From a virus, in the IMG/VR virus record IMGVR_UViG_3300017917_001958, positions 1 through 64,000 of that record: a stretch of DNA of 64,000 bases; one strand, written 5' to 3'. Under the pieces are notes generated by a model. It did not search any database. It saw only the letters and a list, made by a program, of their open reading frames with translations, and was not told the origin of the DNA. This document shows positions 1 to 64,000 of this stretch, in pieces. The first letter of the stretch is position 1, and every line of letters begins with the position of its first letter. A program made the position numbers and the translations under genes.

Positions 1-238
1 GGTTGGAGTACTAGTTGGTGTTGGTGGTACCGGAGTTGAGGTTGGAGTTGGCGTTGGAGTACTAGTTGGTGTTGGTGGTATCGGTGTGCTAGTAGGTGTT
101 GGAGTTGGCGTTGGAGTACTAGTAGGTGATGGTGTTGGGGTTGGGGTTGGGGTACTAGTTGGAGTAGGAGTTGGCGTTGGGGTACTAGTAGGTGATGGTG
201 TTGGTGTTGGACTAGGAGTTGGTGTTGGGGTTGGTGGT
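1..238 (-). repeat. Low-complexity coding repeat (Pro/Thr/Ser, [13 protein letters not shown]...)
   Basis: Iterated GTTGGA/GTTGGT/GTACTAGT units on the plus strand read as T-P/T-S codons in the minus-strand frame of the 1-4524 gene. Confidence 0.9.
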
Positions 239-3200
239 ATAAATTCCACATTACCAAATGGTTCACATGGTGTGGTGAAATTTCTTGTTAACGATTCTAT
301 GGTAGGTATCTCGGGACAATAAATTGGATCGGTATAATATTGTTGTAAATTAATATTTAAATCATTAAATTTCTTATATGTATGTTGTACCAATAATTTA
401 TGATTATTATTACCATTAAATAATATTAAATCGGTTGGTTGTGTTCCTGTTATATTAATATTATAATAAATGTCTGGCTCACAATAATTTAAATCAACTG
501 CAATGACTTCAATTAAATTACCGTCTTCGGTAATTAAATAATCTCCATTATCATGTAAAAATGGTTTATGATCGCAACAAAACTCATCTATTGGTGTTAA
601 TTTTATTTGTAAATGTTCAGGAGTTCTAACATCAAAAAAATATGTTTTGTTTGGTGTCATTGTACCATTTTGATCGTCCACCATTTTATTGGTATAAACT
701 CTTAATTTTGTTGTTGGTAAAAAATTAAAAATTTCAACATTATTATTTTTTGTGGTACCTGTTATTACACTATGTTTAACTGATCCCAAACATTCCATAT
801 CAGATATCGTAATGACTTTATATTGATAAGTAAATGAATAATTATCATTTCCTTGTGCAATTGTAAAATCAGAATTTAAAAATGTAGAAACTGGTAAATA
901 GTCTGCAGATAATAATTCAACCGTATTTCCGTTTGATATCAATTGAAATACTTCGTATACTGTTTTTACTAATATTTGTCCACTTAAAATATAAGAATTG
1001 ATATTTGAACCTGTTGTTTGATTATTAATAGTTGCACCACTAATAACCAATACCTTACTATCTTTTTTAATACCATAATTAAAACTGTTTCTATACTGTA
1101 TTTTTGGTACTATTGTATATCCGGTATAATTGTTACAATATGTTGTTCCTGTTTGTTGAGAAATTATATCTGTTAATGTTTCAATATTTTGATACGATAT
1201 AATTGTAAAATTTTGTTGATGACTTTTTGGTGGGTCATAAGGATCGAAAACTGACCTAATATCCAACCCTTCAATCTTAGCTTTAATATCACAATTAGAT
1301 GCATCAGTAAATAATAAATCTATCACACTATTTTCAGTAACACCTGTTAATAATAATGCACATTGATTTGGATCGTTTATTAATTCAATGGGTTTTAAAT
1401 AATTGTCAGTAATATATTGATTATTACCATCTTTACAATTAACATAAACATAAAGTGGCCAATCTTCAGAAATATTATTTTGAACTGTTGCACCAGTTAT
1501 CTTAATGTAAACATCACCATATAGTTGACAATTTTCAGTACCTCCGGAATAAACATCACAACTTAATGAGAATCCGACATCCAAACCACAATCCGTTGTT
1601 GTATCATATTCTGTATTAAAACGATAATCAAAATAGTCATCTACCGAACAATCATTTGTATCATATTTAACTGAGGTAAATTTAACTTTTTCTATACCAT
1701 CATTATCAACAAAAAAACTATATTTTATTTTTTGTTTATATTCGGTTGGGTGACTTTCACCCACAGTAGCTGCAAGATATGGTGCATAATTTTCATATCC
1801 GGCAGTATATCCAGTTAATGACATATTAACTACATTGTCAATTAAATTAGCCAATGCGGTTCTCCATAATGATTTTATTTTTTCAATATCGGGATTTATA
1901 TAATCTTTATAATCACATATTAATGCTAAATTAACTGGATCATTTGATTGAAAAATAGAATCACATCCTACCATTGGAAATGGGTCAAATAATTTTGCAC
2001 TATTTGTTGTATTTCCGGTTCCGCTAACAACAACTTTATATTGTGTATCGGTGTATATATCTCCATCAATTTCAATAACCGGATAATATGTTACATTTGT
2101 TAAATTAGTTAATCCTCTAAAATTATCTTCCTCACCAAGTAGAGTTTCTAAATCTTCTTCGATCGCAGTTTCAAAATCAGGATATAATGATTCAATAAAT
2201 TCTTTTGGTTGACAACCCAATTTATATTGATACTTTGGTCTACCGAAAATATTGTTTTCAATTAAATTACCTCCAGTCCATAGTGTTGTTGCGGGTATAA
2301 TTTGATCAAGTACTTGGGTCCAATATGGTCCCATTTTATTTATGAACTCATTTACATCATTAAAAATGTATGGTTTGAATTCAACACTTGAAACATAATC
2401 TTGGAAGATATCTTCTAATTTTATGTAATTTTTTTTGTATTTTATTACATGTGAATTTTTTATCTGTTCATGTAATAAATTATCGACATACTCTGCGAAA
2501 GTAACACCTGTTTGTGGTTCTAATGTATTTGATCCAAACGATAATAATAAATCTCTTGATTTTCTGTAAATATCATAATCAATTGCTTGTGATGATGATA
2601 AATAAATGTTTATATTTTTTCTATTTAAAACAAATGGATGATTAATATCATCTACTGAAGATTGTTTGTCTGCAACCTCAGGTGTTAATTCAAAACCAGT
2701 GTCAAGTCCGGGTAACGTTCTATACACATCAAAATAATCTTCACCATAAGTGTAACCTTTTGATTTTGTTTTAATAACTTTTGTTCTACCTGTTAATATA
2801 GAATTATCTGTATCTAATATGGTTGATGATCTATGATTTAATGTGATATCATACCATCCTGCTCCTTTTTGGAAAAAAATATCAGATGTGGTATCATATG
2901 CACTTCTAGGTAAACCATTTTCATCTACCGGATAACCATCTCTATTAAATGATGTTTTGCCTGTTAAAGTGATTTTTGTATATGTGTAACCGCTAGGTAT
3001 AAAATCTGCAGTGACATATGTTTTAGTTCCTTGTATAACATCATAAATGTCACTTTCTAAATCAAATGATTTTGGCATTGACGTTACACGATAAACATAT
3101 TCATCAATTTTAATCATCGGTTCTGGTGCACCAAGAAATTTTAAAAAGAATTCGATTGATGAACGTGTACCTTTTGATTTGTAAATGTATGCAAGATTAA

Positions 3201-4524
3201 CTAATAATCTTCTATAAAATTCATATTCGGCCTCAAATATTGTCTTACCATTTGATACACCTGAATATTGAGTATCTGTTCTTGTATAAAGTAGTTCGTT
3301 AATTGTTTTTTCATCAAATAAATTAATGGTATCTAAACCTAAAGTATTTGCTAAGTTTTTTAATAATACGTCAGGTAAATTGTTAATACCATCATATGTA
3401 ACATTACGCATATACGCAATATTATCGATGTATTTTTTTACTTGATCAAAACTTTGTCCGTATAATTGAAAAACAGATTCGGCTTTTTGATCCTGACTAT
3501 CAAATTCAAATAGTTGTGGAGATGCTAAAAATCTAACCATTAAATTAGATTTATAATCATCTATTTCATCTGCAATGTCACTTAAATCTGAAACATATTT
3601 ATCATACTCAAGACCAATTATTTTTAAATTCCAACCATCTCTATCTATTGGCCAATAATATTCAACGGTTGCTAATTCTGTTTTTGACTTATCAAAACTA
3701 TCTCTAGGAACTTTAAAAATTGCTCTATATTTTGGATTACTTTCTCTATCTAAAAGACTTTCTTCTAAATCATCAAGTGCATTAAAAAATTCTTCGGTTA
3801 GACCACTATTCGGTCTAATTATAAAATTAGAACTGTATGTGGTATTATCTCCAAATGGTTTACCGTTTACTTTTAAAACAATTTTATTTTGTGAATTAGG
3901 TTCGGTGTAATTTATTATATCATATGTTACACCACTTACCTCTATTACATATTTTTTATATGTGGAATAAAAATTTCTATATTCGTTATTTGACTCGGGC
4001 TTAATGTTTGATTCTGGTGTAACAAAAACAACACTATATGGATTATAAAACATAGATACTTCAACCTCAAATTGTGTTGTTTTTAAATTTATATCATATG
4101 TTATATTTGTTGCACTATTTGATCCCGAACTAATTGGTGAGTCAACATCAATTAAAACAGCAGCTGGAAATTTATTAATTATTCTAGTTAATGAAACTAA
4201 AATTCTACTTTTTAATGAACCGAATAATGATTTACCGGCATCATTTTTTGAACCTTTAAATCTTATATTTTTATTTGATTCGGTTGTGGTTTGTGTATTT
4301 GTTGTACCTGAAATGACTTCTTGATTTAAATCATCTAAAGTTAAAAAGTTAGAAAATGGATTTGTTCTAAAATTTTTACTATCTTTTTCAGGAATTACTT
4401 TATCTATAGCAAAGTTAGTATTAGTCAATTGACTACTACCATCGGTTATTTGTACACCGACAAGATTATCACTAAATGTTTCTGAACCGCTCGCTGCTTG
4501 ACTTGGAACTTTATACTTTGCCAT
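1..4524 (-). CDS. Large baseplate wedge protein (T4 gp7 / P2 gpI-like) with a Pro/Thr-rich tract; truncated at the window edge (>=1508 aa)
   Basis: Absent from the ORF track, consistent with no stop inside the window. ATG at 4524 overlaps the upstream TAA (TAATG). The frame was open wherever spot-checked. It contains [27 protein letters not shown] (about 3140-3230), the YKSKGT motif of gp7/gpI-type wedge proteins, and runs into (PT)n repeats at 1-238. Confidence 0.75.
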
Positions 4525-5444
4525 TATATATTTGTAATTGTATCAAAATTTAAACTTTCATCAATATCTGTTCTTTTCTCTCTAACTTCATATAATGTTT
4601 CGTTAAAGTTATCTTTAACTTCATATAAGTTATATTGTTTATAGATATTGTTGTTATCATCATAAATGGTGTAAATTCCCGGTGACATTGCTTTGGTTTG
4701 ATTTCCATAAAGTGCAAGTGCCAATGTTGAAGAATCGTGTTCAACCATATCGATTTCAATTGTTGTTGGATTAAAAAAAGTATTTGTTAAAATTATTTTT
4801 TGTGATGGTTGTCCAATAAATGGAACTGTATTTGGTTTACTAGACGGTGCCGATGATGGTGTTACAGTTAAAAACATTAAATTGGTTGTAGTATCACTAT
4901 ATTGATATCTTATTGCTTTTTGTGTTGTACTTGTTAAATTTGAAACAATTGGTGTACAGAAAAAGGACGAAGTAACTATTCTGTAAAAATTAGGTATTTT
5001 TTTATTATCATCAGAATTAATATATTCAATTCTATAACCAACAAGACCCTGTGGTGTAAATTTATTTCTGTCTTCTGATGGTACATTACTTAAATCAATA
5101 ATAATTCCTCTTACTGACGGTAACGACGCTAAAACACCACAATCTGTTATTGTTGTTCTAATTTGCTTAGGTCTTAAATGAAGTGTATATATACCTAATT
5201 CAGAAAAATCATCCGATGTTAATTTTAAATTATATAATCCACCTAATATTTCAACATTTGGTGCATTAATATCATCAGTAGTATCTGCATTATGATATAC
5301 TGGTGTTAATATATCTTGAGAAGATAATTTTTTTAATGTAACCGGTGCAGTTGATGTTCTACCCGAAACGTAATGATAGAAAATATCAACGTCCGCTGGT
5401 GATACATCTGATGGTCTAATTATTCCGTAACTAGAAATTGCCAT
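4524..5444 (-). CDS. Hypothetical virion/baseplate-associated protein (306 aa)
   Basis: Full ORF in the structural operon, with TAATG coupling to the downstream gene; beta-rich, Thr/Ser-rich composition. Confidence 0.6.
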
Positions 5445-6374
5445 TTAATTTTCGTTTAAATTTTTTATACTTATAGAACATTTAGTTCTTTTTTTGATAT
5501 TATCTTCCCAAGGAATAAATTCTAAATTTTTAATATCACCAATTATTTTAGGTGAAATATTATTTTTAAATCCTTCTAATATTGAAAATTTGTGATCTAA
5601 ATGATATGCCCCATTAATACCGGCATTACCTCTTTTTTCAAAAAATGGTAAAATGTTTATTTTTTGTTTATTTGTAAATTTCATAACTTCCCTTTTATAT
5701 AATACATATTTCTCCGTATTTTCTAAATAAATATTATATGGTATTTTACTAAATTTTCGTACTTGACCTACAGAAGTCCCTTCACTTTTATTCCTTCTAT
5801 AACCTGTATTACTTAAAAATTTTTCAATAAAATGTTTATTTAAATTAAGATTGTTTGATATTTCCTTTGAATTTTTATATTCATTTAAATATAAATGTTT
5901 AATATTTTCTTTTTGTTCTTTAGTTAATTCAATTTTTTTACCATTACTTCCATTTTTTCTTAATATATTTTTTTCTTTAAAAATTCGTTTTAAAATTGAT
6001 TTAGATATATTAAATTCTTTTGATAAAATATCACAACCAATACCTTTTTTATATCTTTCAATTAGATTATCAATAACATCCTTATTAAATTCTTTTTTTC
6101 TTTTATCTCTCCCATCTATTAGGGTATTATTTTCAATTAAAATTCTTTTTATTATTCTTCTATGAATTCCAATATTATTGGAAATTTTTGTTACGGACAT
6201 CCCATTTTTATATAATTCAATAATATTATTTTCATTGACTATTTTTTTTTGGTGAGTTTTTGAACATATATTACAAACAGAATTAAACTTAATTGATCTT
6301 TGATAGGTAATTAAATTTTTATAAACTTGTGGTTGATTACAACTATGGCATTGTTTAATATATGTTTGTGTCAT
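5445..6374 (-). CDS. Free-standing HNH homing endonuclease with Zn-ribbon and three HTH repeats
   Basis: N-terminal CHSC...CNIC, three HTH-like repeats (IIELYKNGMSVTKISNNIGI etc.) and C-terminal YHLDHK...NLEFIPWEDNIKK HNH motif; Lys-rich, unlike the flanking structural genes. Confidence 0.75.
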   Translation of the reverse strand: MTQTYIKQCHSCNQPQVYKNLITYQRSIKFNSVCNICSKTHQKKIVNENNIIELYKNGMSVTKISNNIGIHRRIIKRILIENNTLIDGRDKRKKEFNKDVIDNLIERYKKGIGCDILSKEFNISKSILKRIFKEKNILRKNGSNGKKIELTKEQKENIKHLYLNEYKNSKEISNNLNLNKHFIEKFLSNTGYRRNKSEGTSVGQVRKFSKIPYNIYLENTEKYVLYKREVMKFTNKQKINILPFFEKRGNAGINGAYHLDHKFSILEGFKNNISPKIIGDIKNLEFIPWEDNIKKRTKCSISIKNLNEN

Positions 6375-6392
6375 ACTTAATAAATATAATTT

Positions 6393-7325
6393 TTATTGTT
6401 TTTTTACTGTAAAATATCCATTTCCATAAACATCTAATTCTCCCATATTATCAATCTCACCTAACCTTAGATTTTTTTCCATTACACCTTGTTTACCTCG
6501 TTCAACAAAAACATCGGAATAAATTGTTGGTTCCTCTATAAAACCTAAAAAATGTTCATTCCTTGTTAATACTCGATTAAAAACTTCTTCTTTTGTGTAA
6601 CCCGATGTTGATCCCGTTATCATGGTATAACCGTTTTGAAAATCTCTATAGTTTAAACCATCAATAGTATATCCACTATAGTGTAAACCTTCAGATGTTG
6701 TACCGGTTGTAACTCCTACATATATATTTTCACCATATTTTTTTAATTCTGAAATTCTACTTCTACCTATTGACAAATATGTAAAAGTGGTATTTCCTGT
6801 ATGTCCCGTGGTGTAATCTAAATCATTTAAATAATTTTGAGTTTGGCCGGTTAAGTTAGTATATGATGGAATTGTCACCCCTGTAAATGTGCCCAATGGA
6901 TTAGATACTGTAATATTTTTTGGAATTGTAACAATTTTACTTAATTTTTGAATTGTCCATGGTGAATCTAACGTTATTGATATTGTATACTCGGAAGAAC
7001 TACCATATGTATGTGAAATGGTCGGTAAAGAAGTGTTAACTATTCCTTGATTTACCGTTAATCCAGAAACGTTTCCGTCTCCCCAATTTATTGTATATGT
7101 TTGTTCAATTATCTTTCTTAATTTATCAGGGTTTACGGTATTATATACTTGTATCGTTGAACCGGTTTGAGTATATGAAAAATTACATAATTGTTCTACC
7201 TGTTCGATATCACCGTCAAAACCAACCATGCCACCTAATTCATCTACAGTACTTTCTAAGTATATAGGTAAATTAAACGTTAACCCGGTGGAAGATTTTA
7301 ATATTTTATATTCGTTTTTTTCCAT
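6393..7325 (-). CDS. Virion protein with PKD-like domain (310 aa)
   Basis: YTINWGDG...ISHTY...YTISIT is the PKD-domain signature; lies in the structural operon. Confidence 0.65.
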   Translation of the reverse strand: MEKNEYKILKSSTGLTFNLPIYLESTVDELGGMVGFDGDIEQVEQLCNFSYTQTGSTIQVYNTVNPDKLRKIIEQTYTINWGDGNVSGLTVNQGIVNTSLPTISHTYGSSSEYTISITLDSPWTIQKLSKIVTIPKNITVSNPLGTFTGVTIPSYTNLTGQTQNYLNDLDYTTGHTGNTTFTYLSIGRSRISELKKYGENIYVGVTTGTTSEGLHYSGYTIDGLNYRDFQNGYTMITGSTSGYTKEEVFNRVLTRNEHFLGFIEEPTIYSDVFVERGKQGVMEKNLRLGEIDNMGELDVYGNGYFTVKKQ

Positions 7326-8119
7326 TATGTTCTTTTCTCATAAAATTTTATTGGTTGGTTACTAAACCCAACTCTACTACCTACTGTTCCATTATAATTA
7401 AAAACTTGATATGAATAATCAGTTTTATTAATAACGACTTTATAATACATATCTCTATATTCAACTACTTCTTGTACTGATGTTAAACCGGTTGTAGTGA
7501 AATCAATGACAGAGCCATCTTTAGCATTAAAAAATCTGGCAGACATCCAAAATGTATTACCAGTTAATGTAGTTTCATTAAATGCGGTTTCATCTTGGAA
7601 CCAAAACAAATACATGTTTTCTTTATTTCTATAGTTTGATCCTGTAAAAACGGGTAAATGAATATAATCATTTAATGTTGTGTAAAAATATTTTTCACCT
7701 AATGGTAATGATAAATTTTTAGCAAAAACCAAACGTCTATTTGTTCTATCAGGAACGTCGTCATTTGGTGTTTTATAAAACTCCAATCTAAAAAAACTTT
7801 CGGTTGATTGTTTTAACATTTTAGCATTTTCCTGTGATGTTATACCAACTAAATTGTAATCAATACCATTTGTGTATTGAGAAGTTCCATCTAAAAAATA
7901 AAAATAAAACCAAATATCAGATTGTTGAACATTATTATTTGATGTGTATGGTGAATGAATATATCTAACAGTTTCATAATTTTCAATCGGATTTATAATT
8001 TTTCCTAAAATTTCTTCTTCCAATTGATCCATATTTTCCTGCCATCCTGCATCGGTTTTAAAACTTTGTTCACCATTTATAATGAAAGTTCTATCTTCTA
8101 TATTTTTTAAAATTTCCAT
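7325..8119 (-). CDS. Hypothetical virion protein (about 264 aa)
   Basis: ORF in the structural operon; start moved to the ATG at 8119, which overlaps the upstream TAA (TAATG). Confidence 0.6.
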   Translation of the reverse strand: MEILKNIEDRTFIINGEQSFKTDAGWQENMDQLEEEILGKIINPIENYETVRYIHSPYTSNNNVQQSDIWFYFYFLDGTSQYTNGIDYNLVGITSQENAKMLKQSTESFFRLEFYKTPNDDVPDRTNRRLVFAKNLSLPLGEKYFYTTLNDYIHLPVFTGSNYRNKENMYLFWFQDETAFNETTLTGNTFWMSARFFNAKDGSVIDFTTTGLTSVQEVVEYRDMYYKVVINKTDYSYQVFNYNGTVGSRVGFSNQPIKFYEKRT

Positions 8120-9864
8120 TAACAATCTATTTTTTTAATTTTACTTACTCCATCGGTTTTATTTGTGTAATTCTTTTCATTTCTTAACAAGAAATCTATA
8201 TTTGTTTTAACATAATGTGTATTATTCACAAATGGAAAATCTGTACCATTTCCATCAGGATCTATAAAACCATGATCGTATAAATCTCTCCATTTCCACA
8301 ATCCCTCATCTTCAAAATATTTTGTATTATCTGGTATATTATACACGTCATTTGTTTTTGAAGTTTCTATGTATGGTGACAATTCTCTTAATTTTACCCT
8401 ATAATGTGGTTGATAATATAAACCAATCATATTGTTAATTGAAGTTCCACTATAAACTAATGGATCGTCTTGTCCATAATTAAATATTGTTTTTGGTGAT
8501 GTAAATTTATGGAACGATTCGCTAATTATTCTTTCTTTCATTTCATGTTCATTATATTCCACGAATGCCCCTGTTAATGTTGTACCTATAGGTACTGTTG
8601 TTCCACTTGTAAATGTTATTCCTGAACGAGTAAATGTTCCACCAGATAAATTAGTTTCATTAGATGTGGTACCACTAAAATGATTATCCACCCATGAATT
8701 ATGAAAATGAAATTTATACCCTACTTTTGGTGGATAATTAAAATAACCGTTATTATTTTTAAGTATCATCGAAACATAAACCTCAGTTGGTGTATATCCC
8801 AAATTATTTGTTAATCCAGTTAAAACGAAATTTTCTTTGAAATCAAATAAAACAGATTCCATTCTATTTCTTTCAACAAGAACATCATTCACACCGGCAC
8901 TATTTTCAAAAACTAATTTTCTTTCTTCTTCAAAAATTGGTAATTCAAATCCAACTTTGTCCATAATATAATCATTAGAATTGGTCAATGTTTTATGTTT
9001 ATGAACATAATATTTTGATGTTGTCCCTGTTATATTATTAATATCTTTACATCTTTTTCCTATGATTACCGAACTTAATGTTGTTGAAGACGTAAATTGA
9101 TTTTTTAATAAATTAATTACATATTTTTCAGAATCATAAATTTCATCTCCAACACTTTCAATGTTAAATGTTCTTCCTGATGTTGGTACTGAATTTGTTA
9201 ATGTTCCTCCTGAAATTATTATATATTCTCCCGAAACCATTCCATGTTCCACAGGACTAGTTAATTTGTAATACTTTCCATTATCAGTAACTCTAAAAGG
9301 TATTCCGTCACCCGCAGTAAATGAATATGTTGTATTTCCAGATAATGTATATTTCATTGGAAATGTAGTATCTCCAGAATACACATAACTTAAATAAAGA
9401 TTCCAATTATGGTATGGTGCAGTTATCGATGTTATAGTTGTATGTGAAGTATTTCCAGTTAGTACAATATTTTGGGTAAATGTTCCTAAATTACTTCCGG
9501 ACGTAGGTAAATTTAATTCTCTCAATACATCATTTCTTAAAAAAGAAAATTCATTATAAGGTAAATAACCTGTGAAATCACCATTCGAACCATCCCCATT
9601 TAAATAAAGGCGTTCTTGTAAATATGAATATGGTGTTGATCCACTATACATATTTCTAAAAATCATTCTTAACTTACCATAAATTTTATAGTTCTTACTG
9701 TCGTTTCTTTCTTTATCATATAATTTTGCAATGTCTAATATGATATTTCTATCATTTTCACGAAGTAAATTTTGATTGACATCTAAATCCAATCTAATAT
9801 CAACATCCTCATCGGGTGCTTTAAAATATTTTTTATTTGGTAATAATATTTCTTTATTTTTCAT
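8119..9864 (-). CDS. Hypothetical virion/baseplate protein (581 aa)
   Basis: Long ORF translationally coupled to both neighbours; Thr/Ser/Gly-rich beta composition. Confidence 0.6.
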   Translation of the reverse strand: MKNKEILLPNKKYFKAPDEDVDIRLDLDVNQNLLRENDRNIILDIAKLYDKERNDSKNYKIYGKLRMIFRNMYSGSTPYSYLQERLYLNGDGSNGDFTGYLPYNEFSFLRNDVLRELNLPTSGSNLGTFTQNIVLTGNTSHTTITSITAPYHNWNLYLSYVYSGDTTFPMKYTLSGNTTYSFTAGDGIPFRVTDNGKYYKLTSPVEHGMVSGEYIIISGGTLTNSVPTSGRTFNIESVGDEIYDSEKYVINLLKNQFTSSTTLSSVIIGKRCKDINNITGTTSKYYVHKHKTLTNSNDYIMDKVGFELPIFEEERKLVFENSAGVNDVLVERNRMESVLFDFKENFVLTGLTNNLGYTPTEVYVSMILKNNNGYFNYPPKVGYKFHFHNSWVDNHFSGTTSNETNLSGGTFTRSGITFTSGTTVPIGTTLTGAFVEYNEHEMKERIISESFHKFTSPKTIFNYGQDDPLVYSGTSINNMIGLYYQPHYRVKLRELSPYIETSKTNDVYNIPDNTKYFEDEGLWKWRDLYDHGFIDPDGNGTDFPFVNNTHYVKTNIDFLLRNEKNYTNKTDGVSKIKKIDC

Positions 9865-12800
9865 TATTCTACAGGTGGGAACGCTCCTTTCGGTCCAAAT
9901 AATTGTATAAATTTATCAAGCCCAGTTTTTCCGGCTTTCAATCCAAAATAAAACATGAATGGTGTTGACAATATTTGTTTACTACCACTATAGTAATCTT
10001 CAGTTTTTCGAATAATAAAATCTTTAGTTGTATCCCATGGTTGACTATGCCATGTTCCTGCATGACTGTATCTAGTGTAAAGAGTACCTGCGGTAGGTTG
10101 TGCTAATGTACCGCTAGTAACTTCTAATACAGTAAATCCGGGATATTCACTATCATAATTAGTATGACTACTTCCACTTATTATTGCGTCAAATTCAACT
10201 AAATTTGTTGCATTTCCAGCGTTTATTGATATCCCACTAAACGTGTATGTTATAGGTAATAAAAGATATCTATCAGATGAATCGTCTTCTGGATTATTAA
10301 GATTATATCCATATGTCATACCTTGTAATGGTTGCACTTGAACAGATGTATAATCCCATGATTGGTCATCCGAACTATTTTCATCTATTCCACCAAAACC
10401 AGTGCCTTTTTTATCCCATAAAAAAAATGGTACTTTTTGTGACGATTCAGTTAATCTACCTTGTATTTGTGTTACACCATCATTTGCAATGTGTGTTGGT
10501 TCATTTAAACAAGCTCTGATTCTTTCGCCATCTTCGTCAAATTCAAAAGTTATCGGTACGGGTCCCCAATATCCATTTGGTTTAAAAACCTGTGGATATA
10601 AATCAGGATCTAATATTTGGTAAGAATAACCAAGATATTTTGGACTTTGTAAATCAAATTCTTCAATTCCAACTTCATTGTTTGTTGAAATTAATTGAAT
10701 TATATCCCCATCTAAAACTCTATTCGTGAATGTAAAACCAGTATTACTAAAAAAATCATTAATGTTAAATTCATTATTACTAACATCCATCCTATAATTA
10801 ATTGCCAATCCTAATAATTCACCAAAACTTTGAAAAGATGATGGACCAATTGATCTTGAAACCGAACAATTTGGATCTAATCCGGGATCAACACATATTT
10901 CTTTAATAAATTCATCTCTAGGTCCTAAGTCAACCATTGTTGTAGGTCTCCCGATTAATTTTTGATTATTATTCATTGTCCAATTATTAATCCCCCAAGA
11001 TGATTCATTATTATAAATTGCCGATCGATAATAATATCTATCTTCAGATGAAATATATTTTATAACGTCTTCACAAAACTTACCCTTTTTACTTTTAAAT
11101 TGAAAAAAATATAATGAACCCGATAACCAATTATCAATAAAAGAATAATTAACAATTCCTCCACAAAAAAGTTTACCGACTCTTTTTCTTCTATAATATT
11201 CTTTTAAGACATCAATTAATCTACCATTACTTTGTGATCCAGGTACAATGTAAAAAATTCCATTCGAAAATTCTGATTTTCCTGAACCTGTCGTTCTACT
11301 ATATGTATTGCCATTAAATGAAGGTGGTAACTCATAACCATCACCATCAGAAACATTTGTACCTATTATATCCATACCCGGGGTATAATTAATTGGTAAT
11401 ATTTCAGTTCTGGGCAATGTGGTTCCACTATAGTAAAGACTAATTAAACTTTCGTTATATGGAGTATCATATATATCACAACCGGTCTCAAGATTAACAG
11501 TAATATTAGATGATCCTGTTTCCGTGTTATTTAGATCAACAATATCTACCGTATATGTTCCGCTTTGGACAATTAAAATATTTTTTGAGTCTGAAAAATA
11601 ATCTTCCGATATCCCATCAACTAAATGTGTGCTTACAAAAAGACCATCTACAGTATTTTCAGGATCTAATTCAAAAAGATCACCATTTAAATTTCTTATA
11701 CCATAATTATTTTGTATTGATATAAAGTTACTTATTGATGTTGGTATTGTTATTGTTGAACATTCACCATTTGTTGGTTGTGTAAATGTCGCATTAGTGA
11801 TCTTGTTATAAAACAACGATCCGGGTAAATCTAAAACAGTATAAGTAAGTGTACCAACTATACAATAATTTACTTTTCCTCCTCCACCGGTTGACGTTAA
11901 AGTATTTTCACCGCTACATTCCTCACATTCAGGATAATTTATTAGACGTAATCCTTTTTGTCCGGTATCCATAATACTATAACCAATATTAACCATACTT
12001 CTACCTAATCCACCTAATGGACATACACCTAAAAAACACGTATCCATAAACGAATAACCTATTGAAATAAACAATTTAGAAATTACATTAAAAAATAGTA
12101 ATTTAACCATGTTTAATAAATGTTCAATAAATAAAAGGACTTCAGCAATTAATAATGGAAATGTAAAATTTTTTACACCAAAATTAACTGGAGGTGTTAC
12201 TACATCATTTGAACAATCTTCTTCTTCCGTAGGTAGAATTTCTTTAATCCCAAGATATTTGTCTCCTGAAAAAGTTTCACCTCTATAATTTAAATTCTGA
12301 AATGAAGAAACTGTATATACTTTATTGTATGTTAATCTATAAAAATAATCTCTAGGATAGTATTGACCATATTGATTATATAGTATACCTCTATTAGAAT
12401 CATTACTTACCGCACTTATTGGATAATCATCAAAATTTGTTGAGAACGCATATGATTTATCGGATTCCGTACCATTTGTTTGATAATCCCTGATATTAGG
12501 GACTAAGTATGATGCAGATTTTCTAACTCTAGCGTTTCCAGCATCATCTAAAGAAAATCTAAATCTATAACACGCAGATGTTGCAATACCTTTATTTGGG
12601 TCGTTAGTTATTTCATTTTCACCGAATTCATTAGTGAAAACATAATCCATATTCATAGGAACCGGAAAAACAAAAGAACCATCTTCAGGAATATCTTCAT
12701 GTAAATCAAATTTCTCTAAAATAGGTCTATTATTATCATCTTTAGTTGTTGTAAATCTAATAGCCTCAATTGTTCCTGTTTTAGTGTGTAAATCGCATTT

Positions 12801-13640
12801 TCTACCCATTTTTTGTCTGGGTTGACAATTTTTATTTAAAGAATTTTTATTGGTGTCCGTGTATGTACCTCCAATTAACATTGCCTTTGGTTCAATTTTA
12901 ACACCTCTATCCGATAAATCAAAATCACTTCTTGTAATACCAATTTCACATAATTCTTGATTACCCCAAAATGGATAAACTTCTATGGTTTTATCAAAAG
13001 AAACTATTTGAGGTAGTGCATTCAAATCTTCAGATGACTTAAATGAGTATGTATTTTTAAATTGGTCCAAACCAATTCCTTGTTTTATAAAATCATATGG
13101 TCTTAATGAAAAACAACCAATGTCAGATAAGTCAACATCAACATGTAAGGTTTGACTTCCAATTGGAACTCCCCAAATCATAAAATCACCCGCATCATTT
13201 GTTTTAACAGTATATGTATAATATTTTTCATAAACTTCTAAAACCTCTTCTCTATTTAAAATATCCGATTGATCAGGAAAGGTTCCTGTTGGTTCGTGTC
13301 CACCATGTTGTTTTCTTGATGGTAATAAATTGTATCGGTAATTTGTATCGTTTCTATCTGATGTCGATTTATATGGATATAAAGATGAAATAACCGGATC
13401 ATTTTCATCTTCAGCTGATAGTGGAACAAATATTGAAACTTTAGCATTTGGTATACCAAAACCATTATTTACTGAAATCCTACCACAAACAACCCCATAA
13501 TCGGCACAAAGAGAAGTGTACACATCTTTTTGTGTGAATTTTAAGGATAAAATTTCTAGTAAATCAAAATCTTGTTTTAATTCAACTTTGATTACTTGAT
13601 CTTTACCGACATTTGTAGATATTCTATGTTTTTGTATCAT
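9864..13640 (-). CDS. Large virion/baseplate-associated protein with N-terminal carboxypeptidase-regulatory-like (transthyretin-fold) domain and an internal hydrophobic segment (1258 aa)
   Basis: GVVCGRISVNNGFGIPNAKVSIF...VKTNDAGDFMIWGVPIGSQTLHVDVD matches the CarboxypepD_reg/Cna-B pattern; it follows the gp6-like gene. Confidence 0.55.
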   Translation of the reverse strand: MIQKHRISTNVGKDQVIKVELKQDFDLLEILSLKFTQKDVYTSLCADYGVVCGRISVNNGFGIPNAKVSIFVPLSAEDENDPVISSLYPYKSTSDRNDTNYRYNLLPSRKQHGGHEPTGTFPDQSDILNREEVLEVYEKYYTYTVKTNDAGDFMIWGVPIGSQTLHVDVDLSDIGCFSLRPYDFIKQGIGLDQFKNTYSFKSSEDLNALPQIVSFDKTIEVYPFWGNQELCEIGITRSDFDLSDRGVKIEPKAMLIGGTYTDTNKNSLNKNCQPRQKMGRKCDLHTKTGTIEAIRFTTTKDDNNRPILEKFDLHEDIPEDGSFVFPVPMNMDYVFTNEFGENEITNDPNKGIATSACYRFRFSLDDAGNARVRKSASYLVPNIRDYQTNGTESDKSYAFSTNFDDYPISAVSNDSNRGILYNQYGQYYPRDYFYRLTYNKVYTVSSFQNLNYRGETFSGDKYLGIKEILPTEEEDCSNDVVTPPVNFGVKNFTFPLLIAEVLLFIEHLLNMVKLLFFNVISKLFISIGYSFMDTCFLGVCPLGGLGRSMVNIGYSIMDTGQKGLRLINYPECEECSGENTLTSTGGGGKVNYCIVGTLTYTVLDLPGSLFYNKITNATFTQPTNGECSTITIPTSISNFISIQNNYGIRNLNGDLFELDPENTVDGLFVSTHLVDGISEDYFSDSKNILIVQSGTYTVDIVDLNNTETGSSNITVNLETGCDIYDTPYNESLISLYYSGTTLPRTEILPINYTPGMDIIGTNVSDGDGYELPPSFNGNTYSRTTGSGKSEFSNGIFYIVPGSQSNGRLIDVLKEYYRRKRVGKLFCGGIVNYSFIDNWLSGSLYFFQFKSKKGKFCEDVIKYISSEDRYYYRSAIYNNESSWGINNWTMNNNQKLIGRPTTMVDLGPRDEFIKEICVDPGLDPNCSVSRSIGPSSFQSFGELLGLAINYRMDVSNNEFNINDFFSNTGFTFTNRVLDGDIIQLISTNNEVGIEEFDLQSPKYLGYSYQILDPDLYPQVFKPNGYWGPVPITFEFDEDGERIRACLNEPTHIANDGVTQIQGRLTESSQKVPFFLWDKKGTGFGGIDENSSDDQSWDYTSVQVQPLQGMTYGYNLNNPEDDSSDRYLLLPITYTFSGISINAGNATNLVEFDAIISGSSHTNYDSEYPGFTVLEVTSGTLAQPTAGTLYTRYSHAGTWHSQPWDTTKDFIIRKTEDYYSGSKQILSTPFMFYFGLKAGKTGLDKFIQLFGPKGAFPPVE

Positions 13641-13694
13641 TCTTATAATAAATAGAAACTTATGAATTTTCTATTATTATAAACAAAAATCATT

Positions 13695-15527
13695 TTAAAA
13701 TGTAGTCGTACCTAAAGTTTTAACTCTAACTTTAATATCTTTATTTGGAAATCTAATCTGAAAAATTTGATTTGATTTCATATAAATAATCATGTCAGAT
13801 TGTTGTATCTCTTTAGTTATTGAATCAACATAGGATTGTGAAACTTCAGACGATGAGTATTCACCTCCGGTTAAACCATATACTCTAATATCAATAACAT
13901 TTACCACGCCTGATACGGTACCAATTATTCTATTTAAATCTCCAACAAATAATGGATCACCCATTTTTCTTTTTTCGATAGCAAAATAACTAACAACATC
14001 TTCAATTGTTGTTTTTATTATATCTGTTTGATTATAATTTTTATCAACAACTAAGTCAATTTCTAAACCCATGTCAATTACCTCACCGCTGTTTATGTCG
14101 ATATAGTCATTTATCATTCTATATTGAGAAAGATAATTTAAAATATTATTTTTTAATGTATTTGAAACAACATCAGTTAAATTACCTTTATCGTCATATG
14201 ATAAAAGTTTAATTCTAACTTTATTATCTTCTTCCATCACATTAACTTTAGCTGGTGCTCCGTATGTTGATGGCATCGTTTCGATTAAAGATTTATAATC
14301 ATTTAAAGTTACCGCTCTATTTTGTGCTGCAAAATTATATGAAATCATATTTCTTATTTCATCAATCGTTGGTTGATCCGCACCACCAATTGCCGGTGTA
14401 ATATTGGTAACTTTTAACGATTGGATAACTTGTGTGTTAATACCACTATTTGGACCATTTACATTGAATTCAACATCATCTACACTATTAATAACTCCTA
14501 CACCTATATTTGAATCTTTTCCGCCACCAACTCTATATTTTATGAATAAAGTTGTATTTGCTTTAGGTGTGGCACCTAAAGACAAGTTATTTAAATAAGA
14601 TGCAATATTAACTTTCAAATCGTTAGTGATGTAGTTATCTAAATTATCTAAAGGATTTACGGTTCCGGAACCAAATGTCACTGAAAAATAACCCTCCGGT
14701 GTGTATTCTGTTACAAATTTATTTGATACGTCAACATATTCACCCGCTTTGAAATTATCTCTATCAGAAACTGACGTACTATTTGGTACAAATACTTTAT
14801 CCTCTATCAATGATTTAACTTCATACCATTTATTTGTTGATGAATCAAACTCAGATGACGTTGGATTTGCACCGAAAGTAGTTCCTTCTTTATGTATTAT
14901 AGAGGTTATTCCTAAAACATTTTGTTCAGGTAAATATAATTTTAAAAATGGTTTTTGATCTATTTCTGTAATAACTCTTCTGAATATTCTTGTGGTACCA
15001 TTTGCAACCGCTTCTCTTTTTGTGATGGTATATGAAACCAATCTATTATTTCCATCAAAATTAGGTATTTTTAATCTATTCGGTTCTCCTCTACTGTTAA
15101 ATGGATTTGAAAAATCAATATCTTCAATTGTTTCAAATATTTGTCCTCCGCCAGATATTTGTGCACCTCCCTTTAAAAGACCCAAATATCTTTCATCTTC
15201 TTTATCACCCCTAACAGGTACATTTACTGAAAAATCACATAAAGCAACTGAAGGTCTTGTTCCCGGTATTTTCATACCATATGTCTTAGCGATATGAAAT
15301 AATGATTGTCTTTGTTGTGCAAAATCTAACATTGTTTCTTGCCAAACTCTATCAATATGGAAATGTAAATTATCTGCAACCGCAGCGTTTAAATCTAACA
15401 ACACTGAATATATTGAAGCGTCATTAGTATTTCCAACCAAATCAGGATAATATTCTTTTGTAAGATTAACTAATTCTTGTCTTAATCCAGCAAAATCTCT
15501 CGTTGCGTATGATATTTTTTTACTCAT
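13695..15527 (-). CDS. Baseplate wedge subunit (T4 gp6 / baseplate J-like)
   Basis: RDFAGLRQEL...LDFAQQRQSL N-terminus, VTFGSG, YRVGGG..SN and GGAD...AQNRAVTLNDY motifs typical of gp6; adjacent to the gp25-like gene. Confidence 0.9.
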   Translation of the reverse strand: MSKKISYATRDFAGLRQELVNLTKEYYPDLVGNTNDASIYSVLLDLNAAVADNLHFHIDRVWQETMLDFAQQRQSLFHIAKTYGMKIPGTRPSVALCDFSVNVPVRGDKEDERYLGLLKGGAQISGGGQIFETIEDIDFSNPFNSRGEPNRLKIPNFDGNNRLVSYTITKREAVANGTTRIFRRVITEIDQKPFLKLYLPEQNVLGITSIIHKEGTTFGANPTSSEFDSSTNKWYEVKSLIEDKVFVPNSTSVSDRDNFKAGEYVDVSNKFVTEYTPEGYFSVTFGSGTVNPLDNLDNYITNDLKVNIASYLNNLSLGATPKANTTLFIKYRVGGGKDSNIGVGVINSVDDVEFNVNGPNSGINTQVIQSLKVTNITPAIGGADQPTIDEIRNMISYNFAAQNRAVTLNDYKSLIETMPSTYGAPAKVNVMEEDNKVRIKLLSYDDKGNLTDVVSNTLKNNILNYLSQYRMINDYIDINSGEVIDMGLEIDLVVDKNYNQTDIIKTTIEDVVSYFAIEKRKMGDPLFVGDLNRIIGTVSGVVNVIDIRVYGLTGGEYSSSEVSQSYVDSITKEIQQSDMIIYMKSNQIFQIRFPNKDIKVRVKTLGTTTF

Positions 15528-15528
15528 C

Positions 15529-15978
15529 TTATATGTTTATAATTATAAAATCTGAAGACGAAAACGCCCCATTATTAACTGTATAATCTATTTTAACTTT
15601 TGCGGTATATGGTTTAGATGAAGTATCTGAAACTCTAAATAATCTAGCATCTTCCTCTTCCGATACAGTTGTTTCAGTTGTTTCATTTTCGGCGGAAATA
15701 ATGTTTATTGAATTTATATCTAAATTAGGTATGTATTTTTTAACACTTTCTCTAATTTCTTCCTCAATTAAATTAAAAGTCACCATATCATTTTGGTCAA
15801 AAATATATTCATATATTCTGGTACCAAAATCAGGTAAATAATATCTACTACCTTTTTTTGTTAAAAGAAGATGTAAAAGATTTGCTCTAACTTCTCTTTC
15901 GGGGGTTTCTGTCATATTAAGAAATTGTCCCTTCTGACTGTCTCTAAATGGATAATCTATTCCGTATGTTTCTGCCAT
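15529..15978 (-). CDS. Baseplate wedge / sheath-initiation protein (T4 gp25-like)
   Basis: GIDYPF...VRANLLHLLLTKKGSRYYLPDFGTRIYEYIFD is the GPW_gp25 signature. Confidence 0.9.
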   Translation of the reverse strand: MAETYGIDYPFRDSQKGQFLNMTETPEREVRANLLHLLLTKKGSRYYLPDFGTRIYEYIFDQNDMVTFNLIEEEIRESVKKYIPNLDINSINIISAENETTETTVSEEEDARLFRVSDTSSKPYTAKVKIDYTVNNGAFSSSDFIIINI

Positions 15979-16017
15979 ATGAAATAAATATAAACAATAG
16001 TAAAATGGTAATAAATA

Positions 16018-16043
16018 AAAAACCCAACCTAAGTTGGGTTTTT
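16018..16043 (-). terminator. Intrinsic terminator downstream of nrdA
   Basis: AAAAACCCAAC-CTAA-GTTGGGTTTTT, a perfect 11-bp stem with A/T tails. Confidence 0.8.
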
Positions 16044-16071
16044 GATATTCATCTAATCTATTTCCTATATT

Positions 16072-18504
16072 TTATGATCCACATCCCTCACATTCGAATG
16101 GTGAACTTGATGGTTTTTCAAAAACCATTTCCATTTCTGGAGTTTGTTCACTAATTATCGAATTAGTTGTTGGTGTAGGTATTGTTTGAATATTTTGATC
16201 AACTGTTTTTACTGTTGTTGTATCGATTCCTAAACCTTTTAATGCATCAACTGCAGATCTGGTTCTTAAATAATACATACCGGTTTTTAATCCTAATTTC
16301 CAACCAAATAAATGTGCTGCCAATAATTTAGGTTTAGTTGCGTTATCCACAAATAAATTTAATGATTGTGACTGATCAATAAATACACTTCTATTTGCTG
16401 CCATTTGTAAAATTCTTTTTTGTGACATTTCCCAAACAGTTTTATAGATTTCTTTCATTTCAGTTGGGATTTCAGGAATATTTTGAACTGAACCATTTTC
16501 CATGATTAATTTATTTTTCATTCCTTCATTCCATAAACCTAATTTTAATAGATCTTTTACTAAATGTTTGTTAATAACAATAAATTCACCACCTAATGTT
16601 CTACGAGAATATAAATTTGTAGTAAATGGTTCGAACGCCTCATTGTTACCTAATATCTGAGCAGTTGATGCAGTTGGCATAGGTGCTACTAACAATGAAT
16701 TACGTACACCGTATTTTATAACTTCATCTCTCAATAAACTCCAATCCCAACGACCTGATAAATCATCGTCCTTTAAACCCCACATTTGATATTGGAATAT
16801 ACCTTTTTCTATTGGTGATCCTGTTATTGATTCATATGGACCAAATTCTTTAGCCATATCTTTAGATGATGTTAAAGCGGCAAAATAAATTGTTTCAAAT
16901 ATTTCTGTTTGTAATTTATCAGCATCTTCACTTTCAAATGGTAATCCTAACATACAGAACACGTCCGCTAAACCTTGAACACCAAGACCTACTGGACGAT
17001 GTTTAAAATTTGAAAGTTTAGTTTCTTCTGTAGGATAAAAATTTAAATCAATTACATTATTCAAGTTTTTAACGACTTGATAAGTCGCATCATATAATGT
17101 ATTATGATTAAATTTATCATACTCAATATATTTTGGTAACGCAATTGATGCTAGATTACAAACTGCCTGTTCTGTTGGTGATGAGTATTCAATAATTTCA
17201 GTACATAAATTTGAAGATTTAATTGTACCTAAATTCTTTTGATTTGATTTATAATTTGCAGGATCCTTATATAACATGTAAGGTGTTCCGGTTTCAATTT
17301 GAGCTGTTAAAATAGCATCCATTAATTTTCTTGCTTTAACCACTTTTCTCGCTCTACCCTCTTTCTCATATTTTTCATATAGTTCTGTGAAATTTTGAGT
17401 AAACGTATATGGATCATCATAAACATCAGATAAACCCGGTGCTTCGTCCGGTGAGAATAATGACCAATCACCATCTTGTTCAACACGCTTCATGAATAAA
17501 TCAGGTGTCCACATAGCTAAGAACAAATCTCTTGCTCTCATTTCTTCTTTACCTGTATTTTTTCTTAATTCAATAAATTCAAAAACATCAGCATGCCATG
17601 GTTCAAGATAAACCGCAAATGAACCTTTACGTTTACCGCCCTGATTAATCCAACGAGCAACTTCATTATATGTTTTCATCATTGGTACTAATCCATCAGA
17701 CTCACCTCCGGTACCTTTAATATATGCTCCTTTAGCTCTAACATCATGAACATGTAATCCGATACCACCAGCCCATTTAGATATTTTAGCAACATCTTTA
17801 ATTGTATCAAATAAACCATCAATATCGTCACCCTTATTTCCAATTAAAAAACAAGATGACATTTGTGGTCTACGAGTACCTGCATTGAATAACGTTGGGG
17901 TAGCGTGTGTATAAAAATGTATTGACAAATCATTATAGATACGTAATGCCATATTAACATCTCCTTTACAAATACCGGTAGCAACTCTCATGTACATGTA
18001 TTGTGGTCTTTCAACGATTCTTGAACCAATTTTTAAAAGATATGATCTTTCTAATGTTTTAAAACCAAAATAATCAAAATCAAAATCTCTTTCTAAGTTA
18101 ATAGCCTCGTCAATAACATCTTTATTTTCAATAATAAAATCGAATAATTCATCAGATATTAAAGATGATTCTTTATTTGTTTTTGGTTCAATAAAAGAAT
18201 GTAATTCTTTTATTGCTTGTGAGAATTTTTTAGGTGTTGTTTTATGTAAATTAGTAACCGCTAATCTACCGGCTAATTTAGCGTAATCCGGATGAGATGT
18301 CGTCATAGATGCAGCAGTTTCTGCTGCCAATACATCCAATTCTGACGTTGTAATACCGTCATAAATTCCTTGTGTTACCTTTAATGTAATAAATGTCGGA
18401 TCAACATATTCCATGTTAAGGTCATTACATAAAGCACTAATTCTTCTGGTGATTTTATCATATCTCATTTCCTCTAATTCACCATTTCTCTTTTTTACTT
18501 TCAT
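16072..18504 (-). CDS. nrdA: Ribonucleoside-diphosphate reductase class Ia, alpha subunit, with ATP cone
   Basis: N-terminal VKKRNG ATP cone, ATPTLFNAG, SSCFL, SNLCTEI (catalytic Cys), APMPTAST, KTGMYYLR and C-terminal CEGCGS. Confidence 0.98.
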   Translation of the reverse strand: MKVKKRNGELEEMRYDKITRRISALCNDLNMEYVDPTFITLKVTQGIYDGITTSELDVLAAETAASMTTSHPDYAKLAGRLAVTNLHKTTPKKFSQAIKELHSFIEPKTNKESSLISDELFDFIIENKDVIDEAINLERDFDFDYFGFKTLERSYLLKIGSRIVERPQYMYMRVATGICKGDVNMALRIYNDLSIHFYTHATPTLFNAGTRRPQMSSCFLIGNKGDDIDGLFDTIKDVAKISKWAGGIGLHVHDVRAKGAYIKGTGGESDGLVPMMKTYNEVARWINQGGKRKGSFAVYLEPWHADVFEFIELRKNTGKEEMRARDLFLAMWTPDLFMKRVEQDGDWSLFSPDEAPGLSDVYDDPYTFTQNFTELYEKYEKEGRARKVVKARKLMDAILTAQIETGTPYMLYKDPANYKSNQKNLGTIKSSNLCTEIIEYSSPTEQAVCNLASIALPKYIEYDKFNHNTLYDATYQVVKNLNNVIDLNFYPTEETKLSNFKHRPVGLGVQGLADVFCMLGLPFESEDADKLQTEIFETIYFAALTSSKDMAKEFGPYESITGSPIEKGIFQYQMWGLKDDDLSGRWDWSLLRDEVIKYGVRNSLLVAPMPTASTAQILGNNEAFEPFTTNLYSRRTLGGEFIVINKHLVKDLLKLGLWNEGMKNKLIMENGSVQNIPEIPTEMKEIYKTVWEMSQKRILQMAANRSVFIDQSQSLNLFVDNATKPKLLAAHLFGWKLGLKTGMYYLRTRSAVDALKGLGIDTTTVKTVDQNIQTIPTPTTNSIISEQTPEMEMVFEKPSSSPFECEGCGS

Positions 18505-18515
18505 ATTTAATAATT

Positions 18516-19487
18516 TTAAAAATCTAAATCACCAAATGCAGAATCTAAATCTTCAGATACGTTATGTACTCCTGCTTTTTGATATTCAGCAACTCTTTTT
18601 TCGAAAAAATTTGTTTTACCTTGTATTGCAATATTTTCCATAAAATCAAATGGATTTGTTGAATTATACACTTTTGGAACACCTAAAGACACTAATAATC
18701 TATCGGTAACAAACTCAAGATATTGTGACATTAATTCTGAATTCATACCAATTAAACGAACCGGTAACGCTTCAAGAATGAATTCTTTTTCAATTTCTAA
18801 TGCTCCACATATAATTTCTTTAATTCTTTCGTTTGAGATTTTGTTCTCAATGTGATTATTAAAAAGATGACAAGCAAAATCACAATGCATACCTTCGTCA
18901 CGAGAAATAAGTTCATTTGAGAATGTTAATCCTGGCATTAAACCACGTTTCTTAAGCCAAAAGATTGAACAAAATGATCCTGAAAAGAAAATTCCTTCAA
19001 CGGCAGCAAATGCAATTAATCTTTCAACAAATGATTCCGAACCAATCCATTTAACTGCCCATTCCGCTTTTTTCATAATTGCCGGAATTGTATCAATGGC
19101 ATGGAACAAACGTAATTGTTCTTCTTTATCTTTAATGTATGTATCAATCAATAATGAATACGTTTCACTATGAATATTTTCCATCATAATTTGAAACCCA
19201 TAAAACATTTTTGCTTCAGTATATTGTACCTCATTTACAAAATTTTGTGCAATGTTTTCATTTACTATACCATCCGATGCAGCAAAAAACGCCAATACAT
19301 GTTTGATAAAATGTTGTTCATCGGAATTTAATTTATTATCCCAATCACTAATATCTTGAGCTAAATCAATTTCTTCTGCGGTCCAAATACACGCTTCTTG
19401 TTGTTTATACAAACTCCAAATATCCGGATGTTCAATAGGGAATAGTACAAATCGATAGGGGTTTTCTACTAAAATTTTCTCTTTCAT
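18516..19487 (-). CDS. nrdB: Ribonucleoside-diphosphate reductase class Ia, beta subunit
   Basis: [45 protein letters not shown] and [10 protein letters not shown] motifs. Confidence 0.98.
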
Positions 19488-19502
19488 AGTTGTTTATTTT
19501 AT

Positions 19503-20879
19503 TTAATTTCTGTTTGCTTTTTCTTGTGTTCTAAGATATGCTTCTCTGGCTCTAACTTGTTTATCTTGTGCTTTTTGTTCTTCAAAACCAAGTAATGTGT
19601 TTTGGGAATCTGTATCAATTTCAAGATATTCATTGTTAAATTTACAATTTTGCCAAATAACCCCATCTTTTCCAATACGTGATTTAATCAATGTTAATGT
19701 TGCTAAATTATGTTCTTTTTGTTCTAAAGTTTTAGCAATAGAAAGTATTACGTGTGCAATTTGAGCCTTTTTTATTGAACCTCCCATTTGATCCCCGGTT
19801 ACAACTTCAGAAGAAATTGATTCACGATTACCTTGTGTTGCCGTCCATATTGCAATATCAAATTCACTTGTCATAGATTCTAAACTTCTCATTATTGAAC
19901 CTTCTCCTTTCCATTCTTCACCCATTGTTGATCTTTCAGGACTGATACAATCAACATAATCAATAATAAGCAAATCTACTTTAAATCCTTCAGAAATCAT
20001 CTTTCTTAGCTTATTTTTTATTTCTGAAATTGTGACATTATCACTAGGTAATTTTAAAAGTCTAATTCCACCATTTGATTTAGATTGTGCTTCCTTTACT
20101 TTTTCCAAAATTTCAACCGGATTTTCAACCTGATCATCGGGAGCAACTCCTGTCCAAACAGTATAATGTTTTCTTTTAATATTACTTGGATTGTCTTCAA
20201 AAAATATTTGAAGTACATTTAATCCCCAATTATACGCAGTGTTAGCAAATTTAGTTAATAATGTTGTTTTACCGGTACCTGTTGGAGCCAATACAACACC
20301 TAATTCACCACGACCTAATCCTCCTTTAAGCATTTGATCAACACCATTAATACCAGTCGGTATTGGATGTCTATGGTCTTTTTCTAACGCAGATTCAATA
20401 TCATGAAAAACATCAATTGCATCATCATCATGTACACCTACTTGGAGTGCTTTTTGTATAATTTGTTCAATCTTATTATATGATTCAAATTCACCGCTCT
20501 CAATAATATTTTGTACACTTTTTAACTCTCTTTTTAAATTTTGTTGTTTACAAAAATTAAGTGCTGTTACTTTTGGGTAATCAACATCGGAGGTACTTTC
20601 TTTAATAGCCTCCAAAGTGTCAATATGAATCATAGAAGATTCTTTGTTTCCACTTTCTACCCTAATTTTTTGTGCTAACGTATTATAATCAGGAATTTTA
20701 TTAAACGCTAAATATAATTCTTTTAAATTTTCCATAATATATCTAAAAGAATTATTATCAAAAAATCTACTCTCTAAAACATCAATTATATTTTGTCCGT
20801 ATTTTTTATCTTCAATAATTGCTTTTATTAAAGATTGTTGAAACGCAAATCCTAAGTACCCGAAATTTTTTTCTTCCAT
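19503..20879 (-). CDS. Replicative DNA helicase (DnaB / T4 gp41-like)
   Basis: IPTG, Walker A APTGTGKTT, FFED, LLIIDYVD Walker B, WTATQGNR and KSRIG arginine finger. Confidence 0.92.
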   Translation of the reverse strand: MEEKNFGYLGFAFQQSLIKAIIEDKKYGQNIIDVLESRFFDNNSFRYIMENLKELYLAFNKIPDYNTLAQKIRVESGNKESSMIHIDTLEAIKESTSDVDYPKVTALNFCKQQNLKRELKSVQNIIESGEFESYNKIEQIIQKALQVGVHDDDAIDVFHDIESALEKDHRHPIPTGINGVDQMLKGGLGRGELGVVLAPTGTGKTTLLTKFANTAYNWGLNVLQIFFEDNPSNIKRKHYTVWTGVAPDDQVENPVEILEKVKEAQSKSNGGIRLLKLPSDNVTISEIKNKLRKMISEGFKVDLLIIDYVDCISPERSTMGEEWKGEGSIMRSLESMTSEFDIAIWTATQGNRESISSEVVTGDQMGGSIKKAQIAHVILSIAKTLEQKEHNLATLTLIKSRIGKDGVIWQNCKFNNEYLEIDTDSQNTLLGFEEQKAQDKQVRAREAYLRTQEKANRN

Positions 20880-20897
20880 TGTTTTTTTGTTTTTTTA

Positions 20898-21344
20898 TTA
20901 TAGTTCGTATTGTAAATACGTTGTTTCCAATTCTTCAGATGATAATATGTCAGTTAAATCTAACAAAAATCTTTTAAGATTTGGACGTATGTCCACCGTA
21001 TACCTAACCTTTGGATGGTAGTAATACGCTGGAAATATTCTTTGAATAAATACATCATCTCCTACCTTAATTTGTAGTAAGAAATGTTCTTTTTCTTTAT
21101 TCTCCGATTCTTCCACACTATCAGAAGATTGAAAATAATTTTGATTCTCACATAGAAAATCAGAACTTTTTATTTTTAAATCTTCTGAAATTTCGTTACA
21201 AATATTTTTTACATAGTAATGTAAATCCATAGATCTTCTTGATTCATATACGTGATCCTTTACATTAAAAAATCTTTGACAAATAATGTTACCTTCTAAA
21301 GTTAGAAGAAATTCAAATTTTGTGATGTCTTGTTGATTACTCAT
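20898..21344 (-). CDS. Hypothetical protein in the replication operon (148 aa)
   Basis: ORF overlapping the exonuclease stop, between the exonuclease and helicase genes. Confidence 0.6.
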   Translation of the reverse strand: MSNQQDITKFEFLLTLEGNIICQRFFNVKDHVYESRRSMDLHYYVKNICNEISEDLKIKSSDFLCENQNYFQSSDSVEESENKEKEHFLLQIKVGDDVFIQRIFPAYYYHPKVRYTVDIRPNLKRFLLDLTDILSSEELETTYLQYEL

Positions 21345-22365
21345 AGTTTTTTACTTTAATAGTTTTTGATTTTGTTTTATTTTTTTCTTTTCTAGTTAAT
21401 CTGAGGAATGGGTTTAAAAATTTTATCCATCCATCATCTGATTTTGGCAGTATATTAAATATTCCATCTTCCAACATCATTTTCATGGTATTTTTATAAG
21501 ATCTGCCTTCGGGGTCTAAAGATTCACTTATTAATGAATCAATGTTTTCTTTTGCTTCGTCAGTTAAAAACGGTTCATCTAAACTAACAATTTTATTGTT
21601 TAAATAGTAAAACTCATCACCTAAAACACCATGTTTAGTAACACCTGTTAATACTTTTTGTATTAATTTGTTATTTTTATTTTCTTCAAAAATAATGTTA
21701 CTTCTTTCTTTAATGTAAGTTAAGTCAATAGGTTTTGTTCTTATTTCAGGGAATAAATCAAGTAGACTTTTAATTCCTAAACCTTTAATTCCGGCAATAC
21801 TATCTGAAGCATCACCACACATCATTTTAACTAATTTTACGTTTTCAATTAAAATATTTTCGTGTTCATAAACAATTAAATCTTTTTGATTATAAAGTTT
21901 ACCGTGACTTGGGTTATAAATTTTTGTAGTTTCTGAAACAAGTTGCGTTAGATCGCCATCGGACGAATAAATGATTTTATTCTCTACAGGAGAATGTTGA
22001 GTATAGTAAGCAATGCAATCATCGGTCTCACAATACTCATACTCTCCTTGTCTAACATATAATTCTTCAAGATATTGTTTTATTCTATCTCTTTGGTAAT
22101 TATATGAATTAAGTTCTTCTTCTGTTTTGATTCTTGTCCTTCTATTTTCTTTATAATGGCAGTAAATTTTTTTTCTACTTTGTGATCCATCTACTCCATC
22201 CCAAAAAACTACAATTTTATCTAAATGATATGTTTCAAATGATCTCCTAAGAGTATTGAGAAAATGATATATTCCCCCAATGTGTGTTCCTTTATAGAAA
22301 TAATTTTTAACACCATAAAACCCAATCGTGAGTAAATTATCACCATCAACTAATAAAACGGACAT
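21337..22365 (-). CDS. 5'-3' exonuclease / flap endonuclease (T4 RNase H-like)
   Basis: LLVDGDN, VFWDG, YKENR, ETDDCIA, SSDGDLTQL and GDASDSIAGIKGLG (H3TH) motifs. Confidence 0.93.
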   Translation of the reverse strand: MSVLLVDGDNLLTIGFYGVKNYFYKGTHIGGIYHFLNTLRRSFETYHLDKIVVFWDGVDGSQSRKKIYCHYKENRRTRIKTEEELNSYNYQRDRIKQYLEELYVRQGEYEYCETDDCIAYYTQHSPVENKIIYSSDGDLTQLVSETTKIYNPSHGKLYNQKDLIVYEHENILIENVKLVKMMCGDASDSIAGIKGLGIKSLLDLFPEIRTKPIDLTYIKERSNIIFEENKNNKLIQKVLTGVTKHGVLGDEFYYLNNKIVSLDEPFLTDEAKENIDSLISESLDPEGRSYKNTMKMMLEDGIFNILPKSDDGWIKFLNPFLRLTRKEKNKTKSKTIKVKNYE

Positions 22366-22379
22366 TTAATTTTTTTTTA

Positions 22380-23387
22380 TTATTCTTCAATACTTGGTTC
22401 GTCAAAATTTTCAACAAGTTCTAACTCTCCAGTGATTCCTAAAGTTTCTTTCCAAAGTGATGAATATTCTTTTTTATATTCGTCCAACGCTTCTTTAGTA
22501 TCATCAATATATCCGGTAGGTACCGCAATTACTTTTCCATCTTTATATTGTAGACCATTAACATGGTTCTTTAAAACAGAGATTTTTGTTCTAATTGCAA
22601 ACGCCACTTTTCTACCATCTTTAACCGCATCGATGTGATTAATTCCGGCTTTCTTTTGGTTACCAAATAAAAATACAAATGATGATGCTAACCATAATGC
22701 TTCACCACCTTTTGCTTTAATTTCAGGTTGACCAAATGGATTATCCGGTAGATCAACCCATGGTTGATTAACCACAACTAATGTACTGTATAATGGATTT
22801 TCTTTTGTTGGGTAATCTTCTTTTTTAGATTTAGAAATTCTTGAATGAAGACCCATTCCAATTTTATCTGCGAGAGCAGCTGCATTATGTTGCTTACCTC
22901 CCTTACCTTCAAATGTCATTTTACATGGAACCGAACCAACGGAATCCCATAAAAATAAAATTGATTGTGTGATGTCACCTTTTTCTTGTGCATCTAACAC
23001 TTCATGCATGAAATCTGTAATTTGTTCGATATATTCAAAACTATCGTTAAAAATAAAATCACCAATCCATTCACCATTTACATCTTTTTCCGCTTGTAAT
23101 CCTAATTGAATTGCATGTTCCCAATTCCATTTTTTTTCTGTGATAATAAAAACAGGTAAGTGACCTTTCTTTTGAGCGTCCGCAGCTGCTAAAATCATTG
23201 CCGTTGTTTTTGACGTATTAGAATGTCCTAATAACATATTAATACCACCCATAATTGGTCCGGGTAATCCCGTTGCCTTTAAAAAAGCTTCTCCGCAGTA
23301 ATAATAACTCGGATCTTTATATTTTGTAGTCGATGAAAATTTTTTCTTTATATCTGAATCAAATGTTTTTTTCTTAATTCCGGCCAT
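22380..23387 (-). CDS. RecA/UvsX-like recombinase
   Basis: P-loop LGHSNTSKTT, ITEKK, FLWDSVGS, VVNQ, KGGEAL and KNHV motifs. Start moved to ATG 23387 because the listed upstream extension lies within a terminator hairpin. Confidence 0.85.
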   Translation of the reverse strand: MAGIKKKTFDSDIKKKFSSTTKYKDPSYYYCGEAFLKATGLPGPIMGGINMLLGHSNTSKTTAMILAAADAQKKGHLPVFIITEKKWNWEHAIQLGLQAEKDVNGEWIGDFIFNDSFEYIEQITDFMHEVLDAQEKGDITQSILFLWDSVGSVPCKMTFEGKGGKQHNAAALADKIGMGLHSRISKSKKEDYPTKENPLYSTLVVVNQPWVDLPDNPFGQPEIKAKGGEALWLASSFVFLFGNQKKAGINHIDAVKDGRKVAFAIRTKISVLKNHVNGLQYKDGKVIAVPTGYIDDTKEALDEYKKEYSSLWKETLGITGELELVENFDEPSIEE

Positions 23388-23407
23388 ATATTTAATTTTT
23401 TTAAGAA

Positions 23408-23448
23408 AAGAATCCCCAGTAAACAAACGCAGGAAACCGGGGATTCTT
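23408..23448 (-). terminator. Stem-loop / terminator between SSB and recombinase genes
   Basis: AAGAATCCCC (23408-17) pairs with GGGGATTCTT (23439-48) and is extendable by G-U pairing on the minus transcript; followed by UUCUU. Confidence 0.65.
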
Positions 23449-23468
23449 AATATTATTTAATTTATTTA

Positions 23469-24305
23469 CTAAAATGGTAAGTCATCATCAACCTCACTAT
23501 CTTCCTGTGGGTCTACAATAGGTGTTGATGGTTTCGTGATTGTTTCGTCACTAGTACTGTTTGAAACATATTTCTTTAGGTCTGAGTCCCAACGTGGTAC
23601 CTCTCCTTTTGCTATTAATTCCAAATAATCCTCACTCTTTTTAGCATAAACATCAGACCAAACTAAACTATCTTCTAACCAAGATTTTGCAATATTTTCA
23701 TCAGTGTGTAATGGACTTGCATCTTCAGGGATAATTGAGTTAATAACCGTGTATTCACTACCTTTACCTGATTTAGATAATGTTAAAGATAAAATTAAAT
23801 CTCTACCATTTTCTGGATTGGTAATATCCCCTTTATTACGAAAGATTGGGAATATTTTATCTAAGGTACCATCACCTTTAGCATTATGTTTAAATCTCCA
23901 AAATTTTACTCCATCATTTTCTTTATCTCGATCGATAACTTTTACAATATAAAATTTACGGGATCTGTATTGACGAGCCAATTCTTTATCGGATTCATCT
24001 CCGGTTGACATTAATCCGTCATATACGTCATTTAAAGGTGAACGTTTTCCTTCTTGTTTTGGGTCGTATACTTTAACCCATTTACCATCCACTTGAACTT
24101 CGTGGAAATAAACCTCAACAAATGGTGATGAACCATCTTTTGTAGGTAAAATCCTAACTCTTCTTTCTTCTCCTTTAGAACCCTTAGGTAATAAAGTAGT
24201 GAAAAACTTTTTCATTCGATCCTCTTGAGGAACTTTGTTTCCATTGCCACCTGTGGCGTTTTTACTTTTCTCATACTGAGACATTACTGAATCATACGTT
24301 GACAT
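23469..24305 (-). CDS. Single-stranded DNA-binding protein (T4 gp32-like)
   Basis: RVRILP...PFVEVYFH, FYIVKVIDR, DITNPENGRDL and acidic tail DSEVDDDLPF; next to the recombinase. Confidence 0.85.
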   Translation of the reverse strand: MSTYDSVMSQYEKSKNATGGNGNKVPQEDRMKKFFTTLLPKGSKGEERRVRILPTKDGSSPFVEVYFHEVQVDGKWVKVYDPKQEGKRSPLNDVYDGLMSTGDESDKELARQYRSRKFYIVKVIDRDKENDGVKFWRFKHNAKGDGTLDKIFPIFRNKGDITNPENGRDLILSLTLSKSGKGSEYTVINSIIPEDASPLHTDENIAKSWLEDSLVWSDVYAKKSEDYLELIAKGEVPRWDSDLKKYVSNSTSDETITKPSTPIVDPQEDSEVDDDLPF

Positions 24306-24343
24306 GTTTTTAAAATTTAAATTGTTTATGTTAAAATATAGAT

Positions 24344-24372
24344 AAAAAAACCCGAATTAAAAAATCCGGGTT
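24344..24372 (-). terminator. Intrinsic terminator after the ferritin-like gene
   Basis: Minus strand AACCCGGA-loop-TTCGGGTT followed by a T run. Confidence 0.7.
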
Positions 24373-24392
24373 AATTTTTTTTGAAATTTTTT

Positions 24393-24764
24393 TTATTCTA
24401 ATGTTAATAAGTAATTTAGTTTATAAAATAAACCTAACATTTCATCTCGAATATTTAATAAATTAGTATCTGTTTGATCTAATTCGTCCGTTAATTGTAT
24501 AAATGCATCACAAACGGTTTTAACCATTGCTTTTGTATCAATTTCTGATAAATTTGACAATTGGATTGTTTTTGTTTCTTCATCTAATATAAATCTACCA
24601 TACTTTCCCATTGCTTCTTCAACGTATGAATCTACTAAATCAAGTAATTCACCGAAAGTATCGTCAAACGCTTTATGTCTTGCATATCCTTTTGTTTGCC
24701 AATGTAAAATTTTAATTTGACACTGCAAACCAAGAAAAAAGTTTACGTTAGTACTTAAATTCAT
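24393..24764 (-). CDS. Ferritin/Dps-like four-helix protein (DUF5856-like)
   Basis: LHWQTKGYARHKAFD...LVDSYVEEAMGKYGR...LLNIRDEMLG...YLLTL resembles the Dps-like ferroxidase pattern seen in large phages. Confidence 0.7.
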   Translation of the reverse strand: MNLSTNVNFFLGLQCQIKILHWQTKGYARHKAFDDTFGELLDLVDSYVEEAMGKYGRFILDEETKTIQLSNLSEIDTKAMVKTVCDAFIQLTDELDQTDTNLLNIRDEMLGLFYKLNYLLTLE

Positions 24765-25407
24765 CTTCTTGTTGTTCTGGGTTAAATGATGATCTTATGG
24801 TGTCTTTCGAATAATTTTGAATTTCGTCTTTTCTTAAAACGTATTCATTTTTACCGGATGCTTGCATCTCACCTTGTTTATGTGCAAAAAATTCTTGTGG
24901 TTTCTCGTTAAATGGATATGAATCTAATGAACGCATTTCTAATTTTTCTTGTGGTGTTTCTGGTTTCATTTTTTCAACCTGTTGACCTAAATTATCTATT
25001 TTATTCATAAGTGCGTCCATTTCACCAAGTTTTGCTTCCAAATCCGTTAGTTTAGTGAACACATCATCCATTTTAGCTATAACCGCACCATGATCTTGTT
25101 TATTGCTATCAATATCTTTTTTAATATTTTTAGTCATATTAACTAAATCGGTAATATCAATCTCTTCTGTGGTATCAGTATCCATTGGAGTTGTGCCCGC
25201 ATCTGTTATTGGTGGTACCTCTGCTGTTGCATTTGGATCAGTCGCTCCAGCATCTGGTGTTGGTGGTACCTCTGCTGTTGCATCCGGTGCCGGTACTTCT
25301 GTTTCTGGTGTCGGAGGTGGAACATCTTGTTCCATTATCATTTTTTTAGCGTATTTGTTAATAGCATTAAAACGTTTAACCTCTTCTAATAATTTTTTCT
25401 CTAACAT
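24748..25407 (-). CDS. Hypothetical acidic coiled-coil protein, possibly head-associated (219 aa)
   Basis: N-terminal LLEEVKRF motif, Pro/Thr/Ala/Asp low-complexity linker with an internal duplication (ATAEVPP x2) and a coiled coil. Confidence 0.55.
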   Translation of the reverse strand: MLEKKLLEEVKRFNAINKYAKKMIMEQDVPPPTPETEVPAPDATAEVPPTPDAGATDPNATAEVPPITDAGTTPMDTDTTEEIDITDLVNMTKNIKKDIDSNKQDHGAVIAKMDDVFTKLTDLEAKLGEMDALMNKIDNLGQQVEKMKPETPQEKLEMRSLDSYPFNEKPQEFFAHKQGEMQASGKNEYVLRKDEIQNYSKDTIRSSFNPEQQEDEFKY

Positions 25408-25410
25408 GAT

Positions 25411-25614
25411 TTAATCTTGTAATAGTTGTCTACCATCATTTGTGATGTATTTTTTATTTATTCTTTCGACGATTCCGTCTTTTTCTCGAATTGTATAACA
25501 TTCTCCCGTTAACATATCACATTCTTCTCTTTCCATTCCATCGTTAGAAACTTTTCTAACTTGTTTTGGTTTTAAGAATTGATTAATAGTATTATTGATT
25601 TTTGAGTTTTCCAT
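25411..25614 (-). CDS. Hypothetical protein (67 aa)
   Basis: Short ORF preceded by the TATTTATA motif and co-oriented with its neighbours. Confidence 0.6.
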   Translation of the reverse strand: MENSKINNTINQFLKPKQVRKVSNDGMEREECDMLTGECYTIREKDGIVERINKKYITNDGRQLLQD

Positions 25615-25651
25615 ACTTTTTTATATAAATATCTTAATTTTATTAATATTC

Positions 25652-28600
25652 TTATATTATATTAAAATATACTATATCACCTTCGAATAGTTTTAGTTTT
25701 TCCATTAAAGCTGGTGACATACCCATACCATAATTTGTTACTGTTGGACCTATATTTATCGGTCCTTGTACTTTTCTTTTTGGTGACGTGTCAGTATCTA
25801 ATAAATATTTTGATTCTAACATAAGACTTTTTTTATTTTGAGGGTTATAAAATTCAGTTTTAACCGTTGGTCCCATTATAATATCCGCAGTAACTTTTTT
25901 TGATAACTTGAATTTAGTTGAATAAAATAAGTAATCGGTATTTTTGATTTCTGACCATTTTAAATTCTTTGGTTTTACTGTATATGAACTTAACTGATTA
26001 ATTAAACTCATATCCATGTCGTCACTTACCGGATAATTTTCACCACCCATTCTAACAACACTCGCTCTTAACCATTCTTTATTATTTATTTTAATTTTTT
26101 GAATATATTGTTCGTTTTCCGCACCATTATATGGTATACCATACTTTGTTATACCGATATCTTTAATAAACATATCATTTTTCTCAGAATTCAATAATTT
26201 AATGATATCCGTGGTATAGCTTCCTGAAGAAGTGTTGATTGTTATAGTTGTTGGTGTAACTGTTTTATCCGTATTATTAACTTTTGCAATGGCTTTTTTA
26301 GCTATTGAATCAAACAATACTCTATAACTAGACGTAAACGAGTCTTTTGGATCCGGTAACGATGCATATGGTATTCTTGATCCTTTAAATGTTGTTGTTA
26401 TATTATTATTTCTAATATTATGAGTGACTTCCGTAATCCAATAAGACCCCCTAAACATTGGTACATTTTTTAAATAAAAAAACATTGTAGGTTGAATCAT
26501 AACATTTCCCATACATGTAACTTCACATGAATATGATGCTTGTCGATAATATTCAAATAAACCAATATCTACATTATATGCACCCGCACCTGATTCGGAT
26601 TTTGCAATATTTTCCAAAACCACAAAAGATTCTGATGTGTTTTTTAAAGATGATTGATTTAATTGTAACCCTTTAAATATACTTTGATTTTGATCACCAA
26701 AACTAACTTCAAAAGCAACAACTTTATTTGATTTAGCCAAATCACCAGTATTGAAAACTGCCGGTGTTGTAATCATCATTGGATTATTATTGTTATCGCC
26801 AATATAGTAACTGTCGTCATTATATTTAAATTTACTTCCCATATCTGTGGGATATTTTGAAACTGGACCTGTAAATTGTATAATGATTTTTGGCGAAGAA
26901 TCTTGATAATCAACATCTAAGAACGTCCCAAATAAATTTTCTGCAACCTTTTTAGAGGGTGTTATTTTAGATTGATTATTGAAATTAGTACCATAAAAAT
27001 TAACATATGCCGGTAACGGTCTCATATCAAATCCGGTACCCTGTATTAACATTGAAATTACACTATATAGATTTGTTTTTTCATTTTTAGGATCACCTAA
27101 CGATTTTAATCTTTGAATGTTAAGAAAAACTTTATCTCCAATATCTTTATTTGCTTTATCTAAGAATAAAAATTCTTCCAATAATAATCTTTGTCCGATA
27201 GAATTCCCACCAATCCATTTATCATTAAATGATTTGAAATAATTATATAATTCAATTTTAGTGTCTCTATTATTATATCCATCAATAATTGTTGTATTGT
27301 TTGTGGTTGTTTGATATTTTAAATCGTTAAATTTAGATGTTAAAATTGTTAAAAATAATGATAATCTATTTACAGAACCCGAAACTTCATTTTTTGAATT
27401 GTTTTTTAAAAATATATTATCATTTATATATTTTTGGAATGTTTTTTTATCTGATAATCCTCCTGATTTTCTATAACCCGCATAAATCAATATCAATGGT
27501 CTAAATTGAATTATGTTTGTTTCATTTAGTTCGACATCATTAGTTATAAAAAATTCATTATAATATGAATCAATGTCTTCACCAATATACAGTTTTATTA
27601 AATCTAAATTATTTTGAGTTGATTGAGATGGATCATATTCATTATAAGTAAACGGTATAAATTCATCATTTACATTTAATTCAGAAAAACCTTTAAATAC
27701 ATACGCATCGATTTCTTTAGGATTACCGATTGTTATTTTAATCCAATTATCAACTGACAACATATCGGTAGTTACATCTTTTAAGTTTTCTTCTTGTCTT
27801 TTTTTGATTGTGGTAATTAATTCATCAATATTTGTACTATCTGATTTTGTTTTTTTAACCGTTAAAATCCCTTTTAATATGTCCTGAAATTGATAATAAT
27901 ATACTTTTTCAAATCTTTTATATGGTGATTCTTCCTTTCCTTTTTCGGATGAAAATTGTAAAAACATGTCTTCAAATTCATCTAATATTTTTGGACTAAA
28001 TGTACCAATCAAATCGATTACTTTTCTATAGTTCTCAGATATTGAATATTTGTTATCATATAGTTCTCTTGTTGTTCCAGTAACAAAACTTCTATGATAT
28101 TGATCGTATGATGGAAATGTTTTACCACTAAATGTGTCATTAACATAATCATCATCCCATAGCACTCTAAAATTTGATTGTTCCTCAACTTCAAATGATT
28201 TATTCGAAGTATATGGGAAGTTAGGAAAAACACCTAATATTTTAGCGGTTTGTTCGTTGGTTACTATTTTTTTACCGATGGTACTATTATTTCCATCAGA
28301 CGGTAACAATGTATATCTTAAATCAGTATTATCAAATTTTGAATTATCTACAAATCCAGTCCAATAATTAATTTCGCTAGTAGAATCTTTACGTTTTCTT
28401 TCATTAATTGCTCCGGCATTTACATTTACATTAAAAGATGTGCTACCCGATGCAATGATATAGTGGTTATAACCATTTATGATTTCATGATATAATGCGT
28501 CATAATACGGATGAATACCGGTATCTTTATTATCACTATATGTTAAGTAATCGGTACCTATTTGAAATATATCGCCATCATTATCATCAAAAAACAAACT

Positions 28601-31438
28601 TCCATCAATATTAGTAGTGTTGTTACTATTATCTAAAAAACCACTTAATATATCAATACCTTCTAGTATGTATTTTTTATATCTATGGTATATGGATCCC
28701 CATTTGACAATTAAATGATATGGAACAAAATGTGATGCACCAACTTCTTTAAATAGGTTAGACATCCTAACATTAATGTTACTCGTTGCTGTCGAACCTT
28801 CGGTTATGGTTAAAAATCCTAACTCATCTTCAAGATCACGAAATGGTAATGAATTTAATAAAAGATATGCCGAACCTTTAAATTTTCCATATTGATTAGT
28901 TGTGATAAAATCATTATATAATTGTTTATGGAAATACGGTGTGTTTAATATGTGTATATTACTATTACCTATATTTAATTTATTTAAAAATAAATTTTCA
29001 GTAAATCCCGATTTAACCCAAGATATTCTATTTTGACCTGAACAAATAAATCCATCATTTAAATCTACTTTTAAGTTTTTACCAAATTTATTAATTTCAT
29101 ATTTTTCTTTATTAATATAAGAAAGATATAAATCAGAAGTAAATGGATATATTTTTTTTCTATATGATTCAACCGAATAATTTTGTAAAAAATTATTTAA
29201 ATTAACAAAAGAATTTAAATTTTTTGTTTCGGGTGATTTGTCAAGATATTGTTCTATTTTTATAGGATATTCCAACGAATCTTTAATATATGGTACCGTT
29301 GGTAATTCATCTTTATAATATGGGTATCTTTCAAAAGGAGAAAATGATTGTAATGAATTTCTTAAATCTTCTGCAGTTTTTATCCTATTATGTAATAATC
29401 CAATTAAATCATCATCTTCTTTTATTGATTCTTTTATATTTTCAAATTCAATTTCTGATAATTCTTTTAATGTTTCATTATCAAAAGAATCAATTAATGT
29501 ATAAAAATTAGATCTTTCCCAAATTTCATATAAAAAAGATGATAATGATTTATCTGTATATGGTAAAAAATCTGAAACTTCAGATAATGAACTTATTTTT
29601 GTAATTTTACTTTCATCTATATTAGTACCAAATGTAACATTATTATTTATATTTTCTTTATCACTTAACGTATCTATTTTATTTGTCGCAACCCCAATGT
29701 AATTTTCTAAAAATTCAACTTCAGGCCACAAACTCATATTGTTTGATTTTAATTTCTCCTGTAGTTCCGGTTCTGCCGGATATGCTATTACTTTTTGTTT
29801 TTCACCTGAAACGCTTTTTTTAATTTCAGGCCAAGGATAAATATTTTCACCAGTACTTTCATCAGAAAATCCTTCTATTAATTTTTTTCTTTCCTTTGAT
29901 GCATCAAATGCCCTTTGGTGAACATCTTTCATTAATCTGACATAAACTTCCGCATTTGCTAAGATTACCGCAAATATGTTTCTTACTGTTGGAGAAAAAC
30001 CAATTCCACCTCTACCGGTATCTTTAATAACATTATTCATCTCCTCTTCTACTTTCTTCTCCAAAATGTCTTTTTGTTCATTAAATGATTTTCTTATTTC
30101 GGATAATCGTTTAAATAACTCATCTTTAGCAACAACATACTGTCCATTTATTTTTGTAACATAATCATCTAACGAACCTAAATTTTTTGCTACTATTTTT
30201 TCTTTTTTAAAATTAGCGTTTGTTTTATTTAATAATGAATTGTTAAATAATTCATTTTCATTTAATGATTTTTTAGATGATTCAATTATATTTTCTAATG
30301 TTTTATTTGCTGTTGTTCCGGATATATTTACCGGATCTGTTTTATCCTTAGCGGATAATTCATAATAATTAACATTATTTTTAGGTGTAATATTATTAGT
30401 TAGGTACCTAACGCACCAAGAATTAATATTATTTTCAATACCATTTATTGTATCTTCAAAACTTTTTAGACCTGAAAATAATTTCATACTTACTACTTGA
30501 TCTAAAATTTGTTTTTCTAATATTTTATCTAACGTTTCTGCAACTACTAAAAGTTCTCTTAATGTTTTATTAGGAAAATCTTTCGGTAATAAACCTTTTT
30601 GTTTATATTCAGAATATACCGTTTTTAATATTTGATAACCCTTTGATGATTTTGATATTTTTTGTTCTGAATTGTTTGTTTTAGTATTTGTATTAGAATT
30701 TACATCCGTTCTATTTGGATACATGTATGGTGCATTTAACATACCTTTAAGTGGTATATCATTAAGCCAAGCAAATGTTGATCCAACAAATGTGGTTTCA
30801 ACTTCAAAATTACCATTAGTTTCATTATATTTTGTATTAAACTTAATAAGATGTAATCTATATTTTATTGCCTTACCATAAAATCCTTTTATTGTTAAGT
30901 AATATATTGGCCAAGGTATATGAAAAAATGCACTATAAGGTGAATTTTCAGGTGATTCAAACAAAGTTTTACCCCTTACATCAATAAAATTAATTTGTAC
31001 TTGTGGTATTGAATTAATTCCTTTTATTGAAATATTAATTGAATCTATCCCAAATGATTGTCCGGTTTTATCTGATTGATAAAAAACACCTGTACCTAAA
31101 GAATTACCGTTTTTATCTTTTTTTGTTTTTTGATCAAAATTTAAGTAGGTGTCAGTCCAAGTTGAATCGTAGTCACCTCCTTCTGCGTTTTTTAAAAAAT
31201 TTAATGTTCCTTGAGCTATTGAAGTTAATGTATTTTTATCATTTTCGGATGTTAATATTGATCTTGGAATAATATCAGCTTCTAAATTAACATACATCAC
31301 CAACTTTTCTTGTTCGATGTTTCTTGGTAATATAGTACCATCACTATGAATTACACTATTAGGATCGATATAAATTAAATTATTTTCATCAACCTTTACT
31401 AAAATGTTTTCGCTATTTGTTATTTTATTGTTCCCCAT
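25652..31438 (-). CDS. Baseplate hub-like protein (gp27/VgrG/late control D fold) with a very large insertion (1928 aa)
   Basis: N-terminal FGIDSINISI...PQVQINFIDVRG and C-terminal CEVTCMGNVMIQPTMFFYL...GSYWITEVTHNI...TTTFKGSR resemble hub barrel strands; follows the gp53-like gene. Confidence 0.65.
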   Translation of the reverse strand: MGNNKITNSENILVKVDENNLIYIDPNSVIHSDGTILPRNIEQEKLVMYVNLEADIIPRSILTSENDKNTLTSIAQGTLNFLKNAEGGDYDSTWTDTYLNFDQKTKKDKNGNSLGTGVFYQSDKTGQSFGIDSINISIKGINSIPQVQINFIDVRGKTLFESPENSPYSAFFHIPWPIYYLTIKGFYGKAIKYRLHLIKFNTKYNETNGNFEVETTFVGSTFAWLNDIPLKGMLNAPYMYPNRTDVNSNTNTKTNNSEQKISKSSKGYQILKTVYSEYKQKGLLPKDFPNKTLRELLVVAETLDKILEKQILDQVVSMKLFSGLKSFEDTINGIENNINSWCVRYLTNNITPKNNVNYYELSAKDKTDPVNISGTTANKTLENIIESSKKSLNENELFNNSLLNKTNANFKKEKIVAKNLGSLDDYVTKINGQYVVAKDELFKRLSEIRKSFNEQKDILEKKVEEEMNNVIKDTGRGGIGFSPTVRNIFAVILANAEVYVRLMKDVHQRAFDASKERKKLIEGFSDESTGENIYPWPEIKKSVSGEKQKVIAYPAEPELQEKLKSNNMSLWPEVEFLENYIGVATNKIDTLSDKENINNNVTFGTNIDESKITKISSLSEVSDFLPYTDKSLSSFLYEIWERSNFYTLIDSFDNETLKELSEIEFENIKESIKEDDDLIGLLHNRIKTAEDLRNSLQSFSPFERYPYYKDELPTVPYIKDSLEYPIKIEQYLDKSPETKNLNSFVNLNNFLQNYSVESYRKKIYPFTSDLYLSYINKEKYEINKFGKNLKVDLNDGFICSGQNRISWVKSGFTENLFLNKLNIGNSNIHILNTPYFHKQLYNDFITTNQYGKFKGSAYLLLNSLPFRDLEDELGFLTITEGSTATSNINVRMSNLFKEVGASHFVPYHLIVKWGSIYHRYKKYILEGIDILSGFLDNSNNTTNIDGSLFFDDNDGDIFQIGTDYLTYSDNKDTGIHPYYDALYHEIINGYNHYIIASGSTSFNVNVNAGAINERKRKDSTSEINYWTGFVDNSKFDNTDLRYTLLPSDGNNSTIGKKIVTNEQTAKILGVFPNFPYTSNKSFEVEEQSNFRVLWDDDYVNDTFSGKTFPSYDQYHRSFVTGTTRELYDNKYSISENYRKVIDLIGTFSPKILDEFEDMFLQFSSEKGKEESPYKRFEKVYYYQFQDILKGILTVKKTKSDSTNIDELITTIKKRQEENLKDVTTDMLSVDNWIKITIGNPKEIDAYVFKGFSELNVNDEFIPFTYNEYDPSQSTQNNLDLIKLYIGEDIDSYYNEFFITNDVELNETNIIQFRPLILIYAGYRKSGGLSDKKTFQKYINDNIFLKNNSKNEVSGSVNRLSLFLTILTSKFNDLKYQTTTNNTTIIDGYNNRDTKIELYNYFKSFNDKWIGGNSIGQRLLLEEFLFLDKANKDIGDKVFLNIQRLKSLGDPKNEKTNLYSVISMLIQGTGFDMRPLPAYVNFYGTNFNNQSKITPSKKVAENLFGTFLDVDYQDSSPKIIIQFTGPVSKYPTDMGSKFKYNDDSYYIGDNNNNPMMITTPAVFNTGDLAKSNKVVAFEVSFGDQNQSIFKGLQLNQSSLKNTSESFVVLENIAKSESGAGAYNVDIGLFEYYRQASYSCEVTCMGNVMIQPTMFFYLKNVPMFRGSYWITEVTHNIRNNNITTTFKGSRIPYASLPDPKDSFTSSYRVLFDSIAKKAIAKVNNTDKTVTPTTITINTSSGSYTTDIIKLLNSEKNDMFIKDIGITKYGIPYNGAENEQYIQKIKINNKEWLRASVVRMGGENYPVSDDMDMSLINQLSSYTVKPKNLKWSEIKNTDYLFYSTKFKLSKKVTADIIMGPTVKTEFYNPQNKKSLMLESKYLLDTDTSPKRKVQGPINIGPTVTNYGMGMSPALMEKLKLFEGDIVYFNII

Positions 31439-31751
31439 AATATAAGTTATACAATTCTACGCCTCTTTTGTAATCTTGTAAAGTAGTTATTAAAGGAAAT
31501 GGTATTCTGATCATAAAGTTATCAGGAATTTCAAATTCAACACTTCCGGCTAATGGATTCGCTAATAGTATTAACCAACCAAATGTCGGTGAACTATAAA
31601 AAGTGTCTGATAACTTATCCAACCTATCTTTCCCTTTTTTAAATTGAATGTATTTGTCAGTTCCTTTTATAGGTATTTCAATACCCGGAACAATTCTGAA
31701 TTTACCGTCATCTATGAAAAATTGATACCTATCAAAATAATCTCTACTCAT
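31425..31751 (-). CDS. LysM-like baseplate wedge protein (T4 gp53 / P2 gpX-like)
   Basis: KDRLDKLSDTFYSSPTFGWLILLANP...IRIP is the tail-X/LysM pattern. Confidence 0.8.
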   Translation of the reverse strand: MSRDYFDRYQFFIDDGKFRIVPGIEIPIKGTDKYIQFKKGKDRLDKLSDTFYSSPTFGWLILLANPLAGSVEFEIPDNFMIRIPFPLITTLQDYKRGVELYNLYYGEQ

Positions 31752-34700
31752 TTTTTATAATAATTTAATTTATTTATTACAGAAACTTTAGTTGAAAAAA
31801 GTTTTTTAGTTTCATCTAAAATATTTTGATCTGTTATCTCCGTTTCATTTGATATCGTAAACTTAACATCATTGTTGTTTTTTCTTTTAATAAATTTACT
31901 AAATTTAAACACCTTTTCTTTTGGTGTTACAAAAAAATTATCTAATCTTTTTGATAATCTTGTGGTTGTATTTTCATCAAAAATTATTGAATCTCCTTTT
32001 TTAAGAATTTCAATAATTTTTTCTTTACTATCATTTAATAAAACAGTTAATATGTCACTTAATGTTGGGGTATCGATTGTCGGATTATTAAAATTTATTG
32101 TACCGTCTAAATCATTATAAAATTTAGATGTATTTGTTTTTATATAATCGATACATGTACTATATTCATTATATATTAAATCATATGTAAATCCTGATAA
32201 GTTTGATTGTACTGTCTTTTTATCGTCAATCACTTTTGCATCTTTACCATATTTTACCAAATAATTAACTTTATCCAATGAAGTTATTAATTTATTTGTG
32301 TTTTCCTCAAATGATAAAACAGTAGTATCAGTGACTATTCCATCTAACTTTTCATTTACTATTTTTTTGATTTCAGGTGTTAATAATTCATTAGCTTTAT
32401 TTTGTTTAGGTAATGTTAATTCTTTATCAAAACCAAATATTTGACATAGATTTGAATTTGTTATTGATAAATCCATAGCCATTTTAACTCCTCTATTTAA
32501 AATTGGTAACTCTTTTGTTTTTGTGTACAAACCAAATAAATCAATTGTTGTTCCGGGTGTGTTACTTGTTGTGGTATAAACATCGTATGTTTTAATTGTT
32601 CTATACGTTGGTGAAATTATCATATCTAATAATTTTGTACCGTATTTTTTATTTAAACCATTATATAAAATAGGATATTGTGTAAAATATGATTCCGTTT
32701 TTGTAAACACATCTTCAATTACATTTTTATAGTTTAATTCTGTGGTACCTTCACCAATGTTTTTACCTTTATCAATTTCATTTAATTTTTCGTCAGTTGA
32801 CGGTTGAGGTGTTTTATTATAATCTTCTTGTAGTTTTTCTAAGAATGATTTGGTAAATCCAGATGACTCTTGTCCATTAATCGATGTATTTGTTGAAATT
32901 GATCTTTCATCATACATTTCAGTATTCGCATAGAAATTAGAAGTTAACGCATTTTGTAATCTTTCTACCGGTTTTTCAAGTCCTTGACCACCAATAAAAT
33001 TAATTTGTAATGTTACATTTGCAATCATTGGTTGAACTCCGATTCCTTCCGGATTTAAATCCCATACACCATCTTCAAATGTTATACCAACGTCTCTAAT
33101 TACAATTTTAGAATGATAAAAATCACCCACTCTTAATATACAGATTGGTGGTGGTCCGAAAGTAGTGTTTCTAGCACCTATATCACTATTATCAGAAATA
33201 CCTTTAATTGGAATAGTATCTCCCGGTCTTAAACATTGATGAATAAATGTTAATCTAGCATTTAAACCTTCAGGTGTTGTTGAATGAAACGCCGGATGAA
33301 AATATCTTAATTTTTCGGTTAATGATTTAAATGCAATTGGTGAGTCTTCTTCTAATTTTTTGAAATAAAAACATTCCGATAATGTTTTCATGATAATTCT
33401 TTTCATGACATCAATCGGTGGTTTTTTTACTTTATTAGGTACAGTTACAACACCATCTTCTATTATACTTGTTTTTGGTAATTCGTTTTTTGGTTCCGGA
33501 TTAATTGGTTTTTGAGGTTCAGGTGTTTTATCATATTTAAAATTAACCTTAACATTTCTACACCAAAAAGCAACTGGTGAATATTTTTTTAATCCCGGAA
33601 CCGCAACAAAATCTTGATTTTTACAATTCACATCATCATCACTATTACCTGTAAATGTTTCACCATAATTGGTACTTACAACTGTTAATTTTCCGGGATT
33701 ATCCCAACCAAAATCTTGTTTTAAATCATATTCTTTTGTTATAATAATACCGCCACTTTTATTTACGGTTATCCCATCCTTATTATATCCATCAACTAAG
33801 TTTGAAGAATCAATCCATTTAGGTGTTGGTCCTTTACCGTCTTTTGAAATTCTTGAAAATAAATCTTTTAATACACTATGACTTCTTCTTAATGACAATT
33901 TTTCATTATATAAATTACTAGCAACGGAAGAAGTTGATGACGATATTTCTATTTTTATATTTTGTACCGTTTTTCCTGATATATCATTTTTTAATGTTTC
34001 AGTTTTTCCTGTGTAATCATTAAATTTAGAATCCATATTATCAAAATATTTTACCATTTTTGATAATTGATCATTTATTAAAGTTGCACCTACCGGATTT
34101 TCAGTTCCAAAAATTTGTTTTTTCTCTTTTTTTACTTGTTTTGTGTTTTGTGAATCAACATAACTTAATAATGTTACTAAATCATTTTGTAAATGACCAG
34201 TATATGTTAATTTTTGAGTTTTATATTTTAAATATAAATCAGTGTAATTTGATGATGATGTAACATTTCTTGTATTTGGATCCGGTACATCATTTTCAAA
34301 ATTTAAAATGACATGTAATGTTTGTGAGTTAGATGATGCCACTGGTGTTGGTTCCTGTGGATTTGTTTTAACATTGGGGTCTATAACTGTTTTATATTTA
34401 TTAATTACTTTTGTGTCTCCGCCAGTATTAAGATAATCTTTAATTAAATCAATATCACTTTTATCTAAAGTCGTATATCTTCTAATAAGACCATAAAAAT
34501 CTAATTCTTCACATCCAGCAAAAAATGCATTAATATAATTGTCTGCTTCTTCATCAGACATTCCTTTAAAATGTTCTCTAACCAATAAGTTCAATATACT
34601 TGGATGATCAACAACAACTTTAAATGAAATTTGTCCTGATCTTTCTGTGTTTTGATATGTGTAAATTGGTTCGGGTCTACCTAAAAAATTATTTGTTTCC

Positions 34701-36523
34701 CATTTAGCACTATTTTGTTCAGATACTTTTAAATCATATGGCGGAAACCACATAACACGACCTCCGTTTGGTCCTCTTTCACAAAATGGTAAATCTAAAA
34801 CCGTAAATCCGGGTAACGTAGATGTTTTCCACGCAAGATTTTCAATTGAAAACATATATTTTTTAGCATAAAAACTTTTACCGTCTTTGTCTGCTCCAAA
34901 TTTATAACCGTTAAAAATGTTTGTTGATCCGTCAAATCCTTTATTACCGTTTGACATTGGACCGATATTTAAATTCCATGGTCTACTTTGACCACCCATT
35001 ACACTACCATCAAATTTTCTAATGTTATCTGTTCTTTTCATGGTATCAGAATAATTCATATATGAACGATCTTTTGTCCATACACGACAGTATTCAACAC
35101 CACTTTCTTCACCGGTGAATTTATCAACATATTTAATTGCTGAACCCCTCGACATCATATTGTCACCCTCTCTAAAAACTCTACTTGTTTGGTCAATAAC
35201 GTTTGCTACATGTGAACGTGCGGCACCTCCATCTGTTGGTAATGTATTTAAAAGTTCTTGTGTTTGACCTAAAATAGAATCAAATCTAAATCCATATTTT
35301 GTTGATAATGAATCTTCTAAATTTGAGGATTCGTCATTATATTCTTTGTTATTAACACCAAGTTTATTTTTTGAATTTTTACTAATCCAAGTTAAATTAC
35401 CACCGATATGTCCACCTTCAGTAATATTTTTACTTCTTTGAAATAATTTAGCTTGAACTTCATCAAACATTAAACTTAAAAAATAACTACTTCTAACAGG
35501 TCTATCATTGAAATCGCTCATTGCGTATTTCACATCGTTACCTCTATCATCACCAATATATGCTTCACCTTTTGGTGCTTCCGCACCTAATAAACTTTTA
35601 ATACCTTGTGCTGTTCTGTCTATAAAATTGAATACTTTCGAAGAATTTTGTGACCTTGCAGTTGTAGTATAATTTGGTGCATATTTTGAATATGATAATA
35701 AATCATATAAATTATTTCTTTGACCTTCTCCCATGTATTCTATGAATAAATCGGATGGTTTTCTTGATAATTTTGGTCTTCTTTGTATCCCAATTAAAGA
35801 TCCTAAAACACCTGTTACATCTTGTACTATTTTACCGAATTCGGTACTTGGTGTTGGTCGATAATTTATAGGATTTCTAGGGTCTGATAAATAACTACCC
35901 GGTATTTCAGTAAATGGAAATTGTAATCCAGATACTGTTTGTAAAAAATCAACACCCTTTCCTAATAATGTTTTAGCAACAGTAATTTTATAGTTTGATT
36001 CAACTAATGGTTCTCTACCTGTTATTATATTTGAAGCGGTTGCGGTGTTACCATTTAAAGCATCAATTAATCTTACTCGACCAACTGTAGATGCTTCTAA
36101 ATTTTGTGCTAATCTTGATAATACAGGACCACCTTTATCATTTTTAATATAATTTGCAGCAAATTTAAATAATTCTGATTCAGTATTATATGTACTGTTT
36201 GATGTCATAATACCTATTAAATTATGGTTACTTGCAACAAAGTATGGGTACAATGATAAATTTGCTCTTCTTGGTAAAACGTCAATAGTATCTTTTACAA
36301 AATATTGTAAAGGTTTATATATGTTAGAATTTTGTGATTGTAATAATTCATCTGCAACATTATTGTCTACCGTTCCCGGATCAACATTTGACATATTACT
36401 CAAATTCTGATAATCATATAAATTATTTGTAAAAGTTTGAGGACCATTAGGTTGTTGGAGAGTCTTACCTAAAATAAAATCTCTAAATCTTTTGGTCGAA
36501 TCAAAATCTAAGTAACTTGGCAT
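31748..36523 (-). CDS. Tail tube initiator-like protein (gp48/gp54-like) with inserted OmpA-C-like domain (1591 aa)
   Basis: WFPPYDLKVSEQNSAKWETNNFLGRPEPIYTYQNTERSGQISF and GPPPICILRVGDFY...PMIANVTLQINFIG tube-initiator halves flank YNEKLSLRRSHSV; located between tape measure and gp53-like genes. Confidence 0.6.
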   Translation of the reverse strand: MPSYLDFDSTKRFRDFILGKTLQQPNGPQTFTNNLYDYQNLSNMSNVDPGTVDNNVADELLQSQNSNIYKPLQYFVKDTIDVLPRRANLSLYPYFVASNHNLIGIMTSNSTYNTESELFKFAANYIKNDKGGPVLSRLAQNLEASTVGRVRLIDALNGNTATASNIITGREPLVESNYKITVAKTLLGKGVDFLQTVSGLQFPFTEIPGSYLSDPRNPINYRPTPSTEFGKIVQDVTGVLGSLIGIQRRPKLSRKPSDLFIEYMGEGQRNNLYDLLSYSKYAPNYTTTARSQNSSKVFNFIDRTAQGIKSLLGAEAPKGEAYIGDDRGNDVKYAMSDFNDRPVRSSYFLSLMFDEVQAKLFQRSKNITEGGHIGGNLTWISKNSKNKLGVNNKEYNDESSNLEDSLSTKYGFRFDSILGQTQELLNTLPTDGGAARSHVANVIDQTSRVFREGDNMMSRGSAIKYVDKFTGEESGVEYCRVWTKDRSYMNYSDTMKRTDNIRKFDGSVMGGQSRPWNLNIGPMSNGNKGFDGSTNIFNGYKFGADKDGKSFYAKKYMFSIENLAWKTSTLPGFTVLDLPFCERGPNGGRVMWFPPYDLKVSEQNSAKWETNNFLGRPEPIYTYQNTERSGQISFKVVVDHPSILNLLVREHFKGMSDEEADNYINAFFAGCEELDFYGLIRRYTTLDKSDIDLIKDYLNTGGDTKVINKYKTVIDPNVKTNPQEPTPVASSNSQTLHVILNFENDVPDPNTRNVTSSSNYTDLYLKYKTQKLTYTGHLQNDLVTLLSYVDSQNTKQVKKEKKQIFGTENPVGATLINDQLSKMVKYFDNMDSKFNDYTGKTETLKNDISGKTVQNIKIEISSSTSSVASNLYNEKLSLRRSHSVLKDLFSRISKDGKGPTPKWIDSSNLVDGYNKDGITVNKSGGIIITKEYDLKQDFGWDNPGKLTVVSTNYGETFTGNSDDDVNCKNQDFVAVPGLKKYSPVAFWCRNVKVNFKYDKTPEPQKPINPEPKNELPKTSIIEDGVVTVPNKVKKPPIDVMKRIIMKTLSECFYFKKLEEDSPIAFKSLTEKLRYFHPAFHSTTPEGLNARLTFIHQCLRPGDTIPIKGISDNSDIGARNTTFGPPPICILRVGDFYHSKIVIRDVGITFEDGVWDLNPEGIGVQPMIANVTLQINFIGGQGLEKPVERLQNALTSNFYANTEMYDERSISTNTSINGQESSGFTKSFLEKLQEDYNKTPQPSTDEKLNEIDKGKNIGEGTTELNYKNVIEDVFTKTESYFTQYPILYNGLNKKYGTKLLDMIISPTYRTIKTYDVYTTTSNTPGTTIDLFGLYTKTKELPILNRGVKMAMDLSITNSNLCQIFGFDKELTLPKQNKANELLTPEIKKIVNEKLDGIVTDTTVLSFEENTNKLITSLDKVNYLVKYGKDAKVIDDKKTVQSNLSGFTYDLIYNEYSTCIDYIKTNTSKFYNDLDGTINFNNPTIDTPTLSDILTVLLNDSKEKIIEILKKGDSIIFDENTTTRLSKRLDNFFVTPKEKVFKFSKFIKRKNNNDVKFTISNETEITDQNILDETKKLFSTKVSVINKLNYYKK

Positions 36524-36569
36524 TATATTTTTATTTTATTTATAAATAGAGAAAATTATAAAAGTATAG

Positions 36570-38435
36570 TTATGGCATCAAATATGAATTTTTATGTTCA
36601 ATAGTTACCGGTACCGGTCCATGTACTGTTGTGTCTAATTTAATATTTAAAATTGGATTTTGATTATTATTTGTTGATTGTTGTACTATTTGTGTATTTT
36701 GTTTATTTTTATTTTCTAATTCTTTTTGTCTTTCTAACGACATATTACTTTTTGTTTCGTCAAATCTAACATCTGTCGTTTTCATGTTAAGGTCAATATT
36801 AAATTTCTTTTTTACAATTGATTCGATTTCACTTAACCATTCAACACCTTTTTTAGATAATTCTTGGGTATCCTTTGCAACACTTTTTAAATCAAATCCT
36901 GCAATATTTCCTGCTGCTTCTACTGCCCTACCCCCTTGTAGTCTCAAATATGCTGCAATAAAATTAGCATCTCTTTTAATATTTTCAATATTTGTGGCTT
37001 GATTTCTAACAATATCATTTTCACTAAGTTGTTTAAACTCGTCTTGATATTTTAACAATAGATTAGCTTGATTTTGATCTAAATCTTTTAAAGCAATTTC
37101 ATTTTTACCAAATTTTTCTTTTAAAAATTCACTTTGTAATTCAATGGTCATTTGACCACCTTTCATTTGTGCTAAATTTGTGATAAATCTTTGTTGGTCA
37201 TCGTCTAAACTCAATCCTCTTGAAAATAAATCTGCAGCCGCTGAACTTCTTTCTGCAGCTGCAATTGCACCTTTTGATAGTTCTTGATAACTTATACCTA
37301 AAGAATCCGCCATTGCTTTTGCTCTTCTTAAATTAACACCCGTAATTTCAAATCTTTTTTGTTCATTATTATATGTTGTTAAACCAGCAGCCGCACCATT
37401 TAATGCGTCCTGTAATCCCTCAACATTATTAGTTGCCATATACATAAGCTTAAGAGGATCATTAAAATCACCAATTGCACCACCTAAAACCTGTAAATTA
37501 GCCGATAAATCAATTGCACCTTCAGGATTCATTACTTTATCTGCAATTTTAAATGTTTCATCCATACTCATTCTAAATTCGGTAGCCTTTCTAGTCATGT
37601 CAGAAAGACCATTTATTCCGTTTTTAAAACCATATTCATTTAATTTACCTATATTTTTAGAAAGTTCTGATGTTGTTGTTTTTGCACGTAACCCTAACTG
37701 CAATGAACGACTACCTGCTTCAGATATTTTTTCTTGAGCATCCGCAGCACCCACACCAATTTTTTCAAATTCGGGGTACATTTCAACTAAATCTCGTAAA
37801 TTACCAACAAATGCTGCGGCAACTTCACCGGCTCTTTCAAATGTTTCTCGATTAATTAATGCAAATCTACCTGTTTGTGTTACTAATCTTGATGCAGAAT
37901 CTGCCAAATCTCCAAAACTTATACCTAATTGTAATAATCTTGGATTAGCTTTTGTTATTTCTTCTCTAAAATCTTTCGATAATTGACCCGTTAAACCTGC
38001 TTCAATATTTACTTTTTCAAGTAATGCTGTTTGTTGTTCAAAATATTGTACCAAACTTTTTCCAAGTACATCGACTAAATTTCCAGCAATCGTTTTTAAA
38101 CCTTTTAATTGACGAGAAGAACTATCATAAAAAACATTAAACACATCTTGAACACCGATCATTTCACCCTGTAATGTAGAAAAAGATTTTTCAGCTTCTT
38201 GTGTTTTTAATATATCTTGTAAATTTCCAATACCTTTTTCAAAAATATTTCCACCTCCAGTTATTGTGTTTGTATTATAACTAGTGGTACTTCTTTTGGT
38301 ATTTTGAAAACCTTTGTATAATTCCTCAAGTTTAGCCTGATCTATATTTTTATCTTTTTCATATGCGAATTTAAAATCCTTTAAAGATATATTCGGATTT
38401 TTTTCCAACCATTCTCTAGGTGATATTTGTGCCAT
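36570..38435 (-). CDS. Probable tape measure protein (621 aa)
   Basis: Helical Ala/Leu/Gly-rich protein (LQVLGG, RRAKAMADSLGISYQEL) directly downstream of the tube and chaperone genes. Confidence 0.7.
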   Translation of the reverse strand: MAQISPREWLEKNPNISLKDFKFAYEKDKNIDQAKLEELYKGFQNTKRSTTSYNTNTITGGGNIFEKGIGNLQDILKTQEAEKSFSTLQGEMIGVQDVFNVFYDSSSRQLKGLKTIAGNLVDVLGKSLVQYFEQQTALLEKVNIEAGLTGQLSKDFREEITKANPRLLQLGISFGDLADSASRLVTQTGRFALINRETFERAGEVAAAFVGNLRDLVEMYPEFEKIGVGAADAQEKISEAGSRSLQLGLRAKTTTSELSKNIGKLNEYGFKNGINGLSDMTRKATEFRMSMDETFKIADKVMNPEGAIDLSANLQVLGGAIGDFNDPLKLMYMATNNVEGLQDALNGAAAGLTTYNNEQKRFEITGVNLRRAKAMADSLGISYQELSKGAIAAAERSSAAADLFSRGLSLDDDQQRFITNLAQMKGGQMTIELQSEFLKEKFGKNEIALKDLDQNQANLLLKYQDEFKQLSENDIVRNQATNIENIKRDANFIAAYLRLQGGRAVEAAGNIAGFDLKSVAKDTQELSKKGVEWLSEIESIVKKKFNIDLNMKTTDVRFDETKSNMSLERQKELENKNKQNTQIVQQSTNNNQNPILNIKLDTTVHGPVPVTIEHKNSYLMP

Positions 38436-38449
38436 ACATATAAATAGAT

Positions 38450-38638
38450 TTATTTAGTGTTTTCTAGCTCAACTATGGTTTCAATATAATATCTTCTTAT
38501 ATAAACAGGCATTGATAAAATATCACTATATGAAAAACCTTTTCGAACTAAAAATAACATTTCCAATAGTTGATTTTTTTTATAATCCGTAGAAAGGGCG
38601 AAAAAATTCAACCCCGAATCCAATATAAAATTGGACAT
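38450..38638 (-). CDS. Tail assembly chaperone C-terminal module (gpT / gp51 / P2 E'-like), probably expressed by frameshift
   Basis: GFSYSDILSMPVYIRRYYI resembles chaperone extension modules; overlaps the upstream gene end in the +1 frame. Confidence 0.6.
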   Translation of the reverse strand: MSNFILDSGLNFFALSTDYKKNQLLEMLFLVRKGFSYSDILSMPVYIRRYYIETIVELENTK

Positions 38639-39329
38639 CTTCTCCTGACGGGGCTTTTACTGTTCTCATTAAATCTAATCCTGGTTTATTATCGTTTACA
38701 TATTTTCTAAAGTTTTGAGAGTCTATGATTGGTAAATTTTGTACAAAATTATGAATATTCATCATTTCTCTATTTCCTTGAACCGATTTAATCATTGTCT
38801 CTAAACGTTTTGTTATGATCGGTGCGATACCAATTCCATTCCAAGATTTTTCAATTTCTTTTAAATCATTTTCTTGTTTTTGATTTAAAAATTTAAAGGT
38901 AATTTCAATCTTACTTTTTTCCATGAAATATTTATATTCTCCATTTGAATCAGGATTAAGATTAAATTCTTTAAAATTTAAATCCGAAATATCTATAGTT
39001 GTATTAAACTCTTTATTTGTTTTTGGGTCTGTTAGTGTAACACTATATTCGGATCCAAATGCGGTATTTCTTAAAAAAATTAAAATAGATTGTCTATCTT
39101 CATCAACCAAATCATCAATATTAATATCTTTATCTAAAACTTTACGTTTTAATAATTCACTAACAATTTGATTTGTTTGTACAATATTTGGGGATGCTAA
39201 AATGTTTTCATCCGCAGCAGTTAGGTACGCAACTTTAACTGATTTCTTATTATTTGGGTAATGAATACCTCTACTTGGTAACACTACTACGTCATACGCA
39301 ATATTTGGGTCTATTACAAATTGTTCCAT
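38580..39329 (-). CDS. Tail/baseplate assembly chaperone (T4 gp26-like)
   Basis: VVLPSRGIHY...VAYLTAADENIL...DRQSILIFLRNTAFGSEY pattern; between tube and tape measure genes. Confidence 0.75.
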   Translation of the reverse strand: MEQFVIDPNIAYDVVVLPSRGIHYPNNKKSVKVAYLTAADENILASPNIVQTNQIVSELLKRKVLDKDINIDDLVDEDRQSILIFLRNTAFGSEYSVTLTDPKTNKEFNTTIDISDLNFKEFNLNPDSNGEYKYFMEKSKIEITFKFLNQKQENDLKEIEKSWNGIGIAPIITKRLETMIKSVQGNREMMNIHNFVQNLPIIDSQNFRKYVNDNKPGLDLMRTVKAPSGEDVQFYIGFGVEFFRPFYGL

Positions 39330-39380
39330 AAGATAAATTTAAAGAATAATTATTATAAAGTAAAGTTTGTTAAAAACATA

Positions 39381-39413
39381 AAACCGATACCCCTTAATTT
39401 GAGATATCGGTTT
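39381..39413 (-). terminator. Intrinsic terminator after the tail tube gene
   Basis: AAACCGATA...TATCGGTTT stem, extended by G-U pairs on the minus transcript. Confidence 0.7.
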
Positions 39414-39434
39414 AATATTAAAATTTTTAATAAA

Positions 39435-39923
39435 TTAATATACTTGAATACAACGATCCATTCTTAATGAAGCGTCAATTGTAGCTAATTCATCTTGAGA
39501 ATAGTTCAAATCTCCGAAATTTAAGTTTGTTAGAAAACATCCTTGAAGTATCCATTTTTCAACAACAACACCTGTTGGATCTAACATCTCCAATTCAACA
39601 TCTTTTTTATACCCAGCGGCATATCCCATTCTACCAGTAACTGATTCTGCATGTAAACGGAACCATTCCATTAAAGCTTGGGATGCTGAAGGTCCAATTG
39701 GATCTTTAAATTGAACTTTTATCTCGTCCCAATCAAATCTACCGGCAACGTAAGTTGAAGTATTTAAAAATGGAATTTCTACCGATTTAATTTTAGCAGT
39801 TGGTCTCGAAGTTGAGAAAACATACCATTCATTTATACCTAAAGATGATGGAAATCTCAAGATAAATCTATTTTTACGTTTCGGTTCATATGGAACCGGC
39901 ATTTTCATTAATAAATCTGCCAT
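39435..39923 (-). CDS. Tail tube protein (T4 gp19-like)
   Basis: EPKRKNRF, YVAGRFDW, LMEW, YKKD..LEMLDPTGVVVEKWILQGCF, GDLNYS and LRMDR motifs; directly after the sheath gene. Confidence 0.9.
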   Translation of the reverse strand: MADLLMKMPVPYEPKRKNRFILRFPSSLGINEWYVFSTSRPTAKIKSVEIPFLNTSTYVAGRFDWDEIKVQFKDPIGPSASQALMEWFRLHAESVTGRMGYAAGYKKDVELEMLDPTGVVVEKWILQGCFLTNLNFGDLNYSQDELATIDASLRMDRCIQVY

Positions 39924-40053
39924 TTTCTATTTGTTAAAATTTTTTAAGTTATTTACTTTCTTATAAATATATCAGTATTGAAAAAATATTTTTTTTTGAA
40001 TTAATTATCGTTTTTACTTGATATTATCAATTATTTTTCTTATTTTTTATTAG

Positions 40054-40162
40054 TACCCAGTATAACTAGTTCCAGTAATTAATATATCTAGTATCTAGTG
40101 TAATTTAAATATTATTAAAAAAAATAATAAAATAAAAAAAACTAGTTCCAGTATACTGGGTA
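40054..40162. repeat. Intergenic direct/inverted repeat cluster in very AT-rich DNA
   Basis: 14-bp direct repeat AACTAGTTCCAGTA (40064-77, 40140-53); 11-bp inverted repeat TACCCAGTATA (40054-64) / TATACTGGGTA (40152-62); palindrome CCAGTATACTGG (40148-59). Confidence 0.8.
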
Positions 40163-40190
40163 ATATAAAAATATAATTATTATAAAATAT

Positions 40191-40206
40191 GGTTCCATGT
40201 GGAACA
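40191..40206. promoter_or_regulatory. parS-like palindrome
   Basis: GGTTCCATGTGGAACA matches the bacterial parS palindrome TGTTCCACGTGGAACA at 14 of 16 positions. Confidence 0.5.
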
Positions 40207-40209
40207 TAA

Positions 40210-40237
40210 AAAAAGGATGTGAAAACACATCCTTTTT
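40210..40237 (-). terminator. Intrinsic (potentially bidirectional) terminator after the sheath gene
   Basis: AAAAAGGATGTG-AAAA-CACATCCTTTTT, a perfect 12-bp stem. Confidence 0.85.
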
Positions 40238-40256
40238 ATTTTAATACTTATTTAGA

Positions 40257-43136
40257 TTAAATATTCTCAAATGAAGCACCTGTTGGGGTAATTATAAATT
40301 CTAAATCAATAAATTCTAGAGATCTAGTTGGTTTTATATAAATTTTACCTCTCAACGTATTTGCATCTATATCTTCTGGGTCATTTGATACCGTTACACG
40401 GAAATCATATAATCCTCTTTCTTTCTTAATAGATTCAAGAATTGGATTAGTTAATCTCAAGAACTCTTGTCTTACTTGATCATCATTCTGCTCAAATAAT
40501 AATCTTACAGCAACTGCAGATATTAATTTTCTTGCTCTCAATAATAATCTTCTTACATTAATTCTATCTAGTGCTGATTCTCTTACTTGAAGAGTTTTGT
40601 TACCCCAAATAATTGTACCAGTGTCAGAAAATGTTGCAATTGGATTAATTCTATTTTTATAAAGATTATCTCTTTCGTCTAGAGTTAATTTTTTAGTTGC
40701 TTTAATTGCGTTTACCAATCCTCTTGAATAACCAGCGACTGCGAACCAAGGATAAGATACATTATCTGTCAAAGCAATATTTTTAACAACTTCACCTGTC
40801 GGTGGAATATATAATTGTGTTGAATTGTCAGTATCTCTTACTTGAATCCAAGGCCAGTAAGTTGCTGAATAGTTACTATCCAATGCAATTGCATCCAATT
40901 GGTCTACAACTTCGTCTGAAGTTGAAACGTTTGGTGATGAAATAATATAAAGTGAATCCGCTCTTTCATTTTCAATCATATCTACCGCCTGAGTGGTTAA
41001 TGAACTATGATCATAGAAATTAATACCCGGAGTTGCGAAAACATTTATATCAACCGCTTCTGGATTTGAGAATGTTTGAATACCTTGTAGAAACGCATAA
41101 TAATCTGAATTACCTGTTGTTGTACTAAATACCCCACCATTTGTAGTGTAATTTGCAATATAATTGTTTTTACCAAAAATATAACCATCACTATATGTTC
41201 TAACATTTCTGTAGATATCCCAACCATCATATCCACCAAATACTGCAAATGTAAATTTACGGTAATTGATATTAGTTAATTTATTGTCGGTACCTGTTTG
41301 TCCTTCAAGATCATAAGGTGTTGTTTTGTAGATTGGATCACCGTTTGTATCAAGTATTGTAGATGCGTTTGTAGACATATGGAAACCATATGTTGAACCA
41401 TTTGCACTGAAACCTTTCCATTTTAGTAAATCCATATCAAATTGAGATCCATTTTGAGATGAAAGACCCAATGATACTTTTTTAAATTTATCACCATTTG
41501 ATTGTACTGGTGTACCATCTGTTTGATAATACATTGTATCACCTGCATCAAAGTATTCTGTCTTATATATAACACTACCTAATGTTTTACCTGAAAATGA
41601 TTCATTATTGGTAAATCCTTTAAATCCTGCCGGAAACGCATCTGTAGGTGCGTTACTTGACATATTTAACATGATATATTTTGAATTTAAAGTAAATTCA
41701 CCATCGGAGGTACCTACTTTTCTTGCAACATATCCCGGTAATTCCGGATTCATTGTACATCTCGAGAATTTCTCGATAATTGCAGGATTTTCATCAGTAT
41801 CATTAAAATCACGAATAAGAATATCAAATTCACCGCTATCTAAGTTAATGTTAACTATCGATACTTTAATTTGATAGTTTGCTGAATCACCATCTGAAAT
41901 AGTTATTACTTCAAATAAATCATGAACAACTCCACCACGAACTTCAGAAACAACCATTGGTGAGATTGTTGTATCCCAAGAATGTAAGAAATTGTCACCT
42001 TCTAAATTATATACCTCTTCTAAACTTAGACCTCTAATTAATCCTTTTTGATAACCGTTTAATACTAAATTAGGATATGATTCATAAACATATAAAGGTG
42101 TATCACTATATGATTTATCATAAACATCAGAACCCAATACTTTTTTAATATATTTTGATGATGTTGTATCTAATGTACATGTGAATGATTTTGCACCACC
42201 AGTATGTCCGGTTACATTAATTGTGAATTCACCTAATGGATTTGTTTCAATACCTGTAACATCGGTTAATGAATAACTTGTATTACCTGTTACTTCTAAA
42301 ATTAAAGTGTTACCACTATAACGACCTCTTGATCTTAATGCTGCAACTACAACATCATGATAATCACTATTTAAGGTTGCTGGATATTTGTATCTTGTAA
42401 CATCAAATCTTGATGTACCACTTGAATAAACAAATAAATAACCATAAACCCCATCTATTGTAGAATCGGTTACACCTGATTTATTGTAAAGAACGTTATA
42501 CCATTCTTTTTCATTATTATTATCTACATTGATTTTTCCTGTAAGTGGTGAAACTACTTCTTCACCTGTTAAACCCGTTACATCATTGTCATTAACTTTA
42601 CCTAAAACAAACCATAAACCGTTGTCGGTTGATGTTAGTCCACTATAGTTAGATACAATGTAATCAGTTATTGATGTTCCATCAATTGATGTTTTACCGG
42701 AAAGTTCTGCGTAAATAGGACTACTTGTTATATTAACAGTAGTTGCAGATAATGTAAAACCTGTTGAAGTGTATGATGTAGTATCTACATTTACACCACC
42801 TAAAGTTTTAATACCGAAAGTTTTGTAAGGTTTATATCCCGTCAAACCAAGAATTCTTGTTACGAATAATTGATTTGATTCTTGTAAATAAGACTTAGCA
42901 ACATAAGGTAATTCATACTTAGGGTTGTTAGCACCATCTTTTAATGGTGTTGTACCTCCAAAATATGTTTTGAATTCATCGAAATTTGTAATTAAAATTG
43001 GTTCAAAAGCGGGACCTTGTAAAGTCTCACCAACTAAACCAAGAGTAGTTACACCGACACTTTGTGCTACGAATGTTAGATCCTTTTCAGATGTATAGAC
43101 ACCTGGAGAAACGAATACTCTGTTTGAATTTGCCAT
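40257..43136 (-). CDS. Contractile tail sheath protein (T4 gp18-like, 959 aa)
   Basis: N-terminal FVSPGVYTSEKDL...GETLQGPAFEP; C-terminal YSATYWPW, PWFAVAGYSRG, RINPI, WGNKTL, RINVRRL, FEQND and IKPTRSLEFI. Confidence 0.96.
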   Translation of the reverse strand: MANSNRVFVSPGVYTSEKDLTFVAQSVGVTTLGLVGETLQGPAFEPILITNFDEFKTYFGGTTPLKDGANNPKYELPYVAKSYLQESNQLFVTRILGLTGYKPYKTFGIKTLGGVNVDTTSYTSTGFTLSATTVNITSSPIYAELSGKTSIDGTSITDYIVSNYSGLTSTDNGLWFVLGKVNDNDVTGLTGEEVVSPLTGKINVDNNNEKEWYNVLYNKSGVTDSTIDGVYGYLFVYSSGTSRFDVTRYKYPATLNSDYHDVVVAALRSRGRYSGNTLILEVTGNTSYSLTDVTGIETNPLGEFTINVTGHTGGAKSFTCTLDTTSSKYIKKVLGSDVYDKSYSDTPLYVYESYPNLVLNGYQKGLIRGLSLEEVYNLEGDNFLHSWDTTISPMVVSEVRGGVVHDLFEVITISDGDSANYQIKVSIVNINLDSGEFDILIRDFNDTDENPAIIEKFSRCTMNPELPGYVARKVGTSDGEFTLNSKYIMLNMSSNAPTDAFPAGFKGFTNNESFSGKTLGSVIYKTEYFDAGDTMYYQTDGTPVQSNGDKFKKVSLGLSSQNGSQFDMDLLKWKGFSANGSTYGFHMSTNASTILDTNGDPIYKTTPYDLEGQTGTDNKLTNINYRKFTFAVFGGYDGWDIYRNVRTYSDGYIFGKNNYIANYTTNGGVFSTTTGNSDYYAFLQGIQTFSNPEAVDINVFATPGINFYDHSSLTTQAVDMIENERADSLYIISSPNVSTSDEVVDQLDAIALDSNYSATYWPWIQVRDTDNSTQLYIPPTGEVVKNIALTDNVSYPWFAVAGYSRGLVNAIKATKKLTLDERDNLYKNRINPIATFSDTGTIIWGNKTLQVRESALDRINVRRLLLRARKLISAVAVRLLFEQNDDQVRQEFLRLTNPILESIKKERGLYDFRVTVSNDPEDIDANTLRGKIYIKPTRSLEFIDLEFIITPTGASFENI

Positions 43137-43230
43137 TGATTTTTATTTGGTTAAATATTTTTATTACTTATACTATAAATATCTTTGTTTTTACCAAAGA
43201 TTTCCGTATATTTTAATAAAAGATATTTAA

Positions 43231-43259
43231 TTATCTTAATTTATCTTAATTTATCTTTA
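43231..43259 (+). repeat. Three tandem 10-bp repeats (TTATCTTAAT x2, then TTATCTTTA) abutting the RHH gene start; putative operator
   Basis: Seen directly; further TATCTT/AAGAT half-sites occur near 43180, 43197 and 43220. Confidence 0.6.
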
Positions 43260-43260
43260 T

Positions 43261-43446
43261 ATGGGTTTAGAATCAGTAAACAAAACTAAAAACATAAAAA
43301 TCAGTGAAAATCATCACAAAATTTTAAAATTGTATTGTGATAAAAATGGTTTAAAAATTTATAAAGTTTTAGAAAAATGGATTGACGAACATTGTTCATC
43401 AAAAAAGAAAGATTCTACAAAAGATTTGTATGGAGATGATAATTAG
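43261..43446 (+). CDS. Small ribbon-helix-helix-like DNA-binding protein (61 aa)
   Basis: KNIKISENHHKILKLYCDKNGLKIYKVLEKWI shows an alternating beta strand plus two helices, the RHH pattern; lone plus-strand gene divergent from the sheath gene. Confidence 0.65.
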   Translation: MGLESVNKTKNIKISENHHKILKLYCDKNGLKIYKVLEKWIDEHCSSKKKDSTKDLYGDDN

Positions 43447-44681
43447 AAAACATATGTTATACCAATTTTAGATCCTATAACAGGTGAATATTGTAATGTC
43501 ACTTCATTTTTACCGGATACCTCATACCCGTTTGGTCCTTCATCTTCCACAAGACCGTTAATATCTAAGGTAACAACACTATTGATAGCATTTAATAAAG
43601 TAAAAGTTAAATTATTTCCATCGTATATAAAGTATTCAGTTGTTACTTGAAGCGGTTTACCATAGGTGTCAAGAAAAACACTATTTTTTCCTCTGTAATA
43701 TGTTATTGTAATTATACTTCCTTCAAGGGGAGGTGTCGTAAAGGTTATTTTTGATGTTCCCGCCACATGATAATAATGAACATCTCTTATTTGTAATAAA
43801 CCATTTATACCAACATTAAATAAAATCCCAATACTTTCACCCACACTAAATGAAGTCTGCATACCATCTGCTGTAAATGTAACGATAGTAATATCGATGT
43901 TTTTACTGATGTATTTTTTTTGATAATTATTACTTTGTATAAATTCATTCAAAAGAAAAAATCTACTGATGGCAGGTTTTACTTCAAATTCCTCACTATC
44001 AATTAAGAAACCTAACATTGTGAATTTATAATTTTGAATATAAAATCTACGACCATCTAATGTTTCCATTGGTGTAGTATCTTCAATAGAATCTAAGACT
44101 ATAGGTATGTAATGTCCCTTAACCATCGTGTAATCTTGCCTTGATGCAAAATGTTGTAGTACTATCTTATTAAAACGATTTAAATCTCTAAATTTTGTAC
44201 AAATAATAGTCACTTCATATGATATATCAACCGGTACAGGTTGTGGTATTTTGTAAATATCTGCGCCCATTGAGTTACCATCCCAAGTTGGTACCGATGC
44301 ATAATAGAATTGATGTCTATCGGGAACCGTTCTTTGAACAGATGGATTTGTACCCGGTTGAACATCAGGTTTTCTTATTGTTGAAATAAAAGGTAATTGA
44401 ATATTTCTATCATCATCAGTAAATTCCCAATTATTTGTAAATTCCGCCCATCTTTGTATGGTCAAAATTTTATCTATCACTGGTATTTTTTTACCGTCTG
44501 AAACAACAACGAATTTATCTTTAACATAATCCAACATACCTTTATCTAAATCATCATGTAATATTGAATCCGGTAAATAAGAATCTGATTTTGTTATTTT
44601 ATCTAACAACTCCTGTCTTCTTTCCAATAATTGTTTCTCCGTATAAACTGAGATATTAGTTTTTCTTTTTGGGTATGCCAT
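43443..44681 (-). CDS. Tail terminator / sheath stabiliser (T4 gp15-like) with two tandem C-terminal beta-sandwich repeats
   Basis: IPV...QRW...LPFISTIR...PQPVPVDISYEVTI pattern; C-terminal repeats DGMQTSF..INGLLQ / DGNNLTF..INGLVE. Start moved to ATG 44681, just after the upstream stop. Confidence 0.7.
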   Translation of the reverse strand: MAYPKRKTNISVYTEKQLLERRQELLDKITKSDSYLPDSILHDDLDKGMLDYVKDKFVVVSDGKKIPVIDKILTIQRWAEFTNNWEFTDDDRNIQLPFISTIRKPDVQPGTNPSVQRTVPDRHQFYYASVPTWDGNSMGADIYKIPQPVPVDISYEVTIICTKFRDLNRFNKIVLQHFASRQDYTMVKGHYIPIVLDSIEDTTPMETLDGRRFYIQNYKFTMLGFLIDSEEFEVKPAISRFFLLNEFIQSNNYQKKYISKNIDITIVTFTADGMQTSFSVGESIGILFNVGINGLLQIRDVHYYHVAGTSKITFTTPPLEGSIITITYYRGKNSVFLDTYGKPLQVTTEYFIYDGNNLTFTLLNAINSVVTLDINGLVEDEGPNGYEVSGKNEVTLQYSPVIGSKIGITYVF

Positions 44682-44682
44682 T

Positions 44683-45195
44683 TTATACTCCTCTAAATTG
44701 TGCGTCTTGAACCGCTGCACATGTTATTGTTCTATAATATGGTTTGTAACCAAACATATTATGTTTATTATCAGATGTTACTTTACCATCATTTGTTACG
44801 GTGTAATATCTTGTTCTTGTTTCCGACTCAGGATATCCAATATAATCACCATATTTTACATCTATCTTTAACTCATCTAAATGTTTAATATAAACAGATA
44901 GGGTCATGTTACCGGGTTCATTATAACGAACAAGACCATTTTTATATGAATTATTTTTTGGTTCTTCAATTTTAACCAACGCATTAAATTCTACGGGCGG
45001 GTAAAACTTAATTTGATCTGAACCAACCTCACCATAAATAGAATCGACTTCAGTTTTTTGACCGTCAACACGATAAAGAACTAATTTCATGTTTAAATCT
45101 CCATGAAGATATTCAGAACCAATTTGAATATGAAGATCAAAATCGTCCTGTGAAAAAAACTTGGAACCTCTCGTAATTGGTATTTTATTATCCAT
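44683..45195 (-). CDS. Neck / head-closure protein (T4 gp14-like)
   Basis: LYRVD..KT...IYGE....KFYPPVE...GDYI pattern; upstream of the tail terminator gene. Confidence 0.65.
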   Translation of the reverse strand: MDNKIPITRGSKFFSQDDFDLHIQIGSEYLHGDLNMKLVLYRVDGQKTEVDSIYGEVGSDQIKFYPPVEFNALVKIEEPKNNSYKNGLVRYNEPGNMTLSVYIKHLDELKIDVKYGDYIGYPESETRTRYYTVTNDGKVTSDNKHNMFGYKPYYRTITCAAVQDAQFRGV

Positions 45196-45246
45196 ATTGT
45201 TATAAATAGTTTAAAATTACAATCTATTTATGTATATTTTAAATGT

Positions 45247-46998
45247 ATGGAAATAAAAATCCCCGAAATAGACGCAAAAAATATTTTATTAAAATATGAA
45301 GGTGCCAATAATCAATTATTGGAATGGAAAAGAAAATTTATTGAAGTTAAAAATTTTAAACTAACCAGAACACAATCGGAGTACGTACAAAAATATCATG
45401 AAATATCACCTAAAATAGCAAAAAAATATATAACAATAGTAGCTAGTTTTGGTGAAAAAATAATGGAAGATAGACTTTTAACCAAACCACCTGAAAAAAT
45501 TTGGTGTGAAAAATTATTATGTGAATCCGAAAAGGCATATCATATTTGGGGTAAAATTTTAGATTCTGAAAAAAATTATGCGTTTTGGTTACCAAAAGCA
45601 TCAATACAACAAGAAGAAAAAAAATTAAATAGGGTTATTGATTATTCTAAATATAAATCAAGACCACCCATGGAACATCAAAAGATTGCAATTGAAAAAT
45701 TATTAGCAAATAATAAATTTATTTTAGCTGACGACATGGGTTTAGGGAAAACAACATCGGCAGTTATAGCATCTATAGAAAGTGGCGCTAGAAAAATTTT
45801 AATTGTTTGTCCAGCATCTTTAAAAATTAATTGGGAAAGAGAAATTAAAAATTATTGTGATAAAAAAATTTTAATTGTTGAAGGTCGTAAATGGGGTCAC
45901 ACTTTTGATTATTATATCATTAATTACGATATTATAAAAAATTACCATACAACAGATAAAAGTGAAGATAGTGATGATTATAAATTATTGGTTAATACTA
46001 ATTTTGATTTGGCTATAGTTGATGAAGCACATTATATTTCAAATGCTGCTGCAAATAGAACAAAATTATTAAACGACGTATTAGAAACAATACCAAAAGT
46101 GTGGTTACTAACCGGGACACCAATGACATCAAGACCAATAAATTATTTTAATTTATTAAAAATTGTCGAATCACCATTGACATTGAATTGGCAATCATAT
46201 GTTCGTAGATATTGTAAAGGATTTCAATTTAAAGTTGGAAATAGGAAAATTTGGAATACAAGTGGTGCAAGTAATTTAGATGAATTAAGAGAAAGAACAA
46301 AGAATATCGTTCTTCGTAGAATGAAAACGGATATCCTTGATCTACCTGAAAAAATAGTTACTCCGGTTTTTCTTGAATTAACAAGTAAAATGTACGATGA
46401 AGAGTTGGAAGAATTTACACGTATTAGTAATGATAAAAAAAATGATGAAACAATAAGTGTAACAATAAATCGTTTAATGAAAATTCGTCAATTAATATCA
46501 TATGAAAAAATTCCATGTACTTGTGAACTTATTGATAAATGTATTGAACAAGGTAAGAAAGTTATTGTACTAACTAATTTTACTATGACTCTCGATATGT
46601 TACATGAAAAATATAAGAAAAATTCGGTAACACTTGATGGTCGTATGAATAAAGATAAAAGACAAGAAAATGTTGATAGATTTCAAAATGACGATAAAAT
46701 AAAAGTGTTTATTGGTAACATTAAAGCTGCCGGTGTTGGTATTACGTTAACAGCAGCAGAAGTGGTTATCATGAATGACTTATCATTTGTTCCTGCCGAT
46801 CATTCTCAAGGAGAAGATAGAGCTTATAGATATGGACAAAAAAATAGTGTTCTCGTTTATTATCCGGTATTTGAGAACACTATAGAAAAAATTATATATA
46901 ATATTTTACAAAAAAAGAAAAATGTTATTGACCAAGTTATGGGTGATGGAGAATATTCTGAATCTTTTAGTAAAGATTTATTAAAGAGTATTCTTTAA
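45247..46998 (+). CDS. SNF2-family (SMARCAL1/HARP-like) helicase
   Basis: LADDMGLGKT, VCPASLKINW, VDEAH, LLTGTP, LRRMK, AAGVGITLT and QGEDRAYRYGQ motifs. Confidence 0.93.
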   Translation: MEIKIPEIDAKNILLKYEGANNQLLEWKRKFIEVKNFKLTRTQSEYVQKYHEISPKIAKKYITIVASFGEKIMEDRLLTKPPEKIWCEKLLCESEKAYHIWGKILDSEKNYAFWLPKASIQQEEKKLNRVIDYSKYKSRPPMEHQKIAIEKLLANNKFILADDMGLGKTTSAVIASIESGARKILIVCPASLKINWEREIKNYCDKKILIVEGRKWGHTFDYYIINYDIIKNYHTTDKSEDSDDYKLLVNTNFDLAIVDEAHYISNAAANRTKLLNDVLETIPKVWLLTGTPMTSRPINYFNLLKIVESPLTLNWQSYVRRYCKGFQFKVGNRKIWNTSGASNLDELRERTKNIVLRRMKTDILDLPEKIVTPVFLELTSKMYDEELEEFTRISNDKKNDETISVTINRLMKIRQLISYEKIPCTCELIDKCIEQGKKVIVLTNFTMTLDMLHEKYKKNSVTLDGRMNKDKRQENVDRFQNDDKIKVFIGNIKAAGVGITLTAAEVVIMNDLSFVPADHSQGEDRAYRYGQKNSVLVYYPVFENTIEKIIYNILQKKKNVIDQVMGDGEYSESFSKDLLKSIL

Positions 46999-47970
46999 GT
47001 CCTCAAATTTTTCAGTTAAATATTTTTCTAAATTTTCATCTTTAAAATTACCAATTGTTATTGTAACTATTTTTTCGGGTTCGGAAACCCATGTAATGTT
47101 ATTTGTCTCTTCTGGTTTATTTTTTAAATCAAAAACAATTTTATTCTTTGCACAATGAGTTAACATTTCATGTAAAATTTGTGGTATTGGCATATTCTTT
47201 ATAATTACTTTATTTTCTAATAGTTCTTCTGGAAAAAAGTATGTTTCTCCCATCCTACTAATTTTTTCTTTTTGATTTTTAAACACAATAATTCTTGTTT
47301 GATTATTTTCTATGTCAACAAAACAATAATGTGTTGCAGGAGACTTTAAATCGTTAACTGAACTTGTTAATGAAAATGAATTTAAATTTTTTTGAAATTT
47401 TCCACTCTTTACTTGTATTGTAAATACTTCTCCTGTTGTTGTGTATAATCTAATATCTATACCATTAAAATCATCCAAATCACCTCTATCTAAAGAAAAA
47501 TGAATTTTTTTAAATTCATAACCTTCAAATATTTCTCTAAAAATATATAAAAAGGCTATTGTGGTGATTTGACCATTTGACCAAGACTTATTAGTTCTTA
47601 ATAATAATTGATAATAATATTTTGTTTCAATATTATCAGTAAAAAATAATTCCCATTTACTTTCTAAAAAAATCCATAATTTTTTGATGTTGTTAAACCA
47701 TTGACCACTATTAGAAAAGTCTAATTCTTTCATACCTAACTTTACCGCCCAATTATAAAGATCACAAAAACAATATGGATGTGTGTTTATTGAATTTCTC
47801 CAACACCACCGTAAATCATTATCTTTAAGACCAAATATTCCATTTATTTCATGTTTTACCCAATGATTAAATTCTAATCCCTTTCTTTCCATAACATCAT
47901 TACAAACTTTCTTGTAACATTCTTTAAAATAAGAATTATTCATTAATATTTTAGCTTCATCATATATCAT
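46981..47970 (-). CDS. Putative PD-(D/E)xK endonuclease
   Basis: DDFNGIDIRL...TIQVKS matches the restriction-like nuclease core; start moved to ATG 47970 to avoid overlap with the divergent gene. Confidence 0.55.
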   Translation of the reverse strand: MIYDEAKILMNNSYFKECYKKVCNDVMERKGLEFNHWVKHEINGIFGLKDNDLRWCWRNSINTHPYCFCDLYNWAVKLGMKELDFSNSGQWFNNIKKLWIFLESKWELFFTDNIETKYYYQLLLRTNKSWSNGQITTIAFLYIFREIFEGYEFKKIHFSLDRGDLDDFNGIDIRLYTTTGEVFTIQVKSGKFQKNLNSFSLTSSVNDLKSPATHYCFVDIENNQTRIIVFKNQKEKISRMGETYFFPEELLENKVIIKNMPIPQILHEMLTHCAKNKIVFDLKNKPEETNNITWVSEPEKIVTITIGNFKDENLEKYLTEKFEDLKNTL

Positions 47971-48031
47971 AATGAAAAATATAACTAATATTTTTGGAAA
48001 ATCATAACAAAATACCAGATATTTATCAAAT

Positions 48032-49150
48032 ATGAGCACAACAATTATAACCCAAGATCAAAAAGAAAAATTATATACTCAAGTTTTTCACTTATTAGGT
48101 ATGCCGGTTCGTGGTATTGAACTTACTGAAGAACAAATGGATACTTTTTTAGAATTATCGATATCAGAATATGAACAATATGTTAGTGATTGGTTAATAG
48201 AATCTCAATGGTCAGCATTAGCCGGGTTAGATATTGATACACAATCTTTAACAAGAGCGTTTACAACAAGAAGTTTAGATTATGAAACACAATATTCATA
48301 TTCGTATTCTAAAATTGTTGGATTACAAGCTGGTGGTCCTCATGAATTAAAAAAGGATTTTTTTGAACTAACTAAAGGTCAACAGGTTTATGAATTACCG
48401 GCAGGACGTGAAATAAATGAATTATTATGGTTCACACGTGCAACATTAACAGATTCAATTGTTGACCCATTTTTAGGTGGTTTTGGTGGTCTTGGTGGTG
48501 TTGGTTTTGGTGGTGTTGGTGGTTTTGCTCAAGTAGGTTCATCCGGATCATATTTTATGTTACCGGCATTTGATCTTTTATTAAGAATGGGTGATAGAAA
48601 TATTAAAAACAGATTAATAGGTGGTGAATTAACATATAGAATTACTGCAGGACCCAACGGAACAAAACATGTTCATTTATATAATGTTCCGGGTGGAAAA
48701 TTTGATTTTGGTTCAATAACAAATAATAATTTTAAGGTATGGTATTGGTATTATGAAACTACCGATCGAGATACGTGTCTTGATAAGAATAAGGATATTG
48801 TAAAATTACCATCTGATGTCGATACTGAAGAGTTAACATGGGATAAATTAAATAAACCAGCACAGAATTGGGCTAGAAAATATTTGATTGCTTACGCAAA
48901 AGAAGGTTTGGCTAGAATTTGGGGTAAATTTTCCGGTGATTTACAGGTACCTGATAGTCAGATTAAATTGGATTATAATTCATTGTTAACTGAAGCAAAA
49001 GATGAAAAATCTAAATTAGTTGAGGAACTTATGCAAAGATTAGAAAGACTCCGCCCCGAAAAAATTCTTGAAAGAAAAGGTAACGAGGCGGAAAATCTTA
49101 ATAAATCATTGAAATACAGACCAATGGTATCACCGTTTAATGTAATATAA
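48032..49150 (+). CDS. Neck / head-tail adaptor protein (T4 gp13-like)
   Basis: LLGMPVRGIELTEEQMD N-terminus and WARKYLIAYAKEGLARIWGKF...KLDYNSLLTEA C-terminus, typical of gp13-like proteins. Confidence 0.8.
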   Translation: MSTTIITQDQKEKLYTQVFHLLGMPVRGIELTEEQMDTFLELSISEYEQYVSDWLIESQWSALAGLDIDTQSLTRAFTTRSLDYETQYSYSYSKIVGLQAGGPHELKKDFFELTKGQQVYELPAGREINELLWFTRATLTDSIVDPFLGGFGGLGGVGFGGVGGFAQVGSSGSYFMLPAFDLLLRMGDRNIKNRLIGGELTYRITAGPNGTKHVHLYNVPGGKFDFGSITNNNFKVWYWYYETTDRDTCLDKNKDIVKLPSDVDTEELTWDKLNKPAQNWARKYLIAYAKEGLARIWGKFSGDLQVPDSQIKLDYNSLLTEAKDEKSKLVEELMQRLERLRPEKILERKGNEAENLNKSLKYRPMVSPFNVI

Positions 49151-52054
49151 TTAACTTTCTATTGCATGATAAGCGAAATCATTACCATTGGTTTCTATGA
49201 TTTCATCTTCATTACTTTTTACACTTTCAGCTTGTAATGATAAAACTTTTCTGTTAAAATCGATCCAGTTTTTATCTACCAATTCTAAACTATTTTCAAC
49301 ATACATGAAGTATGGGTCACGTTGTACTCTATTCCAAAAAATAACTTCACTATCTGATAAGGTCATGACTTCATCAAACTTGTCTTGACCTTCTTCTTTT
49401 AACGGATGACCATTAATAAGTTCACATTGTATTTTAGTAAAATACTGTCTATCTTTTGGATCGTCAATTAAAATATCTTCACGAATTTCCGGTTTAAAAA
49501 CAACCAATAATGGTTCAACTCTTTTATTGAAGTTATTTAGATATCTAGCAACATTATATTCACCTTTTAAATCTGGATTGTTAGTGATTTCCTTTTCATC
49601 AATCATATAACAATTTACATTAAGAACCCAATAATTGGGTGGCATTTGTTTACCATTATTAATGTAATATTCATCTTGTTCTTTTTTTGTCCATTTAGCC
49701 TTTCTCTCTACGTCACCTGATGATTTTTTATTTCCATTATTAACATAATAAATTGTGTCACCTAAACCCGCAGGATAATCATTTTGAATAATTAATTCCA
49801 TATGTGCTTGTCTAGACATTAATGCACCTGATTTAGTTGTTTTTTTAATGTGTTTTTTATAATCATTTATAGATTGTTTAACACGTGCCTTATTTGCTAT
49901 TTTTGATAATGGTATTTCTTTGTTGTAAATTTTCTCAACATAATCATAATACAATTCCACAAAAGATAAACCATCACCATTTAGTAGATATTTTAATCCT
50001 TCATCTAAAAATTCAACAATATATGTTTGTAATTTTTTAGATTTAATTGTGTTACCGGTTAATTTAATTTTTTCTTTTCCTTTCTTCAACATTTTAATGA
50101 TATAATTTTTTCTTGAAACGTTAATACAAGCGGGAGCAATATAATCAATATCCAATCCCATTTCACCTCTCATAAAAATATCATTAAATTCTGCGGTATC
50201 GGCTTCAATTCCTTTATATTCTTTTCCTTTCTTAACCAATTCGTTAAGGCCTAAACCAATATAAACCGTATCGTTAACGTTTTCGGGTGTTTCAAAGTTC
50301 ACACCATCCGTATCCATAACCAATGGTTTATATCCTTTTTTGATAAAAAACATAATCATCATTCTAAGACATTGACGACCCACACATGTAATTGTTTCAC
50401 CTTTATTCATGTCACCCCATGGAAATACTTGAGGTGCTGATAAACTACCAAAATAAGCATTAATAAAAATTTTAATCGGTAATTGTTTACGATCATACAT
50501 TTCTGCCAATACAGGATCCTTATCTTTTAATTCACCGGCCAAATGTTTATATTTAATACGTATATCACGAAAGTACTTTAACATTGATTTCTGTACACCC
50601 ATAACATCACATTCAGGAAACACATCATATACAAGCTGTATTGATGGATAAAGTGATGCATAGTCAAACTTAACAATGTTCTTTGAATAACCAACATTTA
50701 ACAATCTTGATAAACCTCCTGTAATTGCACGTTTCTCATCTTTTGCAGGAATTGCTAAATTATTTTCATAAGACCATGCTAACATTATTATTTTCCATAA
50801 CGTTGCGGTACCCATGGTGGCAATTCTTTCATAAGTAGTTGGTACCAATTTAGAAAGTAAAAATGTCGATTGGGAGAATGAATCATCTACAATCATTGTC
50901 TCATATAAGTCATCGTCAAGATATTGTTCGACGATTTTTTCACCCGTCCATATTTCATATTTACCTGGATATTTTTCAGTTAACCCATCAGTTCCGGGTT
51001 CACCAATTTTTTTATATTTTCCTGTTTTTGGGTTAACATAATAATAATCATTATCTAAATATATTTTAGATATTTGCGAACCCTCAACATAAACACGATT
51101 TTCTTTTTCTTTTTCTAAATACTTTGTTATATATTTTAATCCCCAACTTTTAATTTCAGAATTAATTGCCTGAGCTCTTCTAACGGAATGTGCAATATCA
51201 ATTATATTAAATCCCCAAATCACATGTTGGGTATATGGTTCAACTTCATTCGCTAATTTTAACATACCTTCCTTTTCCTTCATTCCTTGGGATGTGAAGA
51301 TTTGTGTTAAACCACTAACATTAACCCCCAATATTTCTGCTCTTTTTAATATAAACGGCCAGTCAAAGAATGCAGAGTTATATCCACCAATAATCGTTGG
51401 TTTTAATTCTCTAATATACCCGAAAAATTTTTCTATACATTTTTTTTCACCATCTTCACCAAATGCGGATATCGTTTTTTGTAAACCACGATTATCTTTG
51501 ATACCTATAAGAATTATGTTGTTCGTTTCCGGTTCTAAACCAGTTGTCTCAATATCGAATACAAATCTATAAACATCATTATATTCATTAATACCTTTAA
51601 AAAGACGTTTCTTTTTTTGTATTAAATATTGTTCTACCGGAGATAAAATTGTAAAATGTTGTTTTGTTTCTTCTTTCCATGGATCCAATCCTCCAAACCT
51701 AAAAAAATTAATTAAATCGGTATAACTTTTAATACTTTTTACTAAATGTGTCATACCATTTTCAAGTCGTTCATTACCATGGGTATCTAATTTTTCAATA
51801 ATAATCCCAAATTCACCCATTTTCTTTTTCTGTAATGATTTTGATCCACCATAGAAATTTAATCCGGATAAATCACTTACCCACATAAAAGGGGTAAACG
51901 TATCCGTTTTAATAATTTTTCCCTTTTCGGGGTCTTGAATAATTTTTGAGATTTTGTTAGTAGAGTAATCGTACTCGACACCGACGATATACATTTCATC
52001 GTCACCACCGTTCAGGAATTTTTCAATAACTTCCTGAGAAATAAATTCTTTCAT
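49151..52054 (-). CDS. Family B DNA polymerase with 3'-5' exonuclease (T4 gp43-like)
   Basis: ExoI FDIETTG, ExoII YNSAFFDWPFI, motif A DYASLYPSI, motif B KIFINAYFG, motif C MDTDG and RKNY. Confidence 0.95.
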   Translation of the reverse strand: MKEFISQEVIEKFLNGGDDEMYIVGVEYDYSTNKISKIIQDPEKGKIIKTDTFTPFMWVSDLSGLNFYGGSKSLQKKKMGEFGIIIEKLDTHGNERLENGMTHLVKSIKSYTDLINFFRFGGLDPWKEETKQHFTILSPVEQYLIQKKKRLFKGINEYNDVYRFVFDIETTGLEPETNNIILIGIKDNRGLQKTISAFGEDGEKKCIEKFFGYIRELKPTIIGGYNSAFFDWPFILKRAEILGVNVSGLTQIFTSQGMKEKEGMLKLANEVEPYTQHVIWGFNIIDIAHSVRRAQAINSEIKSWGLKYITKYLEKEKENRVYVEGSQISKIYLDNDYYYVNPKTGKYKKIGEPGTDGLTEKYPGKYEIWTGEKIVEQYLDDDLYETMIVDDSFSQSTFLLSKLVPTTYERIATMGTATLWKIIMLAWSYENNLAIPAKDEKRAITGGLSRLLNVGYSKNIVKFDYASLYPSIQLVYDVFPECDVMGVQKSMLKYFRDIRIKYKHLAGELKDKDPVLAEMYDRKQLPIKIFINAYFGSLSAPQVFPWGDMNKGETITCVGRQCLRMMIMFFIKKGYKPLVMDTDGVNFETPENVNDTVYIGLGLNELVKKGKEYKGIEADTAEFNDIFMRGEMGLDIDYIAPACINVSRKNYIIKMLKKGKEKIKLTGNTIKSKKLQTYIVEFLDEGLKYLLNGDGLSFVELYYDYVEKIYNKEIPLSKIANKARVKQSINDYKKHIKKTTKSGALMSRQAHMELIIQNDYPAGLGDTIYYVNNGNKKSSGDVERKAKWTKKEQDEYYINNGKQMPPNYWVLNVNCYMIDEKEITNNPDLKGEYNVARYLNNFNKRVEPLLVVFKPEIREDILIDDPKDRQYFTKIQCELINGHPLKEEGQDKFDEVMTLSDSEVIFWNRVQRDPYFMYVENSLELVDKNWIDFNRKVLSLQAESVKSNEDEIIETNGNDFAYHAIES

Positions 52055-52061
52055 ATTTTAA

Positions 52062-52125
52062 AATTTTAAATGTGACACATTATCTTGTGATTAAATCACA
52101 GTTTGTCTTAATTACATTTAAAATT
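52062..52125 (-). promoter_or_regulatory. Nested stem-loop in the 5' leader of the DNA polymerase gene
   Basis: 12-bp outer inverted repeat AATTTTAAATGT/ACATTTAAAATT, middle GACA/TGTC and inner TGTGAT/ATCACA; ends 7 nt from the ATG. Confidence 0.55.
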
Positions 52126-52144
52126 ATAACGAAAAAAACCGGTA

Positions 52145-52513
52145 TTAAAAAATATTGATAAATAATTTTTCTTTTACCGGTAATATTAACTTATTAGTCG
52201 GATTCTGATTAGTATCTAAAAATTGTATGGTTATTTTACCTTCATATTTACCAATTTCTGATGTTTGATTTTCAGTAAATCTATATACAATATAATATTC
52301 ATCGGTTGTTTGGTGATATTTTTTTGTTCTTGTGGTAATTTGACATTGACCGTTTAATATTACGGGATCACCGGTTTTAAATTCGAACATTTCAAAAGTG
52401 ATACTTGAATTTTCTAATAGATCATTAAATGATGATTTATCATTTTTACCATCATCAATCATTTTCATCTTTAATATTGGGTCAGACGCACCTTGTCTAA
52501 TAAAAAATTCCAT
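52145..52513 (-). CDS. BppU N-terminal-like (Ig-like) virion protein (122 aa)
   Basis: FFIRQGASDPILKM...YRFTENQTSEIGKYEGKITIQF...LILP pattern; preceded by the TATTTAT motif. Confidence 0.55.
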   Translation of the reverse strand: MEFFIRQGASDPILKMKMIDDGKNDKSSFNDLLENSSITFEMFEFKTGDPVILNGQCQITTRTKKYHQTTDEYYIVYRFTENQTSEIGKYEGKITIQFLDTNQNPTNKLILPVKEKLFINIF

Positions 52514-52601
52514 TATTTTTAATTTTATATATGATAAATATCTTTATGGACAGAATTATTGATCAGTTATCGAAATTCATATTTGCTCAAACAGGTAAAG
52601 A

Positions 52602-53729
52602 TTATGGTGTTGGTGTTGGTGTTGGTGTTGGTGTACTAGTAGGTGGTAAAGTTGGAGGAGGTTCTGGTGTACTAGTGGGTGTACTAGTTGGTGTACTAGT
52701 TGGTACCTGAGTTTCATTTGGTGTTGGTGTTGGAGTTGGTGTTGGTGGATTAAACCCTATTGGTAGATCAACACAATCAGAAACACATTCATTTATAAAA
52801 TAATATGGTTTTAATGAAACCAAATAATGATGATAAACATGTATATAGTCTAACGGTTCTTCAATATATTGAACTCTTTTTAATAAAAATTGTGTGGTAC
52901 CTGTATGAATATTATTGCACCCACTTGTTCCCCCGCCCCAAACTTGAACCATAGGATTTACCGAACTTCTTTTCGACGGGATTACCTCCTCCCAATCTTT
53001 TAATTTATAAATTGGATTTCCGTTTAAATATATTTTAAGAGTCCCCAACCTACTTTCTTTCTCGTCAGCCCATTTTTTATTTAAATCTTCGGTAATTCCG
53101 CCGGAATTTGATATTAAATCATTCCATCCACCCTCATTTTCGATATCACAATCAGTTAAATATTTATTTCTATCAAAAGTTATAGTGATATTAAAATCGT
53201 TACTTGTACCACCAGAACATAAAGTTGGTGTTTGACCTGATGATATATATGAAGATTCAATGTATCCTGAATTACAATAACCGGAATATCTAAATGATTT
53301 CCATAAAATTCTACCATCGTTAGTAAATGAAAATGATAAATTATTATCTAAATAATTTCTTGGGTCAATTTCATTTTTAATACCTAAATAATAAAAAGTA
53401 CTACCACTAACCCATGGTAAATTTTGTTTATTAAACACAAAATTAAGTGTCCAACCTTTTTCAGTTCTTCTTTTTACTATAAAATCACAAGAATTAAATG
53501 TATATCCTGTATTAACTTCAATTTCCCATGGAATAATTTCATTTAATGGGAAAATTGCACATTGTGAATCGATAATTAATGTCGAATATATTATTGGTGT
53601 TGTTAAATCTAATATATCTGTATTATAATCACCTTCGACTTTAGATATTTCATAATCATAAAGTTCTGAAAAATCTATCTTTAAATCAAGTTTAGACCCA
53701 TAAAAGTTTAAAATATTTTGACTGCTCAT
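52602..53729 (-). CDS. Virion-associated protein, LamG/ConA-like fold, ending in a Pro/Thr tail (375 aa)
   Basis: FNITITFDR...GTLKIYLNG..IY pattern; the last ~48 aa are PTPTPT repeats (52605-52748). Confidence 0.55.
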   Translation of the reverse strand: MSSQNILNFYGSKLDLKIDFSELYDYEISKVEGDYNTDILDLTTPIIYSTLIIDSQCAIFPLNEIIPWEIEVNTGYTFNSCDFIVKRRTEKGWTLNFVFNKQNLPWVSGSTFYYLGIKNEIDPRNYLDNNLSFSFTNDGRILWKSFRYSGYCNSGYIESSYISSGQTPTLCSGGTSNDFNITITFDRNKYLTDCDIENEGGWNDLISNSGGITEDLNKKWADEKESRLGTLKIYLNGNPIYKLKDWEEVIPSKRSSVNPMVQVWGGGTSGCNNIHTGTTQFLLKRVQYIEEPLDYIHVYHHYLVSLKPYYFINECVSDCVDLPIGFNPPTPTPTPTPNETQVPTSTPTSTPTSTPEPPPTLPPTSTPTPTPTPTP

Positions 53730-53734
53730 GTTTA

Positions 53735-53767
53735 TATAAATATCTTTACTAAGATTTGATATTTATA
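53735..53767. promoter_or_regulatory. Back-to-back GATATTTATA motifs (putative divergent late promoters)
   Basis: TATAAATATC at 53735-44 serves the minus-strand gene and GATATTTATA at 53758-67 serves the plus-strand gene; the same motif precedes many other genes. Confidence 0.6.
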
Positions 53768-53783
53768 TAAAAAGTGTATCTAC

Positions 53784-54524
53784 ATGAATAATTTTATAAA
53801 ACAGGTAATTGAAGAAAAATTTGCATCGAAAGCACAACAAAGGTTTTTTTATGCTCAAGCAGGTAAAGGCGGAAAAAAAGGTAAAAAATGGGGTAAATGG
53901 GCTAAAGAATTTTCAGATAAGACTGATTTTAGTAAACTTCCGGAAAAATCCGAAGAAAAAGAAGTTGATGAAATAGTCGATAAAAATGGTAACATTATAA
54001 CAGGTAAAAAATCAACAAATTTCAATTCTAAAGGAGTTACTGATGATTGGACTGCAGATGAAGTGGTTAAAGCTGGTGCAGGGTCCATGGGAACACATGG
54101 AGTTCATGGTACCCATACATCTCTAAGATATTGGGCTGAATCGGATATGAGTAAAGCGTTAGGATATAATGATACTTTAGCGAAAGATGTCGATTATGAA
54201 GATGCTGAAGAACATTTTAAAGATGATTTAGGAATTGATGATTCTGAAACCGAAGAAAGATTATCACAAATGGGTTATGATAAAAAATTACCTGAAGATA
54301 AGGTAAGATTAGTTGAAAATCCAAAAAAATTCATGGAAGAATACATTGAAAGTATTATAAATAAAAAAAGTAAAGAAAATGATATTATTTCAAAAGATAA
54401 TCAAATTGATGAAAAAGAAATAAATCCTATAATTATTAAGCAAATTAAATCATTAAAAAATACAATGAGTAGTCATAATTTAACTCTTAATGACATTATT
54501 AAACACCTAAAAGATAATGAATAA
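53784..54524 (+). CDS. Hypothetical protein with DUF3008-like N-terminal motif (246 aa)
   Basis: FASKAQQRFFYA...WAKEF...LPEK resembles the SKAQQR...LPE motif; the rest is acidic. Confidence 0.55.
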   Translation: MNNFIKQVIEEKFASKAQQRFFYAQAGKGGKKGKKWGKWAKEFSDKTDFSKLPEKSEEKEVDEIVDKNGNIITGKKSTNFNSKGVTDDWTADEVVKAGAGSMGTHGVHGTHTSLRYWAESDMSKALGYNDTLAKDVDYEDAEEHFKDDLGIDDSETEERLSQMGYDKKLPEDKVRLVENPKKFMEEYIESIINKKSKENDIISKDNQIDEKEINPIIIKQIKSLKNTMSSHNLTLNDIIKHLKDNE

Positions 54525-55011
54525 AGAATTAAAAGGTAGAATTTTTGATGTACCGAGAAATATTTTAGATAAGATTAATCACACTGTAATTGGTTTAAAT
54601 GGTATTCATGCACAAGGTCTTCAAAGAGCTAAAAAGATATTATCGGATAAAAAAGTAAAGTATGGTCAATTAAAAAGGATAATACATGATTTACAAAACA
54701 TGGATTCGGGTAAAGAAAAAATGAAATACGATTTGGCTGGAGGTGACTTGATGTTAAAATGGGGAATGACTCACTTACAAGGAGAAAGAGATTTGATTAG
54801 TAATAGAAAAGATTCTAAAAAAAGATCTGATGAAATTGGTGGAATTACCGGAGAGAGAAAAAATAGTCATTTAAAAAAACATTCAAAAAAACCTGATTTT
54901 TTACCACCATTAAATTTAATAAAAAGTAATTCACATAAATCATCAATATCACCAATCACATCACTTGGTTTATTTGAAGAAATTAAAAAAATAAAAAAAT
55001 TAATGTTATAA
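54517..55011 (+). CDS. Hypothetical basic protein (164 aa)
   Basis: Overlapping operonic ORF; ends LFEEIKKIKKLML. Confidence 0.6.
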   Translation: MNKELKGRIFDVPRNILDKINHTVIGLNGIHAQGLQRAKKILSDKKVKYGQLKRIIHDLQNMDSGKEKMKYDLAGGDLMLKWGMTHLQGERDLISNRKDSKKRSDEIGGITGERKNSHLKKHSKKPDFLPPLNLIKSNSHKSSISPITSLGLFEEIKKIKKLML

Positions 55012-55012
55012 A

Positions 55013-55687
55013 ATGGCAACTCAATTAGAAATATTAGCAGATAAGTTCAGACAAGAAAATATTGTAAGAAATTCATATAACACCGATACGAATGGATATT
55101 CTTCAAATAATGTAAACGCATTATCTGATGGTGATGAAAAAGGTAAAGGAGAATTACAAGGTAAAATAGGATCCTCTGTTGATATTCAAAACAGAATAGA
55201 TAATCTCGGTAGAAATAGATATTCTCCAAATAATGGGTATTCGTTAGTTAATCCTGACGCAATCTCCGATGGAGATGAATTCGGTAAGGGTGAAAATAAT
55301 GGACAAATTGGATCCTCTGTTGATATTCAAAACAGAATTGACAACGTTGCCAGAAATAGATATAACAATAATAATGGGTATTCGTTAGTTAATCCTGACG
55401 CAATCTCCGATGGAGATGAATTCGGTAAAGGTGAAAATAATGGGCAAGTTGGTTCATCCATAGATATTCAGAATAGAATAGACAATGTTGGTAGAAATAG
55501 ATATTCTCCAAATAATGGATATTCTTCAACAAATATAGATGCAATCTCCGATGGAGATGAATTCGGTAAAGGTGAAAATAATGGGCAAGTTGGTTCATCC
55601 ATAGATATTCAGAATAGAATATCATCAATTGCTAGAAATAAATTTGGTGAGACAAATAAATACCCTGATTTCTATGCAAATGACTAA
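55013..55687 (+). CDS. Tandem-repeat protein, 4 x 47 aa
   Basis: Unit NRYSPNNGYSLVNPDAISDGDEFGKGENNGQIGSSVDIQNRIDNVAR; DNA anchors at 55118, 55259, 55400 and 55541. Confidence 0.8.
   Translation: MATQLEILADKFRQENIVRNSYNTDTNGYSSNNVNALSDGDEKGKGELQGKIGSSVDIQNRIDNLGRNRYSPNNGYSLVNPDAISDGDEFGKGENNGQIGSSVDIQNRIDNVARNRYNNNNGYSLVNPDAISDGDEFGKGENNGQVGSSIDIQNRIDNVGRNRYSPNNGYSSTNIDAISDGDEFGKGENNGQVGSSIDIQNRISSIARNKFGETNKYPDFYAND
55070..55640 (+). repeat. Four 141-bp coding tandem repeats
   Basis: GCAATCTCCGATGGAGATGAATTCGGTAA recurs at exact 141-bp spacing; the first copy is diverged. Confidence 0.9.
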
Positions 55688-56465
55688 CAAAGTATTATTA
55701 ATAATTCTTGAAGAATTAAATATTCTTAAAACAAGTAAAACAAAACCAATTGTAGACGCTATTAAAAATAGAAACCCTGTAACGTTCTATTATTCTGGAC
55801 AATACAAACCAAAAAAAGATAGTGTTAAACGAGGTACTCGTGTTCGTGCTGAAGTGGTTGCTTTAGGTTTAAGTAAAAAAGGTAATCTTGTTATGAGAGC
55901 ATGGGTTCAGCCACCATCAGTTTCTAAAAAAGGGTTCTCTAAACATGGGTGGAGAACTTTCATGTTATCAAGAATGAGCAACGTTGTAATTTTAGATAAC
56001 GAAACATTTGATAGTAAAAGACCTCAGTATAAAGAAGGTAATGATAAATCTATGAGTGTTACCTATGTGACTACAGATTGGACCAAAACACCTAAAACTA
56101 AAAAAATAACAAAACCGGAAAAAACTGTAGAACCTGAGAAACCGGAAATATCCGGTAAACGAACCAAACCAAAACAACCGGAAATTGAACCTAAAAAAAC
56201 TGTGGAACCTGAGAAACCGGAAATATCCGGTAAACAAACTAAACCGGAAGTTAAACCTACAGAAAATAAACCGGAAGAGTTACCACAACCCAAACCAAAG
56301 GAAAAACCCGAAAAAACACCTTCTGTTGAAAAAACACCGGAAGAAAAACCCGAGGATTTACCACAACCCAAACCAGAAGAAAAACCAGATAAAAATCCTG
56401 AGGAGGAAAATGATGAAACATTAAAAGAAAGTATTAAAAAAATTAAACGTTTAATGTTTTTATAA
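55674..56465 (+). CDS. Stand-alone WYL-domain protein with Pro/Glu/Lys-rich tail
   Basis: IVDAIKNRNPVTFYY...R..EVVALG...LVMRAW...GWRTFMLSRMSNV is the WYL pattern; duplicated KTVEPEKPEISGK and LPQPKP repeats; start probably ATG 55674 or 55680. Confidence 0.7.
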   Translation: MQMTNKVLLIILEELNILKTSKTKPIVDAIKNRNPVTFYYSGQYKPKKDSVKRGTRVRAEVVALGLSKKGNLVMRAWVQPPSVSKKGFSKHGWRTFMLSRMSNVVILDNETFDSKRPQYKEGNDKSMSVTYVTTDWTKTPKTKKITKPEKTVEPEKPEISGKRTKPKQPEIEPKKTVEPEKPEISGKQTKPEVKPTENKPEELPQPKPKEKPEKTPSVEKTPEEKPEDLPQPKPEEKPDKNPEEENDETLKESIKKIKRLMFL

Positions 56466-56501
56466 AAATACTTATTATTTATAATAAAAAAAAATATTAA
56501 T

Positions 56502-57080
56502 ATGTCACAAGGTCAAGGAACAATATCTTCAAATGATTTAATGAAAAAGTTAGTTCAAGCAAAAAAAGTAATGAATAAAGTTGAAGGTGGTAATTATGAA
56601 AAAGGTCATGTAAATGAAGAAATACTAAGATCATCACCTGAAGATGTTATGAACAATTCACAGTATCAACCAAATCCAACTAACAGGACTAATAATACCG
56701 TTAGTGTAGATAAAATACAACAATCTAAATTACCCGAAGCAATTAAAAAAGCAATGATAGAAAATCCTATACCACAAATTTCTTTAAATGATACATTAGA
56801 TATGGACTTTATTAAAGGTGCAAAAAGACTAATGGAACAAGAAGGTGTATCCACTAAGAAAACACAAACACAACAAAAATTACCAACAAATACCGGAAGT
56901 AATATTGACATGAACTCAATAGCAATATTAATTGAAAACACGGTACGTAAGGTAATGGATGAAAAATTAAATCAAATATTAACCGCACAACAAACATCAA
57001 CAATAAATGAAAATTTAGTTTTAAAAGTGGGTGATTCTATATTTAAAGGTAAAATTACCGGAGTAAATAAATCTAAATAA
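56502..57080 (+). CDS. Hypothetical protein (192 aa)
   Basis: Full ORF preceded by TATTTAT (56476-82). Confidence 0.6.
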   Translation: MSQGQGTISSNDLMKKLVQAKKVMNKVEGGNYEKGHVNEEILRSSPEDVMNNSQYQPNPTNRTNNTVSVDKIQQSKLPEAIKKAMIENPIPQISLNDTLDMDFIKGAKRLMEQEGVSTKKTQTQQKLPTNTGSNIDMNSIAILIENTVRKVMDEKLNQILTAQQTSTINENLVLKVGDSIFKGKITGVNKSK

Positions 57081-57132
57081 ATTTTGTTTTTTTGTTTTTT
57101 TTTCTTATTATTTAGACATATAATATTAAATA

Positions 57133-58359
57133 ATGTCAAAAATAAGAATTTTAGCTATATCCCCCGACATATATGGTGTCGGTAAATTTAGGATTCTCGA
57201 TCCATACAAATATATCGGAGAAAATTATAATAATGATGTTCATGTGGACATCACGTTTAACGCAGAAATGGACGATGAGTTTTTTAAAAACTATGATATT
57301 GTCGTCTTCCACGGATTTATTCATCAACTAAGTCACGAAATAAATGTAGAAAGAGTTAAGTGGTTGAAATTAAACGGTATTAAAGTCGTTATGGACATTG
57401 ATGATATGTGGTTTGTTGATCAAAGACATCCGATGTATCATCAAATAAAAGAAAGTAAAATTGGTGAAAATAAAGTTGAATTACTTAAATTATCTGATTA
57501 TGTTACCACAACAACACCAATTTTTTCAAATACAATAAAGACAAGATTAGGTATTAAAAATGTTGAAATTTTTCCAAATGCGATAAATGAAGAGGAATCA
57601 CAATTTAAACCAAACCCAATGAAATCAGAAAAAGTTCGATTTGGTTGGTTAGGTGGTTCATCACATATGTATGATTTAGAATTATTAAAAAATGGTATAT
57701 CATCTATACACAATGAATTTAAAGATAAAGTACAATTTATTTTATGCGGATTTGATTTAAGAGGTACCGTTACCGAAATTGACGCTAAAACTGGTAAAAG
57801 AAATAAAAGAGATATTAAACCAACAGAAACGGTTTGGTATCAGTATGAGAAGTTTTTTACTGATGATTACAAATGTTTAAATGAAAATTACAAGAATTAT
57901 CTTTTAAAATTTTCACAAGAATTACCATTTGATGACTCTAACGAAAATTATATTAGAAGATGGACACAAGATGTGAATATCTATGCAAATAATTATAACT
58001 ATTTTGATGTATCTTTGGCACCATTAGTTGAATCAATATTTAACGGTAATAAATCACAATTAAAAATTATTGAGGCTGGTTTCCATAAAAAAGCAGTTAT
58101 TGCAAGTGAAACTGACCCATATACATTAGATTTAATTTCTGCAGTTGATAATGGTTCATTTAATAATAAGGGTAATGCTTTATTAGTTAACACAAAAAGA
58201 AATCATAAAGATTGGACAAAACATATGAAACGATTAATTCAAAATCCCAATATGATTGAAGATTTAGGTAACCGTTTATATGAAACCGTTAAAGACAAAT
58301 ATTCATTAAAAAAAGTCTCTAAAGATAGAGTTGAATTTTTCAAATCGATTTTAAAATAA
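57133..58359 (+). CDS. Glycosyltransferase, GT-B fold (GT4-like)
   Basis: VVMDIDD, DYVTTTT, FPNAI, FGWLGGSSH..DL, DVSLAPL...FN..KSQLKIIEAG and AVIAS motifs. Confidence 0.85.
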   Translation: MSKIRILAISPDIYGVGKFRILDPYKYIGENYNNDVHVDITFNAEMDDEFFKNYDIVVFHGFIHQLSHEINVERVKWLKLNGIKVVMDIDDMWFVDQRHPMYHQIKESKIGENKVELLKLSDYVTTTTPIFSNTIKTRLGIKNVEIFPNAINEEESQFKPNPMKSEKVRFGWLGGSSHMYDLELLKNGISSIHNEFKDKVQFILCGFDLRGTVTEIDAKTGKRNKRDIKPTETVWYQYEKFFTDDYKCLNENYKNYLLKFSQELPFDDSNENYIRRWTQDVNIYANNYNYFDVSLAPLVESIFNGNKSQLKIIEAGFHKKAVIASETDPYTLDLISAVDNGSFNNKGNALLVNTKRNHKDWTKHMKRLIQNPNMIEDLGNRLYETVKDKYSLKKVSKDRVEFFKSILK

Positions 58360-58390
58360 TATTTACAATAACAATTAAAAAACAAAAAAC

Positions 58391-58624
58391 ATGCATTATT
58401 TAGTTACAATTGGTTACGAAACAGAACAAATGGATAGAGAAGGAAATCCCCGTATTAAAAAGTATAAATACATTATTGAAGCTGATTCAGTTGAAGAAGC
58501 GACTATAGTTGCATCAAAATACAGATCGGGAGATACTCGTTCAAGTGAAAGTCTTTCGGTTACTAAGATGGCAATCGAATGTATTATTGATCAAAAAAAT
58601 ACTCCGGAATATTACAAAGGATAA
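58391..58624 (+). CDS. Hypothetical protein (77 aa)
   Basis: Operonic ORF with an A-rich leader; KYIIEADSVEEA. Confidence 0.6.
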   Translation: MHYLVTIGYETEQMDREGNPRIKKYKYIIEADSVEEATIVASKYRSGDTRSSESLSVTKMAIECIIDQKNTPEYYKG

Positions 58625-58641
58625 TTTAAAAATAAATTAAT

Positions 58642-58854
58642 ATGGAATTTTATAGTCGTGAAATACAAATTATGCGTCAATCACAAAGTAAGATGGCGTT
58701 AGAGTACGTTCAATCAGTAGGTGTGACAGTAACTGTAGAAGAATTAGTAAGAATAACAGATTTATTTGTTGAGATATGTTTAAGACCACAGGATGAGGAT
58801 CTTAAAAAAAGAATAAAAGCATTAGATAAATGGATTGAAGAAAAAAAACGATAA
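58642..58854 (+). CDS. Hypothetical protein (70 aa)
   Basis: Operonic ORF with an A-rich leader. Confidence 0.6.
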   Translation: MEFYSREIQIMRQSQSKMALEYVQSVGVTVTVEELVRITDLFVEICLRPQDEDLKKRIKALDKWIEEKKR

Positions 58855-58858
58855 TAAA

Positions 58859-59452
58859 ATGAAAAAAAAAGATATTGAAGATTATATTCAAAAATTAAAA
58901 GAGTTAGAAAAAGAATTAAGTGATGACTCTTCGGATGAAATTAATAAATTAAATGAAATTGATTCTTTATTGAGTAATTTAAATGATGATATTTTAAGAA
59001 CACAAAAAGTTTCACCAATTAAAGTTAAAATTAAAAAGTTAAACGAAAATGCTGTTATTCCGACATATTCAAAAGATGGAGATGCAGGAATGGATTTAAC
59101 AATAACTTCAATAATCTCTGAAACAACAACTGATGTATCATACGGATTTGGAGTTGCTATGGAAATTCCTATAGGTTTTGTTGGATTAATTTTTCCAAGA
59201 TCATCGGTAAGAAAATACGATTTAAGTTTAACTAATGCTGTTGGGGTAATTGACAGTGGTTATCGAGGAGAACTTCAAGCCACTTTTAAAAAAACAAATT
59301 GGTTAAAGGGTGATAACTCAGAAAAGTACAAAATTGGGGATAGAGGTGCTCAAATAATAATTATCCCGTACCCTCAAATTCAATTTATTGAGAGTGATGA
59401 ACTTTCAAATAGTGATAGAGGTACAGGTGGATTTGGTAGTACCGGTTCTTAA
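58859..59452 (+). CDS. dut: Trimeric dUTPase with N-terminal coiled-coil extension
   Basis: All five motifs present: AGMDL, PRSS, GVIDSGYRGE, GDRGAQ and RGTGGFGSTG; start moved to ATG 58859. Confidence 0.95.
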   Translation: MKKKDIEDYIQKLKELEKELSDDSSDEINKLNEIDSLLSNLNDDILRTQKVSPIKVKIKKLNENAVIPTYSKDGDAGMDLTITSIISETTTDVSYGFGVAMEIPIGFVGLIFPRSSVRKYDLSLTNAVGVIDSGYRGELQATFKKTNWLKGDNSEKYKIGDRGAQIIIIPYPQIQFIESDELSNSDRGTGGFGSTGS

Positions 59453-59511
59453 ATTTAGGTAAATTATCTATATTTATATTAAAATAAATTGATAAATTAA
59501 AAACAAACATT

Positions 59512-60237
59512 TTGGCTCCAAAACCTAAAGTCGGTAAAAACTATCCCGTTATAGTTGAAGAAAAAAAAGTACAAAATAAACAAAGGATTCGAGAAATCAT
59601 AAAAAAACCAAAAGAAAAGTTTCTAACAAAAAATCAAGAAGAGTATTGGAAAATACTTGGGGACAATCAAATTACATTATGTTTTGGTCCGGCCGGTGTA
59701 GGTAAATCGTATATTGCAATGAAGAGGGCTGTGGATTTATTGTATGATGATTCTAACAAGTACGAGAAGATTATAATTGTTAGACCGGCAGTAGAAGCAG
59801 AAGAAAAATTAGGTTCTCTTCCCGGTGGTCTAGAAGAAAAATTAGATCCGTACATTTACCCATCTTATTATTTATTAAATAAAATTATCGGTAAAGAAGC
59901 TCGAGAACAATTAAAAGACGAAGGATTTATTGAAGTTGCTGCACTTGCATATATGAGAGGATGGAATGTCGATAATACCATTCTTGTTTTTGAAGAAGCA
60001 CAAAATGCAACTCCGGCACAAATTAAATTATTGTTAACTCGTATTGGATTTAATTCTAAGTTTTTTTTATCAGGTGATCTTGAACAATCGGATAAATTTA
60101 AAGATAAAACAAAATCAGGTTTATACGATGCAAAAAAAAGACTTGGTGATGTAAAAGGTATCGGTGTTTTTGAATTTAATAATGAAGATATTGTTAGAAA
60201 TCCAATTATATCTGAAATATTAGATAGATACCAATAA
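59512..60237 (+). CDS. phoH: PhoH-like ATPase
   Basis: GPAGVGKSY, IIVRPAVE, LGSLPG, AYMRG, EEAQN, LLTRIG, GDLEQSD and DIVRNP motifs; TTG start. Confidence 0.95.
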   Translation: MAPKPKVGKNYPVIVEEKKVQNKQRIREIIKKPKEKFLTKNQEEYWKILGDNQITLCFGPAGVGKSYIAMKRAVDLLYDDSNKYEKIIIVRPAVEAEEKLGSLPGGLEEKLDPYIYPSYYLLNKIIGKEAREQLKDEGFIEVAALAYMRGWNVDNTILVFEEAQNATPAQIKLLLTRIGFNSKFFLSGDLEQSDKFKDKTKSGLYDAKKRLGDVKGIGVFEFNNEDIVRNPIISEILDRYQ

Positions 60238-60258
60238 AAAAAATTAATAATTTTAATT

Positions 60259-60295
60259 AAACCTATCTCATTAAATAAATGGGATAGGTTTTTTT
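60259..60295 (+). terminator. Intrinsic terminator after phoH
   Basis: AAACCTATCTCATT-loop-AATGGGATAGGTTT followed by a T run. Confidence 0.85.
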
Positions 60296-60330
60296 ATTTA
60301 CTTATAACAATTATTTAATTATATTTTAAT

Positions 60331-60984
60331 ATGGAAATTTTTATTAGTATTGATGGTGTTATAAGAAACACCATACAAAAATTTGATTATCATTATAAAG
60401 ATGCGTACATAAATTCTGAATTTGAAAATGAAAATAATTTTGAATATGGTATAATTGAACCAATTCAAAATGATAATTTATTAAATTATTATAAATTTCA
60501 ATCAAAAGAAGAATTTGAATTTTTTTTATTTATTGAATATCCAATAGAAATTTTTGGACATGCGGGATTAAGTTATTCAACTACGTTTACCGATTTACAT
60601 AAAATAATTTATGATAATAAAGAACATAATTTTACATTAATTGGTTTGGATGAGTTTGGTAAATCTAAACCTGCCACTTTATTTTTTCTTTCCAAGAATG
60701 GTTTTTTAGGTGACAATATAAAATTTATCAAAAGTGAAGATATTCAAAATATGTGGGATAAATGTGATTGTTGGATAACAGATAATAAAAAGATACTTGA
60801 CCTATGTCCAGAAGATAAAATAAAAATAAAATTTAATACGACATATAATCAACACTTTACAAATATTAAAGAAATTAATAAATTAACTGAAATTAATGAA
60901 TCATGGTTAACATCTTCGGAAAAAACTACTACATTGATATCGATGGAATCACCGAAAAATGTAGAACAACACAACAAATTATAG
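60331..60984 (+). CDS. HAD-fold 5'(3')-deoxyribonucleotidase-like protein with degenerate active site
   Basis: IFISIDGVIRN (canonical DxDGV), KPATLFFL and CDCWITDN...KFNTTYN. Confidence 0.6.
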   Translation: MEIFISIDGVIRNTIQKFDYHYKDAYINSEFENENNFEYGIIEPIQNDNLLNYYKFQSKEEFEFFLFIEYPIEIFGHAGLSYSTTFTDLHKIIYDNKEHNFTLIGLDEFGKSKPATLFFLSKNGFLGDNIKFIKSEDIQNMWDKCDCWITDNKKILDLCPEDKIKIKFNTTYNQHFTNIKEINKLTEINESWLTSSEKTTTLISMESPKNVEQHNKL

Positions 60985-61214
60985 AAACTGACGGAACCGA
61001 TGAATCCGATGCAACTGAAGAATCAGACGGGTCAATCGAAATAAACATTTTTAAATATGAAATTATAAAAATGTGTTTAGAAAGACTCTTAAATGATGTT
61101 CAAGAAATCGATGAGGAAATGGGGGTATTTGCACAAAACGATACCAGTATTTCGTTTAAAATAGCATTTAACACTTTAATAAAAAATCAAATATTAATCG
61201 AAGACGATGAGTAA
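60903..61214 (+). CDS. Hypothetical acidic protein (103 aa)
   Basis: ORF overlapping both neighbours in the operon. Confidence 0.55.
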   Translation: MVNIFGKNYYIDIDGITEKCRTTQQIIETDGTDESDATEESDGSIEINIFKYEIIKMCLERLLNDVQEIDEEMGVFAQNDTSISFKIAFNTLIKNQILIEDDE

Positions 61215-62274
61215 TAACAAAGAAAACATTGAAAAACTTGAATCTGCATTAGATAGATTAGAATCTAACAAAAATGTCGTGTATTTTTTAACATACGACA
61301 CAAAAAATAATCCTAGAGCATCGGTAAAACATATTTATGATTTAGCTTTAACATTGAATAAAAATGGAATACTTTCTAAAATTTTAGTTGAAGATAAAAC
61401 ATATGTTGGTATTGAATCGTGGCTAGGTGACACATATAAAGAATTGGAAGTGGTATCAATCAAGGACGATAAAGTAGTGATCCAAGTCGATGATACAATT
61501 GTCGTTCCCGAGTATTATTCAAACGCATTACAACAATTATCTAACATTAAATGTGTTAAAATAATGTTAATCCAACAAAAGGATTACATTTTTGAAACTT
61601 TACCAATTGGTAGTAGATGGTCTGATTATGGATTTGATAAAGTTATAACAACAACCGAAAGTGCAAAAAAATATATTTTGGATTATTTTCCGGAATCGAT
61701 TGTTTATATCATCCCACCAATTATAGGTGAACAATTTAAACCAATTACATTACCGTTAAAACCATATGTTGCTATTAGTTGTAGAGATAGGGGTGTTCAT
61801 AGAAGATTAATTTCTGAATTTTATTTGAAATATCCTCACCTTAGATGGATAACCTTTAAAGATATGGTTAACATGAATTATGACGAGTTCGCACATAATT
61901 TAAAAGAATGTATGGTTTCTTTATGGGTAGATGATGAATCAACATTTGGTACATTTCCATTAGAATCAATGAAATGTGGGGTACCTGTTGTTGGTAAAAT
62001 ACCTGATACAGAACCAGATTGGTTGAAAGAAAATGGTATGTGGACATATGATATTAATAAATTGGTTGAGATTTTAGCAACATACATTTTAGCTTGGATC
62101 GAAGGTGTTGAATTAACTGATGAGGTTAAAAACAATATGAAAGATACATTACTACCTTATACAACATCGGTAACAGAAAATAACATTATATCTATTTTCA
62201 CATCTTTTAAAAATAAAAGAATTGAAAATATTCAAACAGCATTAGAAAAAATAAAAAAAGAAGAAACGAAATAA
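61207..62274 (+). CDS. Glycosyltransferase, GT-B fold (GT4-like)
   Basis: IVVPEY and ESTFGTFPLESMKCGVPVVG, a GT4-like E...FG.P.LEAM.CG.PV motif. Confidence 0.75.
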   Translation: MSNNKENIEKLESALDRLESNKNVVYFLTYDTKNNPRASVKHIYDLALTLNKNGILSKILVEDKTYVGIESWLGDTYKELEVVSIKDDKVVIQVDDTIVVPEYYSNALQQLSNIKCVKIMLIQQKDYIFETLPIGSRWSDYGFDKVITTTESAKKYILDYFPESIVYIIPPIIGEQFKPITLPLKPYVAISCRDRGVHRRLISEFYLKYPHLRWITFKDMVNMNYDEFAHNLKECMVSLWVDDESTFGTFPLESMKCGVPVVGKIPDTEPDWLKENGMWTYDINKLVEILATYILAWIEGVELTDEVKNNMKDTLLPYTTSVTENNIISIFTSFKNKRIENIQTALEKIKKEETK

Positions 62275-62275
62275 T

Positions 62276-63070
62276 ATGAAAGAAATTTTATTTACAGTAA
62301 TTTTACCGGTACACACGTTAGATGGTATATATGAAGATATGTTAAAAAATGCAGTTAGTTCTGTTGAAGATTTTCATAATGATGTGAATCTTATGATTGT
62401 CTATCCAAATGCATTAGATGAAAAAATAAAAACAATTCCACTAAGTGATAAATTAAACATTTTATATACATCTCATAATTTACCTGTTGGGGATTTTTGT
62501 TCTCAAGTAAATTTTGGTATTGAAAAATGTGAAACAACTTGGTTTTCTATTTTGGAAATTGACGATCAATATAAACCAATTTGGTTAAAATCAATGAATG
62601 AATATCTTAACACTTATAAAGATGTTGATGTATTTTTACCAATAGTTAAAGACATTAACGTAGAGGGAAATTTTATAAGTTTTACTAATGAATCGGCATG
62701 GGCATATGGTTTTACCGAAAGACAAGGATTCATCGATAATGAAGTTTTACTTGAGTTTCAAAATTATCAAATAAGTGGTGGTTTATACAAAACCAAAACA
62801 ATCAAAGATAACGGTTCATTAAAAGAAAATATTAAATTAACATTTGGATATGAGTTTTTACTAAGATTAACACATAATGGAGTTAAAATAATGACAGTTC
62901 CTCATATTGGATATGAACATCTTAATTTAAGAGAAGATTCGTTGTTTTGGAGTTATAAAAATGATGAAAAAAATAAATTAAGTCAGGATGAAGTTAAATT
63001 TTGGTTAGACACAGCAAAAAAAGAATTTTTCTTTAAAAATAAACGTGATGTAAATTATGTGAAAGTGTAA
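62276..63070 (+). CDS. Glycosyltransferase family 2 (GT-A fold)
   Basis: FTVILPVH, NAVSSV, QVNFGIEKCETTWFSILEIDD (DxD-like) and YEFLLRL motifs. Confidence 0.8.
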   Translation: MKEILFTVILPVHTLDGIYEDMLKNAVSSVEDFHNDVNLMIVYPNALDEKIKTIPLSDKLNILYTSHNLPVGDFCSQVNFGIEKCETTWFSILEIDDQYKPIWLKSMNEYLNTYKDVDVFLPIVKDINVEGNFISFTNESAWAYGFTERQGFIDNEVLLEFQNYQISGGLYKTKTIKDNGSLKENIKLTFGYEFLLRLTHNGVKIMTVPHIGYEHLNLREDSLFWSYKNDEKNKLSQDEVKFWLDTAKKEFFFKNKRDVNYVKV

Positions 63071-63769
63071 ATGCCGAGAAAAAGAACCCAAAAAATATAT
63101 TTTGGGGAGGATCAAGAAAAGGCGGTAGTCAATTACTTAGAAAGTACTGACGAAACAGAAAGAAATAAGATATTCAACGAATATTTACGTGAACCCCTAA
63201 TTATAATGGTCGAATCAATTATTCGACGTTATAAACTTTACAGAAAAGACTATGAGTATGACGATATACATACGGATACCATGTCTTTTCTTATTACAAA
63301 AATCAATAAGTTTGATCACACGAAGAATCATAAAGCATATTCGTATTTCGGTACAATTTGTAAAAACTATCTCATGGGTGCAATACAAAAAGACTCAAAA
63401 GAAAGTAATCGAAGTGTGTCATATGATGATATATCATCTGATATTGAAGAAAATTCAGAATTAACATATAGTTTAGATGACTATGTGATAGATTATCGAG
63501 ATGTTATTATAAAACTGACAATGTCATTAGAAGAATTTGTTGAAAATGAAACCCTTACTGAAAATGAACAAAAATTAGGGTACGCATTACTTGAGATTTT
63601 TAGTAATTTTGACAAAATATTTCAGGTTGGTGAAGGTAATAAGTTTAATAAAAATCTAATACTACTTTCATTAAGAGAAATGACATCTTTATCAACTAAA
63701 GAAATCAGAATTTCACTAAAAAGGTTCAAAAAAATATACGATGGTGTTCTCGGTGGATTTTTAGAATAA
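63071..63769 (+). CDS. Phage RNA polymerase sigma factor (sigma70 region 2; T4 gp55-like)
   Basis: PLIIMVESIIRRY...KINKFDHTKNHKAYSYFGTICKNYL matches region 2.1-2.4 of phage late sigma factors. Confidence 0.7.
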   Translation: MPRKRTQKIYFGEDQEKAVVNYLESTDETERNKIFNEYLREPLIIMVESIIRRYKLYRKDYEYDDIHTDTMSFLITKINKFDHTKNHKAYSYFGTICKNYLMGAIQKDSKESNRSVSYDDISSDIEENSELTYSLDDYVIDYRDVIIKLTMSLEEFVENETLTENEQKLGYALLEIFSNFDKIFQVGEGNKFNKNLILLSLREMTSLSTKEIRISLKRFKKIYDGVLGGFLE

Positions 63770-63783
63770 ATCTATTTATAGTT

Positions 63784-64000
63784 ATGAGAGAAAGAAAAAA
63801 TAACATTACACTAGATGTTGATTCAGCATTATCTTTAATGCAAGAAATTTACAATGATGTTGTTGAAAACAGAAATACCGCATCTATTATCATGAAGAAA
63901 ATGCTTTCATTTATGAAAGATGCTGAAGATATGAGTACAATCGGTCCTGTTATTAAAGAACAACAAAAAATATTAAACGAGTGTACCGAAAAGAAAATTT
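63784..64000 (+). CDS. Hypothetical helical protein, truncated at the window edge
   Basis: ATG at 63784 after CTATTTATA; open to the end (MRERKNNITLDVDSALSLMQEIYNDVVENR...). Confidence 0.6.
   Translation, partial: MRERKNNITLDVDSALSLMQEIYNDVVENRNTASIIMKKMLSFMKDAEDMSTIGPVIKEQQKILNECTEKKI

Follow-up and report, generated by a model that had tools for sequence, protein, structure and literature searches.

Excess of a Ser/Thr-Gly-x-Thr motif in outer virion proteins of an uncultured jumbo phage, and a phage glycosyltransferase as its possible reader

The window (the whole stretch of DNA analysed here, 64,000 nucleotides) encodes virion proteins on the minus strand and three glycosyltransferases or probable glycosyltransferases on the plus strand. 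The virion proteins differ in their content of the motif Ser/Thr-Gly-x-Thr ([ST]-G-x-T). The features are as follows, with motif numbers observed versus expected.

1..4524, minus strand: outer baseplate/fibre-like protein of 1508+ aa, the C-terminus of which lies off the contig end; 16 motifs versus 1.5 in whole-protein shuffles; homologues 5.4x enriched; a long (PT)n/PTS tail starts at aa 1431.
6393..7325, minus strand: 310-aa protein with a PKD-like beta-sandwich at aa ~46-137 (Foldseek); 11 motifs versus 0.95; homologues 4.9x enriched.
7325..8125, minus strand: 266-aa virion-module protein; 2 motifs; family 7x enriched.
8119..9864, minus strand: 581-aa baseplate-module protein; 12 motifs versus 0.74; family 13x enriched.
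9864..13640, minus strand: 1258-aa protein downstream of the gp6-like gene; by motif counts not enriched here (2 versus 1.3), its family 4x enriched.
13695..15978, minus strand: gp6-like and gp25-like inner baseplate proteins (phrog_219, phrog_261); 0 motifs, an internal contrast.
25652..31438, minus strand: 1928-aa protein; 5 motifs versus 1.14 (weak, p about 0.008).
31748..36523, minus strand: 1591-aa protein; 4 motifs versus 1.43 (marginal, p about 0.03-0.05).
39435..39923, minus strand: tail tube protein (phrog_4542); motif-free.
40257..43136, minus strand: tail sheath of 959 aa (Pfam sheath domains); 9 motifs versus 1.56.
52602..53729, minus strand: 375-aa protein with a C-terminal PT tail; 5 motifs versus 0.51.
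57133..58359, plus strand: GT408, a soluble 408-aa glycosyltransferase, probably of GT-B type (phrog_7162, 3e-42), the candidate writer.
61207..62274, plus strand: 355-aa probable GT-B enzyme (Glycos_transf_1 below cut-off; PDB 8xsg, 6.7e-6).
62276..63070, plus strand: 264-aa probable GT-A enzyme with a DxD-like EIDDQ (Glycos_transf_2 2e-4, below cut-off).

According to the Foldseek search, residues ~46-137 of the 310-aa protein resemble PKD domains (E 2e-4, TM 0.70-0.74, with a model of pLDDT 53). No Pfam PKD match was obtained for this protein, and the 'PKD' label, which has fold support only and for this segment, is tentative. The 1928-aa and 1591-aa proteins, labelled earlier as 'hub' and 'tube initiator', gave no family match. 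The 375-aa gene is divergent from the block holding GT408, and synteny is observed in L145.

Two GT-B enzymes and one GT-A enzyme had been proposed in the initial annotation. GT408 has a strong family match, whereas the assignments of the other two fall below the Pfam cut-offs. Against Glyco_trans_1_4, GT408 scores E 0.011 and 16.5 bits (cut-off 27). It belongs to a large viral family, with viral 'glycosyltransferase family 1' clusters as its neighbours in the Atlas. Its relatives in metagenomes number in the thousands, and no PDB sequence match was found for it. The 355-aa enzyme is conserved in close relatives. Transmembrane segments were detected in none of the three enzymes, as would be expected if they work in the cytoplasm at the site of virion assembly.

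In the ten virion proteins, [ST]-G-x-T was observed 71 times versus 11-12 expected, using shuffles within 15- or 30-residue blocks that keep the local composition. The largest count among 2000 shuffles was 26. Thus the abundance of the motif noticed earlier holds against composition-preserving shuffles. In this jumbo phage, which is uncultured, the excess is ~6-10-fold in the proteins of the outer tail, the baseplate and the head. Every per-protein count given earlier was reproduced. In the 310-aa protein, 11/11 [ST]G dipeptides are followed by xT. In the sheath, the 9 motifs are all located in the inserted region (aa 125-515), and the conserved C-terminal core (aa 606-957) has none, as had been stated. 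The motif count is zero in the tube, gp6-like and gp25-like proteins and in NrdA and NrdB. PolB has two copies and the helicase has one, which is its Walker A TGKT; these numbers also agree with the earlier ones.

Thr, Ser and Gly are abundant in the ten proteins, among which PT tracts also occur. These features are compatible with an artefact of DNA or composition, namely a nucleotide word, local S/T/G-rich composition or hidden domain repeats. However, the block shuffles retain that composition and still yield only 12 motifs against the 71 observed. The synonymous codons within the motif match the background usage, and Ser is encoded by both TCN and AGY. Therefore the motif is not a DNA word, and the earlier claim that it is no DNA repeat is borne out. 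The signal belongs to the amino acid sequence rather than to the DNA. BLAST gave no self-hits and no mutual matches among the motif-rich proteins, which are free of paralogy and non-homologous, as had been proposed. We regard the artefact as very improbable.

The motif is sharply defined at each position. At position 1, S and T are enriched 9-11x, whereas N, D and A stay at ~1x. At position 2, G alone is accepted, and at position 3 all residues except P or E occur. At position 4, T is enriched 9.9x, compared with 1.5x for S and 0.3x for V. The profile is equally sharp in 258 kaa of relatives, and the enrichment holds across 80 relatives. A generic Asx/ST beta-turn was considered and rejected; such a turn would tolerate N/D at the capping position and beta-branched (V/I) or aromatic residues after the turn, but neither N/D nor V/I is enriched ([ND]GxT 4 versus 4.6 and [ST]Gx[VI] 6 versus 7.5 in the window, and alike in three other genomes). 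A hydrophobic residue is favoured at position -1 (37/60 sites). The flank preferences vary between clades; G009 also enriches [ST]AxT, and the megaphages also enrich [ST]GxS.

In the family of the 581-aa protein, the motif starts at 63 different alignment columns (in at least 1 of 81 sequences), with 5-18 motifs per homologue. This result agrees with the convergent acquisition suggested earlier. Among the homologues, 0.70 retain the motif Thr versus 0.46 for other Thr, and 0.73 retain the motif Ser/Thr versus 0.58. For the x residue the figure is just 0.37, versus 0.61 overall. The motif acts like a recognition word that is under selection in virion proteins facing outward, with sites gained independently many times. 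The interpretation given in the initial annotation is thus partly supported.

In the confident parts of the AlphaFold models, which are poor overall (pLDDT 53 and 47), a beta-strand finishes at the S/T, the two residues G-x make a turn, and the T begins the next strand. Such tight-turn placement would give a uniform, recognisable conformation. A regular structural repeat (beta-helix, collagen-like or RTX-like) was rejected for the window proteins according to the irregular spacing, the unrelated flanks and the lack of internal or mutual BLAST matches. In one megaphage ORF, the motif lies within a regular W-SGGT-F structural repeat.

The strand-turn-strand position, the hydrophobic preference at -1 and this W-SGGT-F repeat would also suit a purely structural role, in which Phi-[ST]-G-x-T would be a tight beta-hairpin or turn, favoured and reused in unmodified form by beta-rich surface domains that evolve fast. 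The conserved non-virion proteins of the motif-positive genomes do not avoid the motif, which favours the same role. On the other hand, there is no enrichment of the residues that would be equivalent in a turn (N/D at position 1, V/I/S at position 4), the spacing in the window proteins is irregular, and the distribution among phages described below points away from a structural role. We consider this explanation rather unlikely.

The motif was counted in further phage genomes. G009 (334 kb, 96% complete) has 134 motifs versus 41.9, with 9 ORFs at p<1e-3. The same enrichment, new here, is observed in a very distant megaphage lineage carrying a full-length GT408 homologue: LR756501 (735 kb) has 18 ORFs at p<1e-3, and its relative G005 (243 kb) has 124 motifs versus 27, with 9 ORFs at p<1e-3. 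No enrichment was found in Microcystis phage Mel-JY01, Morganella MP1, cyanophage P-TIM40 or E. coli phage ESCO13 (21 versus 21.8), and LR756508 (484 kb) has 53 versus 40 with no significant ORF. Flavobacterium phage immuto shows a weak excess of 1.8x. Thus the beta-rich virion proteins of five unrelated phages are unenriched and those of a sixth reach 1.8x. The enrichment is lineage-specific, which excludes a feature common to all beta-rich virion proteins.

A GT408 homologue (at least 33% identity) is present in every motif-positive genome examined, namely the window clade, G009, LR756501 and G005. It is absent from the six genomes without strong enrichment, except for remote paralogues (24-26%) in ESCO13, where the motif is unenriched. 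This co-occurrence is based on two deep lineages and sub-clades versus six control genomes, with counts uncorrected for phylogeny. The megaphage lineage has almost nothing else in common with the window contig (NrdA, helicase, sheath C-terminus, capsid and PhoH). LR756508 and Mel-JY01 are nearer to the window in the sheath and capsid genes, yet they have neither the motif nor GT408. Therefore the motif pattern follows GT408, not phylogeny; the distribution tracks the glycosyltransferase gene rather than the relatedness of the structural genes. Co-occurrence over very distant phages is what a writer/sequon pair predicts. The earlier expectation that the motif co-occurs with the glycosyltransferase cluster holds for GT408, but not for the 355-aa and 264-aa enzymes, which have no homologue anywhere in the motif-positive megaphage LR756501.

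The tag might be read by a factor other than GT408. A Pol-beta-type nucleotidyltransferase is present in the window clade (G002), G009 and LR756501 and absent from all six controls, and metallophosphoesterases and a radical-SAM/SPASM protein are also common to the positive clades. The reader could then be this nucleotidyltransferase, acting by O-nucleotidylylation, or else a radical-SAM enzyme or a kinase/phosphatase pair. It could also be a protein that binds the tag non-covalently, for instance a decoration protein or an assembly chaperone. In these cases GT408 would serve DNA or cell-envelope glycosylation. In the window, PhoH and a dUTPase/dCTP-deaminase-like gene are found in the same block as GT408, and the homologue in LR756501 is located 1.5 kb from a ThyA-family gene. 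With such nucleotide-metabolism genes nearby, a DNA-modifying glycosyltransferase would also fit, and phage glycosyltransferases acting on DNA are common according to work cited in PMC12619734. Against this, no dCMP-hydroxymethylase-type enzyme was seen; the ThyA homologue of the megaphage has retained the uracil-type Asn and has a canonical appearance. Most NTP_transf_2/MTPAP-like enzymes are nucleotidyltransferases for RNA or small molecules, and no kinase was found in the window, which covers about a quarter of the phage genome. We judge another reader to be unlikely.

Our preferred explanation is that [ST]-G-x-T (x not Pro/Glu) is a short, enzyme-read tag, most likely an O-glycosylation sequon for the probable GT-B enzyme GT408. 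Judged from the sequences, we hold this to be about evenly balanced. Selection would have placed the tag repeatedly and independently at tight turns of the outer baseplate and fibre proteins, the sheath insertion and the capsid insertion. The likeliest reader would be the phage's own soluble GT408, acting in the cytoplasm on new or assembling virion proteins and placing a sugar on the Ser/Thr, on the Thr or on both. The resulting glycan coat could shield the particle, raise its solubility or tune adhesion. The acceptor sequon for a phage glycan proposed in the initial annotation thus gains from the selected word and the GT408 co-occurrence, but a single one of the three glycosyltransferases follows the motif, and the Pol-beta nucleotidyltransferase has the same pattern. 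A wider proposal is that the GT408 family reads [ST]-G-x-T on folded virion turns and coats abundant freshwater jumbo- and mega-phages with O-glycans. Enzyme and sequon would have spread together between lineages sharing almost no other genes, and the sequon would then have arisen afresh in the structural proteins of each recipient. This proposal is tentative, and we place it somewhat below an even chance.

Among the known systems, the Bacteroidota O-glycosylation sequon is D-[ST]-[AILVMT], and N-x-[ST] is used by PglB and by the cytoplasmic NGT/HMW1C. The candidate tag resembles these sequons in being short, with a free x other than Pro, and in occurring on many unrelated proteins. The Bacteroidota and PglB systems are periplasmic, whereas virions assemble in the cytoplasm, the proposed site here; the motif is also different. 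In the ten virion proteins, D-[ST]-[AILVMT] is unenriched (31 versus 36.1 expected, a Bacteroidota host being an assumption), and N-x-[ST] occurs 126 times versus 127 expected. The proteoglycan xylosylation site Ser-Gly-x-Gly is used by a eukaryotic Golgi enzyme and needs an acidic context. It is likewise a Ser-Gly-x-small/hydroxyl tetrapeptide that serves as an O-glycosylation signal and is read by a soluble-domain transferase, but it has Gly, not Thr, at position 4.

Virion O-glycosylation by phage glycosyltransferases has been described in mycobacteriophages (Freeman et al. 2023, Cell Host Microbe 31:1216, as cited in PMC12619734). As far as that citing source describes it, the system shares with the present proposal phage-encoded cytoplasmic glycosyltransferases, virion proteins as proposed acceptors and a proposed shielding role. 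The mycobacteriophage glycans are chemically shown on C-terminal tails of capsid and tail-tube subunits; the candidate sites proposed here from sequence are a defined tetrapeptide located internally, in domains of the outer tail, baseplate, sheath and capsid insertion, with none in the tube. PT-rich C-terminal tails are present on two other proteins here (1..4524 and 52602..53729).

The CryoSeek freshwater 'glycofibrils' have beta-sandwich (IPT) domains with ~13 O-glycans each, and a G-S-x-x-S repeat in them is glycosylated on two hydroxyl residues three apart (bioRxiv 10.1101/2025.09.30.679562). These are also freshwater particles, and the i/i+3 spacing equals that of [ST]-G-x-T. Unlike in the window motif, the Gly precedes the first Ser, and the fibrils are assigned to eukaryotes or left unassigned. 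We know of no link from these glycofibrils to phages or GT408. The 'Moraphages' are a large aquatic phage lineage with four core glycosyltransferase families, in which DnaK/DnaJ are highlighted (PMC12619734). They are similar as aquatic jumbo phages with conserved glycosyltransferases, and the motif-positive relative G009 carries DnaK/DnaJ; the Moraphage description contains no motif or sequon.

If [ST]-G-x-T does act as a glycosylation sequon, protein glycosylation encoded by phages would have its first defined acceptor sequon, and the enzyme and its tag would be a compact, portable pair for cytoplasmic glyco-engineering. There would also be a first indication that many of the very abundant jumbo phages in the environment have glycan-coated virions. 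Such a sequon would explain why large phages keep glycosyltransferases of unknown target, and it would alter models of the virion surface and of how virions recognise hosts, aggregate, and are subject to grazing or immune recognition.

The protein motif [ST]-G-x-T ([ST]GxT) was counted in the proteins of the window, and the expected counts were calculated from 2000 shuffles of each protein. The motif-rich proteins are as follows.

1–4524, minus strand: protein of at least 1508 aa, 16 motifs against 1.5 expected
6393–7325, minus strand: 310-aa protein, 11 against 0.95, with xT after 11 of the 11 [ST]G dipeptides
8119–9864, minus strand: 581-aa protein, 12 against 0.74
40257–43136, minus strand: tail sheath, 9 against 1.56
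52602–53729, minus strand: 375-aa protein, 5 against 0.51

All the per-protein counts of the initial annotation were reproduced. An excess over composition-preserving shuffles, the comparison that it suggested as a check, was confirmed by block shuffles (15 or 30 residues) of ten virion proteins, in which the local composition is preserved: 71 motifs were observed against 11–12, and the maximum in 2000 trials was 26. An artefact of local composition is thus ruled out. No excess was found in the tube, the gp6-like, gp25-like and 621-aa proteins or any enzyme of the window, where the counts are at or below expectation. The synonymous codons within the motif correspond to the background usage, and both Ser codon families are present; therefore, the signal lies in the protein, and a DNA-level motif is ruled out. 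BLAST among the motif-rich proteins detected no similarity, which rules out a shared domain or paralogy. The motif spacing and flanks are irregular in the window proteins. Known bacterial sequons are not used, and neither D-[ST]-[AILVMT] nor N-x-[ST] is enriched in the ten virion proteins. The [ST]GxT enrichment is both real and strong.

The window spans the first 64 kb of a viral contig (75.9 kb) with a G+C content of about 29%. According to CheckV-type estimates for related contigs, the full genome is about 310–340 kb; therefore, the phage is a jumbo myophage. No close cultured phage was found, and the best sheath match shows 31% identity (Microcystis phage Mel-JY01). A T4-like virion module is located on the minus strand, and NrdA/NrdB, a DnaB-like helicase, a RecA-like protein, gp32, PolB and an SNF2 helicase are scattered among the virion genes. 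Besides the sheath, the main features are as follows.

15978–13695, minus strand: gp25-like and gp6-like wedge proteins
13640–1, minus strand: run of large proteins of unknown family
39435–39923, minus strand: tail tube
53.8–63.8 kb, plus strand: block of a dUTPase/dCTP-deaminase-like gene, PhoH, three probable glycosyltransferases and a sigma-70-region-2-like protein
74218–75681 of the contig, just beyond the window: capsid protein, 5 motifs against about 1 expected

NrdA and NrdB (16072–19487, minus strand) are flanked directly by the gp25-like baseplate gene on one side and the replicative helicase on the other; such a mix of metabolism and virion genes is unusual. A motif-free 309-aa ORF with a resolvase-type HTH_7 domain (5445–6374, minus strand) lies inside the row of baseplate genes and may be a homing endonuclease or a mobile-element insertion. 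The sigma-70-region-2-like protein (63071–63769, plus strand) immediately follows the glycosyltransferase pair; its match is below the Pfam cut-off, and it is possibly a late sigma factor of the gp55 type. Two motif-rich proteins carry long (PT)n/PTS tails, at 1–280 (the C-terminal part of the 1–4524 protein, minus strand) and at 52602–52740, and the former continues past the contig end. Linkers of this kind are well-known targets of O-glycosylation.

The T4 late promoter TATAAATA is not enriched (17 against 22.9). The word (A/C)TATTTATA, the reverse complement of the T4 late promoter core, recurs 15–40 nt upstream of many window genes and may be a phage promoter. The 408-aa GT-B-type glycosyltransferase (GT408; 57133–58359, plus strand) has only an imperfect copy, TTATTATTTAGA. 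The word is found at the following positions.

Minus strand: upstream of 13640, 36523, 38435, 39923, 43136, 45195, 52513 and 53729
Plus strand: upstream of 45247, 48032, 53784, 56502 and 59512

The three fixed positions of [ST]GxT show strong mutual dependence, and all of them are sharply defined. Before G-x-T, only Ser (11-fold) and Thr (9-fold) are enriched, and Asn, Asp and Ala are at chance. Only Gly is enriched at the second position (9.9-fold) and only Thr at the fourth (9.9-fold; Ser 1.5-fold, Val 0.3-fold), and nearly all residues except Pro and Glu are tolerated at x. A hydrophobic residue is favoured at −1 (37 of 60 sites). Homologues from 80 related contigs, 258,000 residues in all, give the same profile. 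For the 310-aa and 581-aa proteins, AlphaFold2 models were calculated from alignments of 27 and 31 rows, and are poor overall (pLDDT 52.7 and 46.8). In their confident stretches, the Ser/Thr closes a β-strand, G-x forms a two-residue turn, and the Thr opens the next strand. In the 310-aa model, the confident part forms a PKD-like sandwich; profile searches of the PDB with both proteins found no solved relatives. We infer the surface exposure of the motif sites from the carrier proteins and domains (sheath and capsid insertions, outer baseplate), not from good models.

The structural regions or whole genomes of six unrelated phages were scanned as controls. The counts are 6 against 8.3 expected in Mel-JY01, 10 against 8.4 in the Morganella T4-like phage MP1, 16 against 14.3 in cyanophage P-TIM40, and 21 against 21.8 in E. 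coli phage ESCO13. The uncultured 484-kb phage LR756508 has 53 against 40, with no significant ORF within the 400 kb scanned, and Flavobacterium phage immuto shows a weak rise of 1.8-fold. These six genomes rule out a general property of phage structural proteins. A purely structural habit of turns would agree with the word inside a regular W-SGGT-F repeat in an ORF of the 735-kb megaphage LR756501, and with the cytoplasmic proteins of motif-positive phages, which do not avoid the word. However, five of the six unrelated phages are near expectation and the sixth is only weakly raised; therefore, a preference of β-rich virion proteins cannot account for a 6–13-fold, lineage-specific excess, and we consider this explanation unlikely. 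The excess calls for a reader of the word that is specific to the lineage.

The evolution of the sites was analysed in 80 IMG/VR contigs carrying homologues of the 581-aa protein (55–67% identity). The family-level enrichment is 13-fold for the 581-aa, 7-fold for the 266-aa, 5.4-fold for the 1508-aa, 4.9-fold for the 310-aa and 4-fold for the 1258-aa protein; the gp6-like, gp25-like, NrdA and NrdB families show no enrichment. An apparent depletion in the gp6-like and NrdA homologues was due to non-independent sequences. At the retained sites, Ser and Thr are exchanged, Gly and Thr are constant, and x is free. In the 581-aa family, the conserved fraction of homologues is 0.70 at the motif Thr and 0.46 at other Thr; at x it is only 0.37, against 0.61 overall. 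Each homologue has 5–18 copies, and 63 alignment columns carry the motif in at least one sequence. The alignments indicate that the three key residues are under purifying selection and that new sites are often gained, as would be expected for a tag whose density on variable surface regions is selected. In two contigs (L079, 8054–15760; L080, 9980–17686), the 581-aa homologue is fused with the downstream genes into one ORF of 2569 aa.

GT408 belongs to a very large, nearly all viral family (more than 6500 matches; 324 clusters of 50% identity at E ≤ 1e-30). Among complete phage genomes, matches above 30% identity were found only in LR756501 and its twin record (34%, full length). In LR756501, 18 ORFs are enriched for [ST]GxT at p < 1e-3 (for example 22 against 1.6, 15 against 1.8 and 12 against 0.9). 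Another contig of this lineage (243 kb) has nine such ORFs, one of them with 26 against 1.5, and 124 motifs against 27 overall. The motif-bearing proteins of the megaphage lineage show no relationship to the motif-bearing window proteins; besides GT408, this lineage has in common with the window contig only NrdA, the helicase, the C-terminal part of the sheath (26%), the capsid protein (22%) and PhoH. The 334.7-kb relative G009 (96% complete; GT408 about 41% identical) is also motif-positive, with 134 against 41.9 and nine significant ORFs. No GT408 homologue was found in the control genomes, save remote paralogues of 24–26% in ESCO13. LR756508 and Mel-JY01 show sheath and capsid identities of 30–44% to the window phage, against 22–26% for the megaphage, and have neither motif nor GT408. 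Thus, the motif tracks GT408 rather than structural-gene phylogeny, in an association of two deep lineages and six controls. Homologues of the other two glycosyltransferases (355 aa, 61207–62274; 264 aa, 62276–63070; both plus strand) are absent from the whole 735 kb of LR756501. Of the three enzymes to which the initial annotation attributed virion glycosylation, only GT408 is therefore linked to the motif across lineages.

Distant GT408 family members did not widen the comparison: P0169 gave no match, the flanks of P0197 and P0232 lack structural genes, and the alignment A3 was overly diverse. At 33046–36324 and 105289–106966, the phapecoctavirus ESCO13 (NC_047770.1) carries a dTDP-rhamnose pathway and its two remote GT408 paralogues, with no [ST]GxT enrichment. 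Two LR756501 ORFs (586009–588105, plus strand; 617131–619206, minus strand) have the motif in regular repeats, one in a collagen-like G-x-y tract rich in SGT/SGK triplets and the other as W-SGGT-F. In G009, genes for NAPRTase, a nicotinamidase-like protein, IF3, DnaJ and DnaK are located in a row at 20.6–28 kb, and several are common to the megaphage. DnaK/DnaJ is the hallmark of the published 'moraphages' (PMC12619734).

For a phyletic profile, G009 and the window clade were compared with the megaphage lineage, and families present in LR756508 or ESCO13 were removed. Housekeeping-type genes were left (NAPRTase, isochorismatase, IF3, Dam methylase, thymidine kinase and two metallophosphoesterases); beyond these, the only hydroxyl-modifying candidates are GT408 and a Pol-β-type nucleotidyltransferase, whose presence and absence equal those of the motif and GT408. 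An AAA ATPase common with the megaphage was dropped, as it is absent from the 96%-complete G009. The nucleotidyltransferase genes are as follows.

104939–105724, minus strand: window-clade genome G002
199347–200075, minus strand: G009
457826–459481, minus strand: LR756501, adjoining an AAA ATPase

DNA glycosylation is a common role of phage glycosyltransferases. GT408 adjoins nucleotide-metabolism genes in the window, and in the megaphage a ThyA-family gene is 1.5 kb away from it; a DNA-glycosylating role is therefore possible. The tag would then have a different reader, for which the nucleotidyltransferase distribution speaks. However, the megaphage ThyA-family enzyme retains the uracil-type Asn and resembles a standard thymidylate synthase, and we give this arrangement a low probability. 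Judging from the sequences, [ST]GxT is probably a tag read by some enzyme on exposed turns of virion proteins. The narrower reading, an O-glycosylation sequon read by the GT408 family, has about an even chance. The sequon proposed in the initial annotation is partly supported: the motif behaves as a recognition word, is lineage-specific and co-occurs with GT408; the lack of avoidance in conserved cytoplasmic proteins and the co-distributed nucleotidyltransferase speak against it. Flank preferences vary between clades, and secondary variants are observed, [ST]AxT in G009 and [ST]GxS in the megaphages.

Among known systems, the closest is the virion glycosylation of mycobacteriophages. The putative system described here differs in the defined internal sequon, the acceptor proteins and the phage group. 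New here are the sharply defined position profile, the negative control genomes, the link of the motif to one particular glycosyltransferase across lineages, and a second candidate for the reader.
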